Source of the DNA: Candidatus Obscuribacteraceae bacterium
Lineage (GTDB): Bacteria; Cyanobacteriota; Vampirovibrionia; Obscuribacterales; Obscuribacteraceae
Assembly: GCA_044226015.1 (NCBI GenBank)
Contig: JBGAHS010000001.1
Coordinates: 544,001 to 608,000 of the forward strand
Length of the DNA stretch: 64,000 nucleotides
Direction of reading: 5' to 3'
The notes under the pieces were generated by a model that saw nothing but the letters and a program-made list of their open reading frames with translations, was not told the DNA's origin and made no database searches. Made by a program: the position numbers and the translations under genes. Positions 1 through 64,000 of this stretch are shown here, one piece after another; position 1 is the stretch's first letter; each line of letters starts with the position of its first letter.

Positions 1-850
1 GTCCTTTGATTCGCACTCCTGAAGCGATGGTACTTTTCTTGCCTAGAAGGAGCGTGCCCTCTGTGACCACTCCTGAGTCGATTTTTGATTCAGGAGAGAG
101 GAATTGGTTCTGATTATTCTTCTGAGGTAATTCGACCGTCAGGGCGCCTCCCAGCGCATCAAAGTTTGATTGGCGATATTGACCTACCGTGCCCACGTCA
201 GACCAGTACGTTCCCAGGTCCACCGATAGCACAGGAAGTCCGTCTTGCACCAGTGAGGGGAAGAGTTGTCGTCCGAATCCGTATGAGCCTGTTTTAGGCA
301 TGTATTCAAAAATCTGTGGTTCGAGAATGTAGATCCCCGTAGATGCGAAGTTCGACAGTGCTTCTTCCTGAGCTGGCTTCTCCTGGAAGCCAGTGATGAA
401 TCCCTCTTCGTCTCTCAGAACTACTCCGAACTGGCTCACGTCATCCACTTTCTTGATTCCGATTGTGGCGAGCGCTTTCTTTTTCTTGTGTTCTGCATAG
501 ATTTTGGAAAGGTCAGCATCTGTAAGCAAGTCGCCCATCAATACGATGAAAGTCTCTTGACCAAAGAAGTCCTTGCAGGCTCTGACGCCACCTGCGTCGC
601 CGCTCAGCTCTGCTTCGTAGCGAAAGTCCAGGTTCATGCCCAGTGCACTTCCATCACCGAAGTAGCCGCGAATTTTGTCTGGCAGATAGTGCAGGTTCGA
701 TACTACGTCGGTGAATCCATGCTTTTTGAGAAGCAGCAGCAAGTGTTCCATCACTGGTTTATTAGCGACGGGAACTAGTGGTTTGGGGACTTGTGAGGTG
801 AGTGGGTCGAGGCGCGAACCGACACCTGCTGCGAGAACCATTGCTTTCAT
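1..850 (-). CDS. NDP-sugar pyrophosphorylase (mannose-1-phosphate guanylyltransferase-like), 3' end outside window
   Basis: Not in ORF track; manual translation from ATG at 850: MKAMVLAAGVGSRLDPLTSQVPKPLVPVANKPVMEH...GDLLTDADL...FQEKP...YWSDVGT, typical nucleotidyltransferase motifs followed by the start of a left-handed beta-helix. Confidence 0.9.
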   Translation of the reverse strand, partial: MKAMVLAAGVGSRLDPLTSQVPKPLVPVANKPVMEHLLLLLKKHGFTDVVSNLHYLPDKIRGYFGDGSALGMNLDFRYEAELSGDAGGVRACKDFFGQETFIVLMGDLLTDADLSKIYAEHKKKKALATIGIKKVDDVSQFGVVLRDEEGFITGFQEKPAQEEALSNFASTGIYILEPQIFEYMPKTGSYGFGRQLFPSLVQDGLPVLSVDLGTYWSDVGTVGQYRQSNFDALGGALTVELPQKNNQNQFLSPESKIDSGVVTEGTLLLGKKSTIASGVRIKG

Positions 851-1067
851 TCTGAATTTGGCTTAAGAAAGCCCCTCCGAGTTAGTACTCAAATAGTAAA
901 GTTCAAACGAACTCGGAATATTATCCAACCGAACAGTTAAACAAGTCTGTTGGTTAAAAATATCTTTGAGAAAAAAAATGGCAAATTAAGCTCAGCGAGC
1001 CGATTTCGATTAGTTGAAATTCAATTTTGCCCAGTTGGACAGCAATTGAGTTCTGTGAAAGCACTAC

Positions 1068-2456
1068 TTAGCGAGGAGAAATCTTCTCTTTTAGCTTTAG
1101 ATTGTCTCTATCTAATATTTCTCGTGACTTAAGCAGTCCCAACTCAACCTGATCTCGCGAGCTGCCGCCGAGAGAACAAAATGCACCTACCGATTCCTCG
1201 ACAGAGACGTGATCATAAATGTCCATTTCGTAAGCCGGTGAAAATTGTTGCCACTCGCTCAAGCTGAGGTCGGAGAGATATTTATTTCTCGCCTTGCAGT
1301 ATGCCGCGAGTTGTTCAACCACGCGTGTGGCAATGTTTCTATCGACACCACGTGTGATCAAATAATCCAGAGCATTATTGACGTTTACCAGATCAGCACA
1401 AGCAACTTCACGCATGCGCTCTGCATCGAGTTCTATGCCTGGCAAAAGTCCGATGAGAAAATCTAGCAGCACCTTCAACGTATCGATGATGTCTGCAAGT
1501 CCGAGAACGCACTCTTGCAAATCAAGACTGTATCCCGTAGTTATCGCTTTAAGCTCGACGATGAATTCAAGCATGCGACCAAAAATTAGCGATGGTCTTG
1601 AGCGTAACGCTTCCAATATTTCCGGGTTGCGTTTCAGAGGCAATGTGTGCGAAGAAATGATCAGATCTTGTGGAACCCTTGCAAAGGCAAACTCCTGGGT
1701 GACCCACAGAAGCAACTCAGAGCCCAGCTGTGAAAGATGCAAGCCTACGATGGTGGCAAACGCTCCAAATTCGATAACGAAATCACGATCAGAAACTGCA
1801 TCTAAGCTGTTCTCTATAAGCTCATCAAACCCCAATAACTCTGCCACCATTCTTCGATCGATGGGCTCTCTTGTTCCTGCAAGAACGTTGGCGCCAAGTG
1901 GCAATAAATTCAATCTCTTGTAGTAGTCATTAAAACGTGAAAAGTCTCTTGCGATTCTCGCTTCGTTTGAAAGCCACCAGTGAGAAAGCAAAATTGCGTC
2001 GGCTGGCTGCATGTGCGTGTAACCTGGCATAACGATGTCGATGTCGCGCTCTGCGAGGTCATTGAAAACTTTGCGGAGTTGATTCAGTAGCTCTGCAATC
2101 TGAAGTGATTCATCTCTGACCCAGAGACGCAAATCGGTGGCGGCTTGATCATTGTGTGACTTTGCTGTTCTAGCTAATACAAACTCTTCTCCAATGCGTG
2201 CGCGAAGCTCTCTCTCCAGTGCTTCATAAACATCTGCATCGGTATCACATATAGTGCCATTGCTTGCGGCAATGTCATCATATGCGGCAAGAATTCGTTC
2301 AGCACTACCTTCTTTTATGATGCCAGTTTTCGCCAGCATACGCACGTGAGCTGAGCTGGATAATAGCGCTCGTTTGAATAACTCTTTCTCTATATTTGTT
2401 GCAAGCCGAATGCGGCGGAAGTGAATGCTTTTCTGAGCTGTCGATTCTACTGTCAA
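1068..2456 (-). CDS. argH: Argininosuccinate lyase-like protein (divergent)
   Basis: 462 aa; PGYTHMQ, NSLDAVSDRDF, S.NDQ.ATD motifs; signature GSSxMPxKxNP degenerate (SSHTLPLKRNP). Confidence 0.75.
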   Translation of the reverse strand: MTVESTAQKSIHFRRIRLATNIEKELFKRALLSSSAHVRMLAKTGIIKEGSAERILAAYDDIAASNGTICDTDADVYEALERELRARIGEEFVLARTAKSHNDQAATDLRLWVRDESLQIAELLNQLRKVFNDLAERDIDIVMPGYTHMQPADAILLSHWWLSNEARIARDFSRFNDYYKRLNLLPLGANVLAGTREPIDRRMVAELLGFDELIENSLDAVSDRDFVIEFGAFATIVGLHLSQLGSELLLWVTQEFAFARVPQDLIISSHTLPLKRNPEILEALRSRPSLIFGRMLEFIVELKAITTGYSLDLQECVLGLADIIDTLKVLLDFLIGLLPGIELDAERMREVACADLVNVNNALDYLITRGVDRNIATRVVEQLAAYCKARNKYLSDLSLSEWQQFSPAYEMDIYDHVSVEESVGAFCSLGGSSRDQVELGLLKSREILDRDNLKLKEKISPR

Positions 2457-2524
2457 AATAACCCTGCATTTCGTTTTTTTTGTGCCTTATGGCTGCTCGC
2501 TATTATACTGCTTTAAAAACAATG

Positions 2525-2547
2525 AGAACTGGCTTTTGGCCAGTTCT
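2525..2547 (-). terminator. Intrinsic terminator-like hairpin
   Basis: AGAACTGGC-N5-GCCAGTTCT perfect 9-bp stem followed on the minus strand by CATTGTTTTT. Confidence 0.6.
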
Positions 2548-2571
2548 ACGTCGTTCAAATCAAGAATGAGT

Positions 2572-2682
2572 TCAAGCAACTTTTTTCTTTTTCTGTATCT
2601 TATTGATCTTGTCTACTTGCCTCTTGTAGCGAGTTAATTCTTGTTGATAACGTTTCTGTACTTCTTTCTCTTTATCTGCCAT
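2572..2682 (-). CDS. Putative 36-aa Lys-rich small protein
   Basis: Manual translation MADKEKEVQKRYQQELTRYKRQVDKINKIQKKKKVA; purine-rich sequence upstream, terminator hairpin directly downstream. Confidence 0.5.
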   Translation of the reverse strand: MADKEKEVQKRYQQELTRYKRQVDKINKIQKKKKVA

Positions 2683-2881
2683 ATCGTCACTTCTCTGAAC
2701 CGGATTTTGGGAAATTGCCTCATGTCCTGTAGTGAATCCGTTCGCTGACGGTACGAAGGAGTCACCGGTGGACTTACAGCTTCTGATACTACATTAATAT
2801 AAACCCTTTTTCAGGATTGCGCAACAGTCTGTAATCATATCTGATTGCTATATGTTTGGCAAGTCTTGACTTAAAGTGAAG

Positions 2882-4120
2882 TCAAGCTCCAGCTTGAGCG
2901 GTTTCTTTTCCGGAAGCTTCGCCGTTCTTGTTTTTCTCGATTTTCGGGAGCGCTAAACTCAGCAAGACAACCACTGCCATTACACCAGCGCCAACATAGT
3001 ATGGGTAGGCTTGCCCCAGGTGTTGGAACGCAACGGCGCCAGCCACTGGACCCAGAACTCTTCCTAGAGTGGCAAGACTCTGTCCAACGCCCAGAACGCC
3101 GCCGACTACTTCGGAATCAGCAAGTTTTGAGGTCATACTCTGGTTGGAGGGGTTGATGATGCTTGTGCCAATGGCGAGTAGACCCATCGCCACATAAAGA
3201 CCAGTCACGCTTTTCAAGAGAACCGTGCAGAGCAGCCCAGCTGTCACGATAAGAGCCCCTGTTGTGATGAGCGGCGGCTCGGGGCACTTCTTGGAGAGTC
3301 TACCGATTAATCCACCCTGGACGAACACCATGACAAAGCCAATGTACGTGAAAAGCCAGCTCATATCGGCTTTGCTGAACTTGTACCAGTCGGCTGCCAA
3401 CAGAGCAAGAGTGGCTTCCATGTTGGCGAAAGCAAATGTAGAGAGGAAAAATATCAAAAGAGAGGTCGTCAGTTTGGGGTTGGCGATGGTTTTGAAGTAG
3501 AAGCCAGCTTCCATTTTGTAGCGATCATGACCTGCGCTTGAGCGTTTTTCTGGTTCGGGCAATTTTGCTAATGCCAGGAGGAAAGCCAGCGCACTGAATG
3601 CTGCAGCCACATAACCGATCGCCTGGATGCCGAACATGCTCAGTCCGCCACCGATTGCAGGTCCGAGGGTGAAGCCGAGTCCGAAAGCAGCACCGATAAG
3701 ACCCATGCCTTTGGCGCGGTCTTCTGGTTTTGTCACATCAGTTATGTAGGCTTGCGCTACTGCGATGTTGGCATTTCCTGCTCCAGCGACTATGCGTGAA
3801 ATGAACAGCAAGGGCAGGGTGCCTGCAAAACCCCAGATGGCGTAGCCGATTGCCGATGCTGCCAGGCTCACTAGTAAAATGGGTTTGCGACCCATGTTGT
3901 CGGAAAGTCTTCCCCAGAAAGGTGTTAGGAAGAACTGCATCAAGGAGTAGGACATCAAAAGCAGGCCTACAGTCTGTGGGTCAGCGCCGAAGGCGACAGC
4001 ACACTGAGGCAAAACTGGAATGATAATTCCGAAGCCTACCAGGTCGATGAATACGACCAGAAAGATTAGCAGCAGGGCTGATTTGCCTGGTTTCTTTACC
4101 TGTTCTTGATTTTCACTCAA
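2882..4120 (-). CDS. MFS transporter, TetA/DHA1-like
   Basis: About 12 hydrophobic segments, motif A (GRLSDNMGRKP), GAAFGLGFTLGPAIGG antiporter motif C. Confidence 0.9.
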   Translation of the reverse strand: MSENQEQVKKPGKSALLLIFLVVFIDLVGFGIIIPVLPQCAVAFGADPQTVGLLLMSYSLMQFFLTPFWGRLSDNMGRKPILLVSLAASAIGYAIWGFAGTLPLLFISRIVAGAGNANIAVAQAYITDVTKPEDRAKGMGLIGAAFGLGFTLGPAIGGGLSMFGIQAIGYVAAAFSALAFLLALAKLPEPEKRSSAGHDRYKMEAGFYFKTIANPKLTTSLLIFFLSTFAFANMEATLALLAADWYKFSKADMSWLFTYIGFVMVFVQGGLIGRLSKKCPEPPLITTGALIVTAGLLCTVLLKSVTGLYVAMGLLAIGTSIINPSNQSMTSKLADSEVVGGVLGVGQSLATLGRVLGPVAGAVAFQHLGQAYPYYVGAGVMAVVVLLSLALPKIEKNKNGEASGKETAQAGA

Positions 4121-4494
4121 AGCCGATTCCTCGATACACGCCGCCTTAATTTAACGCAGGGCGCGATTGGATGCCTTAAGGTTCTGAAAGGATTTATTTG
4201 TTCACAAGCCGTCAGAGCCAGATTTGCTGCGTTCCATTTTGAAGACTCTTCGCTCTTAGTCTTCTGCAGTCAGTGTGTAATGCGTGCTCAGTTTCCGAAA
4301 TCGAAGAAGCAGGGTCCGGACAGTGCTACGCTCAAACATTCCGGGATTTGTTAATGGCGGTGTTTTTTTTATCAGTCCCCGTGTACTTTTGCGACCGATA
4401 AGATCAAAGCTGATTAAGGCTCGATAAACGAAGTCCTTTGCTGGGTAAGGTTTAAGTAATGGAGCTATTTCCATGCTGTGATGGATGATCTTCG

Positions 4495-6090
4495 ATGAAG
4501 CTTTGTCTAATTTGCAATTTTCAATTTGGTGACGAGCAAGAGCTCTGTCCCAAGGACATGTCTAAGCTTGTCCCTGTTGGCAAAGATCCTCTCATTGGCA
4601 TGCTTATTCAAGACCGCTACCGCATTGAAAGTCTTGTTGCCAAAGGTTCTATGGGTGTCGTTTATCGCGCCATGCAAGAAGCGATTGGCAGACCTGTTGC
4701 CATAAAAGTAATGCATGGTTACCTGGTTCATGACGATGAGTCAATGAAGCGATACCACAAAGAAGCTAAAGCGGCCAGCCGCTTGAATCATCCGAACATA
4801 ACTTCGGTCTATGATTTCGGGGTTCTTGCCTCCGGACAGCCCTACATCGTTATGGACCTGCTGGTTGGCAAATCACTCGCCGAAATTTTGCAGCAGCGCG
4901 GGCAGCTGACTACAGGGCAGACCATGATGGTCTTTAATCAGGTCTGTCAGGCCTTGGCAGAGGCGCACTCACGAGGCGTAGTTCATAGAGACATCAAGCC
5001 GGAAAACATTGTTATTGAAGAATTGCCTGACGGTAAGAATATCAATGTCAAAGTTGTGGATTTCGGAATTGCCACGTTTTCGGCCGAAACCGAAGATGAC
5101 ACCATCGGAAAAATTACAAAAACAGGCACCGTATGTGGTAGCCCATTTTATATGAGCCCAGAACAATGTGATGCCGGTAAGGTTGATGCTAGAAGCGACT
5201 TGTACTCGCTGGGCATTGTTCTGTTTGAGTGTTTGACCGGAAAGGTTCCGTTTGAATCGAAGGATATATACACAGTTCTCACAATGCAGGTTAAAGAGCC
5301 TCCACCGCGTCTCAGCAAAATGCGCCCTGAGCTAGACTTCAGCAACGACCTGGAATTGTTCGTTGCTAAAACTCTATCGAAAGAACCATCGGCTCGTTTT
5401 CAATCAGCACAGCAGTTCTGGGAAGGCTTATTTGCTGCCTCCACTGGTGGTGGCAAGAAACAGCCTTCGCAGGAATTCAGGAAAATTCCAGACGATGCTG
5501 CTTCTGCTTCTTCTTCTTCTTCTTCTTCTCGAACAACTCAAGCAGAAGAGGCGGCAGCAATATCTAGTTCAGTGGCGGCAGCTACTGAAGAGTTGATAAC
5601 TTCCTCACGCTCACAGCGAGCTGCAGTGAAGCAAGAGAAAGAGAAAATGCGACGCCGTGTTCAAAATCGTGGCGTTTCGGGCGTTGATAGATTTGTTAGT
5701 ATCGCTCAGATAGTTGTGCCACCAGTACTCTCAGTGATTATGACTGTTGCTCTGTTCTGGATCGTTGCAAACCAGGCAATTATTCACAGCATTTTTTCGC
5801 CTTCCTCAAGCAGCGGACCGGGCAGCGTGAAGACAGTAGAATCACTCATTGCGCAAGGCAAACTCGAAGAAGCAAGAACCATTTTGGAAATGAGAAGGAA
5901 AGATGGCGCTTTCTCTGAAAACGATCAGGAAAATCTAGACATCACTTTGAGCAAGCTCGCTAAACGTGAGGCGCGAGCCAAGCACTACAAGAAAGCAGCT
6001 GCCTACCTGGAGCAGCTTTCAGACGAGAGCAAAGATGACGAAGCTGTGAAGGCGTTGATCAGGCGCTATAAAAAGATGGCGTCCAAATAA
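4495..6090 (+). CDS. Hanks-type Ser/Thr protein kinase with N-terminal Cys motif, TM helix and C-terminal TPR-like region
   Basis: CxxC..CPxD N-terminus, GSMGVVY, VAIK, HRDIKPEN, DFG, GSPFYMSPEQ. Confidence 0.92.
   Translation: MKLCLICNFQFGDEQELCPKDMSKLVPVGKDPLIGMLIQDRYRIESLVAKGSMGVVYRAMQEAIGRPVAIKVMHGYLVHDDESMKRYHKEAKAASRLNHPNITSVYDFGVLASGQPYIVMDLLVGKSLAEILQQRGQLTTGQTMMVFNQVCQALAEAHSRGVVHRDIKPENIVIEELPDGKNINVKVVDFGIATFSAETEDDTIGKITKTGTVCGSPFYMSPEQCDAGKVDARSDLYSLGIVLFECLTGKVPFESKDIYTVLTMQVKEPPPRLSKMRPELDFSNDLELFVAKTLSKEPSARFQSAQQFWEGLFAASTGGGKKQPSQEFRKIPDDAASASSSSSSSRTTQAEEAAAISSSVAAATEELITSSRSQRAAVKQEKEKMRRRVQNRGVSGVDRFVSIAQIVVPPVLSVIMTVALFWIVANQAIIHSIFSPSSSSGPGSVKTVESLIAQGKLEEARTILEMRRKDGAFSENDQENLDITLSKLAKREARAKHYKKAAAYLEQLSDESKDDEAVKALIRRYKKMASK
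5505..5529 (+). repeat. (TCT)n trinucleotide tract encoding poly-Ser in the kinase linker
   Basis: gcttcttcttcttcttcttcttctc encodes ASSSSSSS. Confidence 0.7.
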
Positions 6091-6091
6091 G

Positions 6092-7123
6092 CTATGCTTC
6101 GACAAACGCACCGAGCTTACGGAACTTGTTCTGTCTATCGCGTTTGAGTTCGGACGGAGACAGCTTTGTAAGTTCTTTCAGGTGTCGATTGATTGCTTCT
6201 GCCATGCGTTCGGCTGCAAAATCGTAGTCGTGATGGGCGCCACCGAGTGGCTCTGAAATGACTTCGTCAGCGACTCCTAAGGATTTAATCTCCTTGGCTG
6301 TCATCTTCATAGCCTGGCAGGCTTCAGCGACCTTCTCTGCAGAGCGCCATAGAATGGATGCGCAGCCCTCGGGTGAAATCACGGAGTAAACTGAATGTTC
6401 AAGCATGAGAATTCGGTTGGCAACGCCGATAGCGAGCGCACCACCAGAGCCGCCTTCACCGGTAACTACCGCAATGACTGGAACGCTTAAGCCGCATAGT
6501 TCTCGCAAATTAACAGCGATTGCTTCTGCCTGGTTGTGTTCTTCTGCCGTGAGTCCGGGATATGCGCCTGGTGTGTCGATTAAATTGATGATGGGGAGAT
6601 TGAACTTATCGGCATGTCTGAAGAGGCGAAGTGCCTTTCGGTAGCCTTCCGGTTGTGGCATTCCGAAGTTGCAAGTTTGCTTCTCTCTGATGTTGCGACC
6701 TTTTTGTGTGCCCAGAACAACGCAGGTAAAGTCGCCTATCTGGACTAAACCGCCGACCATTGCCGCATCGTCAACGCCCTGTCTGTCGCCATGCAGTTCT
6801 ATCCAACCTGGGTCCCAGCGCTCAATATAATCTCTGGTGTATGGACGCTGCGCATGGCGGGCCAGAGCAAGGTGATCAATGCCACGAAGGTTGCTGTACA
6901 ACGAGCGTTTTAGCTGATCGTACTGCTGGTTCAGGCGATCGAGATCCTTCTCCAATTCTGGATTTACGTTATCTTTCAACTGCTTTTCCAGAGCTTCAAT
7001 TTGTTGTTGAAACACCGTAAGGGGCTGCTCAAATTCGAGCGGAATAATTTTTTTCGCTTCTGCCGTTTTCTTGCTTGCGTCAGCCGGTTTCTTTTCCGGT
7101 TCTTTTCCTTCAGCCATTTTCAC
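6092..7123 (-). CDS. accA: Acetyl-CoA carboxylase carboxyltransferase alpha
   Basis: FGMPQPEGYRKALR, IDTPGAYPG, GEGGSGGALA, YSVISPEGCASILW. Confidence 0.97.
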   Translation of the reverse strand: MKMAEGKEPEKKPADASKKTAEAKKIIPLEFEQPLTVFQQQIEALEKQLKDNVNPELEKDLDRLNQQYDQLKRSLYSNLRGIDHLALARHAQRPYTRDYIERWDPGWIELHGDRQGVDDAAMVGGLVQIGDFTCVVLGTQKGRNIREKQTCNFGMPQPEGYRKALRLFRHADKFNLPIINLIDTPGAYPGLTAEEHNQAEAIAVNLRELCGLSVPVIAVVTGEGGSGGALAIGVANRILMLEHSVYSVISPEGCASILWRSAEKVAEACQAMKMTAKEIKSLGVADEVISEPLGGAHHDYDFAAERMAEAINRHLKELTKLSPSELKRDRQNKFRKLGAFVEA

Positions 7124-7170
7124 TCCGACGATTAGTTCGATTGCTAGGACCTGATCAAATTGCAGCTATC

Positions 7171-8088
7171 TCAGCGGGTTGCCATTGCCTTACTTTTTTT
7201 TTCCGAGTCTAGCTCGGGCTTCTTAGCCTTATGTATGGCGATGAGTCTTGCCAGCATGTCTTTTAGTCTTGGTCTTTCAACCACCATGTCGACCTGTCCA
7301 TGACTCAGCAAATACTCTGCGGTTTGGAAGTCGGCCGGCAATTTCTGTCTTATCGTCTGCTCGATGACTCGGCGTCCTGCAAAGCCTACTCGAGCGCCAG
7401 GCTCAGCAATGATAATGTCGCCCAGCATGGCGAAGCTTGCAGTTACGCCTCCATATGTTGGCTCAGTCAATATACTTATATATAGAAGCTTTTCTTCGTG
7501 GAACGAGCGAAGCGTCGCGCTGGTCTTGGCAAGTTGCATGAGGCTCAAAATCCCTTCTTGCATTCTTGCTCCGCCAGAGCTTGAAATAATTATCAGAGGA
7601 ATACGTTGTTCTTCTGCATGCTCGATTATGCGGGCGACCTTCTCCCCGACCACTGAGCCCATAGAGCCACCAAAGTGACCGAAGTCCATTACACCAATGG
7701 CGGTGCTCTGGTTTTCTATCTTGCATACTCCAGTAACGACTGCTTCTCTTAATCCAGATTTGCGGCTGGCTTCCTCCAGGCGCTTTTTGTAAGGCTCTGA
7801 ATCAACGAAATTCAATGGGTCAGCTGAAGACAGATTTGCATTGAGTTCCACGAAAGAATCTGGGTCAGCGATTTGATCGATGCGCTGCTCGGCCCCTATG
7901 CGGAAGTGGTATTGGCACTTAGGGCAGACATGCAGGTTGATGCGCAGATCGCGTGTGTAGAGCAACTCTCTGCAGAAAGGACATTGAGTCCACAGTTGGC
8001 AATATTCGTCAGTATTAGGTGGTAGCTTAGGTTCGACCTCTCTTTGTTTCTGTCGGTTTGCAAACCACTCTTTTAGATCTTTATACAT
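7171..8088 (-). CDS. accD: Acetyl-CoA carboxylase carboxyltransferase beta
   Basis: CPFC..CPKC zinc finger, GGSMGSVVGEK, SGGARMQEG, GFAGRRVIEQT. Confidence 0.97.
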   Translation of the reverse strand: MYKDLKEWFANRQKQREVEPKLPPNTDEYCQLWTQCPFCRELLYTRDLRINLHVCPKCQYHFRIGAEQRIDQIADPDSFVELNANLSSADPLNFVDSEPYKKRLEEASRKSGLREAVVTGVCKIENQSTAIGVMDFGHFGGSMGSVVGEKVARIIEHAEEQRIPLIIISSSGGARMQEGILSLMQLAKTSATLRSFHEEKLLYISILTEPTYGGVTASFAMLGDIIIAEPGARVGFAGRRVIEQTIRQKLPADFQTAEYLLSHGQVDMVVERPRLKDMLARLIAIHKAKKPELDSEKKSKAMATR

Positions 8089-8255
8089 ACTGCCAGCTTC
8101 CTTTTGTAATTTGGTGCTGCGCTGTTAGCACTACGTTTCTTTTGCCATCACTCTAGCTAGAATTAGCAAGGTGATTGATAGCATTCAAGCAATCAGAAAT
8201 GATTGCCGCGGCTCTTGAAGAGCCACCCAACATTCTTGACGATTGAGATTATAAC

Positions 8256-9134
8256 ATGCGCATCCCTCGATTCTTTGCTACTGGAAAGGACCTCCAGTCC
8301 CTTAAAACAGCACTCTCGGCAGTTTCTGCGGACAGTGCTCATTTAGCCTTAGCTGAAGAGGATCTAATTAAGCAGATACGTGTTGTGTTGCGACTGGGCA
8401 AAGGGTCGCAGATTCTGCTTATTGACGATTCTGGGCAATCTGGCAGGTTTGAACTGAACGAAGTGAATAAGTCGACCGTATCGTGCGTATTGCTCGAACA
8501 AATCAAGGGGAACGCATCATGGGCACAGCGCGTGACGGTGGGGCTTGCCATGATAAAAAACGATCGCTTCGAATGGGCTCTGGAGAAGCTGAGTGAACTG
8601 GGTGTTACAGAAATAATTCCGCTTGGAACTAGAAACTGTGTAGTAAAGATGCCTGATGCAAAGAGTGCAGACAAAAGTCAGTCCGAAAAATCTGAAGGCA
8701 AGTTGAGACGCTGGCAGAGCATTCTTCGAGAGTCTGCCGAACAAAGCGAAAGAGTCACGATACCACAGGTGGTGAAGCCTCAAGCACTGGAAGAGTTCCT
8801 TGCCTACAGTGATACTAAAGGTGATGCAAGCACATCGCTACGGTTTATTTGTGCTGAGCGTAGTCAGGTGATACCACTGGCGAAGGCATTGACCGATTGT
8901 ATATACGATCGTGCATCTGAAAGTGATGGCGCCTGTGGTGCCGATATAAAGTCTATATCTTTATTGGTTGGGCCCGAAGGTGGCTTCGTAGACTGGGAAT
9001 TGGAGCTTGCTGAGAGCAGAGGATGGCAGCCTGTCAGCCTGGGACCTAGAATCTTACGTAGTGAAACCGCTTCTATTGTCGCAATGGCCCAAGTCGCATC
9101 AGTACTGGATATAGCGAATCGAAAATTACGCTAA
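8256..9134 (+). CDS. rsmE: 16S rRNA m3U1498 methyltransferase
   Basis: EKLSELGV, ESAEQSER, VGPEGGF, SLGPRILRSETA. Confidence 0.95.
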   Translation: MRIPRFFATGKDLQSLKTALSAVSADSAHLALAEEDLIKQIRVVLRLGKGSQILLIDDSGQSGRFELNEVNKSTVSCVLLEQIKGNASWAQRVTVGLAMIKNDRFEWALEKLSELGVTEIIPLGTRNCVVKMPDAKSADKSQSEKSEGKLRRWQSILRESAEQSERVTIPQVVKPQALEEFLAYSDTKGDASTSLRFICAERSQVIPLAKALTDCIYDRASESDGACGADIKSISLLVGPEGGFVDWELELAESRGWQPVSLGPRILRSETASIVAMAQVASVLDIANRKLR

Positions 9135-9316
9135 GAATTGAAAATAACCTTGACAAAAATTTCTGTAAAAGGTCTTATAGTAACGTTTGTTTATCTCGCC
9201 GATTTTCTGCGCTTAGCTTCCTGCATCAAGCCAAGCACCGCCAGCCTGAACGACTGGTAGCCTTCTTGTGCCGGAATTAGGGAAAAACAGCTAATTGCGG
9301 AAGGAGTTTTCCGAAA

Positions 9317-9985
9317 ATGACTATAGCGGAGAATCTAGCCGATATACGTAAGTCGTTTTCTGCTAAACCGGTAACTCTGATCGCCGTCAGTAAATATGTT
9401 GGCATTGAACAAATTACGGAAGCGTTCGAAAACGGAGTCACCGAATTTGGTGAAAGCAAAATTCAGGATGCATTGCTCAAGCAAAATTCTGTGCCACCAC
9501 ATATGGCGGAACATATCCACTGGCATTTTATCGGACATCTTCAAAGCAACAAAGCTAAGAAGGCTGTTGGGCGCTTCGTTTTGATTCATTCGGTCGACAG
9601 TATTTCTCTTGCAAAAGAATTATCGGCGCAGGCTGTAAAGATGCAAACTGAGCAATCGGTACTTCTTCAAGTGAAAGTTGTTGACGATCCTTCCAAATCT
9701 GGTTTTTCTCCAGAAGCGCTTAAGGACAGCTTTCGAGACTTAGTCGATTTGCCCGGCTTGCGCGTTGATGGCTTGATGACGATGACACCACTCACTGAAG
9801 ACGAAGACGTGTGGCGAAGATGTTTCACCGGTCTAAAATCACTTCGAGATGAGCTTGAAGAGCGGCATGGTGTGCGGCTCAAGGAGCTATCGATGGGTAT
9901 GTCTGATGATTACCAGGTAGCCGTCACCTGTGGTGCCACGATGGTGAGACTCGGAACAGCAATTTTTGAAAATTCCAAAAAATAG
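9317..9985 (+). CDS. yggS: PLP homeostasis protein YggS/PipY
   Basis: LIAVSK, WHFIGHLQSNK, LSMGMSDDY, GATMVRLGTAIF. Confidence 0.95.
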   Translation: MTIAENLADIRKSFSAKPVTLIAVSKYVGIEQITEAFENGVTEFGESKIQDALLKQNSVPPHMAEHIHWHFIGHLQSNKAKKAVGRFVLIHSVDSISLAKELSAQAVKMQTEQSVLLQVKVVDDPSKSGFSPEALKDSFRDLVDLPGLRVDGLMTMTPLTEDEDVWRRCFTGLKSLRDELEERHGVRLKELSMGMSDDYQVAVTCGATMVRLGTAIFENSKK

Positions 9986-10103
9986 GTGCAAAAAGAAGTC
10001 AAATATCTGGTATCTTGTATGGTGGCTAGATGAAAGTGGTGAGTCATTTAGCCAAGGTGATGGACGAGGGGTAAGGTAAACCGGGACGGGTAAGGAGGAG
10101 CAA

Positions 10104-10610
10104 GTGAGCCTAGTTCAAAAAATCAGAAGTTTTTGGTTTGGACCTGCTGACAATTACGATCAGGAAGATTTTGAGGATCTGTTCGAGACAAGTGACGAGA
10201 TTTATCAAACCAGCGGTCAACTTGCTTTAGACAAGGCGCCGACTGTAGAACCAGTCAGAACAGCGAAGATTCTTCCAACAAGCAACACAAAAGTAGTTGA
10301 GCATCCTAATGCTCAACCCAATAGCGAAGTTATGGTGATTGAACCCCGTACCTTCAATGAAGCAATGGACATTGTCGAGTTTTTGCGCGGACGCAAGTCA
10401 GTTCTCCTCAATTTGCACTTGTTGGATAACGAGACTTCCCAGCGAATCGTTGACTTCCTGTCCGGAGCAACACACGCAATTGATGGTCATCAACAACGGA
10501 TTGGCGATGGAGTGTTCCTCTTCGCACCATCTACGGTGGTGATTAGCGCCGAGTCTAGTTCTTCAAAAGCTATTCGCGACGTGTTCTGGAATAAGACCCA
10601 GCTCTCTTAG
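10104..10610 (+). CDS. sepF: Cell division protein SepF
   Basis: EPRTFNEA...SVLLNL...QRIVDFLSGA..IDG; follows yggS; AGGAGG RBS. Confidence 0.93.
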   Translation: MSLVQKIRSFWFGPADNYDQEDFEDLFETSDEIYQTSGQLALDKAPTVEPVRTAKILPTSNTKVVEHPNAQPNSEVMVIEPRTFNEAMDIVEFLRGRKSVLLNLHLLDNETSQRIVDFLSGATHAIDGHQQRIGDGVFLFAPSTVVISAESSSSKAIRDVFWNKTQLS

Positions 10611-10628
10611 TTAGAACCTGCAACATTC

Positions 10629-10672
10629 AATTGAAGGCGGACATCTCCCTGTAGTCCGCCTTCAATTTTTTT
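10629..10672 (+). terminator. Intrinsic terminator after sepF
   Basis: AATTGAAGGCGGAC / GTCCGCCTTCAATT 14-bp stem then T-tract. Confidence 0.85.
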
Positions 10673-10795
10673 GTCTTGGTGCAGGTGTTTTCTTTGTTGA
10701 TGCAGCTAGCGCAGTTGCTAATATTGGCATGCAATTAGGCATGCCTGCTCCCTTGCAAAAGCAAATTCATCGTGGTATCGCAGTTGGTTCAGTGC

Positions 10796-11707
10796 TCAAA
10801 AGCTCTTATGGAACCAATTCCAGGGGTTCACCGCATTGTTATTCACATAAAGACTGAAGTGCAAATGTGGACCGCTTGCTCGTCCAGTTGCTCCAATGAG
10901 CCCTATCTTCTGACCGGCTGATACCATGTCGCCTTCTTTTACTAGAATCTTGCTCATGTGAATGTAGAACGAGACGACGCCTTGCCCGTGGTCAATCGCG
11001 ACGGTATTGCCGTGAAGTCGCCAACCCCATTTGCTTATAATGACTCGGCCATTAGCGCAGGCTGTGATAGGCGAACCGATCGCACCTGCGAAATCTTGAC
11101 CTGAATGGAAATAGTCTGTCAGAAGTTTTCCGTTCACCCGGCGTCGCACTCCATACGGTGAAGATGTCCTAGCCTGACTCGGTTTCAAGAATTGCCCAAT
11201 CCAAAACTGGTGTGGCGTAACTGTTTCTTTCGCCTTCTGTACTGTTTCTTCTTCACCAGGACTGCTAATAAAATTGTCTTTGCCTTTCGGTAGTGAAAGC
11301 ACCTGCACCCCAAACATGCCTGGAGAAATCGTAACTGTCTTTTCCAGTTCACCATATTTCAAGGTAAATTTGCCTGGCTTCTGAAGGGCGTTGACGCCGA
11401 TCAACGCTTTGCCTATGACGGCATCCGCCTGCCCAGCTTTAAGGGGAAACACTTTATAGGAACGGTCGATGAAATGCACCTCCGGCAGTGCCGCACCAAC
11501 TGTGGCATCAGTACCGCCGGCGCTACCATCACCGTCGGTGCTACCAGCCTTCTTGCCTGCATCGTCTTTTATGAGTACTTCTATTGTGTCGCCCTGCTTG
11601 AAAGAGTCCGAATTCAGGATGATTTCGGCTGCATTCGTGCTTTGAGCGAATGCCTGGGAGATGAGCAAAAACGACAAGCTTAGAGAGATTCGTATAATTG
11701 AACGCAC
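10796..11707 (-). CDS. M23 family metallopeptidase with signal peptide
   Basis: HSGQDF (HxxxD), HLHF (HxH), YIHMSKI..GD.V.AGQ.IG. Confidence 0.92.
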   Translation of the reverse strand: MRSIIRISLSLSFLLISQAFAQSTNAAEIILNSDSFKQGDTIEVLIKDDAGKKAGSTDGDGSAGGTDATVGAALPEVHFIDRSYKVFPLKAGQADAVIGKALIGVNALQKPGKFTLKYGELEKTVTISPGMFGVQVLSLPKGKDNFISSPGEEETVQKAKETVTPHQFWIGQFLKPSQARTSSPYGVRRRVNGKLLTDYFHSGQDFAGAIGSPITACANGRVIISKWGWRLHGNTVAIDHGQGVVSFYIHMSKILVKEGDMVSAGQKIGLIGATGRASGPHLHFSLYVNNNAVNPWNWFHKSF

Positions 11708-11721
11708 AATTTGCTTTCTAG

Positions 11722-11934
11722 TTATTCGTTTGCCATGACTTTTTTCACGGCTTCAAGAAGGGCTTCAACTTTATCGAGCGGTATAGCGATGCCTTTTTTT
11801 GAGGGCTTTTCGCTTCCATCTTTATCAAGATACCATTCTCTTACATGCAAGAGCCTCATTCCGGCGAATTCTTCAATATATACCTTGATGGTCTCGCCCC
11901 TAGCTTTTTCATGAACGGTTACTCTTTCTTCCAA
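11722..11934 (-). CDS. PC4/YdbC-family ssDNA-binding protein
   Basis: LHVREWY..KDG...PSKKGIAI. Confidence 0.85.
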   Translation of the reverse strand: MEERVTVHEKARGETIKVYIEEFAGMRLLHVREWYLDKDGSEKPSKKGIAIPLDKVEALLEAVKKVMANE

Positions 11935-12109
11935 AGAAGTTCCCTCCAGATGGCTCGCTCAGTCTTGCTGTCTCTTTATTACCATATCGATTATATGAGA
12001 ATAAGTAAAGATCGCGCCGGTTCATTATGTAAGCGTGATGATATATCAGACCAATAATCAGGAAGGAATCAACTAAAATACTCTTGTGCAGATTCAATGA
12101 GCATTAAAG

Positions 12110-13411
12110 ATGCAGTTTGTCGATGAAGTGACCATAAAAGTTTTGTCCGGAGATGGTGGCAATGGGCTTGTTGCATGGCGGCGAGAAAAGTATGAGCCTC
12201 TAGGTGGTCCGGCTGGCGGAACTGGCGGTCGAGGTGGACACGTTATTCTCGAAGCCAGTAATGACCTTTCAACGCTTATGGACTTTCACTTCCGAACTGA
12301 ATTCAAAGCTTTGCCCGGAGAAAAAGGTGGACCAAAAAATCGTCATGGAAAAGATGGCGAAGACCTTATCATCAGGGTTCCAGTCGGAACTGTTGTCACA
12401 GATGTAACTAATGAACGTGTTATTGCCGACCTGTCAGCTCCAGCTGCGCGTGCACTAGTTGCAGAGGGCGGACGCGGAGGTCGTGGAAATAAAGATCTGG
12501 CCTCGCAGGCAAATCGCGCACCTTATTACTGTGAGCCAGGAGAAGCTGGCATCGAACGACAACTCCGGCTAACTCTCAAATTGCTGGCAGATGTAGGTTT
12601 GGTCGGATTGCCCAACGCCGGTAAATCAACTTTGCTTTCTGTGCTTACCAAGGCTCGTCCTAAAATTGCAGATTACCCATTTTCTACGCTCAACCCGAAC
12701 CTGGGAGTCATGAGGTCCTCCGATAATGCTTACGTGTTGGCAGACATTCCAGGTCTTATTGAGGGTGCATCAAAAGGAATTGGCTTGGGACACACTTTTC
12801 TCCGACATATTGAAAGAACAAGAGTGCTTGTTCATCTTGCTGATATAAGCTCGGAAAATTTGGAATCAGATCTGAAAATCATTTGTGCCGAACTTTTGTT
12901 CTATGCCGAAAGTGTTGCAAAAATGCCTCAGATTGTTTTTCTCAACAAGGCAGATCTCCTCAGTCCTGAAGATGCGCAGGAGATAGCACGTTCTATTGAT
13001 GCAAAACGTGCGGAAATCTTTCCATTTCCAGAGGCAATCAACAAAGTCATGTATGGAAGTTGTGGAACAACGCATGGCATTGATGACTTGCAAAATTCTG
13101 TTGTTGAACTGCTTTCAAAGATTCCGAAAGACGATACTGTCATTCAGCCGTTGGATGACGATGCAGCATATCAGCACCCCGATACTGGTTTTGATGTAAG
13201 CCGAAAGAAAGGTGTATTCTACGTTCGGGGCGATCGTATAGAAAGAATTCTTGGGGTCACCAATCTGAAAAATCCCGAATCGCTGCAGCATTTCTTCCAC
13301 ATACTCCGCGCTATGGGAATTATGGATGCCATGCTTCAGGAGGGTTTGAGTCCCGGCGATGAAGTGGTTGTAGGAAAGGTTGCTTTCTCCTACGGTGAGG
13401 AAATGCTCTAG
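12110..13411 (+). CDS. obgE: GTPase ObgE with C-terminal extension domain
   Basis: FVDE..I...GDGGNG, GLPNAGKST, YPFSTL, DIPGLIEGA, NKAD. Confidence 0.97.
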   Translation: MQFVDEVTIKVLSGDGGNGLVAWRREKYEPLGGPAGGTGGRGGHVILEASNDLSTLMDFHFRTEFKALPGEKGGPKNRHGKDGEDLIIRVPVGTVVTDVTNERVIADLSAPAARALVAEGGRGGRGNKDLASQANRAPYYCEPGEAGIERQLRLTLKLLADVGLVGLPNAGKSTLLSVLTKARPKIADYPFSTLNPNLGVMRSSDNAYVLADIPGLIEGASKGIGLGHTFLRHIERTRVLVHLADISSENLESDLKIICAELLFYAESVAKMPQIVFLNKADLLSPEDAQEIARSIDAKRAEIFPFPEAINKVMYGSCGTTHGIDDLQNSVVELLSKIPKDDTVIQPLDDDAAYQHPDTGFDVSRKKGVFYVRGDRIERILGVTNLKNPESLQHFFHILRAMGIMDAMLQEGLSPGDEVVVGKVAFSYGEEML

Positions 13412-13495
13412 CACTTTGATTGGAGTATGAAGGCAGCTTGCCCGAAAGACCTTTCAAGCAGTCACTGAGGTGTTCAAGATCTCAACAAACAACTA

Positions 13496-13519
13496 AAGCT
13501 CTGAGCGAACTCAGAGCTT
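13496..13519. terminator. Hairpin between convergent obgE and small ORF
   Basis: AAGCTCTGAG-CGAA-CTCAGAGCTT perfect 10-bp stem. Confidence 0.65.
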
Positions 13520-13548
13520 GAATCGATTCAAATTGCTTTGACTGAGGT

Positions 13549-13722
13549 CTAGTGAGTGTGACCTTCATGATCGTGGTGATCATGTCCTGCTTCTGCAGCC
13601 TTCACAGCCTTTTCGAAAGCGTAAATTGCTTGCTTGATATTGGTCTTGCGGGCCAATTTAGCCTTGCTTTGCTTACGCGCCATGACTTTGCGTGCGCGCT
13701 TTACACCTCTTTGTTGTGCCAT
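13549..13722 (-). CDS. 57-aa basic small protein with His-rich C-terminus
   Basis: AGGAG RBS before ATG at 13722; MAQQRGVKRARKVMARKQSKAKLARK...GHDHHDHEGHTH. Confidence 0.75.
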   Translation of the reverse strand: MAQQRGVKRARKVMARKQSKAKLARKTNIKQAIYAFEKAVKAAEAGHDHHDHEGHTH

Positions 13723-13857
13723 AACTAAAGCTCCTAATGTAGACAAGAGTGTAGCCGGTGCCACTCTTGCTGGTCAAAAAAATTCCAGATTGCCCATAAT
13801 ACAACAATCTACGGTTTTGAGATCTTCCAGGGCAGTCCGGCGTAACAAATGAACTTA

Positions 13858-14568
13858 CTACTGAGGCATCAAATTGATTTTGTTCTTGATGCTGCCCAGT
13901 TCCAAGTTCTTAGCTCGTTCCTCACATTCAATGGCGTCGTTTTCGCGATTCAATTGTTCATAAATGAAAGCTAATTTATGAAGAACGTCTGCTTGAAAAT
14001 GTAGGTCGCGGTTTACTGCGGTATCCAGCGTTTTGTTCGTGCTCTCAAAAAGCTTGAGCGCGGTTTTGTAGTCTTTCTTGTCTAGCGCCATCTGCCCGAT
14101 TGCCGCTTGAATTTCGCAAGCAAGCTCAGTTCTGGTTTGTTCCGCGCGTTTCAATCTGCTAAATGCTTCGCCTAGAAGCTTTCTTGCTTCCTCGTCGTTG
14201 CCGAGCGTTCGATTGTTTATCGCCATTTCTTTTTCAAGCCCGGCCAGCTTTTGCGGGTCTTCCTTCTTCTTACTCAATAATTCGAACTCTTCAGAACGAA
14301 GAGTCAGAGCACCTTCATCATCATTTTGCATCGAAGCTGTTTCAATTTCAGCTTCGAGTGCTTTCACTAGCTGCTCTGTTCTCTTTTGCTGTCGGGCATT
14401 CATGACCGCACTGTGAAAACTTTGGCGTGCTTTGTCCAGCTTGTTTTTGTTTCTAAATTCATGACCTTCTTGCATGAAGCGCTCAAATGGTGCGGCGCAT
14501 CCCGAGCTGCTCAGTGAGAGTAAAAGAACTGCTAGAACTCCGAATTTGTTCTCGATGTTTTTTTTCAT
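13858..14568 (-). CDS. TPR-like lipoprotein
   Basis: Signal peptide ending SSSGC, helical TPR-like repeats. Confidence 0.7.
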   Translation of the reverse strand: MKKNIENKFGVLAVLLLSLSSSGCAAPFERFMQEGHEFRNKNKLDKARQSFHSAVMNARQQKRTEQLVKALEAEIETASMQNDDEGALTLRSEEFELLSKKKEDPQKLAGLEKEMAINNRTLGNDEEARKLLGEAFSRLKRAEQTRTELACEIQAAIGQMALDKKDYKTALKLFESTNKTLDTAVNRDLHFQADVLHKLAFIYEQLNRENDAIECEERAKNLELGSIKNKINLMPQ

Positions 14569-14595
14569 TGGACTTACTCAGAAGGTTGTGGATTG

Positions 14596-15105
14596 CTAAA
14601 CCCAGAGGTTCCCAAGGTACTTTATTCCACCTGCAAATGAATTTCCGATCGATTCAAGAATTTGATTTTGTACCGGAGGGTAAAGTGCAAGTGTTTTCAG
14701 TTCTTCGACGCTTCGAAATTCAACTGCAGCCAGTACAGGTTCATTTCCCAATTTCATTGTGCCGCCAATTACTTTGCCGGTCATGTAAACGTTCACGATA
14801 TGACGGCTACGGTCTGGTGCAATTGCTTCCGATACAAAAACAATCTGCTCAATTTCGATGTCCAGTCCTGTTTCTTCCTTTACTTCACGAACGCCACATT
14901 CGCTGAAATCCTCGCCATACTCTAATCTTCCACCTGGCAAGACCCAATACTGGCGCGTTCCTTTTTTGTGCTTCACCAGAAGAATTTGATTTTCTTGATT
15001 GATGACGATAACCGAAACACGTGTTGTCGGAATGGCTTTGGCTGGTCGACGTCTCAGTCTGTGCTTACGCAATTCTCTCGCCTTCAAGTTCCACTTGCTA
15101 TCCAA
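14596..15105 (-). CDS. NUDIX hydrolase
   Basis: Nudix box GGRLEYGEDFSECGVREVKEETGL. Confidence 0.92.
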   Translation of the reverse strand: MDSKWNLKARELRKHRLRRRPAKAIPTTRVSVIVINQENQILLVKHKKGTRQYWVLPGGRLEYGEDFSECGVREVKEETGLDIEIEQIVFVSEAIAPDRSRHIVNVYMTGKVIGGTMKLGNEPVLAAVEFRSVEELKTLALYPPVQNQILESIGNSFAGGIKYLGNLWV

Positions 15106-15300
15106 TCAGGAATCTTTTCTAGATTTTAGAGCTAATATGCTCTGCCCGCAATGCTTACAGCTCCATCAGATCTAGCTTTTTTTATACAACAAAAATTGCA
15201 AAATTGCCGCAAAGCAAATACACGTTTGGCGGTTCTTATAATGTCTTTCAGATCTCAAGCACATATGCTTGAGGGTGATTGGAGCCACGAAAAAGGAAAG

Positions 15301-16347
15301 ATGACAGTGAATCAAACTGAGCCGCAGAGTCGAATTATTGCGCTCAAAGAAGAGGGACTCTCTTCAATTCAAAACGCAGGTAGCAGTGACGAGCTTGAGG
15401 CGGTACGTCTAAAGTTTCTGGGTGGAAAGTCTGAGCTGAAGACAATTATGTCGGGGCTTTCAAAACTAAGTCCGGAAGAAAAAAAGACTATCGGGCAACT
15501 GTCCAACAATTGTCGGCAAGAGCTTGAAGCTGCATTGAAAGCCAGGCAAGAAGCACTCTACGCCATTGAGTTGGAGTCCAGGCTTCAAAATGAGCAAATC
15601 GATATTAGCTTGCCTGGCTTCGGTAGACCGGTTGGACACATTCACCCGTTGACACAAATAACCGAAGAAATCATCGGCATATTTCATGGCATGGGTTTCA
15701 GCGTGGTGGAAGGTCCGGAAATCGAGACTGACTTCTATAACTTTGATGCACTGAATACACCGGCTGACCATCCTGCCCGTGACTCGCAGGACACTTTCTA
15801 CACCACTGTTGCTGATCATGTTCTTTTGCGCAGTCAGACCTCGACCATTCAGATTCGCGCGATGGAGAAAATGAAGCCTCCCCTTCGCATTATCGCTCCT
15901 GGACGGGTTTACAGAAACGAGGAAGTAAATGCTCGTAAGTATCCTCTGTTCCATCAAATTGAAGGCTTGTTGATAGATAAGGATGTTAAATTCGGGCAGC
16001 TTCGTGCAACTCTGGAAGAATTTTATCGCTTGCTTTTCGGGCGTGAACTCAAAACCAGGTTTCGCCCTGATTTCTTTCCGTTTACTGAGCCCAGTGCTGA
16101 ATTAGACTGTGAGTGCCCGTTCTGCATGGGCAAGGGCTGCCGCACCTGTGGTAATCGCGGTTGGTTGGAGCTGCTCGGCTGCGGAATGGTGGATCCCAAT
16201 GTTCTGAAAGCAGTGAATATCGACCCATCTGAGTGGAGCGGATTTGCTTTTGGCATGGGCGTTGAGCGCGTCGCGATGTTGAGATATGGCATCAATGATA
16301 TTCGCCATTTCTTTACCAATGACTTGCGCTTTCTCGAACAATTTTAG
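15301..16347 (+). CDS. pheS: Phenylalanyl-tRNA synthetase alpha
   Basis: HPARDSQDTFY, FHQIEGL, FPFTEPSAE, GFAFGMGVER; start chosen at the ATG after AAGGAAAG. Confidence 0.97.
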   Translation: MTVNQTEPQSRIIALKEEGLSSIQNAGSSDELEAVRLKFLGGKSELKTIMSGLSKLSPEEKKTIGQLSNNCRQELEAALKARQEALYAIELESRLQNEQIDISLPGFGRPVGHIHPLTQITEEIIGIFHGMGFSVVEGPEIETDFYNFDALNTPADHPARDSQDTFYTTVADHVLLRSQTSTIQIRAMEKMKPPLRIIAPGRVYRNEEVNARKYPLFHQIEGLLIDKDVKFGQLRATLEEFYRLLFGRELKTRFRPDFFPFTEPSAELDCECPFCMGKGCRTCGNRGWLELLGCGMVDPNVLKAVNIDPSEWSGFAFGMGVERVAMLRYGINDIRHFFTNDLRFLEQF

Positions 16348-16362
16348 TCTGGAGGAACTCTC

Positions 16363-18861
16363 TTGAAACTCTCATTTGATTGGCTTAGTGATTTCGTTGA
16401 TTTGTCCGGATTGTCCGCACAAGAAGTGGCAGACAAGCTAACCATGGGCGCCTTTGAAGTCGAGGAAGTCAGCACGACGGGGCCCGATATTGAGGGACCT
16501 CTGCTTGTCGGCCAGATTATGGAAATCAATCCTCATCCGAATGCAGACAAAATTCGTCTTACCAAAATCAAGTTTTCAGAAGATGGTCCAGCGCAAGAAA
16601 TCGTTTGTGGCGCCTGGAACATTGAAGTCGGGCATCGAATTCCAGTTGCACTGCCGGGTGCAAAAGTAATTAATCGCCATGATGGCAGTGCTTTGTTCAT
16701 CAAAGAAAATAAGATCAGAGGTGTAAGCAGCAATGGAATGCTCTGCTCAGCGCCTGAGTTGGGGCTCTCTGGCTCTGGCGAAGGAATTCTTATTCTCGAC
16801 CCGGAGACAAAACTTGGTGCAGATGCCAAAGAACTTCTCGGGCTGAAAGCTGATTACGTCTTGCATGTGGAACCACGTTCCAACAGAGGCGATGCTCTCA
16901 GCGTGCTTGGACTTGCACGCGAAGTCGCGGCATTATTTGGACGTCCGCTGAAAAAACAAAACTGGAATTTGCCGGAAGAGGATGCTTCTCTTCCCTTATT
17001 TGAATCAGCAATCGAAGATGCAGCTGATTGTCCATTCTTTACGCTGAGAACTCTTGGCGGGTTTAAAGTTGGACCTTCTGACCCATTCATCAGTGCCCGC
17101 CTTGAGTCTGTTGGGCTCAAGCCAATCAACAATATTGTTGATATCACCAACTATATTCTCTATGAGCTGGGACAACCTTTGCATGCTTATGATGTTTCCC
17201 GTCTTAAAGGAAACAAGCTCACTGCACGGCTTGCCCGTGAGGGTGAAGCAATTGAGACACTTGATCAAAAAGAACGCAAGCTGAACACCGCAGCTCTGGT
17301 GATTGCCGATAACGAATCTGTTGTTGGAGTTGCCGGTGTCATGGGCGGCAAAGATAGCGAGGTTTCAGAAAGAACTGAAACAATCGCACTGGAAGCTGCT
17401 TGTTTCACAAGTGCAAGAGTAAGAAGAAGCAGCCGTTTGCTCGGGCTATCGAGCGATGCTTCTCTGCGTTTCGAACGCGGGGTCGACAGCATGCAAGTAG
17501 AAGGCGCATCAAACAGAGCCGCATATTTGCTGGTGAAGCACTGTGGTGCACGCCTTGGTCGCATGTCTAAAGCAGGGTCTTCAGAAGTACCTGAGTCAAA
17601 AATTCAACTTCGTATGTCCGAGTTGAAGAGAATTTGCGACATAGATATGAATGCACAGGAAGCTGGCAAAATGCTGGAACCGCTGGGTTTTAAGACTCAG
17701 GGTCATGATGCTTCTGCTAATGCGATTTCTGTTTTTGTTCCAAGTTTTCGCCTGAAAGATGTATATCGCGAGGTAGATCTAATTGAGGAAGTCACTCGCT
17801 TGTATGGCTACAATCGCTTGCCTGTTTCAATGCCAGCAAGCACAATTGCGGCTAAGGTAAGAGACCCAATTCCAGCAAAAATAAGGCTCAGTTTGTGCGC
17901 TTCAGGTCTTAGCGAGGCGTGGCTTAGCAGTTTGACTAAGCGTGAAGAACTCATGTCCCGAGCCACTAACGGTACTGCCGATGATACCGCTGTAGAAGTT
18001 CAAAATCCACTCTCCGCTGAACACCAGGTCTTACGTCAGAGCCTGGTTCCTGGTTTGATTAAAGCTGCTTCCTATAATCAGGATTATGGCAACCTAAATC
18101 CCTGTCTGTTCGAGCTAGGCAAAGTTTATCGAAAAGACAGCCGCAGGCTGAACAGTAAGCAGCCGGCCAATCGTCAAACTGGCACGCATGAGGAACTCAT
18201 GGTCTCTGGCATTCTCTGCTCTGAGCCTCGTCTTTCATTGTGGAATAAACAAAAAGAAGATGAGAACCAGGGACAGTCTTATTATCTGGTGAAGGGCGTT
18301 TTTGAAAACCTTCTTGTGACCTTGGGGATAGACCGGTCTGCAGTACGCTTCGAAAAAACTGATGATATTCCGGGTTTCTTCCATCCTGGTCGCTCAGCGT
18401 CTTGCGTGCTTGAGCTTGCTGGAGATGGCAAAAAGAAAGGCAAGCAAGTTCGCCTTGGGTTTATTGGTGAGCTGCATCCCGCCGTTTGCGATTCCCACCG
18501 ATTGAGTGGTCGAGCTGCAGCCATGGAAGTTTCTGTTCAGGCTCTCACTGATGCTGTGTCGTTTGCCGCATTCAAGGACATATACTCGACTCCGAGTGTC
18601 CAGCGCGACTTGACTGCTGACCTTCCTCATTGCGTAAAGAATCAGGAATTGGAGTCTGTGATTCGCGATTGCACCAAAGAGATGCTAACCAAGCTTGACC
18701 TCGTTAGCGTATTTAAGCTATCCGATAAGCAGAAGAGCCTGTCATACAGGCTTACTTTCCAAGATCCTGAAAAGACTCTGACTGCAGAAACTGTCGACTC
18801 GGCAATGTCAAAAGTTCGAGACGAGCTTGCCAAGAGGGTTGATGCTAAGTTCCGCCTTTAG
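16363..18861 (+). CDS. pheT: Phenylalanyl-tRNA synthetase beta
   Basis: HPNADK, NRGDALS..GLARE, RFERGVD, DLIEEV.RLYGY, FDX-ACB C-terminus. Confidence 0.97.
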   Translation: MKLSFDWLSDFVDLSGLSAQEVADKLTMGAFEVEEVSTTGPDIEGPLLVGQIMEINPHPNADKIRLTKIKFSEDGPAQEIVCGAWNIEVGHRIPVALPGAKVINRHDGSALFIKENKIRGVSSNGMLCSAPELGLSGSGEGILILDPETKLGADAKELLGLKADYVLHVEPRSNRGDALSVLGLAREVAALFGRPLKKQNWNLPEEDASLPLFESAIEDAADCPFFTLRTLGGFKVGPSDPFISARLESVGLKPINNIVDITNYILYELGQPLHAYDVSRLKGNKLTARLAREGEAIETLDQKERKLNTAALVIADNESVVGVAGVMGGKDSEVSERTETIALEAACFTSARVRRSSRLLGLSSDASLRFERGVDSMQVEGASNRAAYLLVKHCGARLGRMSKAGSSEVPESKIQLRMSELKRICDIDMNAQEAGKMLEPLGFKTQGHDASANAISVFVPSFRLKDVYREVDLIEEVTRLYGYNRLPVSMPASTIAAKVRDPIPAKIRLSLCASGLSEAWLSSLTKREELMSRATNGTADDTAVEVQNPLSAEHQVLRQSLVPGLIKAASYNQDYGNLNPCLFELGKVYRKDSRRLNSKQPANRQTGTHEELMVSGILCSEPRLSLWNKQKEDENQGQSYYLVKGVFENLLVTLGIDRSAVRFEKTDDIPGFFHPGRSASCVLELAGDGKKKGKQVRLGFIGELHPAVCDSHRLSGRAAAMEVSVQALTDAVSFAAFKDIYSTPSVQRDLTADLPHCVKNQELESVIRDCTKEMLTKLDLVSVFKLSDKQKSLSYRLTFQDPEKTLTAETVDSAMSKVRDELAKRVDAKFRL

Positions 18862-19023
18862 TGTCACCTTGATATCTGATAAAAGACTTTTATTTGAGGA
18901 AAGGCTGGAAATCCAGTGCTGACAAAGGTCAATAAATTTAATGTCCCACAGCGATTAACGCCCCCGCGCGGGTATATTGCTCCTAGTTCACTTCTTTTTT
19001 CCCGCAGAAGGGTAGCAAAATAG

Positions 19024-21741
19024 ATGTATAAAGTTACAAGGCGCCCCAATCTATTGCCATTCATCCTACTACTTGCCGTTGGCATAGCGGTGTCGATCTA
19101 CGCTCCTGAGCTCTTCAAAGACGCTAAGGGCGATATTCCGGCAGTTGCTCTTTACCCCGGTGAGATAGCAATAGCGCTCATTCTGAGCGTGCTGATGTTT
19201 GAAAACGCAACGCCAACGGAGTTGATCAAGATCGCAGCAGTGATGCTACTGATCTCCTTCCTCGATGGTGCATTGTGCAATTTCATCGGTCAGCATACAG
19301 TGATGATGCCTGACAATACCGTGCAGCTGAATTGGGTTCAATTGATCGCAATCAACCTCACAGGTATGGGCGGCATCATGTCGTTGTTCACTACCGAGTC
19401 TGACCAGGGCTTGCCGACAAGCTCTCGTCCGCCAGCAGCCAAAGAGCCTCAAAAGGAAGCGGCTGCTCCATCCAAGATTGACTTCAGCCCAGCAGAAGAT
19501 AAGGCTGGGTTCGACAAAGAACGCAAAGAGCAGCTTGATATAAAAGCTCAACCTGCACCCGAACGTGTTTCTCTAGAGTCATTGTTCGCTGAAGAAGGAA
19601 CAGCTTCGGCAGCGACAGTAAATCGTGAACCTGCTAAGCCAGCTCCTGAGCCAGTCAAGGCTGCCGAGCCAGTCAAAGCCCCTGAGCCAGTCAAAGCTCC
19701 TGAGCCAGCACCAGCACCGGTGGCGGAAGTTAAACCAGCTCCGACACCAGAACCTGTTAAAGAGCCAGAGCCAGTTAAGGCTCCTGAGCCAGTAAAAGAA
19801 CCAGAGCCTGTAGCGGCTGCACCTGAACCAACGAAAACGCCCGAACCAGCATCTGGTTTGCTCGGCGATGTAAGCAGCGATATTGAAGACATCTTCGGTT
19901 CGCTAGTAGGTGAAGCTTCACAGAAAGATTTCGCCCCTTCCAAAAAAGAAGAGGAGAAAGCTGCAGCTCCTGCTGCAGAACCAGCTCCGGCTCCAGCTCC
20001 AGAACCTGCGCCAGCTCCTGCCGCAGAAACTCCTCCAGCGGCTCCTGCCGAGTCGTTTGGACCCAAACTCACCGATGCTGGCAGCAGCGCCAAAGCCGCT
20101 GTCAAAGAATTCGGAAAACTTTCCGCTACAGCTGCGGGCAAGCCAGAAGCAACTGGTACGTTGAAGACCATTGGTCAGATGTTGCTCGACACTGCAGCAG
20201 TTGAAAAAATCATCAAGCAAGCAGATAAGAATGAAGGCGGCACTAAGTGGCGTGTACTCACCGTTGACCGCGGTGCAAACCTTCAAGCTCTGATGGATTT
20301 GATGACCACCTATGAGGGTGTTGAGAGCGCTCTCTTGATGGGCAAAGATGGACTTCTCTTGAGCAATACAGAGTCACTGTCAGCGCTCAAGTACGTTTTT
20401 GGACCTCTCTCACTTGCGATGCACAGCACCACCAATCTTGGTACAGCTAAATTGCACATGGGCGAGCTCAGGCAGATGGTTCTTCGCTCAGGCGATAAAC
20501 TCGCCGTGCTGACAGACGTAGGTTCAGCCATCCTTGCCGTATTCGGAAATTGGGATGCAGCTAAGCTCGATGGATTGATGAATCACATCAATAAGGGTGT
20601 TGCTGGTTCAGATGCTGTTGGTGGCGATCTTCCAGCTGAGGAAGAACCACCCGCACTATCGAGTGAACCGGCTCCAGCAGCAGCTGCGCCAGCTCCTCCT
20701 CCCGCTGCACCGGCACCAGCGCCGGCACCAGCGAAGGAAGAACCAGCCGGTGGAGTGCTCAATGTTTCCGATAACGAAATGAGCGATCTCTTCGACAATC
20801 TTCTTTCCGAAGATTCCTCCGATAAGAAGAAAGAAGCTCCAGCCGCGGCTCCTGCGCCTGCAAAGGAAGAACCCAAAGGTGGAGTACTCAACGTTTCTGA
20901 CAATGAGATGAGTGATCTCTTCGATAATTTGTTGTCTGAAGAGTCCACTGATAAGAAGAAAGAAGCAGCAGCTCCTGCTCCTCAAGCGGCTCCAGCCCAA
21001 CCAGCTGCAGCTGAGCAGAAGGGCGGACTCATGAATGTTTCTGATTCAGAAGTTGGCGAATTGTTCGATAATCTACTTGGTGGCGGTGATGCCAAAGACG
21101 CTAAAAAGTCTATGGACTTCAGCCCCGCAGACAAAGAAAAGCCTGCCGAAGCAGCACCCGCTGCAGCCGAAAAGAAAAAGCCAGAAGGTAAGCCTCCTGA
21201 GCAAATCAAAGAATTCGGCAAATTGTCGGTAGCTGCATCTAAGCAAGATGTCGGCAATGAAGCCGGAGCTATGAAAGCAATCGGCCGTCAGTTGATTGAC
21301 GTTCAAGCTGTAGAAAACATCATCAAAGCTGGCGAAAAGCGTGAGAAGATCGGGTCTGGTTTGACGACCGCTCGTGTAATCAGCGCAGCTCGCGGTGAAG
21401 GTATCAAAACCTTGCTCAGCAAAATTGATACTTATGAGGGTGTCATCGGCAGTTTGATTGTGGGTCACGATGGACTTGTTATTGCCTCAACCCTCCAGGG
21501 TGGCATCGACAAGGATATGATGGGCGCTATGTGTACAGCTATCCACAGCCACCTCGATGTAGCTGCTAAAAAGTTGGACCATGGCAAACTTCAGCAATCG
21601 GTATTTTTCGGTGATAGCGGAAACAAGCTTACCGTAATGACTGCCGTTGCTGTTGGAATTCTGGCAGTGTTTGTGGACGGTGCTGGATTTGAGAGAGTAG
21701 ATGGATTGCTTCAAGCAATCGACACTACTGTTCGCGGTTAA
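19024..21741 (+). CDS. Membrane-anchored protein with Pro/Ala/Glu-rich linkers and two Roadblock/LC7 (MglB-like) domains
   Basis: About 4 N-terminal TM helices; two copies of YEGV..(A/S)L(L/I)(M/V)G.DGL(L/V)...(G)(E/K)L(R/Q)Q...G.L.V..V...ILAVF. Confidence 0.8.
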   Translation: MYKVTRRPNLLPFILLLAVGIAVSIYAPELFKDAKGDIPAVALYPGEIAIALILSVLMFENATPTELIKIAAVMLLISFLDGALCNFIGQHTVMMPDNTVQLNWVQLIAINLTGMGGIMSLFTTESDQGLPTSSRPPAAKEPQKEAAAPSKIDFSPAEDKAGFDKERKEQLDIKAQPAPERVSLESLFAEEGTASAATVNREPAKPAPEPVKAAEPVKAPEPVKAPEPAPAPVAEVKPAPTPEPVKEPEPVKAPEPVKEPEPVAAAPEPTKTPEPASGLLGDVSSDIEDIFGSLVGEASQKDFAPSKKEEEKAAAPAAEPAPAPAPEPAPAPAAETPPAAPAESFGPKLTDAGSSAKAAVKEFGKLSATAAGKPEATGTLKTIGQMLLDTAAVEKIIKQADKNEGGTKWRVLTVDRGANLQALMDLMTTYEGVESALLMGKDGLLLSNTESLSALKYVFGPLSLAMHSTTNLGTAKLHMGELRQMVLRSGDKLAVLTDVGSAILAVFGNWDAAKLDGLMNHINKGVAGSDAVGGDLPAEEEPPALSSEPAPAAAAPAPPPAAPAPAPAPAKEEPAGGVLNVSDNEMSDLFDNLLSEDSSDKKKEAPAAAPAPAKEEPKGGVLNVSDNEMSDLFDNLLSEESTDKKKEAAAPAPQAAPAQPAAAEQKGGLMNVSDSEVGELFDNLLGGGDAKDAKKSMDFSPADKEKPAEAAPAAAEKKKPEGKPPEQIKEFGKLSVAASKQDVGNEAGAMKAIGRQLIDVQAVENIIKAGEKREKIGSGLTTARVISAARGEGIKTLLSKIDTYEGVIGSLIVGHDGLVIASTLQGGIDKDMMGAMCTAIHSHLDVAAKKLDHGKLQQSVFFGDSGNKLTVMTAVAVGILAVFVDGAGFERVDGLLQAIDTTVRG

Positions 21742-21767
21742 ATAAGACGAAAAAGAAGAAGTGAATG

Positions 21768-21794
21768 GGGCGGTGCGAGAGCATCGCCCTTTTC
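21768..21794 (+). terminator. Intrinsic terminator
   Basis: GGGCGGTGC-GAGA-GCATCGCCC-TTTT. Confidence 0.8.
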
Positions 21795-21910
21795 TCTTGC
21801 GTCAATCAACCAAGCTATCTGCTACGTTCCACAGTGAGTAAAAAGAGGAAAGTGTTGCTTCGTTCGCGATGATGCTGCATGAATGTGCAATTCATTTCAG
21901 TATGATTTCG

Positions 21911-21952
21911 AAAAAAGAAAGAGCGTTCATTCTATGCAGAACGAACGCTCTT
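21911..21952 (-). terminator. Intrinsic terminator of the giant gene
   Basis: AAGAGCGTTC..GAACGCTCTT stem, followed on the minus strand by TCTTTTTT. Confidence 0.8.
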
Positions 21953-21971
21953 CATGAGGAATGGTGACCTA

Positions 21972-24900
21972 TTACTTCATAGCCGATAGCGGTCGTGAAT
22001 ATTGCTGGTAGGGACCCTTTCCTTTGTTCATATTTAGGGTCACGGCTGTTGTTTTCAGAATACTATTGAGCAATTTCCTAGCTTGAGGTCTTTCTGTTGT
22101 AAGCATTGTTCTCAGCGGTTTGACCGCAGAAATCGTTGAGAGAACAGAGAATTCCGAGCTATGTAGTTTCCATCCATTCCCCAAATTCTGAGAACTCAAG
22201 TTTCGATGTGAGATAGCTTCGAGCTTATTTAGTTCGGCAAACTCTCCCATGAATTGAGGAGCAAGCGTGAGATGCATTCCTGGTGCAAGATGGTAGCTGC
22301 CAAAAGCGCTGTTGATCTTCACTGAACCAGCAGCAGTGTCATGAAGGTCAAAAATAGAAATCATCTCTGAGTTGCTGCTTAGCAAAACAACAGCTCCAGC
22401 TTTAATGCTGATGGTTCCCTGGGGAATTTTGAGTTCTAAGTCTTTGCTTGGTGCTAGCAGGAACTTGCCTTCCTCAATCGATAGATTCTGCTTTTCATGA
22501 ATGCTCTCAATTCCGAGGTCTAGATCACTGTATACCTCAGCTGAGATACTCGCGCTCTGCACCTTATCGATAAACGAGGATGATTCATCTTTGGATATTC
22601 CACCAAACAATGCTCTTGTTTTTTCGGAGGCGATATCGGCTCCATTTGATGTCGCTTGCTTCACGAGGGCGTTAGTTGTAGCTGTCCTGGAAACTATCTG
22701 AGTGTCCGCAAAAACGGTAGAAAGGGCGTTCATCTCGGCTGGCATAGATATGTTTACCGAAGATTTCTGTCCTCCCGATGTTCCATTCAAAGCAGCACTC
22801 TGAGTCAGGTTTGGAATTCCACTAGAAATGGAATTGCCAGCCGTCGAGTGATTGTTACTTTGCTGTGTTGAATGCAGAGGCGATGCAATCGCTGGTGTAG
22901 AGCTTGTTGGGACGGCGAGCGATAAGGATGCTAGTGGTGGGTCGGCAGTTATAGTTGTTGGGGACCCACCATTTACTGTGATGGCGGATGCTGGCAATTT
23001 TCCTGTATTGAATATGACGTTTTTGCCGATAGCATTTAAGAAGACTGCCGAAGGTACGCCGCCTATCTTGATGCCATTCGTGCCATAGAATATTTTTCCG
23101 CCACCGCTCTCCGTTATATTTGCGGGCGGTAGGTTAGATGGGGCTGTCCCCTGCACAGGAGTCTTTGAGAGAGTTCCTATTATGATGTTGACGTTACCTC
23201 CACCGACGCCGCTTGTTGCAATCGTGCCAGCAGCGCCGATAAGTATAGAACCCGCTGTGCTGTTGCTATTTTCCAGAGTGATTACAGACGGTGCTGATTT
23301 GTTTGTTCCAGCAGCAAGAATCTGAGCACTAACCGCCGTCTGAAGTAAACCAGCAGCAGCTGCGATAACGGTAATGGAACCGTTAGTCGTTGAGATGCTG
23401 TTCAGAGTGAGGGGGCCGCTCGCGTTAAGGGTGAAGCTGCCGCCGGCGCTTGAATTGTTCAATACCATGGCAGTCTTATTGCTGTTTTTTAAGTTCACCA
23501 GACCTGCAGTGCCTGTGTTAGCGCTAAAAACTGCCGCTGCCAGGTTAAGCGCAGTCTTGCTGCTTCCGATGTTGCCGAAGCTGCTGGAGAGAATCAGGTC
23601 GCTCGAGGCTTTGAGTAAGCCGGTTCCACTTATGTCGCCAGTAGTTGTGCTGAGCGTGACAAAAGTAGTTGTTTTGCCTCCCACGGGTTTGTTTAGGACA
23701 ATGCTGCCCACGCTTGAGGTAGAGTCTAAGGTTATCTTCGTTGCTGAAATACTGGCGTTGTTGATGATTCCCGCTCCAGAGTAGAGCGTGAAGTCAGATG
23801 CGCTGGTCGCTGATTTCAATGTGACGGGGACGGCTCCAGTGTTGAGAATGTTAGCTGTACCAGTTGAGTTCGCTGACAAGTTACTCGTTTGTACAATTAG
23901 GGCTCCGATTGGGGTACCCAGATTTCCGCTAGCACTTACGAGGGAGACTGTCGTGGCGCTGATTGCCTGCGTACTTGTTGTATTTATACTACCAGTTCCA
24001 GTTGCCGTCAGGCTTATGGTGCCACCAAGGCTGGTGGCGCTAATTTTCTCGCCTACATTTATGTCTTTTCCGCTTGTGCTGGTCTTTAGTGTAACTGATT
24101 TGCCGGCGGTGATGCTGCCGCTGGTGTTAATGGTAGATGATGAGAGTAGCGTAAATGTAGAGCTGCTGCCGGTTGCTGAAGACGCACCAAGGTTCAGCGC
24201 GGCGCTTCCTGTACTGGTCAGGTTGATGCTTGCTGATGAATTAGCAAAGAGATTACTAGTGTTTACTTTAATTCCGTTGATGCTTCCGGTTTCCGTTGTT
24301 AGTCGAACGGTGTTTGCTTGAACAGGCGATTTCAATGAAATCGTGCCTGTGCCACCAGCCTTTATTTGAATTTCAACGGTTGAGGCGCTACCCAGTTGTG
24401 AGCCGACGCTTATCGTTCCTTTTGCTGCACCGCTTGTGTCCAGCATTACAGTGCCCGGAGAAGTGAGTGGCTGGGTGCCTGTTGTGATAGCTCCCCCGCG
24501 GTTGCTTACAGAAATTACTCCTGTTCCTAGAGCCGTCGATCCATTCGAAATAGTTATGAGTCCCTTGATACCGTTTGTTATCTTGGCACTTGCACTCTGA
24601 TTCAATAAGAATGCGGTGCTGGAGTTAGATGATAAATAGACGGAGCCGCCGTTGCCGCCATTCGCGCCGCTAGCGAAAGTCAACGGTGCTGTAACTAAGA
24701 GATTTCCTGAGGACTTCGAGCCCGCAGTTAAGCTGAGCGATGCGCCAGTGCCTGTTGAGCTGCTGGGTCCGAGATTAAAGAGGCTAGCTGATGGATTTAC
24801 CGTCAGGTTGCCACCGGCGCTGAAACTGAAGCTGCCACCGTTTACTCCACTTGTACTTACCTGGAGATTATTTTCGTTAAGAGTGTATGCTGCAGCAGAA

Positions 24901-27900
24901 TTTAGGTTGTATATAACCTTACCTCCATTGCCGCTGCCGGTTCCACTTGCGTCAAGAATCAAAGGCAGCGATTTAGAGATTACATTAGACGCAGCGATAA
25001 CCAGTGTGCCACCATTTTGAGATGCATCTGTTGCGGCAGTGAGTTGGGAAGATGGGAAGGCTGAAATATCGATGGTGCCAAATCCGGCGTCCAGCGTAAT
25101 CTGGTGAGCTAACGGATTCGAAGCCAGGCTTATCTTGTAGTTGCTAGGTCCTCCCGTATACAAAGCCATAGAGTTCTGTCCTGCATTTACAGTTCCTGCA
25201 ATGCTGATATCCTGCGCGAGATTTCCATCGCTTACAGTGAAGCCACCCTTGCTTATAGCTCCCGCACTTACTACTACAGGGGCATTAGTCTGTGTGACAG
25301 ATCCAGACCTGATGGTGATCGACCCCGAATTGCTGAGTAGGGTGGCAGAAGTGTTCAGGCTGTTGGCTTTTACTCCAAAACCCATAATAGTGATGTTACC
25401 CGAGTTGAGGTTTCCACCTGATGTGGTGATATCTTTTAGAACTGCTGTTCCGCCGTGTGCCACCACCGTTACATCACCGCCACCAAGAGTGCCTGTTGTA
25501 TCGATATTCACTGCATGCCCGCTCGTGTTGAGCAAAATCGAACCACTGCCACTTTGATTGAGAGTGTATTGTGTTTGGTCGGGACCCGCTGTGCCGGAGG
25601 TACTCGGTAGGAATGTATAACCTGCAATGAGTGTCAAGTTGTATCCATGTCCAGCTGACGAAGATAGATTCAATGTCAGATTGTCTGCACCTGTGTTGAT
25701 GATGTCGCCAGCCGAGAGGATTGTTAGATTAGAGCTGTATTGCAGTGTTGGAAGCTTGGACAAATCGATTGGACCCGAGCTATTTGCGATAGTCGCTCCG
25801 CTGTTAGATGCAAAAATCAGTTTTGACTGCGGGTTTGTTGCTGGGTGCAATTCAATTGTGCTATTCGAATTTCCGGTAACCAGTTTGTTTGTGTTCAGGT
25901 ATACCGTGGTGTTATTTGTTTGAAAGTCCAGAACTACATTTCCATCAATAGTCACCGAAGAGCTGTCACCAGAGTTCGCTGTTAAGTTGACTGTTCCTGC
26001 TGGAGTTCCATTAAATACGAACTGCGTCGTGCTCGCAAATTCAAGGCTTGGATAAGTGCCTGTCTGATTATTTCCTTGAGCTATGAAGTTGATAGAGCCA
26101 TTGTTGACTGACGAGAAAACGCCTGAAGCGTTTCCTGTGATTTGAACATCCTGTCCGAGGGCTCCTGTGACAAAGATGTCCCCGCTGGATGTTATCTGTC
26201 CAGAATTGTCGAGGAACATGGCTTTTCCGTTCCCGAAGCTTCCATTGACTGTCGCCCCCTGTATGCGCACCTGGCTGCCATTCAGTGATGCGCCTGAATT
26301 CACAGTGACCTTATCTGTGTATATGGTTATGTCAGTTGCGTTATTGCTACCATCGAACGCTATTGAAGAACTTGAGGAAAGAAGCAATGTTGAAGCTTTT
26401 GCGTTGTTTAGTGAGCTAGCGCTCTTAAGCCCAAGATAGGCAGCTCCTGATGTTTTTAGATCAAGATTAATCGAGCCATTTCCATTCGAGAGGTTTATTC
26501 GGTTGGATAGTGTGCCGAAGTTTCCGCTGCCGTCGCCGTCTTTTCCGCTAAGGGTGGAAATGAGTCGAATATTTGAGGATATGAGACTTGAGCCGTTGGA
26601 TGAGCTTAGTAGTCCTTGCTGATCAATGCCAACGGAAATGCCAGTAGAAGCGGTGATGTCACCGGAAAAACTAATGTTGGATTTTGTTGAGTTGAGGTTG
26701 ATTTGCGCACCGTTAACTGGTCCAACAGATACTCCACCAGCGCCAGTGCTGATGCTGATGTCACCATTCCCGCTGGTGCCGGCTTTGCTTCCGCTAGCAC
26801 CTTTAATTCCTTGCGCGGTGGTTGTGCCACCGCCACTGCCGCCGGTGCCAGGGGCTCCTAGCCCTACTCCTCCGACTCCTGCGACGATAGCTATATTGAA
26901 TGTTCCAGCGTTACCTCCGGCGTTGGAGAGCCCTGGTGAGCCTGGAGTGCCTGCCTTCAAAGAATCTCCTGAGCCACCAGATCCACCGGCATTATAGCTT
27001 CCACCGCTTCCTCCGCCATTTGCCAGATTAGCTTGGTTTCCACCGCCACCACCGCCGCCGCCGAAGAATCCTGCACCGCCGCCGCCGCCGACACCATTTT
27101 GACTTGTTATGCCGTAGCCACCGCCGCCACCGCCGCCGCCGCCGCCATAGCTTCCGCCACCGCCGCCGCCTCCTCCTCCATTAGATTGAGTCGAGCCGCC
27201 AGCACCGCCTATACCTCCGTCGCCACCGGCAAGCGCGAAGGTGCTTCCAGCTATGTTTACTCCCTGGGCTGCCGTGATGCTGATTTTTCCTGCGGTTCCG
27301 CCAGCTCCGGCTACACCACCGGCGCCATTCTGGGCTCCGCCGCCACCACCGCCGCCGCCTCCTCCTCCAGAGCTGTTGACGTTTGCCCCAATCTGGATGC
27401 TACCTGTGTCACTGTTTATGCTGATGTTTCCGCCTGAGCCGCCGGCTCCACCCTGCTGCCCGACGGCTCCCGCACTTGTCCCGCCACCGAAGCCGCCCCC
27501 GCCACCGCCACCGAAGCTCAAAACGTTGCTTGTAACAGCAATGTTGCCGCCGACATCTATAAGTACGCTACCGCCCGAGCTACCACTTGTGGCGTTTGCT
27601 CCGTTAACGGATTTTCCGCCCAGTCCCGCAGTGATAATTGAGTTTACTGTAACTGCGCCGCTGCCCTTTAATTGCACGCTGCCACTGCTGGTGGTGATAT
27701 CGCTTGTCAGAATGCTTCCTAGTTGTGAGCTTCCTACTCCAATTGATGACTGTGCTACGCCATTGCTGAAGCTAATGCCACCTGACACATCAGGCTCAAA
27801 CATTAGCAGCTGAACATTGCCGCCCCCGCCTGGCGCAGTTGCGATGCTGCTTATGTTCTGTGCTACCAATGTGTCAGAGCCACTAGAAGAAGCGCCTGCA

Positions 27901-30900
27901 ATGACTGTGATTGAACCACCCGAGCTATTACCTGTCGAAGTTACGTTAGCAATATTGATGAAACCTACTCCATCAGTTGTCGATTTCCCGTAAGCCGCAA
28001 GAATTATTTGTCCTCCCGCGCCTGAGCTTGAGGACGCATTCAATGAAGTACTTGCAAGAAGAATTGAACCTCCGGAATTGCTTGCGCCAGTCACTGTCAT
28101 AGTGCCTGGAGTCGAACTGTTGATTGTATACTGTGCGCCTGCTATCAACGAGAGACTTCCGCTGGCAGAGCTGCCTGATGTATCTAGTGTTTGAGCTTTT
28201 CCCGTGTTCTGTATTATGTTTTGCCCCGCAACTGCAAGAAATGAAATTCCTTTTGAAGAGGGGAAGAAGGCCGTGTTATTGAAAATTCCATCCAGCGAAA
28301 TGGTGCCTTGAGCAGATAGGCTCAAAGCTGAACCTGCGCCGCTTAGTTTGAAACTACCAGTTCCGGCAAGTGATAGATTTCCATTACTGTCTAGCGCCAA
28401 TGCCTTTGCTGTCCCAGGGTCTACAGCTCCGTTGTTAACGATTTGCGCACTCCTCAGATAAGCACCTGATGTAGCGCTGAGCTGAGATAGATTGCTTATC
28501 TGCAACGTGGAATTCGACGATAAAGCCAACTGTGTTGTTGCGATAGTGCCACTTACCGCGAGGTCATTTCCTGCAGTGATATCCAGCACCGCTGCGCTGA
28601 ACGAACCAAGGGTTGAATATTGGGACTGGTTTTGTACGTAAGCATCACCTGAAGTCGAACCATGGATGAATCCTGCGGAAACTCCAAAAGGTGCCGTAGG
28701 GCTTCCGATGCCTCCTATTCCCGCCTGCACATTGATGGAATCGGCTGTTACCGCTAGCCCACCGGGAGAACTTATGCTTCCGGCAGGTCCAGAAGCGAGG
28801 AATACTGCACCTGCATCAATTGAAACGATGCTAATGCTGCCGCTTGGAGCTCCTGAACTAAATGAACCTGTCAGCATGCCCTGTAACACTGTAGTGCCAG
28901 GTGCGGCGATTGGGTGCGTTGCGGTGATACTAACGTTGCCCTTAATTTGACCAGTTGCGTTGATAGTGCCTAATGTTACTCCGGGTCCAAGAATCTCAAC
29001 TGAGCCAGCGCTTCCTTTGCTTGCGTGTGTGTCGATGACGGAGATGCTCGTGGTGCCCTCGTAATTGGCTACAGTAACGTTGCCTCCCTGTGAGGTGCCC
29101 GAAGTGCTAATAGAGCCAATTACTATTGAGCTGCTCCCAAAGGATGATTGGAAGCTGTTAAACGTAGTGAGCAAATCAGGATTCGTAGTGGTTCCGAATG
29201 AACCAAGCGGTAAATAATTTGAATTTGCGATTAGAGTGAGATTCCCTCCCCCCGAACTCAGGCTGCTTAAGTCGATTGAGTTACCATGAATTCCCATTGA
29301 CGAAATAAGAGCCAGGCTTTGCCCGTTAAAGGAAATTGTGTCGAAGTCAATGTCTGTGAGACTGGCAACCGTACCTGCGCCAGTTGTGTTAACAGTCACC
29401 TGTTTCGCATCATATTTGCCGGCTGCGGTGGTACTTGCGCTGTTCAACACTATCTTTCCCGCAGCTATGGAGTCAGCGGCGAACGGCGAGCTGCTAAATC
29501 CACTGGCCGGGTAGTGGGTGCCTATCGTGCTCGTGACCGAGATTGTTCCAGCGCTCAGCGTGACAGTGCCATCTGCGCCATTGCTACCTGAAAGTACGGA
29601 AGAGCCTCCTGCGCCGCCAGGTCCTCCCTGTCCGAAATTTCCTCCAGGAAGTGGGAACTGTCCGCCGCCGCTCCCAAATACGCCAGGGTCGCCCGGTCCG
29701 ACTCCGCCACCAAAAGCGCCACCTCCACCAGTGCCCGAGCCTAGCAAGCCGCCACCGCCACCGCCGAAGTAGCCACCGCCGCCGGAGGCTGGGTTCGTTA
29801 GACCTCCGACAGCGCCACCGCCGCCACCGAACGCCCCGCCACCACCGCCGTAGAGCGCTGAACCATCTCCGCCTCCATTTCCTCCGCCAGCTGCAAGTAT
29901 GGGACCTGTTGATGTAAGCGCCTGACCAGCAGAAAGGGTTATGTTGCCTGAAGCCCCGCCTGTACCGCCTGCAAACTGATAACTGGCTCCGCCGCCTCCG
30001 CCAGACGCATTCACGTCGCCGCTTATACTCAGGCTACCGATTGATGAACTGACGTCGATTGTTCCGCCGGAGCCTCCGCTACCTCCCTGCGCACCGAAGT
30101 TGAATTGTGCACCAGAACCTCCCCCACCATATGCTTGCAGGGAACCGGTGTTGACCGAACCGTGAGCATGCACATTGATGTTGCCGCCATCGGCTCCATT
30201 CGATGCCTGGTCCAGAATGTTGGCGCCACCACCGGCGGTGATCAGATCTCCGGCCTTGATTTGGGCATTTTGTGTTAACGATGAACTTGCCGTTATGCTG
30301 CTGTTATCTGCAGAGTTCAAATTCCCGGGCAGAACGATCGAAGCTTGTCCTGGAGTATCAGAATTGACTATGGGTTGTGCAGCCAGAATGCTAATGTTAC
30401 CGCTATGGGAATCGCGTCCGCCACTGGTTGTTATCGAGCCCGTCGACACTGCAACGCTGATGGAGTCTGAACCGCCTGCAATTATTGTTACGTTTCCACC
30501 ATTTCCGCCGCTTGAAAAAAGACCTGGGTTTCCGGTTGTATTAATTGAATTCGTTGCCGTGTTTAGTTTGACGTAACCGCTAGTGCCTCCATTTGCGAAA
30601 GCCGCCAGGGTGACATTGCCACCGCTAGTAGTGCTATGAGTGTCAATCGCGGCGCCTGTGGTGTTGCTGGTGAGGTCAATGCTTCCTCCAGTGCTGCTGG
30701 GCCCACTGATTGTCACTGAGCTGACACTTGAGGTGCTTGGGGGAATTGCCGTGACTGAACTGCCACCATTGATGCTCGTGACGTTTGCTCCTGCGACCAT
30801 TAGTATGTCGAATCCAGGACTTACTATCGACGCTGAGTTGTCGAGTCCTATGATGTTGCCGCTTGCGATAATCGCAACGTTTTCTCCAAAGGTGTTTGTG

Positions 30901-32309
30901 CCAGCAATCGAAATATCGCCGCCGCTGTTAACAAAAATGGGGTCACCACTTATGGTGTTATTTCCAAGTGTAAGATTTGCTGTGTTGGCGGCTAAGTGTT
31001 CAATTCCTGCTATTGTATTTAGCTTGCCGCAAATGTTGTTGACGATGCCTTCGATGTCTCCTGATCCAGAAAATATGTTCAGGTTTTTTGAATAGTAGTC
31101 GCCGCCAAGCAAGTTGGTATTTGCTAGCGCTGTGAAATCTGCCGTTCTGATATTGATATTGTCGGCTGCTCTGAAGACGCCTCCGAGTGCAGTAATATCG
31201 ATGTTATTTTGCAGTGCCGTCGCGATATTAATGCTGCCCGTCTTTGATTCTATAAGTCCTGAGTTGATAATTTGTCCGCTGCCTATAGATAGGTTGACGT
31301 CACCTGCATGGCTGCTAATCTGCCCAGTGCTTGTATTGGTGAACATTCCGCCGGTGAGAATCGTTAACGCACCCGAGCTGCTGATTGAGCCACTGTTTGC
31401 AAAATCCATGGCTGAGTTCAAAATCAAATTGATTGGCGAATTAGATTGCGAGAAAAGCGAAGAAATAACTCCGCCCGATTCATTATTGATATTCTTTGCT
31501 GATACTAGCGCTGTTGCTCCACCTGTGGCGCTTGAAACGAGATTGATGCTTCCGTAATTTACTAGCGAACCAGTGACTTTAAAGGCACCGTTTTTTGAGA
31601 CATCGTCAATTGCGGTAACACCGCTTGCAATAACAAGCTCGTTAGCTCTCAGAGATCCACCGCGCGCTGTCAAATTATCCAGGCTGATGGTACCACCCAC
31701 AGCTCGTCCGCTATTATCGAGCACTAGCTGTTGAGCCCCTGTGTTCAATACTTGTTTAATCGAAAAATACTCTGCGGCAGTTACTCGAGAGCCCGCGGCA
31801 AATGACTTGTTGTTTCCACCTTCGAAAATGGTGATAACGGAACCTGCCTTCATTAGCTGATTGCTAAGAACTACGTTCGTGTTTGCAGAACTGAGGTCGA
31901 AAGACATCGCTTTGTTGGAAGCAAACTGTGCTGACTGATTCAAGTTTGTCGATTGTGGAGTGATGAAGCCTGTAATCTTGTGCGAGTTGTATGCGTTAAA
32001 GCTTCCCGCTAAAACTGAACTGACACCGCTGGTGATACCGTTGTCGCTGCCGCCGTTCTGACTAATGTTTACGGGATGCAGAGCAGGGCTATATCTAGGA
32101 CCGCTGCTGGGCGCTCCGTTGTTTAACACACCCTGCAACACCGATGAGCTGGCACCTGGTCGCTGCATCGAACCCGTCGTCAGTCCTTCTGCCTGGGCCG
32201 GAACCATCGTCATGGGATATATGCCAGCGGACAGCGCTGCCAGCATGCTCGACAACCTTTTTACCTTCAAGGTTTGTTTCTGTCCGTCATAACGTACGTT
32301 CTTTTTCAT
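21972..32309 (-). CDS. Giant (~3445 aa) secreted Gly/Ser/Thr-rich beta-repeat surface protein (haemagglutinin/adhesin-like)
   Basis: CAGGAG RBS before ATG at 32309; signal peptide ending PAQA; repeated beta-strand modules; two poly-Gly blocks; globular C-terminal domain. Confidence 0.85.
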   Translation of the reverse strand: MKKNVRYDGQKQTLKVKRLSSMLAALSAGIYPMTMVPAQAEGLTTGSMQRPGASSSVLQGVLNNGAPSSGPRYSPALHPVNISQNGGSDNGITSGVSSVLAGSFNAYNSHKITGFITPQSTNLNQSAQFASNKAMSFDLSSANTNVVLSNQLMKAGSVITIFEGGNNKSFAAGSRVTAAEYFSIKQVLNTGAQQLVLDNSGRAVGGTISLDNLTARGGSLRANELVIASGVTAIDDVSKNGAFKVTGSLVNYGSINLVSSATGGATALVSAKNINNESGGVISSLFSQSNSPINLILNSAMDFANSGSISSSGALTILTGGMFTNTSTGQISSHAGDVNLSIGSGQIINSGLIESKTGSINIATALQNNIDITALGGVFRAADNINIRTADFTALANTNLLGGDYYSKNLNIFSGSGDIEGIVNNICGKLNTIAGIEHLAANTANLTLGNNTISGDPIFVNSGGDISIAGTNTFGENVAIIASGNIIGLDNSASIVSPGFDILMVAGANVTSINGGSSVTAIPPSTSSVSSVTISGPSSTGGSIDLTSNTTGAAIDTHSTTSGGNVTLAAFANGGTSGYVKLNTATNSINTTGNPGLFSSGGNGGNVTIIAGGSDSISVAVSTGSITTSGGRDSHSGNISILAAQPIVNSDTPGQASIVLPGNLNSADNSSITASSSLTQNAQIKAGDLITAGGGANILDQASNGADGGNINVHAHGSVNTGSLQAYGGGGSGAQFNFGAQGGSGGSGGTIDVSSSIGSLSISGDVNASGGGGGASYQFAGGTGGASGNITLSAGQALTSTGPILAAGGGNGGGDGSALYGGGGGAFGGGGGAVGGLTNPASGGGGYFGGGGGGLLGSGTGGGGAFGGGVGPGDPGVFGSGGGQFPLPGGNFGQGGPGGAGGSSVLSGSNGADGTVTLSAGTISVTSTIGTHYPASGFSSSPFAADSIAAGKIVLNSASTTAAGKYDAKQVTVNTTGAGTVASLTDIDFDTISFNGQSLALISSMGIHGNSIDLSSLSSGGGNLTLIANSNYLPLGSFGTTTNPDLLTTFNSFQSSFGSSSIVIGSISTSGTSQGGNVTVANYEGTTSISVIDTHASKGSAGSVEILGPGVTLGTINATGQIKGNVSITATHPIAAPGTTVLQGMLTGSFSSGAPSGSISIVSIDAGAVFLASGPAGSISSPGGLAVTADSINVQAGIGGIGSPTAPFGVSAGFIHGSTSGDAYVQNQSQYSTLGSFSAAVLDITAGNDLAVSGTIATTQLALSSNSTLQISNLSQLSATSGAYLRSAQIVNNGAVDPGTAKALALDSNGNLSLAGTGSFKLSGAGSALSLSAQGTISLDGIFNNTAFFPSSKGISFLAVAGQNIIQNTGKAQTLDTSGSSASGSLSLIAGAQYTINSSTPGTMTVTGASNSGGSILLASTSLNASSSSGAGGQIILAAYGKSTTDGVGFINIANVTSTGNSSGGSITVIAGASSSGSDTLVAQNISSIATAPGGGGNVQLLMFEPDVSGGISFSNGVAQSSIGVGSSQLGSILTSDITTSSGSVQLKGSGAVTVNSIITAGLGGKSVNGANATSGSSGGSVLIDVGGNIAVTSNVLSFGGGGGGGFGGGTSAGAVGQQGGAGGSGGNISINSDTGSIQIGANVNSSGGGGGGGGGGGAQNGAGGVAGAGGTAGKISITAAQGVNIAGSTFALAGGDGGIGGAGGSTQSNGGGGGGGGGSYGGGGGGGGGGYGITSQNGVGGGGGAGFFGGGGGGGGNQANLANGGGSGGSYNAGGSGGSGDSLKAGTPGSPGLSNAGGNAGTFNIAIVAGVGGVGLGAPGTGGSGGGTTTAQGIKGASGSKAGTSGNGDISISTGAGGVSVGPVNGAQINLNSTKSNISFSGDITASTGISVGIDQQGLLSSSNGSSLISSNIRLISTLSGKDGDGSGNFGTLSNRINLSNGNGSINLDLKTSGAAYLGLKSASSLNNAKASTLLLSSSSSIAFDGSNNATDITIYTDKVTVNSGASLNGSQVRIQGATVNGSFGNGKAMFLDNSGQITSSGDIFVTGALGQDVQITGNASGVFSSVNNGSINFIAQGNNQTGTYPSLEFASTTQFVFNGTPAGTVNLTANSGDSSSVTIDGNVVLDFQTNNTTVYLNTNKLVTGNSNSTIELHPATNPQSKLIFASNSGATIANSSGPIDLSKLPTLQYSSNLTILSAGDIINTGADNLTLNLSSSAGHGYNLTLIAGYTFLPSTSGTAGPDQTQYTLNQSGSGSILLNTSGHAVNIDTTGTLGGGDVTVVAHGGTAVLKDITTSGGNLNSGNITIMGFGVKANSLNTSATLLSNSGSITIRSGSVTQTNAPVVVSAGAISKGGFTVSDGNLAQDISIAGTVNAGQNSMALYTGGPSNYKISLASNPLAHQITLDAGFGTIDISAFPSSQLTAATDASQNGGTLVIAASNVISKSLPLILDASGTGSGNGGKVIYNLNSAAAYTLNENNLQVSTSGVNGGSFSFSAGGNLTVNPSASLFNLGPSSSTGTGASLSLTAGSKSSGNLLVTAPLTFASGANGGNGGSVYLSSNSSTAFLLNQSASAKITNGIKGLITISNGSTALGTGVISVSNRGGAITTGTQPLTSPGTVMLDTSGAAKGTISVGSQLGSASTVEIQIKAGGTGTISLKSPVQANTVRLTTETGSINGIKVNTSNLFANSSASINLTSTGSAALNLGASSATGSSSTFTLLSSSTINTSGSITAGKSVTLKTSTSGKDINVGEKISATSLGGTISLTATGTGSINTTSTQAISATTVSLVSASGNLGTPIGALIVQTSNLSANSTGTANILNTGAVPVTLKSATSASDFTLYSGAGIINNASISATKITLDSTSSVGSIVLNKPVGGKTTTFVTLSTTTGDISGTGLLKASSDLILSSSFGNIGSSKTALNLAAAVFSANTGTAGLVNLKNSNKTAMVLNNSSAGGSFTLNASGPLTLNSISTTNGSITVIAAAAGLLQTAVSAQILAAGTNKSAPSVITLENSNSTAGSILIGAAGTIATSGVGGGNVNIIIGTLSKTPVQGTAPSNLPPANITESGGGKIFYGTNGIKIGGVPSAVFLNAIGKNVIFNTGKLPASAITVNGGSPTTITADPPLASLSLAVPTSSTPAIASPLHSTQQSNNHSTAGNSISSGIPNLTQSAALNGTSGGQKSSVNISMPAEMNALSTVFADTQIVSRTATTNALVKQATSNGADIASEKTRALFGGISKDESSSFIDKVQSASISAEVYSDLDLGIESIHEKQNLSIEEGKFLLAPSKDLELKIPQGTISIKAGAVVLLSSNSEMISIFDLHDTAAGSVKINSAFGSYHLAPGMHLTLAPQFMGEFAELNKLEAISHRNLSSQNLGNGWKLHSSEFSVLSTISAVKPLRTMLTTERPQARKLLNSILKTTAVTLNMNKGKGPYQQYSRPLSAMK

Positions 32310-32959
32310 TTTGGCTCCTGGCAAACCGCCACACGCGTTGCACAAATGCGTTCATGCATTTGTTTTGTATCTACGAAAAATGAATCTCCTGCTCGAGGAT
32401 TCTCCGGTGAATCCAGAGTGACCCATCCTCTGAACATCAAAGGTCAATGATAAAACACCGCAGATTAAATGGTAAGTACTTTGTAGCAAAATTTGCGACT
32501 TTCTTAGCGTATTTCCGCTAGGGTCTCCGCGGCATATCCGTAATCGCTTCGAGATTGCCATGAGCAGTTGCGGGCGCCCCGAAATAGTCATTCCCTCTGG
32601 TTTGTAATAGGACCAAGAGCATTCGTTTGCGCCAGCGCTATTAGAGCATTGTGCTTTAGAACAGAAAACTTACCAACTCTGCGCTAATAGAGCTCTCTGT
32701 CAGGCACCCTCATGTGTCCCGCAGTGTGCCCCTTTTCTCTTCTCAAGGAGCAAACCGCACGTTGTCATCCCAGCTCCAAAATTTTGAAGCAAATCGCGCT
32801 AACCATAAATTGTTAAATGGAAAACAATCCTGAATTCACCACGACATGGGGGCACATCGCGCAGCCAATGTATCAACATGGATTCTGGCAGAGTTCAGCT
32901 CGCTTGTGCTGTGCTCGCCAAGCCACAAGTAAGCTAAGCTATCAGTAATCGCGTTGCGT

Positions 32960-33268
32960 TTATTTTTTCTCGCAGGTTTTATCAGTGGCTTTCGCTAAAG
33001 GAATAACGACAGCTGGGTTTGAGCGAGCTAGCCTGAAAATTTGCAAAGACTCAGAGCCGTCCGCACTTTCGCTGGAACTTGTGATCGTATAGGGACGCCA
33101 TCCTGATGCTTCACGTGTCTTCTGAACCAGGCTTGGCCAACCACAAGAACCAACTTCTTCCAGCAGATGGCGCGCTGTAATGCCGTCGCCCTCCTGAAGT
33201 GATTTGTTCAACTTGTCAGCCTGCGTATCAGTTACTTCGAAATTTTCTGCCATTCTTGCTACCTGCAA
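32960..33268 (-). CDS. Hypothetical protein
   Basis: 102-aa ORF co-directional with, and downstream of, the Ehr operon; no recognisable motif. Confidence 0.5.
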   Translation of the reverse strand: MQVARMAENFEVTDTQADKLNKSLQEGDGITARHLLEEVGSCGWPSLVQKTREASGWRPYTITSSSESADGSESLQIFRLARSNPAVVIPLAKATDKTCEKK

Positions 33269-33368
33269 TCTTCCAACGCCTGTTTTGAGAATACACTTTC
33301 TTTCAGCTTCGGAAATGTGTATCTTACGCAGGTTTTGGGCTGTGGCTGGGCCGATTTATTTCAAAAAA

Positions 33369-34133
33369 TTAGCCCTTGCGCCTTCTGCCAGCAAGCTGCC
33401 GAGCAGCTTGAAGTCCTCTCAGAAGCTGCAATGGATGCGGAGGACAGCCAGGAATGAACAGGTCGACGGGCAGAATACTCTGAACTCCGTTAGCCTCAGC
33501 ATAGCCGTGTTCGTGCATGCCCCCTGAGATAGCACATGTACCACATGCAATCACAATTCTTGGGTCTGACATTGCGTCATAGCAAGACAATAATGCGTGA
33601 TGCATTGCTTTTGGTACTGGTCCTGTGACCACCAGAGCATCTGCATATCTTGGTGACGCCACGACGTGAATGCCAAAACGTTCAGCATCAAAAATAGGGT
33701 TGTTTGCTGCGGACAATTCTAAGTCACACGCAGAACAGCCAGTCGAAACTACTCGAACAGCAAAAGATGATTGAAACAATCCTCCTTGCGCAGCGCTGTC
33801 TTCGGCTGCTTTGCTTTTGCTGCTAAAAAGTAAATCTTCTCGTTTGAAGGCATATGTTGCTGTTGAAAGGTCGTTTGCAAAAATTTTCTCGGGGCAAGTA
33901 TCGATGCATTGCGCACAGGTTATGCACGCCCCCCTATCGACTACAATGCCACCGCTTTGATTTTGCGTGATTGCGTTTGTAGGACAGAGATCGATACATT
34001 CTGTGCATGAGTCTTTGCAATCATCAGATGTGACAAGTGGAAATCCCAGAAGTGACTTATCCTCCAAGGTTTCAGGAAGTTTCTTGTTGGTGACCACACC
34101 GTTCTGAATCAGGTAAGAGAGTAGGCGAAGCAT
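33369..34133 (-). CDS. Ehr small subunit: 2x[4Fe-4S] ferredoxin (NuoI/HyfH-like) fused to a NuoB/HyfI-like domain
   Basis: CxxxCxxCxxxCP and CxxCxxCxxxCP, then GCSAC, SPRYAD.LVVTGP, GTCA, PGCPP. Confidence 0.9.
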   Translation of the reverse strand: MLRLLSYLIQNGVVTNKKLPETLEDKSLLGFPLVTSDDCKDSCTECIDLCPTNAITQNQSGGIVVDRGACITCAQCIDTCPEKIFANDLSTATYAFKREDLLFSSKSKAAEDSAAQGGLFQSSFAVRVVSTGCSACDLELSAANNPIFDAERFGIHVVASPRYADALVVTGPVPKAMHHALLSCYDAMSDPRIVIACGTCAISGGMHEHGYAEANGVQSILPVDLFIPGCPPHPLQLLRGLQAARQLAGRRRKG

Positions 34134-34143
34134 TTTTTTTACC

Positions 34144-35616
34144 TCACAGGTCGTGGCCGCTATAGGACAGTGCGAAACTTTTATTGCATATTGGGAAATC
34201 TGCCACCAGGTTGTTGCGCACAGCGATGGCGAGAGCGGTCCAATTGTTTACGCTGGGATCTTTTATGCAATATCGTTTTATTGCTCCGTTTGAGTCAGTG
34301 AATAATAGATGAATCAGTTCGCCGCGGTGGGCTTCTGTGATGCCTACAGCAACTGCATTTTTTGGCAGGGTTTTCAGTGCAGGGGGAATTTTAAGTGTTG
34401 AACAATTGATGTCCTCCACAAGCAATTCCAATAGATTCAAGCTAGATTTTATTTCTCGAATTCGAACCTTTGCACGTGAGAAGACATCTCCATTTGGCTC
34501 GGTCACGAGCTCAAATTTCTCTGCAGGAAATTTGCCATCACTGTAAAACTGTCTGCAATCGTAATTCACTCCTGAGGCACGAGCGCCAACTCCCACTATG
34601 CCGAAATCTAGAGCAAGTCTCTGAGATACCTTTCCGACTTTGTCCATTCTGTCGGCTAGAACTTGATTGTCAAAGAAAAAATCAAAAACCGGTCCGAGCT
34701 TCTTTCGCAAATCAGCAGCCGTTTCTTTGAACTCACTCAATGCCTCTTTTGATGGAACACGAGTAACACCGCCGGGGCAAACATAGGCGCGCATAAAGCG
34801 ATTGCCGCCGAGCAATTCACCAAGTCGCAGGGCTATACCCCTTAGTCTTGCCATTGAAGATGATATCGCAAGAAAACCGACGTCCCCAGCCAGTCCACCA
34901 AGGTCTGCAATGTGCATCGCGATTCGCTCTACTTCGAGTGCTGCGTTGCGAAGTAGAGACATGCTCGCTGGCACGTCGATTTCTGCTAGTGATTCCAGTA
35001 CTGTGGCGTTTGCCAGTGCATTGGCGACTGCCATGTCACTTGCAGTGGCTTCTGCCAGGAAGCGCGTCTTTGCAATTGGCACCTCTGTCATGCGTTTTTC
35101 GACACCTCGATGAAGGTAGCCCAATCTTATTTCCAGATTGAGGATGATTTCACCTGAGCAACTAAATCTAAAATGTCCCGGCTCGATGATGCCAGCGTGA
35201 ATTGGACCCACCGGTATCTCATAAATGCCTTCGCCTTCGACATCGAGAAAGGTGTACTTGCGATCATTGGCTGTGCGTTCAAGCTTTGCCAGGGGAGGCG
35301 GCACAAAAGCAAAGGGCTCATGCAGGTGCGTGTGTTTGAGCCTTGGATGTCCCTCTGGCATCAGTCCAAACATATCCCAGATAGTTCTTTCAAACCAATG
35401 AGCCTGCGGAACAGATGGAGTGATGGAATGATAGTTGTCGCCTGTGATTGGCGTTTCAAAGCACTGAATATGGTGCTTCTCTGGCGAAACTAGCAATGTG
35501 ATAAGTTGGCTTCCATCAATTGAGGTAATGGCTGCAAGTCGATTGCCAGCACCAAGTTGAGATTTGATGGATGACGTTCTTTCATCTAGTTCGAGATGTT
35601 GTAGCTCTATTTTCAT
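34144..35616 (-). CDS. Ehr large subunit (HycE/HyfG-like, NuoC+NuoD fold), no NiFe ligands
   Basis: GPIHAGIIEPGHFRF, GYLHRGVEK, EAHRGE, KDPS; C-terminus DFPICNKSFALSYSGHDL instead of DPCxxC. Confidence 0.9.
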   Translation of the reverse strand: MKIELQHLELDERTSSIKSQLGAGNRLAAITSIDGSQLITLLVSPEKHHIQCFETPITGDNYHSITPSVPQAHWFERTIWDMFGLMPEGHPRLKHTHLHEPFAFVPPPLAKLERTANDRKYTFLDVEGEGIYEIPVGPIHAGIIEPGHFRFSCSGEIILNLEIRLGYLHRGVEKRMTEVPIAKTRFLAEATASDMAVANALANATVLESLAEIDVPASMSLLRNAALEVERIAMHIADLGGLAGDVGFLAISSSMARLRGIALRLGELLGGNRFMRAYVCPGGVTRVPSKEALSEFKETAADLRKKLGPVFDFFFDNQVLADRMDKVGKVSQRLALDFGIVGVGARASGVNYDCRQFYSDGKFPAEKFELVTEPNGDVFSRAKVRIREIKSSLNLLELLVEDINCSTLKIPPALKTLPKNAVAVGITEAHRGELIHLLFTDSNGAIKRYCIKDPSVNNWTALAIAVRNNLVADFPICNKSFALSYSGHDL

Positions 35617-35620
35617 CTTA

Positions 35621-37042
35621 CTACCACAGTAATTTTGGTGCGGATGTTAAGCCGCAAATGATACTCAGCAAAATCAAAATGGCAGGTATGATACTCGATT
35701 GAATGACTGGTAGAGCCACCACACCTTGCTTCGGAGTGCCTGAGACCATTTTTCCAACGTGCATTGTCACAGAAAGGAAACTCAGCACCAGGGCGATAAG
35801 CAAGACAGCAACAACGCCCCACATATTGTGCTCGGCTCCATTTGCAAGCAAAAGCCACTCTGCTGCAAATGCACCGAATGGTGGCGCTCCTGTAACTGCA
35901 AAAGCGCCCAGCAAAAGACCTATTGCCCAGGCAGGGTTTGCCGCGAATAGTCCTCTGATCTCATTAAGTGATTTTGTTCCAGTTGCTTGAATTATATTGC
36001 CTGAAAGGAGGAACAAGGCAACTTTTGGTGCACTGTGATTGAGTGCCAAAATAAATAAAAGTGGACCAGAATCCAGCCCGATTGCAATTAGCATCAGTCC
36101 TGCGCTCTCTATACTCGAATATGCAAACAATCGCTTGATTCCGTGTTGTCTGATCAAGAAGATGCTTGCCATCAGTACAGTTATTACACCCATTGCGATA
36201 GCCGTGTTTTCTATGAGAATCTTGTGACCTGAAGCGAAAACTATCTCGGACACGCGGAAGATTGAAAAGATTGTGCAGTTCAGGAGTCCGCCCGAAAGCA
36301 TGGCTGATGCTGGCGCTGGAGACTCCGAGTAAGCATCTGGAAGCCAGCCGTGTAAAGGGAAAATTCCAGCTTTTGTGCCGTAACCAAGCAGGCAGAACAG
36401 GAATCCTAACCGTAGCAAAGGATACTGAAGATGTTTTGCATTGCTAATGAGGGTTTGCAAATCGAGAGAACCCTCCGGCGTGGCACCATATTGGCTGGAA
36501 GCGAAAATGCACATCGTTCCGAACAGTGCAAAGGCTATGCCCACGCTGCAAATCATCAAGTATTTCCAGGCGGCCTCAAGCGCGTGCTTATTGCGGTGAA
36601 AATAGACGAGCGGGGCTGAACAGAGGGTCGTAGCTTCAACGCTAATCCACAAGAAACCAAGATTGTTGCAAAAGAATACTGAGGTCATCGCAAGCAGAAA
36701 TAAGGTGGCGCAAGTATAAAAGATACGCAGCTGTATGAGCCTGTCGCTTGCCTGCTCATCGTCTCGTTGAAAAAATAGATGAGCATGCGTCATAGACGAC
36801 GCCACCACAAGTTGTATCAGAACGCAAAAGCTGGCACCCAAATGCGAAATGCTGAACTCTTTAGCAAGTGTGAATTCAGGTACTGTGCCGCTGAGCACCG
36901 GCATGAGGACATAAACGACTATTCCCATTTGCACCCAGAACAGCAAAGCTGAAAGGGAGCTTATGATATTAGTTTGTTTGATTGTCCAAACAAGTAGCAA
37001 TATCACTGCCGGTATGACTAAAAGAAGAGGAAGTGCTGGCAT
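35621..37042 (-). CDS. HyfF-like proton-translocating membrane subunit
   Basis: WISVEATTL, EAAWKY, GYGTKAG..PLHGWLPDAYSESP. Confidence 0.9.
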   Translation of the reverse strand: MPALPLLLVIPAVILLLVWTIKQTNIISSLSALLFWVQMGIVVYVLMPVLSGTVPEFTLAKEFSISHLGASFCVLIQLVVASSMTHAHLFFQRDDEQASDRLIQLRIFYTCATLFLLAMTSVFFCNNLGFLWISVEATTLCSAPLVYFHRNKHALEAAWKYLMICSVGIAFALFGTMCIFASSQYGATPEGSLDLQTLISNAKHLQYPLLRLGFLFCLLGYGTKAGIFPLHGWLPDAYSESPAPASAMLSGGLLNCTIFSIFRVSEIVFASGHKILIENTAIAMGVITVLMASIFLIRQHGIKRLFAYSSIESAGLMLIAIGLDSGPLLFILALNHSAPKVALFLLSGNIIQATGTKSLNEIRGLFAANPAWAIGLLLGAFAVTGAPPFGAFAAEWLLLANGAEHNMWGVVAVLLIALVLSFLSVTMHVGKMVSGTPKQGVVALPVIQSSIIPAILILLSIICGLTSAPKLLW

Positions 37043-37045
37043 CAG

Positions 37046-37699
37046 TTACTCCTTCAAGTCGGCGAGCATTGTCACATCAATGTGCTCGAAATTCTTCTTG
37101 ATTCTGAATGCAATCAAACCTGCAATCATCACGCCTGCAAGCACATCGAGGAAAATGCCGGTTTCAACAAGCAGCGGCATGCCATGTGTTTGAGTCAACC
37201 CAAAAAGATATATGCCATTTTCTAGAACCAAAAATCCGATTATCTGGCTCAGCGCAATTCTTCGCGTTAGCATCAAGACCAGTCCAGTGCAAACCAGAGA
37301 TATCGCCGAGGTGGCACTTGGCCAGCCAGCTCCGCTAAGAGCAGGAACAGGAAGTTGTTTAGCGAGAATATATGAAAGCGCCATGAATCCGATGGATAAG
37401 TGCATCGCCAGTGGTGAAGCCAGGAGGGTACCGCTATCTCTTTGAACATCTACCTTACGAATGATGAACATCAAAAATACGGGAATGCCTATGGCTTTAA
37501 TCGCATAGAAAGCGACTGCAATCAGATACAAATGTGTGCTTGCTCGTTTTGCCGCAAAGAGGGCTGTAACAATTGCCAGCAATATTGTTTGAATCGAAAA
37601 CATTGATACATTCAGGCGTAAATGCGTTGAGCCCACCATTAGGGCGGCTACTACTGCCGAGAGCAAGCAAATCAAGTCTATGGAAGATAGGTGCGTCAT
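37046..37699 (-). CDS. HyfE-like membrane subunit
   Basis: GFLVLENGI, P.LVETGIFLDV; ATG at 37699 overlaps the upstream stop (ATGA coupling). Confidence 0.88.
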   Translation of the reverse strand: MTHLSSIDLICLLSAVVAALMVGSTHLRLNVSMFSIQTILLAIVTALFAAKRASTHLYLIAVAFYAIKAIGIPVFLMFIIRKVDVQRDSGTLLASPLAMHLSIGFMALSYILAKQLPVPALSGAGWPSATSAISLVCTGLVLMLTRRIALSQIIGFLVLENGIYLFGLTQTHGMPLLVETGIFLDVLAGVMIAGLIAFRIKKNFEHIDVTMLADLKE

Positions 37700-38616
37700 A
37701 TGATTGTTACTCCTATTGCCACAAGAGAAGCGATCAGGGCAAAGGTCAGAGCGTAAGCGATGAACTCTGGTGCTTTGCGCCAGTTGAGTTTTACCACCAG
37801 AGACTCGAAGACGCCGACAGTTAGAGCCACGCTGCAGGTCGCCGCAATGCTTGCCAGCGACAGTTGCCAGTGATTGAGTCTTTGTATTGATGACAATGAA
37901 TGAAGGTAGCACTGAGCTGACAGACCAAACAAAATCGTCAAGCGTAAGCAATGTCCATATTCGAAAAGCGCGAGGTTTTTTCCTGAAGCTTCAAGAATCA
38001 TCGCTTCGTGAACCATCGTGAGTTCAAGGTGTGTGGTCGGGTCATCGATTGGCATTCTGGAGAGCTCTACCAGGCTTGCTAGCAAGAAAGCTGTTGCGGA
38101 CATAACCCAAATAGCTGGATTGCAATTGGTTTGTGCAAAAATCACGTTCAAGTCTGATGAATGCGCTGACACAGCTAATGCAGCCAGGCTAAGCACCGCT
38201 GCCGGTTCTGTCAAAAATGAAAGGGTTGCTTCTCTGCTAGCTGCAAAGGCTCCGAAGGCAGAGCCTGTGTCCATAGCTGCTAGCATTGTCACAAGTCTGA
38301 TTCCAGCAAACATGTACAAAACCAAGAAAAGATCACACGGTCCCAAATTTGGTTTCGGCGATATCCAGGGCAAAATCATTGATAAATAAACTGAGCCAGC
38401 GACACCAAATGCAGCTGAGAAACGAAATACCCATGATGCTGTTTCGCTCAGTGTTTCGTTTTTTCGAAGCAACTTTACGAGGTCTAGCAACGGCTGCCAG
38501 ATAGGTGAACCAACGCGGTTTTGTAATCGAGCTTTTGTTTTGCGAAGCAGACCCAAAACCAGCCCAGGCAAAATCAGCGTATAAACAAGTAAGCATGCAA
38601 AATCGATGCTTACCAT
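37696..38616 (-). CDS. HyfC/HycD (NuoH-like) membrane subunit
   Basis: KARLQNRVG.PIWQP..DL.KL, GAFAASRE, RMPIDDPTTHLELTMVHEAMILE. Confidence 0.9.
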   Translation of the reverse strand: MVSIDFACLLVYTLILPGLVLGLLRKTKARLQNRVGSPIWQPLLDLVKLLRKNETLSETASWVFRFSAAFGVAGSVYLSMILPWISPKPNLGPCDLFLVLYMFAGIRLVTMLAAMDTGSAFGAFAASREATLSFLTEPAAVLSLAALAVSAHSSDLNVIFAQTNCNPAIWVMSATAFLLASLVELSRMPIDDPTTHLELTMVHEAMILEASGKNLALFEYGHCLRLTILFGLSAQCYLHSLSSIQRLNHWQLSLASIAATCSVALTVGVFESLVVKLNWRKAPEFIAYALTFALIASLVAIGVTII

Positions 38617-40568
38617 AGCAATGTACCTGCGAGCACCAGGACAACCAGCGTTACGCAAACGTACATCAGATATAGATGTATGCTGCCAGCTTGCAGTTTT
38701 GCCACGAGCTGTGAAAGGCGAACTAAAAACGCAGCTGCGGGCTCATAAACCCTTGATTCAAGCAAAGATACCATCGATGGGTCAACGACAATCTTCTCTG
38801 GAAAGTGTCTTCGGTCTTGTCCTGTGATTTCTACTGTGAGGTGGTACTGCAAAACCGGAGTGAAAATTCTTGCGATAGGTTGGGCAAAGCTGTCTGCTGT
38901 AACCTGGCTCTTACTCGTTCCTGAGCCAAAGCCACAATCCCAGGTTATGTATTTGTCTGGAGCACGCTTCAAAATGAGAATGTAAATCAATGACAGGGTG
39001 AAAACGAGAGCAATTGCAACTTGCCAGAGTGGTATTTGAGCAAAAGAGATTGCCAGTGCTTGATTCCCAAAAGCCTGATTAAGCAGAGGCTTAATTGGCG
39101 CGATCAGCCATTTAGCGCTAACGCCGGTGCCGATGCAAGCAAGCGCCAGAATAATTTGCGCTGCAAGCATATCTCGTGGAACTTCGCTTGCATTTTTTGT
39201 TCTAGTTGAACGTGGATTGCCGAGAAATGCAACACCGATGGCTTTTGCATAAGTTGCAATCGACAGCGCCCCGACTGCGGCCAGCACGCCTATGGCGGCG
39301 ACAGCGATGGCTCTGTCTAAGAGTGTTGGCATCGTAAACGATGATTGTAGAAGTGCCTGGTAGAGGCACCACTTACTTGCAAAAATGTTTAATGGCGGCA
39401 ATGCGCAAATCGCTGCGCTACCGAGGAAGAAACAAACCCCCGTGAATGGCATGTTTTTGTTCAGTCCACCGAGTACGGCAAAATCACGCGAGTGCGTTGC
39501 GAAATCTACTGAGCCAGCGCTCAGGAAGAGCAAGCTTTTGCAGAGCGCGTGAGCAAAGCAATGCAATAAAGCTGCTAAGAGTGCAATTTCGGCAAGCGCC
39601 GCTAGCCCCATATTTTTAGCCCAGATGCATAATGCCAGTGACATACATATGAGACCGACATTTTCAACGGTGCTGTATGCCAGAAGTCTTTTAAGCTCGC
39701 GCTGGTTAATTGCGAACAGGACACCCCAAAATGCTGAAACTGTTGCCATGGCAAACGCAATGTATGCCAGTACCTGGGAACTTAAATTTCCGAGTACAAA
39801 GAATCTGATGATGGCATAGATAGCTACCTTAACCATTACTCCGCTCATTAAGGCTGATACCGGACTTGGTGCCTCTGGGTGCGCGTGTGGTAGCCAGATG
39901 TGAAAAGGCCAGACTCCAGCTTTTACAATAAGTCCGAACAGAATCAGTCCTGCAGCCAGGTAAGTAGATGGTTCGGCGAATTGCCAGGACGAAAAGTCGA
40001 CGCTATGGAACTTTGCATACATCATCAAGAAACCCGCGGACAAAAATGCGCTGGCGAGCCTGGTGGCAACCAGGTATATGAAAGATGCATGTTGCGCTCG
40101 TTGTTTTCTGTACTCAGAAACCACAAGTAATGCTGATGACAGTGACATCATTTCCCAACAAACAAGAAAGACGACTGCATTTGCAGAGAGGATTACACCG
40201 ACCATTCCAGCTACAAAAGCGAAGATGGCAGTCCAGTATATGCGTGAATTTATCGTCTCTTTCAAATGATCTAGATATGGCGGCGAGTAAATTGCACAGC
40301 AAGAGCAAACGATGCCCAAAATCAATACGAAAAAGTTTGCAAGTAGATCCGCCCGCAGAACCACTGGTACGAAGCCAATCGCGACCCAGGGCGGAGCCTG
40401 CCATGCAATGTTAGTGTTCCATGTGATCAGCGCCCCCGAAGCAAGCGCTACGCCAATGATTAGCAGAAAGAATGAGGAAATGCGATTTCCAAGTTTCAAA
40501 AATGCAGAGAGGACTGCAAAAACTGCGGGAGCAAAAAAGGATACTGCTGGGACTAATTCAGTCGTCAT
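38610..40568 (-). CDS. HyfB (NuoL/MrpA-like) membrane subunit
   Basis: WEMMSL, KAGVWPFHIWLPHAHPEAPSPVSALMSG, KRLLAYSTVEN, TWDCGF. Confidence 0.92.
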   Translation of the reverse strand: MTTELVPAVSFFAPAVFAVLSAFLKLGNRISSFFLLIIGVALASGALITWNTNIAWQAPPWVAIGFVPVVLRADLLANFFVLILGIVCSCCAIYSPPYLDHLKETINSRIYWTAIFAFVAGMVGVILSANAVVFLVCWEMMSLSSALLVVSEYRKQRAQHASFIYLVATRLASAFLSAGFLMMYAKFHSVDFSSWQFAEPSTYLAAGLILFGLIVKAGVWPFHIWLPHAHPEAPSPVSALMSGVMVKVAIYAIIRFFVLGNLSSQVLAYIAFAMATVSAFWGVLFAINQRELKRLLAYSTVENVGLICMSLALCIWAKNMGLAALAEIALLAALLHCFAHALCKSLLFLSAGSVDFATHSRDFAVLGGLNKNMPFTGVCFFLGSAAICALPPLNIFASKWCLYQALLQSSFTMPTLLDRAIAVAAIGVLAAVGALSIATYAKAIGVAFLGNPRSTRTKNASEVPRDMLAAQIILALACIGTGVSAKWLIAPIKPLLNQAFGNQALAISFAQIPLWQVAIALVFTLSLIYILILKRAPDKYITWDCGFGSGTSKSQVTADSFAQPIARIFTPVLQYHLTVEITGQDRRHFPEKIVVDPSMVSLLESRVYEPAAAFLVRLSQLVAKLQAGSIHLYLMYVCVTLVVLVLAGTLLW

Positions 40569-40810
40569 TTAGAAATCGGTTTTCCTCTTTGCTAAGCCAA
40601 TCACAAAGTCCCCTCCATTACTGAATAACAGAAAAGTATTTAGTGGAAATCATTATTCCGGTTGATTGGAAGGTTGATTTTGCTTCTCGAAGGGCTGATT
40701 TGCTTGTGATTGGGAATCCTGTGTCAGTATGACTGAGAAGTAAAGTGCCCTGGATGTGCTTTCCTGTGTGCATTGTGCGATCTTTCATTGCTTCTTGCGG
40801 CTCTTTGGAG

Positions 40811-40842
40811 GCATCTGCGAATATACGTATATTCGAAGATGC
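40811..40842. promoter_or_regulatory. 32-bp near-perfect palindrome, putative ArsR operator upstream of hyfB
   Basis: GCATCTGCGAATATACGTATATTCGAAGATGC; the core 40818-40835 is a perfect 18-bp palindrome. Confidence 0.65.
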
Positions 40843-40926
40843 TAACACGCAATTGTGGCCGCCATGTGACCACCGGAAACCTATGAACGTGTTCCATTGC
40901 AAAGAGCAAACTGTTTTTTTTGAGTC

Positions 40927-41244
40927 TTAAAGTGATTCGAGCATGTCTTTCACACCAACCAGGTGGTTGTTGAAAATTTCCTTTGCCACATCAAGCATTT
41001 TGAATATTGTCGGGTCAGTGCAAGCGTAGTAAATGTTGCTGCCTTGTTTTCGACCGACGACAATGTTTTTTGAGCGAAGTATGGAAAGCTGCTGCGAAAC
41101 ATTGGCAGCTTCTACATCTAGTCGAGACTTAAGTTCAGATACAGTCAGTTCGCCATTTCGCAATTCGTCCAGAATATTTATTCTTAGCGGACTGGCAAGC
41201 GCCTTGAAAAATTCGGCTTTAAATTCCTGCAATTTGTTCGGCAT
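40927..41244 (-). CDS. ArsR/SmtB-family regulator (Rv0081-like)
   Basis: KAEFFKALASPLRINILDELR...VSQQLSILR...RKQG.NIYY. Confidence 0.92.
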   Translation of the reverse strand: MPNKLQEFKAEFFKALASPLRINILDELRNGELTVSELKSRLDVEAANVSQQLSILRSKNIVVGRKQGSNIYYACTDPTIFKMLDVAKEIFNNHLVGVKDMLESL

Positions 41245-41269
41245 AAACTTGACTCGCGATACGTTGATT

Positions 41270-41305
41270 ATTTGATGATATACGCATATTGAAAAATTTT
41301 GTAGT
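41270..41305. promoter_or_regulatory. Degenerate operator copies upstream of ArsR-1
   Basis: Minus strand ATATGCGTATATCATCAAAT (14/20 to the 47201 site), adjacent to ATATTGAAAAATTTTGTAGT. Confidence 0.45.
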
Positions 41306-41585
41306 GCATTTTGTATTGCTCAGCAGCAATAATAGCCATCCTTTTAATGTATTTTGTCGAGCATTAGCAACAGAAAGATTTGATCGACAAAAATGATCTA
41401 GAAAAAGTGGATCGCTCACTCTTCGGAAACAAGAATTGATCACCATATGTGGTGGCGGTATGAGTCTGAACTCGCATGCCGTAAACAAGTCTTTCGCCAG
41501 TCTTTCGCCAGCTCTCTTATGCAGGAAGGCTTTGCGAAAGCCTGATGAAAGGCTCGTGAAAGCTTTGAAAAATCTTGATATGCAT

Positions 41586-41605
41586 ATATTCAAACTCTTG
41601 CATAT
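41586..41605. promoter_or_regulatory. Operator copy upstream of the ABC-HlyD-TolC operon
   Basis: Minus strand ATATGCAAGAGTTTGAATAT, 17/20 to the consensus ATATGCAAATGTTTGAACAT. Confidence 0.6.
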
Positions 41606-41658
41606 TTACATGCGTCATGTTAATTTCAATCTTACGACCTTCAGTGGTGACATAAGAA

Positions 41659-43443
41659 ATGAACAACCCGGCGCAGAAGAAAATCCGACCGCTAGAGCGC
41701 TTTTGGGCTCTAGTAGCTGCCGACCATCAGGATTTGATTGTTCTATCTGTACATATTGTATTGACCGGACTGATCTCACTAGCGGTGCCGCTAGCTGCTC
41801 AGTCTCTTGTAAATACCATTGCTGCCGGTATCTTTTTGCAACCATTGATAGTACTCTCCTTTTTACTATTAGGCGGATTGTTGTTCGGCAGTATTCTGCG
41901 AATGCTTAAATTCTGCCTGGTTGAAACATTGGAGCAACGCATCTTCGCGCGCATCACCTTGCAGCTTAGCGAGCGCATTCCATCGATTAAGTCTTCCGCC
42001 CTCAACAAAGAATACATGCCAGAGCTAATCAACAGGTTTTTTGATGTGATGAACATCCAAAAATCTTGGGGTAAGCTGCTGCTTGAAGTTCCAACAGCAT
42101 TGCTGCAGGTTCTCATAGGACTTCTGCTCATGGCGTTTTACAGTCCATTCTTGTTGGCGTTCGATTTGCTCATAATTGTTTTTGTTTTTTTTGCAGTGAG
42201 CGTCCTTGGAATCGGTGGACTTTCATCCAGCATCAGAGAGTCGGCTTCCAAATATCGTGTCGCGGAATGGCTCGAGGACATGGGCAGATGCCAGACCAGT
42301 TTGAAGAGTTTTGGTATTCCAAAATTCTTGCTCAGGCGCTCTGACAGTCTGGTTCTCGATTATTTGAAATCCAGGAGAGAGCACTTTTCGGTTTTGTTCA
42401 GGCAAGCTTTTGGCACTTATATTTTCCAGGCATTCGCGAGCGCTGGGGTTTTAGCAATTGGAGGATGGTTGGTTATTAACAGGCAGCTGACTCTTGGACA
42501 ATTAGTCGCGGCGGAAATAGTTGTGTTGAACGTGTTGTCTGCACTGGAAAAACTCGTTCGCAATTGTGACACTTTTTACGACCTGCTTACGGGATTAGAC
42601 AAGGTTGGGCACATTAGCGATCTTCCACTTGAGCGCGATGGTGGTACCAGCCTCTCTGAAGATGGAGATGGGTTGACGGTAGAATGTCTCAAACTTCACT
42701 TCTCATACGATTCAAGAGAGGTTCTCTCTGGAGTAAATCTCTCAATTGCATCAGGCGAGCGAGCCAGTCTTGTGGGGGCGAGTGGTGCCGGGAAAACCAC
42801 GCTTGCTTCTCTGATTTGTGGACTTCAAGACGCCAGTCAGGGCACTGTGGAAGTTGGTGGATATGACGTCAGAGATCTCAATCTTAAATCGCTTCGCAGC
42901 CAGCTGGGTCTCGTGGGTGATAGCAATGAAATTTTTGAGGGAAGCATTGAAGACAATATCAGCCTTGGGCGAGCAAATGTTAACCATCAGGACATACGGT
43001 GGGCGCTCAATGTTGCCCAGTTCACTGATGATTTGATTGAGCTTCCGCAGGGTTTGAACACAGTTGTGATAAGTGGCGGACGAAATCTATCAAGGGGTCA
43101 GGTTCAGCGTCTTCTGCTTGCCAGGGCTATTGTTGAACGCCCACGTTTGCTGATACTCGACGAAGCTTTTGTAGGAATCGATGAAAAAACAAAGTTGAAA
43201 ATTCTGGATTCACTTTTTGCTAAGGAAAACAAATGGACAGTGTTGGATATTTCGCATGATGCAGAAGTTGTTATGCGATCAGACAAGGTATACGTTTTGA
43301 GTGCAAGCAAGATCTCAGAGTCTGGACATCCAGCAGACCTCGCCTGGCGTGCAGACAGCGAGTTCGCTGTGCTGTTTCCTGAGTTAGCGATGCAGATTCG
43401 CTCTTCTGAAAGAAGGAGAAAGGAAAGAGTTGGTCAAGCGTAA
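41659..43443 (+). CDS. T1SS-type ABC transporter (TMD+NBD, no C39 domain)
   Basis: QLTLGQLVAAE, Walker A GASGAGKT, LSRGQ, LLILDE. Confidence 0.92.
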   Translation: MNNPAQKKIRPLERFWALVAADHQDLIVLSVHIVLTGLISLAVPLAAQSLVNTIAAGIFLQPLIVLSFLLLGGLLFGSILRMLKFCLVETLEQRIFARITLQLSERIPSIKSSALNKEYMPELINRFFDVMNIQKSWGKLLLEVPTALLQVLIGLLLMAFYSPFLLAFDLLIIVFVFFAVSVLGIGGLSSSIRESASKYRVAEWLEDMGRCQTSLKSFGIPKFLLRRSDSLVLDYLKSRREHFSVLFRQAFGTYIFQAFASAGVLAIGGWLVINRQLTLGQLVAAEIVVLNVLSALEKLVRNCDTFYDLLTGLDKVGHISDLPLERDGGTSLSEDGDGLTVECLKLHFSYDSREVLSGVNLSIASGERASLVGASGAGKTTLASLICGLQDASQGTVEVGGYDVRDLNLKSLRSQLGLVGDSNEIFEGSIEDNISLGRANVNHQDIRWALNVAQFTDDLIELPQGLNTVVISGGRNLSRGQVQRLLLARAIVERPRLLILDEAFVGIDEKTKLKILDSLFAKENKWTVLDISHDAEVVMRSDKVYVLSASKISESGHPADLAWRADSEFAVLFPELAMQIRSSERRRKERVGQA

Positions 43444-43444
43444 T

Positions 43445-44854
43445 ATGAATCTAGAAACTAAATCATCCAATAGTTCATCGTTAAGTGCTTCATCCTATGA
43501 GTCATTGAAAGCTGTGCAGTCACCTCAAGCCTTTGGCACCATTGCGATATTGCTTTTTGTAGTTCTCATTTCCGTTATTCTAGTGCTGGCTTATGTGCCA
43601 TGGCAGCAAAGTGTTTCAGCTTCGGGAAAAATCATCATTTTTTCTCCTATGCAGCGTCCTCAAAATATTGAGGCTCAGATTCCTGCAAGATTGAAGAAAT
43701 GGTATGTCCAAGACGGACAGGTCGTTCACAAAGGCGAGTTGATTGCTGAGTTGTCTGATCTAGACCCGAAGTTTCTTGACCCACAATTAGCTAAGCGCTT
43801 ATCTTCTCAAATACAAGCTCTAACTGCCAGGCGCGAAGCAGCAGCTACACGAAGTAGCGCTCTGACCAAGCAACTTGAGAGTTTGCGTCGCTCGCAGAAA
43901 GCTGCGATTCCTTCTGCAGGGGAAAGAGCCCAGCAAGCGGAAGACAGAGTGTGGGCAGCTTCGCAGGCAGTGGATGCGGCAAAGCAAAACATAATAACTA
44001 CCGAAGCAAATTTGAATCGATTGAAAGATCTCTATTCGAATGGATTGCGCTCTAAGCGAGATCTTGAACTTGCTGAGCTTGAGCAAACGAAGGCAGCTAC
44101 TGAGCTTGAACGTGCGCGAGCTGCTCTAGACGTGGCAAAAAGAGATAAGACTGTTGCTGTCTTAGATCAAGACAAAGTTGCTGCAGATACTGATGCTGCT
44201 CTGAGTAATATTGGTGCATCCATAGCTGCGGCTCAGGAGACGATCGAAACAACATCGAGTGACATATTCAAACTCGAAATTGAGTTGCAGAATTTTCAAG
44301 GACGTGCAGAACAAAGAAAAGTTTTTGCTCCAACAAATGGCAAGATTGTCAGACTTTTGAAAGTAGGTGCTGGCGAAACGGTTGATGCTGGAATGGTCTT
44401 AGCAGTCATCGCGCCTGAGACGCAAGATCTCGCTGCAGAGCTGAATATCAGCGATAACGATGCCCCATTGGTTGCTGTAGGCAGACCTGTAAGACTTCAG
44501 TTTGCTGGCTGGCCGGCATTGCAATTCTCTGGCTGGCCCTCGATTGCCGTTGGAACCTTTGGTGGCAGAATTGCAGTTATCGATGCTATTGATGATGGAC
44601 GCAATAATTATCGGGTGATAGTCAAACCTGACAAAGAGGCAATAGCGCAGGGTAGAGATGAGCCGTGGCCTGATTCAAAATTTCTGCGACCAGGAGCGGA
44701 AGTTTCTGGGTGGATTATGTTAGATCGAGTTAGCCTTGGATTTGAGTTATGGCGCCAATTTAACGCGTTCCCACCGACAGTAAAACCGGAAGAGCTTGGC
44801 TTGCACAAGTCGCCTCAAGGTGAAAAGCCGGACATAAAGAGAAAGTCCAAGTGA
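43445..44854 (+). CDS. HlyD-family membrane fusion protein
   Basis: N-terminal TM, PWQQ, long coiled coil, VRLQFAGWPALQFSGWP, LGFELWRQFNAFPP. Confidence 0.92.
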   Translation: MNLETKSSNSSSLSASSYESLKAVQSPQAFGTIAILLFVVLISVILVLAYVPWQQSVSASGKIIIFSPMQRPQNIEAQIPARLKKWYVQDGQVVHKGELIAELSDLDPKFLDPQLAKRLSSQIQALTARREAAATRSSALTKQLESLRRSQKAAIPSAGERAQQAEDRVWAASQAVDAAKQNIITTEANLNRLKDLYSNGLRSKRDLELAELEQTKAATELERARAALDVAKRDKTVAVLDQDKVAADTDAALSNIGASIAAAQETIETTSSDIFKLEIELQNFQGRAEQRKVFAPTNGKIVRLLKVGAGETVDAGMVLAVIAPETQDLAAELNISDNDAPLVAVGRPVRLQFAGWPALQFSGWPSIAVGTFGGRIAVIDAIDDGRNNYRVIVKPDKEAIAQGRDEPWPDSKFLRPGAEVSGWIMLDRVSLGFELWRQFNAFPPTVKPEELGLHKSPQGEKPDIKRKSK

Positions 44855-44864
44855 GGCAGCAAAA

Positions 44865-46340
44865 ATGTGCTTGAACTCGCAAAAATTGTTTTTTGTGGTT
44901 TTGTTGTGCGCAACAGAATTGCTAACTTGTGCTGCAACGTTTGCGCAAAACGAAGCAATTGAACCAAATGTTGTTTTGCGAGAGCTTCCCACTTCGACTA
45001 GCACTCAGGGTCAACCATTCTCTTTAGATTTTTTCTTGAAGGCTGTGGAAAGAAATTATCCAAAGCTGAAAAGTGCCGACGCGGAGAAGCGTATAGCGAA
45101 TGCTAAGCGCCTGGAGAAAGCTGGTGCCTTTGACCCTGTTTTGACTAGCGTGAACGAGTATCTCAGAGTCCAAGATTCATTCATTCCGGGAAAACCGAAA
45201 AACGCAGTACATAATGAATCGCGTGTTGATCTCCTCACTAGATCTGGCATAAAACTATTTACCGGCGCTCGTTTGAACCCCAACGATACAAAGACACCAT
45301 TTGTGCCAACAGGAAGAGCTGGCGAATATTATGGTGGCGTTGCTGTCCCGCTGCTTCGCGGCTTGCGCATCAATGAGAAAAAAGCAGCTGAAGACCAGGC
45401 CAAGCTCGGTGAGCCACTAGCAGGTCATGTATTTGCTTCCACGCGTCTTGAATTACTTTTGAAAGCCGCAGCTTCTTACTGGGAATGGGTCGGAGCAAAA
45501 GCGCGCATCGACATTTCTCGAAACCTCCTCAATTTAGCACAGGCAAGGGTTAGCCAAATCAAGCGACGTGTAGATAAGGGTGACTTGCCTGCTCTTGATG
45601 TAGCGGAGTCTGAGCAAGAAATTCACCGGCGTGAAGCGGCACTTGTGAAAAGCGAACGCGAGTTCCAAAAGTACTCATTGCTTCTTTCTGTATTTTTGTG
45701 GGATGAATCGGGAAACCCTTCTCCTGTCCCCACTGAGAAAGGTGTTCCGTCCTTAGAGCCTGAGCCCAGCAAAATCTCAGAGGCGGAATGGAGCGAAGGA
45801 AGAAAGCGAGCTATAGAGCTGCGACCTGAACTGAAGCGAATTTCGATGGAACGAGAGCAAGCCAGAGTTGATTTGCGATTAGCCGAAAATATGATGCTTC
45901 CGGTTATGGATGCTTATCTTGCCCAGGGGGCAGATACAGGCACTCAAGGCATCGGCCCTGTCGTGAGAGGCGGAGTCTCTCTTTCCGTTCCGCTGAGACA
46001 AAGGACCGCTAGAGGTTTGGTACAGGCCGCTAAGTTGAAGATTCAGAAGCTAACTTTCGATGAAACTGCGGAGAAACAGCGTATACAAGCTGAAGTCGAC
46101 GATGCTGTCTCTGCTGTGAATACATCATGTGAACGATGGAATGCGACTCTTCTCGAGGTGAAAAAGGCAAAACAAGTTGAAAATGGCGAGCGCTTGCGTT
46201 TCGGCTCAGGTGATAGCACCTTATTTCTCGTCAACCAGCGAGAGCGTGCCTCAGCCGAAGCGCAGATGCGACTCGTTGAAGTACATACGGAGTACTTACA
46301 GGCGCTGGCAGCGTTTCGTGCTGTAATCTGTCGACTGTGA
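44865..46340 (+). CDS. TolC-family outer membrane protein
   Basis: Signal peptide, GAFDP, PLLRG, GE.LRF..GDSTLFLVNQRE. Confidence 0.9.
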   Translation: MCLNSQKLFFVVLLCATELLTCAATFAQNEAIEPNVVLRELPTSTSTQGQPFSLDFFLKAVERNYPKLKSADAEKRIANAKRLEKAGAFDPVLTSVNEYLRVQDSFIPGKPKNAVHNESRVDLLTRSGIKLFTGARLNPNDTKTPFVPTGRAGEYYGGVAVPLLRGLRINEKKAAEDQAKLGEPLAGHVFASTRLELLLKAAASYWEWVGAKARIDISRNLLNLAQARVSQIKRRVDKGDLPALDVAESEQEIHRREAALVKSEREFQKYSLLLSVFLWDESGNPSPVPTEKGVPSLEPEPSKISEAEWSEGRKRAIELRPELKRISMEREQARVDLRLAENMMLPVMDAYLAQGADTGTQGIGPVVRGGVSLSVPLRQRTARGLVQAAKLKIQKLTFDETAEKQRIQAEVDDAVSAVNTSCERWNATLLEVKKAKQVENGERLRFGSGDSTLFLVNQRERASAEAQMRLVEVHTEYLQALAAFRAVICRL

Positions 46341-46374
46341 AAGAATTGATCTTGACCAATATGTTGATATATAG

Positions 46375-46394
46375 ATATGCTAATGTTTGAACAT
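46375..46394. promoter_or_regulatory. Operator copy upstream of ArsR-2
   Basis: ATATGCTAATGTTTGAACAT, overlapping a possible -10 of TTGACC-N18-TATGCT. Confidence 0.7.
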
Positions 46395-46412
46395 TACAAA
46401 ATGAGGTCGCCC

Positions 46413-46796
46413 ATGCCTTACAGAGCTGTGGTAAGCGCGGAATTGGCAAAGCTATTTGGCATTTTGTCTCATCCCATACGTATTCGAATCATTGAAGAGT
46501 TAAAGAAAGAAGATCTGACTGTTGGAACCTTGAAAGATATCCTTGGCATAACTCATTCGGCAGTGTCACAGCAGCTAGCCGTCTTGCGCACCAATCATTT
46601 GGTAGCTGAAATGCGGCAAGGTCGAAACGTGTTTTACCATCTTCGCAAGCCGGAATTGGCTCAGTGGATCATGGATGGTGTCAGCTTTATATCACCCGAT
46701 GCTTCCGAGATGGAGCAGATGATGTCTGCAATTCAAAACGTGAAGTCTGTATGGGGCGAAGAAGAGAAGCCAAAGCGCAAGAAGCGCGGAGCCTGA
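46413..46796 (+). CDS. ArsR/SmtB-family regulator (no Cys)
   Basis: LSHPIRIRIIEEL...VSQQLAVLR...RQGRNVFY; GAGGT RBS before ATG at 46413. Confidence 0.9.
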   Translation: MPYRAVVSAELAKLFGILSHPIRIRIIEELKKEDLTVGTLKDILGITHSAVSQQLAVLRTNHLVAEMRQGRNVFYHLRKPELAQWIMDGVSFISPDASEMEQMMSAIQNVKSVWGEEEKPKRKKRGA

Positions 46797-47049
46797 ATTC
46801 TGATTTCGCTGTCCTGTTGCATGCAGCTTAGAGCCAGTGGTAATTTGAGTGCTCGGCTAATTCGCCTGAGTGCTTTATATGATCCTGCCGAATTGCTCGT
46901 GTTTGGAATCTTGTGGCGCTAATTGAAGGCAAGAGAATATGCTGAAAAATGCAACGTTCAACCACTAGAAACAATTTTGTGTAAATGCTGCAGTCATCTT
47001 ACAGGAACTCTCTTTCTGTATGCTTTCAATGGAAATATGCTTTGATAAT

Positions 47050-47069
47050 ATATGCAAATGTTTGCACAT
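47050..47069. promoter_or_regulatory. Operator copy (distal) upstream of the murF-like/dabBA operon
   Basis: ATATGCAAATGTTTGCACAT. Confidence 0.7.
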
Positions 47070-47151
47070 CTAAATATTTAAGGATAACCCGCGCTGTTTT
47101 GCGTACGGCTGTTTCCGGACTTTGAAGCTATTTGAGAGCACTGTGCCATTA

Positions 47152-47179
47152 TTGACACGCCATAGCTTGCGGTTATACT
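47152..47179 (+). promoter_or_regulatory. Sigma70-type promoter of the murF-like/dabBA operon
   Basis: TTGACA-N16-TATACT. Confidence 0.7.
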
Positions 47180-47200
47180 TCTAATTATTGTGATATCTAA

Positions 47201-47220
47201 ATATGCAAATATTTGCACAT
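47201..47220. promoter_or_regulatory. Operator copy (proximal) between promoter and RBS
   Basis: ATATGCAAATATTTGCACAT, near-palindromic. Confidence 0.75.
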
Positions 47221-47228
47221 AAAGCGAG

Positions 47229-48215
47229 GTGCTTATGTACGCTGAATTTACCGCGAACGAAATTTTGAATGCAACTGTTGGTCGTCTCGAATCAGGAAGT
47301 CCCGATGGTGGAAAGGGCAATCTGGTTTGGGATTTCGGCGAAATTAAAGAGGGTGATTGGTTCCTAGCTCTCAGCTCAGCAAGCGATGATCCACACGATT
47401 GTCTTGACCTTGCCTTTCAGTGCGGTGCCCGCGGAGTGATAGTGAATCGGAGGAATCGCTATGCTTCAGCACCACGAGGCTCGACTATCATCACCGTAGC
47501 TGACACCACTACCGCGCTGATAGATCTCGCACGCCACTGGCGCCATACGCTTAACCCCAAAGTTGTAGGGGTGACAGGCAGTTTCGGAAGACGTGCTACC
47601 ATGCTCTTGCTGAATCAATTGCTGCAAAGTAAATTCAGCACTCATCTTGCCTTTGTTGGAAGTATGGGGCGCCTTTCATGTGCGAAGGAAGTCCTGGCAA
47701 TGCCAGTGGGCACCGAAGTTCTCATATTCGAGGCTGGTGCAATAGAACGAGGTGACATCACAAGAATTGGTGGTGCACTCGAACCAGACCTCGCCGTTTT
47801 GACCCAAATTCGACATCCATTGCCGTCCGCTGCTCGTGATACCTTCGTTTCTGCCCTCTACTGTGAGTTGCTCGAGACTGTCTCAAGTCAGGACGAAGAC
47901 TTACCTTCTGCTGTAATTTACGATGACAATACTTCTGTTCAAGCGCGTGTGGATTCCGTAGCAAAAGATATGAATCTGCGACGCTTTTCGCAGGGTGAAC
48001 TTGGAATTGTCAATTCACTGTCAGAAAGTTTTGTGCGAGATCTGAGTCAGGCGATGCAAACAGCAATCGGTCATGCTGTCTCGCGTGCAGAAATTTGGTG
48101 CGCTGTGGAAGCTGCACAAGTTTTGGGAATCGGCACAGACACCTTGCAAGAGATCTTTGAAGTGCGTGCCTCGGCACAGCAGTCTGATGCACCGTATTGT
48201 GAACTTCTTATATAA
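47229..48215 (+). CDS. Degenerate, C-terminally truncated MurF-like protein
   Basis: MurF-like N-terminal domain, VADTTTALIDLARHWR...VVGVTGS, but GRRAT in place of GKTT; 328 aa. Confidence 0.75.
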   Translation: MLMYAEFTANEILNATVGRLESGSPDGGKGNLVWDFGEIKEGDWFLALSSASDDPHDCLDLAFQCGARGVIVNRRNRYASAPRGSTIITVADTTTALIDLARHWRHTLNPKVVGVTGSFGRRATMLLLNQLLQSKFSTHLAFVGSMGRLSCAKEVLAMPVGTEVLIFEAGAIERGDITRIGGALEPDLAVLTQIRHPLPSAARDTFVSALYCELLETVSSQDEDLPSAVIYDDNTSVQARVDSVAKDMNLRRFSQGELGIVNSLSESFVRDLSQAMQTAIGHAVSRAEIWCAVEAAQVLGIGTDTLQEIFEVRASAQQSDAPYCELLI

Positions 48216-48226
48216 CGTGAGGAAAA

Positions 48227-49705
48227 ATGACTACAGAAATTTTTGTTGTTAATGAAATACTCGCTTTGTTAGTGCTTCCGCTGGCACTGCTGGCAAGCTT
48301 TCTTCTACCTGGCGAGTCGAAAGTAAAAGCCTTATTACTCAGCCAGTTATGTGCATTCGCTCTGGCACTAATTGGTGGGATTTTGAGGCTTGCAGTTCCA
48401 CAGCTGCCAGTCCTTGCAGGAGCCGAGTTCTTCTCCTTTCATTTCAACGCTATGTCATCTTGTCTGCTGGCAGCAGTTCTTTTCATAGCCTCAGTGGTTT
48501 TAGTGTTTAGCGAAAGATATTTGAGTGGTGAAACAAATCGCTTGAATTTCTTGCGGGGTATCATGCTGCTAAGTTCTGCTGCTTCACTTCTTACAGTCAC
48601 TGACAGCATTGTCACTGCAATAGTTTGCTGGCACGTTCTGTCCTTGGGGCTCTGGTCTTTGATGCGAATGCAGCCTCTCAGTTCGCGACAAGCCGAAGGC
48701 GTCATACTCTTTCACCTGTCGAGTGATTTGTTGATGCTGCTTGCAAGCGTGTTGGTCATTGTTTATGGTTCTTGCACGAGATTTAGTGAATTGAGTGCTG
48801 ATGCTCATCTCAGTGGAGTCCAAAATGGAATTGTATCTTCACTACTAGTGCTCGCTTTCGGAATTAAATCTGCACTTTTCCCTTTCCATAAGTGGTTGTT
48901 GAACACGCTGAATGCTCCTACACCCTTGTCTGGACTTTTGCATGCGGGTGTGGTGAACGTTTCGGCTGTGATGGCTCTCAATTTCAGCCCGATATTATCT
49001 GGGCAAACGATGGTGATGCTTGCTTGGGCATCTTGGGCTGCAATTTCTGCAATGCTGGGTACCCTGAGTATGTCAGCGCAGCCCGATGTGAAAAGAAAAC
49101 TTGTCTACTCTACAGTTGGGCAGATGGGATTCATGCTGTTGCAATGCGCTAGTGGTGCATATGCTGCGGCCATCTTCCACTTAATCGCTCACGGAATGTT
49201 CAAATGCCATATGTTTCTCCAGTCAGGAAGCGCAGTTGCAGATGGAATAGCTAAGCGCAAGTTTGCATATGTTGGAGATTCGAATCTTGCGAATTTGCTC
49301 TGCGTAACACTGCTGTCTACAGCTTGCTGCGTCGGAATGCTCTTTCTAAGAGACTTCAACTGGACAGTGATCTCAGCTCTGATAACTGCTGCTGCCGTGT
49401 CCTGTGCTATTCCGACTCTCGGCAGAGTGCGATTTGCCACGCTGTCTGCTTTCTGGCTTCTTTGTATTGGAGTTGTTTCACTGGCGGAACTATTCAGTCT
49501 TAAACTCGAGTCACTCTCAGTGGTGACCCAGGGGGATAATTCACTCTTCTTGGCTCTAGCGCTATTGGTCTTTGCCCTTGGCTCAGTTTTTCTGGCGTTC
49601 ATTCGTGAGAGCCGCTTGTCTAAATGGATTTATGTTCAGGGACTGAATGGTTTCTATGCCGATGAGATGGGTGCGGCGGTATTGCGCAGTATCAATGGCA
49701 AGTAG
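48227..49705 (+). CDS. dabB: DabB/MpsA-like (NuoL-like) membrane subunit of an inorganic carbon transporter
   Basis: KSALFPFHKWL...APTPLSGLLHAGVVN, KRKLVYSTVGQMGFM, FHLIAHGMFK; immediately upstream of dabA. Confidence 0.85.
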   Translation: MTTEIFVVNEILALLVLPLALLASFLLPGESKVKALLLSQLCAFALALIGGILRLAVPQLPVLAGAEFFSFHFNAMSSCLLAAVLFIASVVLVFSERYLSGETNRLNFLRGIMLLSSAASLLTVTDSIVTAIVCWHVLSLGLWSLMRMQPLSSRQAEGVILFHLSSDLLMLLASVLVIVYGSCTRFSELSADAHLSGVQNGIVSSLLVLAFGIKSALFPFHKWLLNTLNAPTPLSGLLHAGVVNVSAVMALNFSPILSGQTMVMLAWASWAAISAMLGTLSMSAQPDVKRKLVYSTVGQMGFMLLQCASGAYAAAIFHLIAHGMFKCHMFLQSGSAVADGIAKRKFAYVGDSNLANLLCVTLLSTACCVGMLFLRDFNWTVISALITAAAVSCAIPTLGRVRFATLSAFWLLCIGVVSLAELFSLKLESLSVVTQGDNSLFLALALLVFALGSVFLAFIRESRLSKWIYVQGLNGFYADEMGAAVLRSINGK

Positions 49706-49742
49706 ACCACATTTGCTTGATAGTTTTTTTTCTGGAGGAAAC

Positions 49743-52154
49743 ATGATTAATAGTCCTACGAAGTCGGCTGACACATTGACTGATGCAATTGAAGAAGCTA
49801 CAGCTTGTCTTGGTTTTCTTTATCCACTAAGCAATTTCATTGCATGTAATTCTCTGAAAGGATTTGAGGATCTGCCCTTCCACGCTGCTATGAGGGCTGC
49901 CAGGGAACTCTTCGGATGTCGCGGATTCCTGCCCCTTGCAGATTTCAGAGCCATGTATGAGTCGGGGCGAATTTCTCCTGCTAACTTGCAGCTGGCTTTC
50001 CACAAAAACCAGCGTGCAAAAGCAATTACTCCAAGCTATTCAAAACGACAATTTTGTATCGCTGAATTGTTGGATAAGAACGCAGGTACAGATATCGTAG
50101 AGACGATCAACAAGCAAATGATCAAATGGTGTAACGCCTATTTGGATAGTACTCAAGCTCAGAATAAGCCTCACGTAAATGGCGGTTTCTTCATGTTCTG
50201 GAAAAATCTGGCGAGATACGACTTTTCTTTGATCTTCAAGCAAGTTCCCTATTCTTCTGAAGTTATTGATTATTTGCCTGAGAACTCAGAAGATGCGCTT
50301 GATGGTTTGCTCTCAGAGTTGGAGTTAAAGAAAGAGCAAATCGCAGCGTATTTGACTCGCCATGCTGTTCACTTGCCCGGAATTACGAGCCACCTGAAGT
50401 GGCGCGACAAGGAAGGCATTGAACCTGGAATTCTCACTGACTATCTGGCTATTCGACTTTATTATGAAAAGATACTGAGCCAGTCTATTAGCCGCAAACT
50501 TTATCGTAGTGTTGATCTGGCTCTTGTTCGCTCACTTTTAGAGGCAGAACTTGGTGAGGAAGTTGAAGAGTCAGAGGACTATGGACCCGTTTGGCTTGAA
50601 GCATACGAACTGAATTTCCGAGACAAGTTGCTCGCTTCTCTCAAACCAAAAGACGACAGCACCCAGGAGTCCAAAGACTGTCAATTAGTGTTTTGTATAG
50701 ATGTTCGCTCTGAACCTGTTCGAAGAGAACTAGAAGGAACGAATAAATATTCGACTTTCGGATTCGCGGGTTTCTTTGGTATGGCGATGCAATTGACCGA
50801 ACTTGGCAGCAAATTGCCGCTCGATCTCTGCCCTGCGTTGATCAAACCTGATAAGAAGGTAAGAGAGTATGCCACCGGTGACGGTGCCAGCAAGAAGCTC
50901 GATTGGCAGGCATTGAAGACCTCTGCCTTGCTGCTAAAAAAGCGGCTTAAGTGTGATCTTGCAAGCGCCTTCGGACTTGTCGAATCCATAGGAATATTCT
51001 CGGCGCTGCCGCTTGCGGCAAAGACTTTCTTTCCTGAATTTTCTCTAGGGCTTGTGGACGAACTAGAGCAAAAACATGCGGCGTGCTCGCCAACGAAACT
51101 AGACTGCTCTGCGATATCTGTGAAAGATAGAGTTGCTATGGCTGAAGGGGCTATTAAAGGAATTGGACTCAAGCAGTTCGGGAAACTGATAGTGCTTTGC
51201 GGACACAGAAGTAGTTCAGTGAACAATCCCTTTGCTGCTTCTCTCGACTGTGGTGCTTGTGGTGGCAACGGCGGTGGCGCTAGTGCAAGACTGGCGGCTG
51301 ACATATTGAATGACACTGAGGTCAGGCTCAGGCTTGTAGAGCGTAAGATTCTAATACCATCAGGCACTTTGTTTGTCGCTGCTGAACATGACACCACCAC
51401 TGATGAGTTCACCGTTTTTGAGCCTGTGAAGGTTTCAGTCGAGCAGCTGCGAATTTTGGATGAACTGCGTGATGACCTCGCGATAGTTGGACAGAAAGCT
51501 CGCGCGAAAAGGGAAAAGCTACTTCCAAAAACCTGTTTGCCTAAACTCAATGCGCCAGAAATTCGTGCGAAAGATTGGGCGCAGATTGCTCCTGAGTGGG
51601 GCTTAGTTGGAAACGCTGCCTTTATTGCTGCTCCGCGCTGGGTTTCGAAAGACGCAGACCTTGAGTCTAGAGTCTTTCTGCATTCCTATGAGTGTGATAA
51701 TGACCCCGGCAACAAGGTGCTTGAATTGATAATGACTGCACCGCTTGTGGTGGCGCAGTGGATAAATGCACAGTACTACATGTCTACTGTCGATAATGAA
51801 ACTCTGGGTAGCGGTAGCAAGGTGTTTCATAATGTCGTTGGCGACTTTGGTGTGATGCAGGGTGAGTCTAGTGATTTGAAGATGGGACTTCCCCGGCAGT
51901 CGGTGATGACCGTGGAAGGGATAAGACATGAACCCATGCGCTTGCTTGCGGTAATTAGAGCGAAGTGTTCTTCAATCGATAGCGTTTTGCGGGCTCACCC
52001 AGAAGTCAGAAAACTTGTCGTGAATCAATGGATTCGCCTGGTTGCAATAGAACCTGAAACAGGAGTTTTCTTTGAAGCTGAAGATTGCGAGAAATGGTTC
52101 CCGCTGCATCTAGGGAGTTCACAGGTTGCCGTTGACCTGGCTATGAGCGTGTAG
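49743..52154 (+). CDS. dabA: DabA/MpsB (DUF2309) beta-carbonic-anhydrase-like subunit
   Basis: FCIDVRSE, GFAGFFG, LCGH, LDCGACGG, PEWGL, FLHSY, WINAQYY, HEPMRL; GGAGG RBS before ATG at 49743. Confidence 0.93.
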   Translation: MINSPTKSADTLTDAIEEATACLGFLYPLSNFIACNSLKGFEDLPFHAAMRAARELFGCRGFLPLADFRAMYESGRISPANLQLAFHKNQRAKAITPSYSKRQFCIAELLDKNAGTDIVETINKQMIKWCNAYLDSTQAQNKPHVNGGFFMFWKNLARYDFSLIFKQVPYSSEVIDYLPENSEDALDGLLSELELKKEQIAAYLTRHAVHLPGITSHLKWRDKEGIEPGILTDYLAIRLYYEKILSQSISRKLYRSVDLALVRSLLEAELGEEVEESEDYGPVWLEAYELNFRDKLLASLKPKDDSTQESKDCQLVFCIDVRSEPVRRELEGTNKYSTFGFAGFFGMAMQLTELGSKLPLDLCPALIKPDKKVREYATGDGASKKLDWQALKTSALLLKKRLKCDLASAFGLVESIGIFSALPLAAKTFFPEFSLGLVDELEQKHAACSPTKLDCSAISVKDRVAMAEGAIKGIGLKQFGKLIVLCGHRSSSVNNPFAASLDCGACGGNGGGASARLAADILNDTEVRLRLVERKILIPSGTLFVAAEHDTTTDEFTVFEPVKVSVEQLRILDELRDDLAIVGQKARAKREKLLPKTCLPKLNAPEIRAKDWAQIAPEWGLVGNAAFIAAPRWVSKDADLESRVFLHSYECDNDPGNKVLELIMTAPLVVAQWINAQYYMSTVDNETLGSGSKVFHNVVGDFGVMQGESSDLKMGLPRQSVMTVEGIRHEPMRLLAVIRAKCSSIDSVLRAHPEVRKLVVNQWIRLVAIEPETGVFFEAEDCEKWFPLHLGSSQVAVDLAMSV

Positions 52155-52212
52155 GAGGAGCGCTCGGTTTCTGAGACTAGCCCGGGGGGGGGGACTTCCT
52201 CCCGGGCGATAT

Positions 52213-53031
52213 ATGAGCAGGTTGCTTATGAATAAGGAACTAAAAGAACTAGAGAACGAAAGCATCTTTATCATTCGAGAGGCTTTTGCTAAGGTAAAAG
52301 ATCTCGCTATCTTGTGGTCAATGGGCAAGGACTCTACCGTCTTGCTTCATCTGGTAAGAAAGGCATTCATGGGGCATTGCCCGCTTCCTCTGGTTCATGT
52401 GGACGAAAGCTACGAACCTGAAGAAATGATCAAATGGAGAGATGATTATGTAAAACGTCATGGGCTTCGTTTGATTGTTGGGCAGAACAAGAAAGCCCTG
52501 CAAGAGGGAATGGGACCTGGTAAAGGACGTCTGGTCTGCTGTACCGCTCTCAAGGCAGTTGCACTGCAAGAAACTATTCAAGAGCACGGAATTCAGGGGC
52601 TAATGGTGGGCATCAGACGGGACGAAGAGGGCGCCCGTGGCAAAGAAAGAGTGGTCTCACCCAGAGCCACGAATGGTGAATGGGATTATAAGGACCAGCC
52701 CGCCGAACTGTGGAACTATTACAATTTGCACGTGCCTGGAGATGTGCAATTGAGAATTCATCCTATTTTGCAGTGGACTGAGCTAGCCATTTGGGAGTAC
52801 ATTCAGAGCGAAGCTATCGAAATTATTCCACTGTATTTTTCGCGTAATGGAATGCGTTACCGCAGCCTGGGCTGTGCTCCCTGCACAGGTGCCTTTCCGT
52901 CCAATGCCTCGACTATCGAAGAGATAATTGCTGAGCTTAAGTACACTAGCGTGTCTGAGCGAGCGGGTAGAGCGCAAGATAGTGCCGATACTTACGCCAT
53001 GCAAAAGCTTAGAAAGAAAGGTTTTATGTAA
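52213..53031 (+). CDS. cysD: Sulfate adenylyltransferase subunit 2
   Basis: ESIFIIRE, WSMGKDS, GIRRDEEGARGKER, RYRSLGC.PCT, ER.GRAQD; start may be 52228. Confidence 0.9.
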   Translation: MSRLLMNKELKELENESIFIIREAFAKVKDLAILWSMGKDSTVLLHLVRKAFMGHCPLPLVHVDESYEPEEMIKWRDDYVKRHGLRLIVGQNKKALQEGMGPGKGRLVCCTALKAVALQETIQEHGIQGLMVGIRRDEEGARGKERVVSPRATNGEWDYKDQPAELWNYYNLHVPGDVQLRIHPILQWTELAIWEYIQSEAIEIIPLYFSRNGMRYRSLGCAPCTGAFPSNASTIEEIIAELKYTSVSERAGRAQDSADTYAMQKLRKKGFM

Positions 53032-53059
53032 TCCTCTTTTATGCCTGAAGGGCACTATT

Positions 53060-53524
53060 CTAGAGCTGCGCTATTATTTTGAGCAGCTCTTCATTCTTAG
53101 GCATGCCATCATGCACGTGCCTTAGTATGCCTTTCTTGTCTATGATGAAAAGTTTGCGTTCTGCATTGCTGCGCCCTTCCCTCAAGGCACCGTAAAGACG
53201 TCCAATCTCGCCTGACTTGTCGCAGATTAGTGGAACCCTCAAATTGTGTTTCTCAGTGAATTTTTGATGGCTTTCCATGCTGTCGCAAGAGGCACCGAAT
53301 ACTGCAGTGTCGTTTGACTCAAACTTGCTAATATCAGCACTGAACGCGCACATTTCTGCTGTACATCCCGGAGTATTGTCTTTCGGGTAAAAAGCTATGA
53401 TGACATTTTGCTTTCCACGAAGTTCTTTCAAATGAAGTGTTCCGATTGGGTAAAGCTCGCTTTTGAAATCAGGCGCCTCTTCGCCTTGTTTTAGTGCAAC
53501 AAGCTTTTCTTGTGGCGATGTCAT
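53060..53524 (-). CDS. bcp: Peroxiredoxin BCP/PrxQ
   Basis: FYPKDNTPGCTAEMC. Confidence 0.9.
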   Translation of the reverse strand: MTSPQEKLVALKQGEEAPDFKSELYPIGTLHLKELRGKQNVIIAFYPKDNTPGCTAEMCAFSADISKFESNDTAVFGASCDSMESHQKFTEKHNLRVPLICDKSGEIGRLYGALREGRSNAERKLFIIDKKGILRHVHDGMPKNEELLKIIAQL

Positions 53525-53570
53525 CGTTTTCTCCTTTCTTTTGTTCTACCTGATTTATGTTCTAGCTGAT

Positions 53571-55589
53571 TTACTTGCTTGGTCCGGCTTTGTCCAAAGC
53601 TTCCAGCACTATTTGTTGGTTCAGCGCTTCTGGCAACACTTCAGGGGTTTTGCTTCCAGCCGCGTAAATTACATAAACTGGCACGCCCGATCTTCCAAAT
53701 GAGCGTAAGAGATCGCTTATCTCAGGATCTTGTGCGGTCCAATCTGCTTTCAGCGGCACCACATTAAGTGCTTTGAATTTGTCTCGTACTGGTGCAGTAT
53801 CAATTATGGTGGCTTCGTTTGCTTTACAGGTCAGGCACCATTTTGCCGTGAAGTCGATGAAAACAGTTTTGTTTTCAGAAAGTAATTTATCGAGATCAGC
53901 CTGTGTGTACTTTTGCCATTGAATGCCGTCTTTGGGAGGAGCTTTTGTCAAACCAATCGTAGCTTTTGTGCCCAGAAGTTCTGGAAAAGGCTTAAGGAAA
54001 AACCAGTATCCGCCAAGTGCAAATGCTGCTGCAATTGACCAGACAGTTATGCGCCGTTGCGTTGAAGAACTCAGATTTATAAAGCTACCTACAATCCAAC
54101 TGCAGAGCGAGAGAACTAGCAGAAAGCTCACCGCCGCCACAACAGCATCGGGGTCGACCAGTCCTGTCAGAACTGAAACAAGCCATACTGTTGTCGCAAG
54201 AAGCAGGAACCCGAGCGATTCTTTGAATCGCTCCATCCATGTTCCTGGCTTGGGCATAAACTTCATCCAGTTTGGTTTCAGTGCCAGTACCAGATATGGT
54301 GACGCCATACCTATTGCAATAGCGCTGAATATTGCCAGAATTTCCCACCATGGTTGAGCGAACGCAAAGCCGAGGGCAGTGCCTAGAAAAGGTGCTGTGC
54401 AGGGAGTCGATAGTACTGTCGCCAGAACACCCTTAAAAAATGTTCCTGTCAGACCTTCAGAGCTAGCCAGTTTGTCTATCTCTTTCTGCCCGCCGAGGTC
54501 TATGTAGAATACGCCAAACATTGACAGAGCGAAAACTGTCACAACGCTAGCCATTCCCATGATAAAGATTGGATACTGGAACTGAAAACCCCAGCCTATC
54601 TTTTGTCCTGCACCTTGCAGAGCGATTACAACTCCGCCCAGAGCAAGAAAGGACATCAAAATTCCAGCTGCGAACGTCATTCCGTGCTGAAATACTTTCT
54701 TCGGGTCGTCGCCGGCTTGTTGCACCAGGCTGAAGATTTTGATTGAGATGACAGGCAAAACGCAAGGCATGAAGTTGAGGATAAAGCCGCCTATGAAGGC
54801 AAATCCTAAATATGCAAATAGCCCGCCAGCAGCCTCTTCTGGTTTGTTTTCACTGAGGTTTGTTGAAGCTTGAACCTCAGTGCCCTCTTTTTTTGGGGTG
54901 GCTGCAGCCTTGCCTCCTTCTCCTATTGCTTGGGAAGCCGGTCCATTAAAATTTATTGGCGCAAAGGTTGCGGCATGGTCAGCTTTCGCATCTGCTGCAT
55001 TTGACACTACAGGCAGTGTCAACTTGAGTTCGGCTCCACCGGGAACGCAGGCATCTTTGCACGCGAGCCATTTTACTTTTGCCTTAAATTCCAGTGTTTT
55101 TGCTTCGATATTTGCCGGCACTTCAATTTCGGCTGCCATAGCCGTGTGGTCATTGTATCCGTAAGTGACGATGCCGGAGTCTTCCATTTTGTGTGGGCGC
55201 TCCCACATAAACTCTCCAGCTTTGAATCCTGCTGGCAGCGTCCATTCCACTCGTGTGGGCATTCCAGCTTCGCCGGCTTCCTTATAGTATGTGTGCCAGC
55301 CCGGTTGCATTTTCAGCTCAATTCCAAGCCTGATTTTTTTTCCTGGCACAACAGCAGTGCTATCAGCAATAAGTGCCGCCTGAACCATATTGGTATCTGA
55401 ATCAGCCAGAGCCGGCGCTAGCCCTTGAATGAGATGAGCACTGCCTGGCAAGGCTCCAATATCACGTACTGCTTCGGCCGGAATTTGAGGCGGCGCGAAT
55501 ATGTTTGGAATCGATGGAAAAATGCCCAGAGTCCAGGCTATGGCTATTGCCGCGGCCCATTGACAAGTGCTAAGAGGGGTTCTTCTCAT
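53571..55589 (-). CDS. dsbD: DsbD-family protein-disulfide reductase
   Basis: GWHTYY...C...C N-domain, NFMPCVLP, TPCTAPF, WCLTC thioredoxin domain. Confidence 0.9.
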   Translation of the reverse strand: MRRTPLSTCQWAAAIAIAWTLGIFPSIPNIFAPPQIPAEAVRDIGALPGSAHLIQGLAPALADSDTNMVQAALIADSTAVVPGKKIRLGIELKMQPGWHTYYKEAGEAGMPTRVEWTLPAGFKAGEFMWERPHKMEDSGIVTYGYNDHTAMAAEIEVPANIEAKTLEFKAKVKWLACKDACVPGGAELKLTLPVVSNAADAKADHAATFAPINFNGPASQAIGEGGKAAATPKKEGTEVQASTNLSENKPEEAAGGLFAYLGFAFIGGFILNFMPCVLPVISIKIFSLVQQAGDDPKKVFQHGMTFAAGILMSFLALGGVVIALQGAGQKIGWGFQFQYPIFIMGMASVVTVFALSMFGVFYIDLGGQKEIDKLASSEGLTGTFFKGVLATVLSTPCTAPFLGTALGFAFAQPWWEILAIFSAIAIGMASPYLVLALKPNWMKFMPKPGTWMERFKESLGFLLLATTVWLVSVLTGLVDPDAVVAAVSFLLVLSLCSWIVGSFINLSSSTQRRITVWSIAAAFALGGYWFFLKPFPELLGTKATIGLTKAPPKDGIQWQKYTQADLDKLLSENKTVFIDFTAKWCLTCKANEATIIDTAPVRDKFKALNVVPLKADWTAQDPEISDLLRSFGRSGVPVYVIYAAGSKTPEVLPEALNQQIVLEALDKAGPSK

Positions 55590-55666
55590 GAAAACTCCGG
55601 CGAGAATCTACAGCCTAATTATAGAGGCTAAAATGCTTCTCAGCATGAAAAGGATGCAGTTGGAAA

Positions 55667-57262
55667 CTAACTTTGAATTCTCACAAAGTTTGCCGCCAGC
55701 GCGTTTTGCTGCGCGACCCGTTTGTAAATAAGTGCGCTCTTTCGCAAGGTTCGTTTTAGAGTCGGATAGGAGACTCTCACCAGCCCGAATCTTGCGCGAA
55801 GACCTTCCGCCCATTCAAAGTTATCGAGCAGCGACCAGTGTAGGTATCCTTTTACATTGGCACCATCTGTGATGGCTCTGTACAGTGACTCCAGGTGTGA
55901 TACCAGATAGCGTATGCGACCAGAATCTTCAAGTGACCAATCACCTTCAGTCAGGTCTGCTTCGTACATGTTGGCATGACCGTTTTCGGTGATGTAGATG
56001 TCACGTTCTTTTCCGCTTGCATCAAATCTGTATGGCTTAAGCTCATGCACAAGCAAGTTATACAGACCCTGAGGGTATGACTCCCAGCCCAAGCCGGAAA
56101 GCTCATTCTCTGCGATTTCTGATTTGGTACCGAATATATCTATTGGCCATTTCCATTCAAACTGGCAAAATTGACGGGTGTAGTAGTTGATGCCTATGAA
56201 ATCCATGCTTCCAGCCAACCCCGGAAGGTCGCCGCTGAGGTCTTTCAGTCGCGGGTCCATGTTTGCAGGCCAGGGCCAGGCGAGTCGACCAGAATGCATG
56301 GCTGACATAAAACAATGGTTGAATACCGTATCGCGCATGTAGCGGGTGAGATGATCCATCGGGTTGAACTTATTTCTTGGTGAGAAGCTCATCCAATGAT
56401 GTGTGACGCTGACCCTTGCCTCAGGGGATTCTTCGTGAATTGCTTTGTAAGCCAGTGCATGTCCTCTGAGCATATTGCGAAGGCAATCAAATCCCTTTAA
56501 GTAATTGTGCTCATAACCTGGTGGCCAGACGGCAGCGATGTAACCCTGGTAAACGTAAGCCAGCGGCTCGTTCAGCGTTAACCAGAAGTCCACATATTCG
56601 CCCAATTCACGTGCTGCAAATTTGGCAAAACGTTCAAACTCGGTTATGGTCAGTTCGTTGTTCCAACCTCCAATATCCGCCAACCAGCTCGGTAGACAGA
56701 AGTGAAAGAGCGTGACAAAGGTTTTGAATCCCTTCGCTTTGAGTAGCTTAAGCATGTCTCTGTAGGTGTTAAGCGTCTCATCATCAGCTCTGTATTCGTG
56801 ATTGGGACCTGGGCACATTGCTGGCCAGTTAAGGCTCAAGCGGAAGCTATTCAGATTCATTTCTTCGCAGAGTTCAATGTCTTGCTTATAGCGAGCGAAG
56901 AATTCACAGGCTTTGTCGGCTGTTGAGCGGTCAAGTATGCGCCCCTCTTCTTCCGTCCATTTTGCCCAATCAGACATTCGATTGTTTATTTCTTCAGGAT
57001 GCCCTTCAACTTGAAAGTGTGATGTGGCAACACCCCAGAGGAAGCCTTCCGGGAATTTGAAATCGTTTTTGTTTTTGTCCACTGCCGAACTCTCTATGAG
57101 CTGATCTTCCAACTGCTTTTCGAAAGCCACGGAGAGGCTATGCTCGATTGATAGAGCTTCGGCTTTCTGCTGTTCAAAAATTTGAACCGATTCTAAATGA
57201 GTCTGGTTCTCATTTTTCATTACTTTTTCGCTTGCTAGTAAAGGATCTTGATTGTTGGACAT
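55667..57262 (-). CDS. Glycoside hydrolase family 1
   Basis: FLWGVATS..QVEG, TLNEP, ITENG, WSLLDNFEW. Confidence 0.95.
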   Translation of the reverse strand: MSNNQDPLLASEKVMKNENQTHLESVQIFEQQKAEALSIEHSLSVAFEKQLEDQLIESSAVDKNKNDFKFPEGFLWGVATSHFQVEGHPEEINNRMSDWAKWTEEEGRILDRSTADKACEFFARYKQDIELCEEMNLNSFRLSLNWPAMCPGPNHEYRADDETLNTYRDMLKLLKAKGFKTFVTLFHFCLPSWLADIGGWNNELTITEFERFAKFAARELGEYVDFWLTLNEPLAYVYQGYIAAVWPPGYEHNYLKGFDCLRNMLRGHALAYKAIHEESPEARVSVTHHWMSFSPRNKFNPMDHLTRYMRDTVFNHCFMSAMHSGRLAWPWPANMDPRLKDLSGDLPGLAGSMDFIGINYYTRQFCQFEWKWPIDIFGTKSEIAENELSGLGWESYPQGLYNLLVHELKPYRFDASGKERDIYITENGHANMYEADLTEGDWSLEDSGRIRYLVSHLESLYRAITDGANVKGYLHWSLLDNFEWAEGLRARFGLVRVSYPTLKRTLRKSALIYKRVAQQNALAANFVRIQS

Positions 57263-57343
57263 TGCAATCTTTGAATCGATGGTGATAAAAGGGTCCTGAT
57301 AGAAGCGTACTGTTGGGGCTATAATTGAGCCTTAAAGTCTGAA

Positions 57344-59845
57344 ATGGGACTAAGATTCTTATGGAATCCTATTGTCATCTTACTACTGATCATTTCTTTT
57401 TATCAACGTAGTATGACGCAAACGACAGATGTAAATTCCTTTTCGGACGCTCAAGACCCGGATGGACATTCTTTGACTTCGACAAGTTCACTCCCAAGCG
57501 AAGCGACAGCGGCGACAGTCCCAAAATCGACGCTAGCTCTCAATTTTGCAGCCTATGCCATTCTAATTTTTCTTAATTTGCTTTGCTACTTGCGGACAGT
57601 CGGTGCCTACTACCTTGCTGACGATTTTGTCCATGTGGCTTATCTAGCTGATGTCTTCAATAACCATTTCTATCGTTTGTTGGAGAACTTCACGGGAAAC
57701 TGGATGCATGCCTGGGGAACGCAATTTTATCGCCCTCTAATATCAATAAGTCTGGCGATAGATTATGGACTCGGCTCTGGTGACGCCCTTCCCTTTCACA
57801 TATCAAATACTGTTTATCATGTCTTAAGCAGCTGCTTTCTCTTCTTGTTTGTAAGAAGGCTGCTATGCGAATTCAGCCCTATGCGAGCATATTTCGCGGC
57901 ATTGTTCAGCGCGATTTTCTTTGCCGTCTGCCCCTTGCACACCGAGGTGGTCAGCTGGGTTATTGGGCGTGTCGATGGACTCTGTCATGTATTTTTCATG
58001 GCTTCGCTTTATCTTTTCCTGAGACATAAGCAAGATGGCGTGAAATGGGCGCAGGTTCTAGGTCCTCTTGCTTTTGCAATGAGCTTGATGTGCAAAGAAA
58101 TGGCCGCGACTCTGCCACCGCTGCTGGTGCTTCTGGGCTTTGTGGCTTCTGCACAGGGTTCTTTAACGCAGCTGCTAAAGAATTCCATTAAAGATAGCCT
58201 GAGCTATTGGGGCGTTTTACTTGCATATCTGGGCGTGCGCGTTTTAGCCCTCGGTACTTTTTCGGGAGGATACGGCGGTTCTGTAGGGGAGGGCTTGAGC
58301 AATGCTTCATGGACAGAGAGATTTCGAAGTGCAAGCAAAATTTTTATGCCGTTCAATGGTGAAATTATTTCGCCCTTCGACTCACTTTCAAAGTCTCTAG
58401 TCTCCCTCTATAAGGCATCTGCTGTATTTCTTCTGCTGCGAACTCTACTATTACCCTGGCAAGTTCGCGAATTGAAAGTAATCGCATTTTGCATCGGCTG
58501 GTTTGTTCTCTCGCTGCTGCCAACCTATTCTGTCTTCAATATCAGTGATAGTCTTATGTGCAGTCGATTCGCTTATTTTGCAACTGCACCGTTCTGTACC
58601 TTTCTCGCTATTATTTTATTTCCTTTCTGGCAAGCTCCAAAGCGCAGTTTTCTTAAGACTTTTGAGCCCTGGTTAGCTCGCTTTTCAGTCGCCTTGCTTG
58701 TCTGTTTCTCTCTGGTTTTCTGTGGAACTACCATAAAGAACAACAAGCCCTGGGCTGATGCTGGAAAGCAACTACGTGCTTTCAGAGCCGCTGTCGCAGG
58801 TTGCTTTGTCGCAGCTAACCCTCCTGAAAAAATTGCGCTTCTAAATATTCCACATCGGTTGGAAGGCGCTCATATGATTTACAACGGAGCTATGCTCTGG
58901 GTGCTTTTGAGTGAGCCGCTTACTAAGCCGTCCGTCGCGGACAGAGTGCTGAATTTCGAACCACCTACTTATGGCGACCCTGAGCTGATAAATGTAAGTC
59001 GACTGCGACGCATCGTCAAGGCTGACAAGTTTCCAGTCAAATATTGGGATGCCGATAAGAAGAGCCTATTTGAGCTAAAGCTCGACCCACAGCCAAAGGA
59101 AATTAGCTTCGACCTTTCGACAATGAATACGTTGTTGGGTAAACAATCTGGTGATTCACTGAATTTAGAGTCACCAAAGATGGATTTGAACAGCGCTGCT
59201 GCTGATTTCGTGACCTGCACTCTCCGCTTTGAAAAAAACGAATCTGCAAAAGGTTTTGTGACCTTGTACTGGTCTTCTCGTCTCTACCCTTCTTATTCAA
59301 TTAAACGGTCGCTGAGTCTTGCGGTGAACTACGATGGACTTGAGCATGAATACGCATTTCCTGTGTCGGAAAGAAAAGCTTGGATTGCTGGCGAAACAAT
59401 TAACGGTTTGATGCTTCAAGTTCCGAACGCTGCCGGGTCAAAAGTTGAATCTGTTGGGAAGATGAATGTACTGTCCGCGCGATCAATTATGCCAATACTT
59501 GAGCCGCAAGATATGGCTCTTGGAGTAGATGGAATTGATCGAATGAGCGGAACTCGCTTTCAAATTCGTTGTGATGCCAGGCAGATTCCCGCATGCCAGA
59601 GTATTCGGTTGGAGCTTTCAAAGCCAAATTCATGGTTCGAACACTACTCCGGTACTTTGCGAGACAAAACTCTGTCAGAGCAATGTCTTGCAAAATTCAC
59701 AAAAGTGGGGCAGCAGGCAAAATTTGAATTTACCCGACAGGATTTCCCTCAGTCGGCATATTACGAGTTGAGAGCCTTTGCTCTCGATAAGCAAGGCAAG
59801 CCGATTGGAATCTGTTCTGACCCCATCAATTTACAAATTGACTAA
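57344..59845 (+). CDS. GT-C fold (PMT/TMTC/ArnT-like) membrane glycosyltransferase
   Basis: ADDF, YRPL, FHISN, HTEVVSWVIGRVD, KEMA; multiple TMs; start may be 57413. Confidence 0.8.
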   Translation: MGLRFLWNPIVILLLIISFYQRSMTQTTDVNSFSDAQDPDGHSLTSTSSLPSEATAATVPKSTLALNFAAYAILIFLNLLCYLRTVGAYYLADDFVHVAYLADVFNNHFYRLLENFTGNWMHAWGTQFYRPLISISLAIDYGLGSGDALPFHISNTVYHVLSSCFLFLFVRRLLCEFSPMRAYFAALFSAIFFAVCPLHTEVVSWVIGRVDGLCHVFFMASLYLFLRHKQDGVKWAQVLGPLAFAMSLMCKEMAATLPPLLVLLGFVASAQGSLTQLLKNSIKDSLSYWGVLLAYLGVRVLALGTFSGGYGGSVGEGLSNASWTERFRSASKIFMPFNGEIISPFDSLSKSLVSLYKASAVFLLLRTLLLPWQVRELKVIAFCIGWFVLSLLPTYSVFNISDSLMCSRFAYFATAPFCTFLAIILFPFWQAPKRSFLKTFEPWLARFSVALLVCFSLVFCGTTIKNNKPWADAGKQLRAFRAAVAGCFVAANPPEKIALLNIPHRLEGAHMIYNGAMLWVLLSEPLTKPSVADRVLNFEPPTYGDPELINVSRLRRIVKADKFPVKYWDADKKSLFELKLDPQPKEISFDLSTMNTLLGKQSGDSLNLESPKMDLNSAAADFVTCTLRFEKNESAKGFVTLYWSSRLYPSYSIKRSLSLAVNYDGLEHEYAFPVSERKAWIAGETINGLMLQVPNAAGSKVESVGKMNVLSARSIMPILEPQDMALGVDGIDRMSGTRFQIRCDARQIPACQSIRLELSKPNSWFEHYSGTLRDKTLSEQCLAKFTKVGQQAKFEFTRQDFPQSAYYELRAFALDKQGKPIGICSDPINLQID

Positions 59846-59848
59846 ACC

Positions 59849-60532
59849 TTAGACGAGCTGCGCTGGACGACCCCACACTGATTGCAGGTTCGCCATCTGT
59901 TTTTGCAGTTCATGCCTTACGCTCTTGTCGCGGCAGCTGTTAGCTTCCCAGTAAAGCTGGCACCATTTGCGGTGTGCTTTCTTCTTACCTTCGGAAGCCT
60001 CTTCCTCGCAAATCTCGTACATTCTGTCCAGAAACGCAATTGCTTCATTGGCATCTGCCAGCTCGTCTCTTTCGCCATCAAAAATAGACGGGCTAATGTT
60101 TTGCCTGTCTTGTGAGAAGCACCAGCGGAGAGTGCTCAGTGTTTGTGCATCGATGCGACTACATTCTGAAGTGTAAGTTTCGAATCGACGAAGAATTTTT
60201 TCAGGATAGAATTCAATGTAGCTATTCTCCGGCCAATCATCGCCGTACTCAATAGGTTCGCTGCTACCCTGTCGGTAAGCCAGGAAGTATCCTGGAAAAC
60301 TTGTGATCAGTATCTTGAACAACTGATCTCTTACTTGTGACCATGCTTCAAGCGAAACATGTGACTTACTACTAGTGTCTTCCTCTGCCTCTGGCGACAG
60401 CGCAAGATCAATAGTTCTAATTGCGTTGCAAACCTTGAACAGAGCAGGTCTTTCGAGCTTCAGCTCCAACCGTCTGCAATAGAAGTACGCTTCGTCTAGA
60501 GGCATCCCCTTTCTTCTTTCACTCTTAGCCAT
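59849..60532 (-). CDS. Hypothetical protein
   Basis: 227-aa ORF filling the gap between the two GT-C genes. Confidence 0.7.
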   Translation of the reverse strand: MAKSERRKGMPLDEAYFYCRRLELKLERPALFKVCNAIRTIDLALSPEAEEDTSSKSHVSLEAWSQVRDQLFKILITSFPGYFLAYRQGSSEPIEYGDDWPENSYIEFYPEKILRRFETYTSECSRIDAQTLSTLRWCFSQDRQNISPSIFDGERDELADANEAIAFLDRMYEICEEEASEGKKKAHRKWCQLYWEANSCRDKSVRHELQKQMANLQSVWGRPAQLV

Positions 60533-60828
60533 AATGCAGCCCTGCCAACGCTCAACGACCTTTTTATACCCGCGGATGTCAAGCTTCTCTCGGCCCCCAA
60601 AAATTTAGGAGAAAAAGGCTGGAAACGATGCAGAGTGCCTGGAAAATCCCCGGTGTGTAGCCGATATCCTCTGGGGAACCGCTTGAATGGCTGGTTGACA
60701 ATTTTGCGATTCTGGCAAAGTTCTCTCTGAAAGCTTGGGCGCTTCAACTTTCAGGGTTTGATGAAATCTGGCTAGCAACCGAGCAGATTTCAATCCATAT
60801 AATGAATGCTTCTTGGGGAGAGTGAAGC

Positions 60829-63012
60829 ATGAACTCCAGTGTAAAAGACGAACCGCGTTTAACGCTGAGACCCGCCCGAATTGAGCCATTCTCTGTCAAG
60901 TTTCAGATGGTCGTCGCTGCCTGTGCCTTCTTCCTTATCACGTTGCTGGGCACCGGACCTGCACTAAATGTAGGTTTCCTGCTGGACGACTACCTTCATT
61001 TGGACTACATCTACCGTGCTGCCACTCTTCACGATTGGTCTGATTTTTTGCACAACTTTGTAGGAAACTGGGCGAACTCTCCACTTATGCAGAGCTATCG
61101 TCCGCTAGTCTCTGTGAGCTTGTTTCTTGATTATCTTATTTGGGGCGCAAATGCCTGGGGATTTCATTTCTGTAATCTTGTTTTGATGGCGCTCTGCTCT
61201 TTAGGAGTCGGGCTCATCACCCTTGAGCTAACAGGAATGAGGGGAAACCGATTAGGCGCGGCGCCGGCGTTCTGGGCTGGTCTGCTTTTTGCCATATATC
61301 CCGCACATTTGGAAGCGAGCGCTTGGATAATTGGCAGGGTCGATCTGCTCTGCACAGTGTTTTTCCTCAGCAGTGTTTTTTGCTACCTGCGATTTCGACT
61401 GCTTCGTGAAAGCGGTTTCCTATGGGTTTCGGTGATAAGTTTTATCGCTGCATTGCTTAGCAAAGAGATGGCAGTGGTACTGCCTGTGGTGATAACTGCA
61501 ATTGAGCTTTTGCTATATCCTTACTTTCGCGAACACCCCGATGCCGCTAACAAAACTAGAAGGCAGAATATAAGACTTCAGTGTGTCTTTATCTTCTGGT
61601 TTGTCTTAGGTTTGTATTTCACGCTTCGACTGGCAATATTAAACACGCTTGTCGGCGGGTATGGCAGCAGTTCTATTCCATTGCCTCTGATTATCTCGCG
61701 GCTCTGTGACAAATCAAGTTGGGACCAACTCTTGTATCCGGTTAACCTGGATATTCTTAGTAGAACTGCAGAATGGAGTTTTAAGGAACAACTGGTCAAA
61801 TTGTCGCGCGGGCTTTATATTGGAATGTTGTCAATTGCCGGACTTCGCGCTTTTACCGGCACTATTAGCTTTCGCATACTTGCACTGCTTCTTGTCTGGC
61901 TATTGGTGGGCATCACGCCGACCTATCAGATATGGAACATCAGTCCTAATATGGTCGGAAGTCGCTTGTTTTTCTTGAGTTCGGCACCGTTTGTGATTCT
62001 TCTCTCTGTATTTGCGTTGCCCTGCATTGACGCAGTCAAAGCGAAATTCGCAAAAGCATTTGCCTGTGTTGGCAGTCTTATGCTTTTAGGGCTGGTACTT
62101 ATCTGGTCTTACTGGATGCAGGTGGACCTCGCCTCATGGAAAGGTGCTGCTGCAGAACTTGGGTCTTTCAGGCAGCAACTTGCCGCCAAAATAAGAGAGC
62201 TGCCCGATGGAAAGAAGTTGATTCTCCTAAATTTGCCTTCTGATTATTCTGGTGCTGGCGAGTTAACACGCAATCAGTATTTGAAGTTCATCGAAAGTGC
62301 GCCCATTTCCAAAGCTGATGAGCGCAATTTGGTTGACACTCTTGTGCCAGATGATCCGGCGCCAGATTTTGATTTCTCCAGTGCGATAAAGGGCAAGTTG
62401 CAAGACGGCTCGATTGCAGCGTTGCTCAGCTGGGAGGCTCCAAAAGGGAACTCGCAAACCGGGCGCTTGAGTGCCTGGGTTAAACCGCTTGAAGCGCAGA
62501 ATCATACTCAGATTGATATTGGAGCACAGTCAGAGTTGCCTTTTGTCGTTCTTGATGCGGGTTCGAACCTTGAGTCTCTTGAGCTTGGAAAATCATTTGT
62601 AATTCAGAAAACTCCTGACGACCAGTGGACAGTATCAGCAGATGGAAATACTTATCGCTTGGACAATGGTGGACTGCGCGTTCGTCCGTTAAAGTCTGGC
62701 GTAACTGTTTTGTTCAAGGTGGAAGCACTGTCTCCGCTATTATGCAAAAATGCTTCTCTGAATTTGCAGCTGAATGGAAAAGAGACTATCGCTCTGGATT
62801 TCCTATTTAGTGCGGACGAAGCCAAAGCTGAGGCTGGCTCATTTGTTTCATGTAAGAGTTTGCCTCTAACGGTCAAGAAGGACAGTGAAGATGCTTCTAT
62901 TGATTTAGGCAGGTTTAAAACCTGGTGCCTTTCACAGAACGTGCACACGCTTGGTTTGCATTTGCCGGCTGGTGATTACGAAGTTCTTCTAAAATCAATT
63001 GGAATCAAATAG
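60829..63012 (+). CDS. GT-C fold membrane glycosyltransferase (paralog of 57344-59845)
   Basis: LDDY, YRPL, FHFCN, HLEASAWIIGRVD, KEMA. Confidence 0.8.
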   Translation: MNSSVKDEPRLTLRPARIEPFSVKFQMVVAACAFFLITLLGTGPALNVGFLLDDYLHLDYIYRAATLHDWSDFLHNFVGNWANSPLMQSYRPLVSVSLFLDYLIWGANAWGFHFCNLVLMALCSLGVGLITLELTGMRGNRLGAAPAFWAGLLFAIYPAHLEASAWIIGRVDLLCTVFFLSSVFCYLRFRLLRESGFLWVSVISFIAALLSKEMAVVLPVVITAIELLLYPYFREHPDAANKTRRQNIRLQCVFIFWFVLGLYFTLRLAILNTLVGGYGSSSIPLPLIISRLCDKSSWDQLLYPVNLDILSRTAEWSFKEQLVKLSRGLYIGMLSIAGLRAFTGTISFRILALLLVWLLVGITPTYQIWNISPNMVGSRLFFLSSAPFVILLSVFALPCIDAVKAKFAKAFACVGSLMLLGLVLIWSYWMQVDLASWKGAAAELGSFRQQLAAKIRELPDGKKLILLNLPSDYSGAGELTRNQYLKFIESAPISKADERNLVDTLVPDDPAPDFDFSSAIKGKLQDGSIAALLSWEAPKGNSQTGRLSAWVKPLEAQNHTQIDIGAQSELPFVVLDAGSNLESLELGKSFVIQKTPDDQWTVSADGNTYRLDNGGLRVRPLKSGVTVLFKVEALSPLLCKNASLNLQLNGKETIALDFLFSADEAKAEAGSFVSCKSLPLTVKKDSEDASIDLGRFKTWCLSQNVHTLGLHLPAGDYEVLLKSIGIK

Positions 63013-63015
63013 AAA

Positions 63016-64000
63016 ATGAAAAAAACTAGCTCTACCTTGCTCTTCTGTCTTGCTGCAATTGGATTTTTCCAGGCAGCAGCTTTCGGGCAAGACAATGCCT
63101 CTGGTCTAAGTGCCGGTGGAAATTTTGTGCCGGGCTTTTCCCAATCTTCTGAGCAGGAGCAGGGTCAGGTTCAGAAGATTGAACGGTATGTTAGAGCGCA
63201 ACTGAACCAGCAGAATTGTCCGGCTTATCATTTGACTGTCATAAAAAACGGGAAAGTGATTTTGCATCATGGATATGGAACCCTGAGTCTAGACTCAAAC
63301 GTACCTGTTACAAGTCAGACAGTTTTTGGGCTAGCTTCGCTAACGAAGACATTTACAGCGCTTACATTGTTGTCCCTTGTTGATAAGGGATTAATTGGTC
63401 TGGATGACCCTCTTTCAAAATATCTAGATGATTTAACTCCAGAGTATAAGTCTTTGACGATAAGGCAGTTAGCATCGATGACCGCTGGCGTCCCGAAAAC
63501 AGTGCCAGAGGAAATAAGGTGGCCAGAACAAATTAAACCGCTGGTTCATTTACCTTTAGTTTCGCAACCGGGTTCGCAATTCCTATATTCTAATTTCAGC
63601 TATCGCTTGCTCGGTAGTGTTATCGAAAAAGTCACGGGTAAGCCATTTCTTGAGGTGGTGCGCGAAAAAATTCTATTAGCTCTGAATATGAGTTCAACTG
63701 CCACCACTGAGATTCTTCAATCCACCGGTAATCTGGCGCAAGCGTATGGCGACAACAACGGCAAGGGCCCGCTGCGCGCGATCGAATATAAGGATCCCCA
63801 CATATCTTTTTCAGCCGGTATGTTAGCTAGTTGTGGCGATGATCTGCTTTCGTATGTGCGAGGCATGTGGTCCGGCAAAATGTTATCTCCTGACGGATAC
63901 AAAACGCTCTGGTCTTTTCGACCTCCGCTTTCTACTGGAGAAGCGTCGAATTGGGCCTTCGGTTGGTCATCAGTAAGCAGCCCTAATTATGCTGGCAAAA
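63016..64000 (+). CDS. Serine hydrolase, beta-lactamase class C/AmpC-like family, runs off window
   Basis: Not in ORF track; manual translation MKKTSSTLLFCLAA...FGLASLTKTF (SxxK)...FLYSNFSY (YxN). Confidence 0.88.
   Translation, partial: MKKTSSTLLFCLAAIGFFQAAAFGQDNASGLSAGGNFVPGFSQSSEQEQGQVQKIERYVRAQLNQQNCPAYHLTVIKNGKVILHHGYGTLSLDSNVPVTSQTVFGLASLTKTFTALTLLSLVDKGLIGLDDPLSKYLDDLTPEYKSLTIRQLASMTAGVPKTVPEEIRWPEQIKPLVHLPLVSQPGSQFLYSNFSYRLLGSVIEKVTGKPFLEVVREKILLALNMSSTATTEILQSTGNLAQAYGDNNGKGPLRAIEYKDPHISFSAGMLASCGDDLLSYVRGMWSGKMLSPDGYKTLWSFRPPLSTGEASNWAFGWSSVSSPNYAGK

Follow-up and report, generated by a model that had tools for sequence, protein, structure and literature searches.

A block of adjacent genes in a Candidatus Obscuribacteraceae bacterium brings together a hydrogenase-like Ehr complex, a tripartite exporter, a DabAB pump and two ArsR-family regulators, and raises two questions: whether all these genes answer to one regulator, and what Ehr does beside an inorganic-carbon pump. 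The window, by which we mean the whole analysed stretch of 64,000 nt, comprises positions 544,001-608,000 (forward strand) of contig JBGAHS010000001.1 of assembly GCA_044226015.1, and the block occupies positions 33369..52154 of it. The host is a non-photosynthetic relative of cyanobacteria, with a genome of 8.19 Mb that is 92% complete. The functional claims made throughout rest on gene neighbourhood and motif conservation.

Gene content of the block

The minus strand carries arsR1 (40927-41244), followed by hyfB, hyfC, hyfE, hyfF, ehrL and ehrS, the six Ehr genes being separated by gaps of -7 to +10 nt; the plus strand carries abc-hlyD-tolC (41659-46340), arsR2, a murF-like gene, dabB and dabA, which ends at 52154. 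Profile matches confirmed all of this gene content and order, which an earlier note had claimed. Absent from that note was a cysD gene, which starts 58 nt past the end of dabA and is likely co-transcribed with it. The features are as follows.

33369..34133, minus strand: ehrS, small subunit with an N-terminal 2x[4Fe-4S] ferredoxin domain and a NuoB/HycG-like domain (Pfam Fer4, Oxidored_q6)
34144..35616, minus strand: ehrL, HycE/NuoCD-like large subunit without NiFe CxxC motifs (profile match, alignment)
35621..37042, minus strand: hyfF-like antiporter-type membrane subunit (profile match)
37046..37699, minus strand: hyfE-like small membrane subunit (NF008556; start inferred from the profile match, ATG at 37699)
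37696..38616, minus strand: hyfC/NuoH-like membrane subunit (PF00146)
38610..40568, minus strand: hyfB-like antiporter-type membrane subunit (profile match)
40813..40832, no strand: candidate Ehr operator, a B-type box within the 32-bp palindrome 40812-40843, 245 nt 5' of hyfB
40927..41244, minus strand: arsR1, Rv0081-like ArsR/SmtB regulator of the Ehr-associated clade (PDB match and quick tree)
41270..41289, no strand: weak palindrome 5' of arsR1, not significant (box A score 8.0)
41586..41605, no strand: box A before abc (score 25.4, genome rank 3)
41659..43443, plus strand: ABC exporter with TM and ATPase parts, no peptidase domain found (profile matches)
43430..44854, plus strand: HlyD-family periplasmic adaptor (profile match)
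44865..46340, plus strand: TolC-family outer-membrane channel (profile match)
46375..46394, no strand: box A before arsR2, overlapping the -10 hexamer of a sigma70-like site at 46352-46381 (relatives-only matrix)
46413..46796, plus strand: arsR2, ArsR without cysteine, from the abc/dab-associated clade (homologues suggest the MPYR methionine as start)
47050..47069, no strand: box A, distal copy 5' of the dab operon (score 27.7, rank 2)
47152..47179, plus strand: predicted sigma70-like promoter (11/12 consensus matches)
47201..47220, no strand: box A, proximal copy between the promoter and the murF-like start (score 28.8, rank 1)
47235..48215, plus strand: pseudo-MurF, truncated, with P-loop Lys changed to Arg (alignment of copies)
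48227..49705, plus strand: dabB, Mrp/NuoL-like membrane subunit (profile matches)
49743..52154, plus strand: dabA (PF10070), Zn-site Cys/Asp/His/Cys present (longest ORF from 49647)
52213..53031, plus strand: second cysD copy, without adjoining cysN (NF003587 over cut-off)

The description of the minus-strand operon as a NiFe-less Ehr complex was borne out. When EhrL is aligned with a group 4 [NiFe] hydrogenase, CGIC falls on ATAS and the C-terminal DPCYS on a cysteine-free stretch, conserved acidic and polar residues standing at the NiFe cysteine positions; a group 4 [NiFe] hydrogenase (Hyc/Hyf) was rejected because the two NiFe-binding CxxC motifs are lacking. Ehr is recognised by such a group-4-like large subunit without NiFe cysteines and by an operon with two antiporter-like, a NuoH-like, a HyfE-like and an Fe-S small subunit, all of which are found here. 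The Fe-S cysteines of EhrS are present (sequence, and motif counts in 45 family homologues), and the membrane arm is complex-I-like with its charged channel residues kept. As for a dedicated CO2-hydrating subunit of the NDH-1MS/Cup type, the Ehr operon of the window includes no carbonic anhydrase (CA)-like gene and no CA gene adjoins it. EhrL is closer to its counterparts in other genera (63-65%) than to those in its own genus (51-55%), which is consistent with a moved module.

DabAB pumps use proton-motive force to drive the hydration of CO2 to bicarbonate. DabA of the window matches PF10070 with 759 bits and has the PF00361 membrane subunit gene dabB directly 5', and its Zn-site residues align with C351, D353, H524 and C539 of DabA2 (PDB 9RD0); this adjacency and the Zn site place the pair in the DAB/MpsAB family. 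The murF-like gene was rejected as a MurF ligase, because the lysine of the P-loop GKT is changed to Arg in 14/14 aligned copies, the AKAK lysine is lost and the C-terminal domain is missing; a full-length MurF is encoded elsewhere in the genome. Pseudo-MurF as a lysine-carbamate CO2 binder was likewise rejected, the lysine concerned being lost in all 14 copies. A cysD gene lies beside dab in four relatives as well (G036, G052, G046, G060). Rubisco, SbtA and alpha-CA had no match in the 92%-complete genome, so that the absence of Rubisco first noted for the window holds beyond it. Bicarbonate made by DabAB would most likely feed ordinary bicarbonate-dependent carboxylases.

Two palindromes and two ArsR regulators

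The earlier note had placed the same palindrome before four transcription units, and this holds for abc, arsR2 and dab but not for arsR1 and Ehr. The four copies of box A in the former regions (41586, 46375, 47050, 47201) occupy ranks 1-4 in the 8.19-Mb genome with a matrix made from relatives only, which was trained without the window sites (internal controls 0/31, 0/46, 0/26 and 1/45), and the best site of each region is matched by 0/500 shuffles. The sites overlap or come after predicted sigma70-like promoters. With a matrix built from the four window sites, a score of at least 14 is reached before abc in 12/16 relatives, before arsR2 in 9/14 and before the murF-like gene in 5/6, whereas it is reached before hyfB in only 1/42 and before arsR1 in 0/25. 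Moreover, box A is still found 5' of both abc and dab in 4 genomes where these lie on separate contigs, and DabA is present in 16 of 23 genomes with a close homologue of the exporter as against 7 of 37 without one, a comparison between kin that are not independent. The palindrome before abc, arsR2 and dab is likely the binding site of one repressor; ArsR2 would repress through it the exporter, itself and pseudo-murF-dabBA-cysD, placing the exporter under the same control as arsR2 and dab.

Elsewhere in the genome only three sites score at least 20 (near an alpha/beta-hydrolase gene, a cytochrome c/Usp pair and a GntR/GGDEF region), and none was found 5' of this genome's beta-CA, CA-like or SulP genes; a genome-wide box A regulon was therefore dropped.

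For the exporter, the claim that it is a regulon partner stands as far as box A is common to it, arsR2 and dabBA, but no general tie to carbon genes exists outside the family. In fact, 1/34 exporter loci in Planctomycetota and Myxococcota has a CA, SulP or DUF2309 gene and the 3 exporter plasmid regions viewed have none annotated, and the exporter as a general part of carbon uptake was rejected on these counts. No conserved cargo or substrate gene was found near exporter loci, and the ABC protein reaches none of the cut-offs of the listed NCBIfam ABC models, type I secretion (HlyB/LssB/PrtD) included.

The arsR1 copy of the palindrome, at 41270, scores 8.0 on box A, a value reached at 703 genome positions and in 31/500 shuffles, and the region upstream of hyfB scores 4.7 (80/500 shuffles); a single palindrome shared with arsR1 and Ehr was rejected, since the arsR1 copy is not distinguishable from chance. 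Ehr loci have a box of their own (box B), present at 22/25 loci with arsR1 and at 1/19 without. In the window, the site at 40813-40832, between arsR1 and hyfB, lines up with the footprint seen at the most closely related Ehr loci; it scores 16.9 on the matrix of that subclade (12 genome positions as high) and is weak on the family-wide B matrix (6.5; 27/500 shuffles). The aligned arsR1 upstream regions contain no invariant column. A quick tree (SH-aLRT, 131 columns) puts the two regulators in different clades, and the likening of ArsR1 to Rv0081 was upheld: Rv0081 is its best PDB match (59.2 bits vs 51.8 for the next), and its gene accompanies an Ehr/hyc operon. Box B is likely the site of a sister repressor, and ArsR1 would repress the Ehr operon via the 40813 site. 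Since Ehr has its own box, which tracks arsR1, the block most likely holds two neighbouring ArsR regulons that are sisters and between which there may be cross-talk.

We consider it improbable that the whole block is one regulon, in which either ArsR reads all sites and inorganic-carbon limitation induces the genes jointly. Some observations do point that way: both boxes have the TGC-N8-GCA geometry in common, the operator of the Ehr subclade nearest this genome has box-A-like outer arms, and in one member of that subclade (G006) hyfB is preceded by a full box A. Ehr is also found within about 9 kb of abc in G052, and only a gene away from it on contig L217. On the subclade matrix, scores of 14.7-21.7 are reached by the window's box A sites, and two of them outscore the 40813 site, which blurs the split into two regulons. 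However, besides the low box A scores before arsR1 and hyfB, box B goes with arsR1 and not with dab, and a co-occurrence survey of 60 relatives found Ehr in 55 and DabA in 23 but the two as neighbours in only 1. What remains of the earlier claim is a conserved regulon of exporter, arsR2 and dabBA, to which Ehr, with its own ArsR clade and box, most likely does not belong. On the reading of two sister regulons, the similarity of boxes A and B in this lineage could still permit cross-repression.

Ehr neighbourhoods and a likely role in bicarbonate or pH balance

A beta-CA, CA-like or SulP gene lies within 3 kb of Ehr at 24/44 loci of the family, where this genome's own gene density would give about 0.6%; the other 20 loci have no such neighbour, and one is found at 0/10 paralogous-exporter loci. 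The partner varies: it may be a canonical beta-CA, a member of any of three divergent CA-like groups or a SulP protein, and some loci have no partner. Motifs diverge in the CA-like proteins, one group being without a Pfam CA match, and SulP proteins transport sulfate and other anions as well (PMC10880623). In other lineages only 8/78 Ehr loci have a neighbour of this kind and 19 of the 78 carry an unrelated HTH-PTS-IIA gene in place of ArsR, and the 5 Ehr plasmid regions viewed have no annotated CA, SulP or DUF2309 gene. In a Verrucomicrobiota sample, beta-CA occurs in 17/43 genomes with Ehr and 51/108 without (p=0.47), and canonical CA in 13/43 and 51/108 (p=0.07); there beta-CA is on the Ehr contig in no genome and DabA is in 0/43 Ehr genomes. 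Ehr as a substitute for beta-CA was rejected, the difference not being significant. The proposal of Ehr as a carbon-linked module is thus backed by the family loci but not by the other lineages or by Verrucomicrobiota. Since Ehr in related genomes is often found beside CA or SulP genes, it likely serves bicarbonate or pH balance.

The explanation that we prefer, with confidence about evenly balanced, sees two conserved modules in the block. Each has an ArsR gene of its own, their 20-bp palindromes are related, and as two likely sister repressor circuits they would jointly serve bicarbonate supply and pH balance. Ehr, which appears to keep three Fe-S clusters and the charged channel residues but lacks both a NiFe site and a fixed CA subunit, would most likely translocate ions in a redox-linked manner, either removing protons or providing the gradient that CA, SulP or Dab needs to work; it is less likely to be a hydrogenase or a dedicated CO2 pump.

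It is rather unlikely that Ehr is itself an energised converter of CO2 to bicarbonate, a third type beside NDH-1/Cup and DAB, working via a CA-like partner or a remodelled large-subunit pocket. The complex-I-like arm and the acidic and polar residues at the NiFe cysteine positions would suit such a converter, as would the CA-like genes directly behind ehrS on the same strand at four loci (L036, L039, L047, L090) and a Planctomycetaceae locus (L156) where ehr adjoins dabA, two membrane subunits and a SulP-PII fusion. Against these stand the changing type of partner, the window's Ehr with no CA gene beside it, Verrucomicrobiota, where beta-CA is not replaced, and the equivalent operon of M. tuberculosis, which at pH 5.7 is higher in 5% than in 0.5% CO2 and, in the only expression data found, shows no simple low-CO2 induction (PMC11895460). 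We regard as similarly doubtful the wider proposal that Ehr complexes, mycobacterial hyc included, form a third class of energy-coupled CO2/bicarbonate machine and that the cysteine-poor ArsR pair represents an undescribed family of bicarbonate/CO2-sensing repressors controlling Ehr, DAB and an envelope-spanning exporter.

It is unlikely that Ehr pumps ions in respiration or fermentation (coupled, for instance, to FDH or ferredoxin) with no tie to inorganic carbon, and was brought beside the Dab regulon by chance rearrangement. The rarity of Ehr-dab adjacency, the affinity of EhrL to other genera and four molybdopterin oxidoreductase matches in the genome agree with it, and earlier work on sister lineages put forward an FDH-Ehr complex (PMC6349859); yet the varied CA, CA-like and SulP neighbours of 24/44 loci are left unexplained, and formate dehydrogenase had no match among the Pfam-scanned Ehr neighbours, which are a subset of the neighbours.

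A sulfur theme is very improbable. In it, SulP would bring in sulfate for CysD to activate, COS would be hydrolysed by the beta-CA-like proteins, and a sulfur species would be the signal for the ArsRs. Some beta-CAs do have COS hydrolase activity, SulP can transport sulfate, a second cysD accompanies dab here and in the four relatives, and both ArsRs have sub-threshold matches to BigR, scoring below the specific NCBIfam cut-offs for metal and persulfide sensors (SmtB, CzrA, BigR). However, BigR/SqrR sense through a cysteine pair, whereas ArsR2 has no cysteine and ArsR1 one. Furthermore, the dab-linked cysD is without an adjoining cysN, and DabAB is a demonstrated CO2 pump, whose occurrence in heterotrophs is already reported (10.1101/476713; PMC13144422).

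Relation to known systems

The Ehr complex is widespread: by a rough estimate, about 19,000 of the stored GTDB stretches encode one, and Rhizobium and Variovorax are among the bacteria that have the operon. A literature search (subscription papers and bioRxiv supplements were outside its scope) found no account of a Dab/ABC regulon or of Ehr-CA pairing, and no paper on a regulator of DAB pumps in heterotrophs. The locus offers a candidate for such a regulator; it also supplies two defined candidate operators and two small repressors for bicarbonate/pH assays, and pairs a six-gene Ehr operon with a dabBA positive control from one genome.

The Ehr operon resembles those previously described, as far as the accessible parts of these accounts go, in its six-gene hyfB-C-E-F-large-small order and in a large subunit without CxxC; by the same accounts, Ehr is already reported in Melainabacteria, and what they propose for it is that it transfers electrons or works with FDH, with no mention of carbon or pH. 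Beyond them, a candidate operator tied to ArsR is defined here and the bias towards CA and SulP neighbours is counted. Cyanobacterial NDH-1MS/MS' with CupA/CupB is the model of a complex-I-like arm coupled to CO2 hydration, but since the window's Ehr operon has no Cup-type or other fixed CA subunit, the comparison is an analogy only.

The dab operon is like DAB2 (DabA2-DabB2) of Halothiobacillus neapolitanus and MpsAB in joining PF10070 to an Mrp/NuoL-like partner in one operon. Unlike these, it occurs in a genome where no Rubisco was found, opens with pseudo-MurF and closes with cysD, and has an ArsR box common to an ABC-HlyD-TolC exporter. This exporter has the tripartite architecture of type I secretion and peptide-export systems but differs from them in that neither a peptidase domain nor a conserved cargo gene nearby was found.

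The closest parallel to the ArsR1-Ehr arrangement is Rv0081-Rv0088 of M. tuberculosis, where a hydrogenase-4-like operon starts with the gene of an ArsR that regulates itself and binds to an inverted repeat lying upstream (10.1101/465575; PMC11895460), and where the operon responds to pH and CO2 (PMC11895460). In contrast with that locus, the Ehr footprint lies here between arsR1 and hyfB, and the paralogous ArsR circuit of Dab adjoins it.

Gene content of the block and the genome

All gene positions claimed in the earlier note were confirmed in the window. On the minus strand the ArsR gene arsR1 is followed by hyfB, hyfC, hyfE, hyfF, ehrL and ehrS, the tightly spaced operon of the hydrogenase-4-like Ehr complex; on the plus strand the order is ABC-HlyD-TolC (an exporter whose first gene is abc), the second ArsR gene arsR2, the dab operon (murF-like, dabB, dabA) and cysD, which is an addition to the previous gene list. 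The description of Ehr as NiFe-less also holds: EhrL aligns with E. coli HycE and is devoid of the NiFe CxxC motifs. The Fe-S cysteine motifs are intact in EhrS, and alignment with NuoL and NuoM of the same genome shows the central Glu/Lys residues to be preserved in the antiporter-like subunits. In the window DabA, all four residues of the H. neapolitanus DabA2 active site are present, and the murF-like gene encodes a pseudo-enzyme that is conserved. Named close homologues belong to Obscuribacterales and Melainabacteria, the group in which the window's lineage probably falls.

In the whole genome (8.19 Mb, 92% complete) Rubisco, alpha-carbonic anhydrase (CA) and SbtA gave no match; the genome does encode a single canonical beta-CA, three SulPs, a distinct complex I and the large subunit of one NiFe hydrogenase. 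A SulP-STAS protein of this genome carries a fused C-terminal CA-like domain (G000:C6 L202:4542-7100), and a free-standing gene (G000:C10 L205:4154-4816) is of the same kind; this CA-like group goes unrecognised by Pfam. Other open reading frames of the window are:

19024-21741, plus strand: 905-aa protein with two Roadblock/LC7 domains
21972-32345, minus strand: 3,457-aa ORF rich in Gly/Ser/Ala/Thr/Asn, just downstream of the Ehr operon
57344-59845 and 60829-63012: ORFs of 833 aa and 727 aa, no Pfam match

No cargo of the exporter was found. The 3,457-aa ORF has no Pfam match and weak Atlas leads (at most 0.81) to filamentous-haemagglutinin-like proteins; as it lacks GGxGxD repeats, it is not an obvious cargo.

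Two boxes and two ArsR clades

A shared palindrome had been proposed before four transcription units, and this stands for abc, arsR2 and the dab operon (the 20-bp box A), not for arsR1. Two reciprocal matrix tests were used, one applying the four window sites to relatives and the other applying 49 sites from relatives only to the window genome. At a score of at least 14, the window-site matrix found box A upstream of abc in 12/16, arsR2 in 9/14 and the murF-like gene in 5/6 relatives, but before hyfB in 1/42 and before arsR1 in 0/25. With the relatives-only matrix the window sites at 47201, 47050, 41586 and 46375 rank first to fourth genome-wide, control upstream regions giving 0/31, 0/46, 0/26 and 1/45; the site upstream of arsR1 reaches just 8.0, a value equalled by 703 genome positions and in 31/500 shuffles. 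Box A sites overlap or follow sigma70-like promoters, a placement as for repressor sites. Four genomes (G041, G046, G058, G040) keep box A at both abc and dab on separate contigs, and an ArsR2-clade gene lies just upstream at 19/28 fetched dab loci, 3 of these being cut by contig ends.

The Ehr loci have a box of their own. A de novo search upstream of the relatives' hyfB found box B, a related palindrome with the TGC-N8-GCA spacing of box A, which tracks arsR1 (22/25 Ehr loci with arsR1 nearby, 1/19 without); moreover, in a quick tree ArsR1 and ArsR2 proteins form separate clades, one beside Ehr and the other beside abc, dab or CA genes. Both results speak against the single regulon over the whole block that had been put forward, which we now regard as decidedly unlikely. 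The window Ehr footprint, placed by alignment at 40813-40832, is weak on the family box B matrix (6.5), but on a subclade matrix made of six sites, one poorly placed, no more than 12 positions in the genome equal it. In favour of a single regulon, two box A sites outscore this footprint on the subclade matrix and the hyfB of one relative is preceded by a full box A; on these grounds cross-talk may occur in the window's lineage. Judged from these predicted operators, two regulons are the better reading.

On four high-GC metagenome contigs (L266, L270, L277, L290) an ArsR2-clade gene is divergent from a distant exporter homologue (37-41%), with box A scoring 16-27 between them; the putative repressor-box-exporter unit reaches beyond the window's family. 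Outside that family the exporter is seldom near carbon genes (1/34 Planctomycetota and Myxococcota loci), and in a set of 80 metagenome exporter loci, those outside the clade of at least 70% include one with dabA and two with SulP about 5-8 kb away.

Linkage of the modules and a possible tie of Ehr to inorganic carbon

Of 60 relatives, 55 have Ehr, 23 have DabA and 23 have a close exporter, at 53-79% identity; DabA occurs in 16/23 genomes with the close exporter and in 7/37 without it, these kin not being independent. Exporter and dab genes adjoin in 9 relatives. The only cases of Ehr near dabA are G052 and a metagenome contig of the same lineage, on which a single gene separates Ehr from abc. 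The window EhrL is more similar to that of other genera than to that of its own genus, which suggests that two modules were brought together to form the block.

At L023 / L224 the exporter and dab genes are directly preceded by accB and a partial accC, and these by an arsR-betaCA-SulP operon that carries box A. DUF6671 (PF20376), not found in the window, adjoins dab in 11 loci (L014, L016, L018, L020, L022, L028, L030, L101, L105, L106, L108), often accompanied by cysD. Sulfur as the common theme is very improbable. Two complete Ehr operons stand side by side at L043 (G035) and L116 (Variovorax plasmid).

A neighbourhood survey, proposed in the earlier note, supports a carbon link of Ehr mostly within the family. 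Of the 55 relatives with Ehr, flanks were fetched for 44, and a CA, CA-like or SulP gene lies within 3 kb of Ehr in 24/44 (canonical beta-CA 5, divergent CA-like 11, SulP 8; motifs and local profiles served to assign the CA-like proteins, and SulP was counted at family level). Chance expectation, from the window genome's own density of such genes, is about 0.6%, and paralogous-exporter control loci gave 0/10. The partners vary by genus, which suggests that the association arose repeatedly and speaks against any of them being a fixed subunit. That Ehr itself pumps CO2 is unlikely.

Elsewhere, of 78 Ehr loci that do not bear the name Obscuribacterales, 8 have SulP (7, of which Pfam confirmed 5 and BLAST alone supports 2) or beta-CA (1), one of the 8 with dabA in addition, in a GTDB sample of the best 80 of 597 matches from 3 of 64 parts, with many short contigs; neighbours were sought by BLAST on all ORFs and by Pfam on 118, mostly picked from a close-neighbour set of 328. 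A second sample covered 151 genomes of the phylum to which a Verrucomicrobiae record belongs: beta-CA occurs in 17/43 of those with Ehr versus 51/108 of the rest, in no case on the contig that carries Ehr, and DabA is in 0/43 Ehr genomes. These counts favour an Ehr with no carbon link, an idea to which the 24/44 family loci leave little credence. In the Planctomycetaceae locus L156, the genes after ehrL-ehrS encode DabA, two antiporter-like subunits and a SulP-PII fusion; at 19 loci of many other phyla (L123-L196) an HTH_17 + PTS_EIIA_2 fusion gene heads the Ehr operon in place of ArsR.

Proposed mechanism and comparison with known systems

The Rv0081-headed hyc operon of M. tuberculosis is presumably an Ehr. 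In PMC11895460, with its supplementary table S2, a pH of 5.7 instead of 7.0 in 0.5% CO2 lowers Rv0081-Rv0086 by 3.4- to 10.8-fold; at pH 5.7, 5% versus 0.5% CO2 raises Rv0081, hycD, hycP and hycQ 2.0- to 3.2-fold, and at pH 7.0 the 5% level raises Rv0081 1.7-fold and reduces hycP 1.6-fold. On these data the operon is responsive to pH and CO2, unlike a simple low-CO2 uptake system, although hypoxia regulators may confound this. An anion site in Rv0081 is suggested in the accessible part of 10.1101/465575.

The reading we find most likely, with about an even chance of being right as a whole, is that DabAB would provide ordinary carboxylases with bicarbonate, a role that 10.1101/476713 proposes in heterotrophs; that ArsR2 would repress the dab genes, the exporter and its own gene; and that Ehr, under ArsR1, would be a redox-linked ion translocator serving the proton/gradient side of CO2/bicarbonate balance.

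DAB, Ehr and ArsR-headed hyc operons are already known. Our literature search, which covered few subscription papers, found no paper on an Ehr-carbonic anhydrase link or an ArsR regulon for DAB, and neither appears in the available portions of PMC6349859, PMC10284858, PMC7304191, PMC10432482, PMC10880623 and PMC13144422. To these known systems the window adds negative results limiting the generality of the Ehr-carbon link, a separate candidate Ehr operator tied to ArsR1, counts across the family, and a case in which the Ehr and dab/exporter modules are physically joined.
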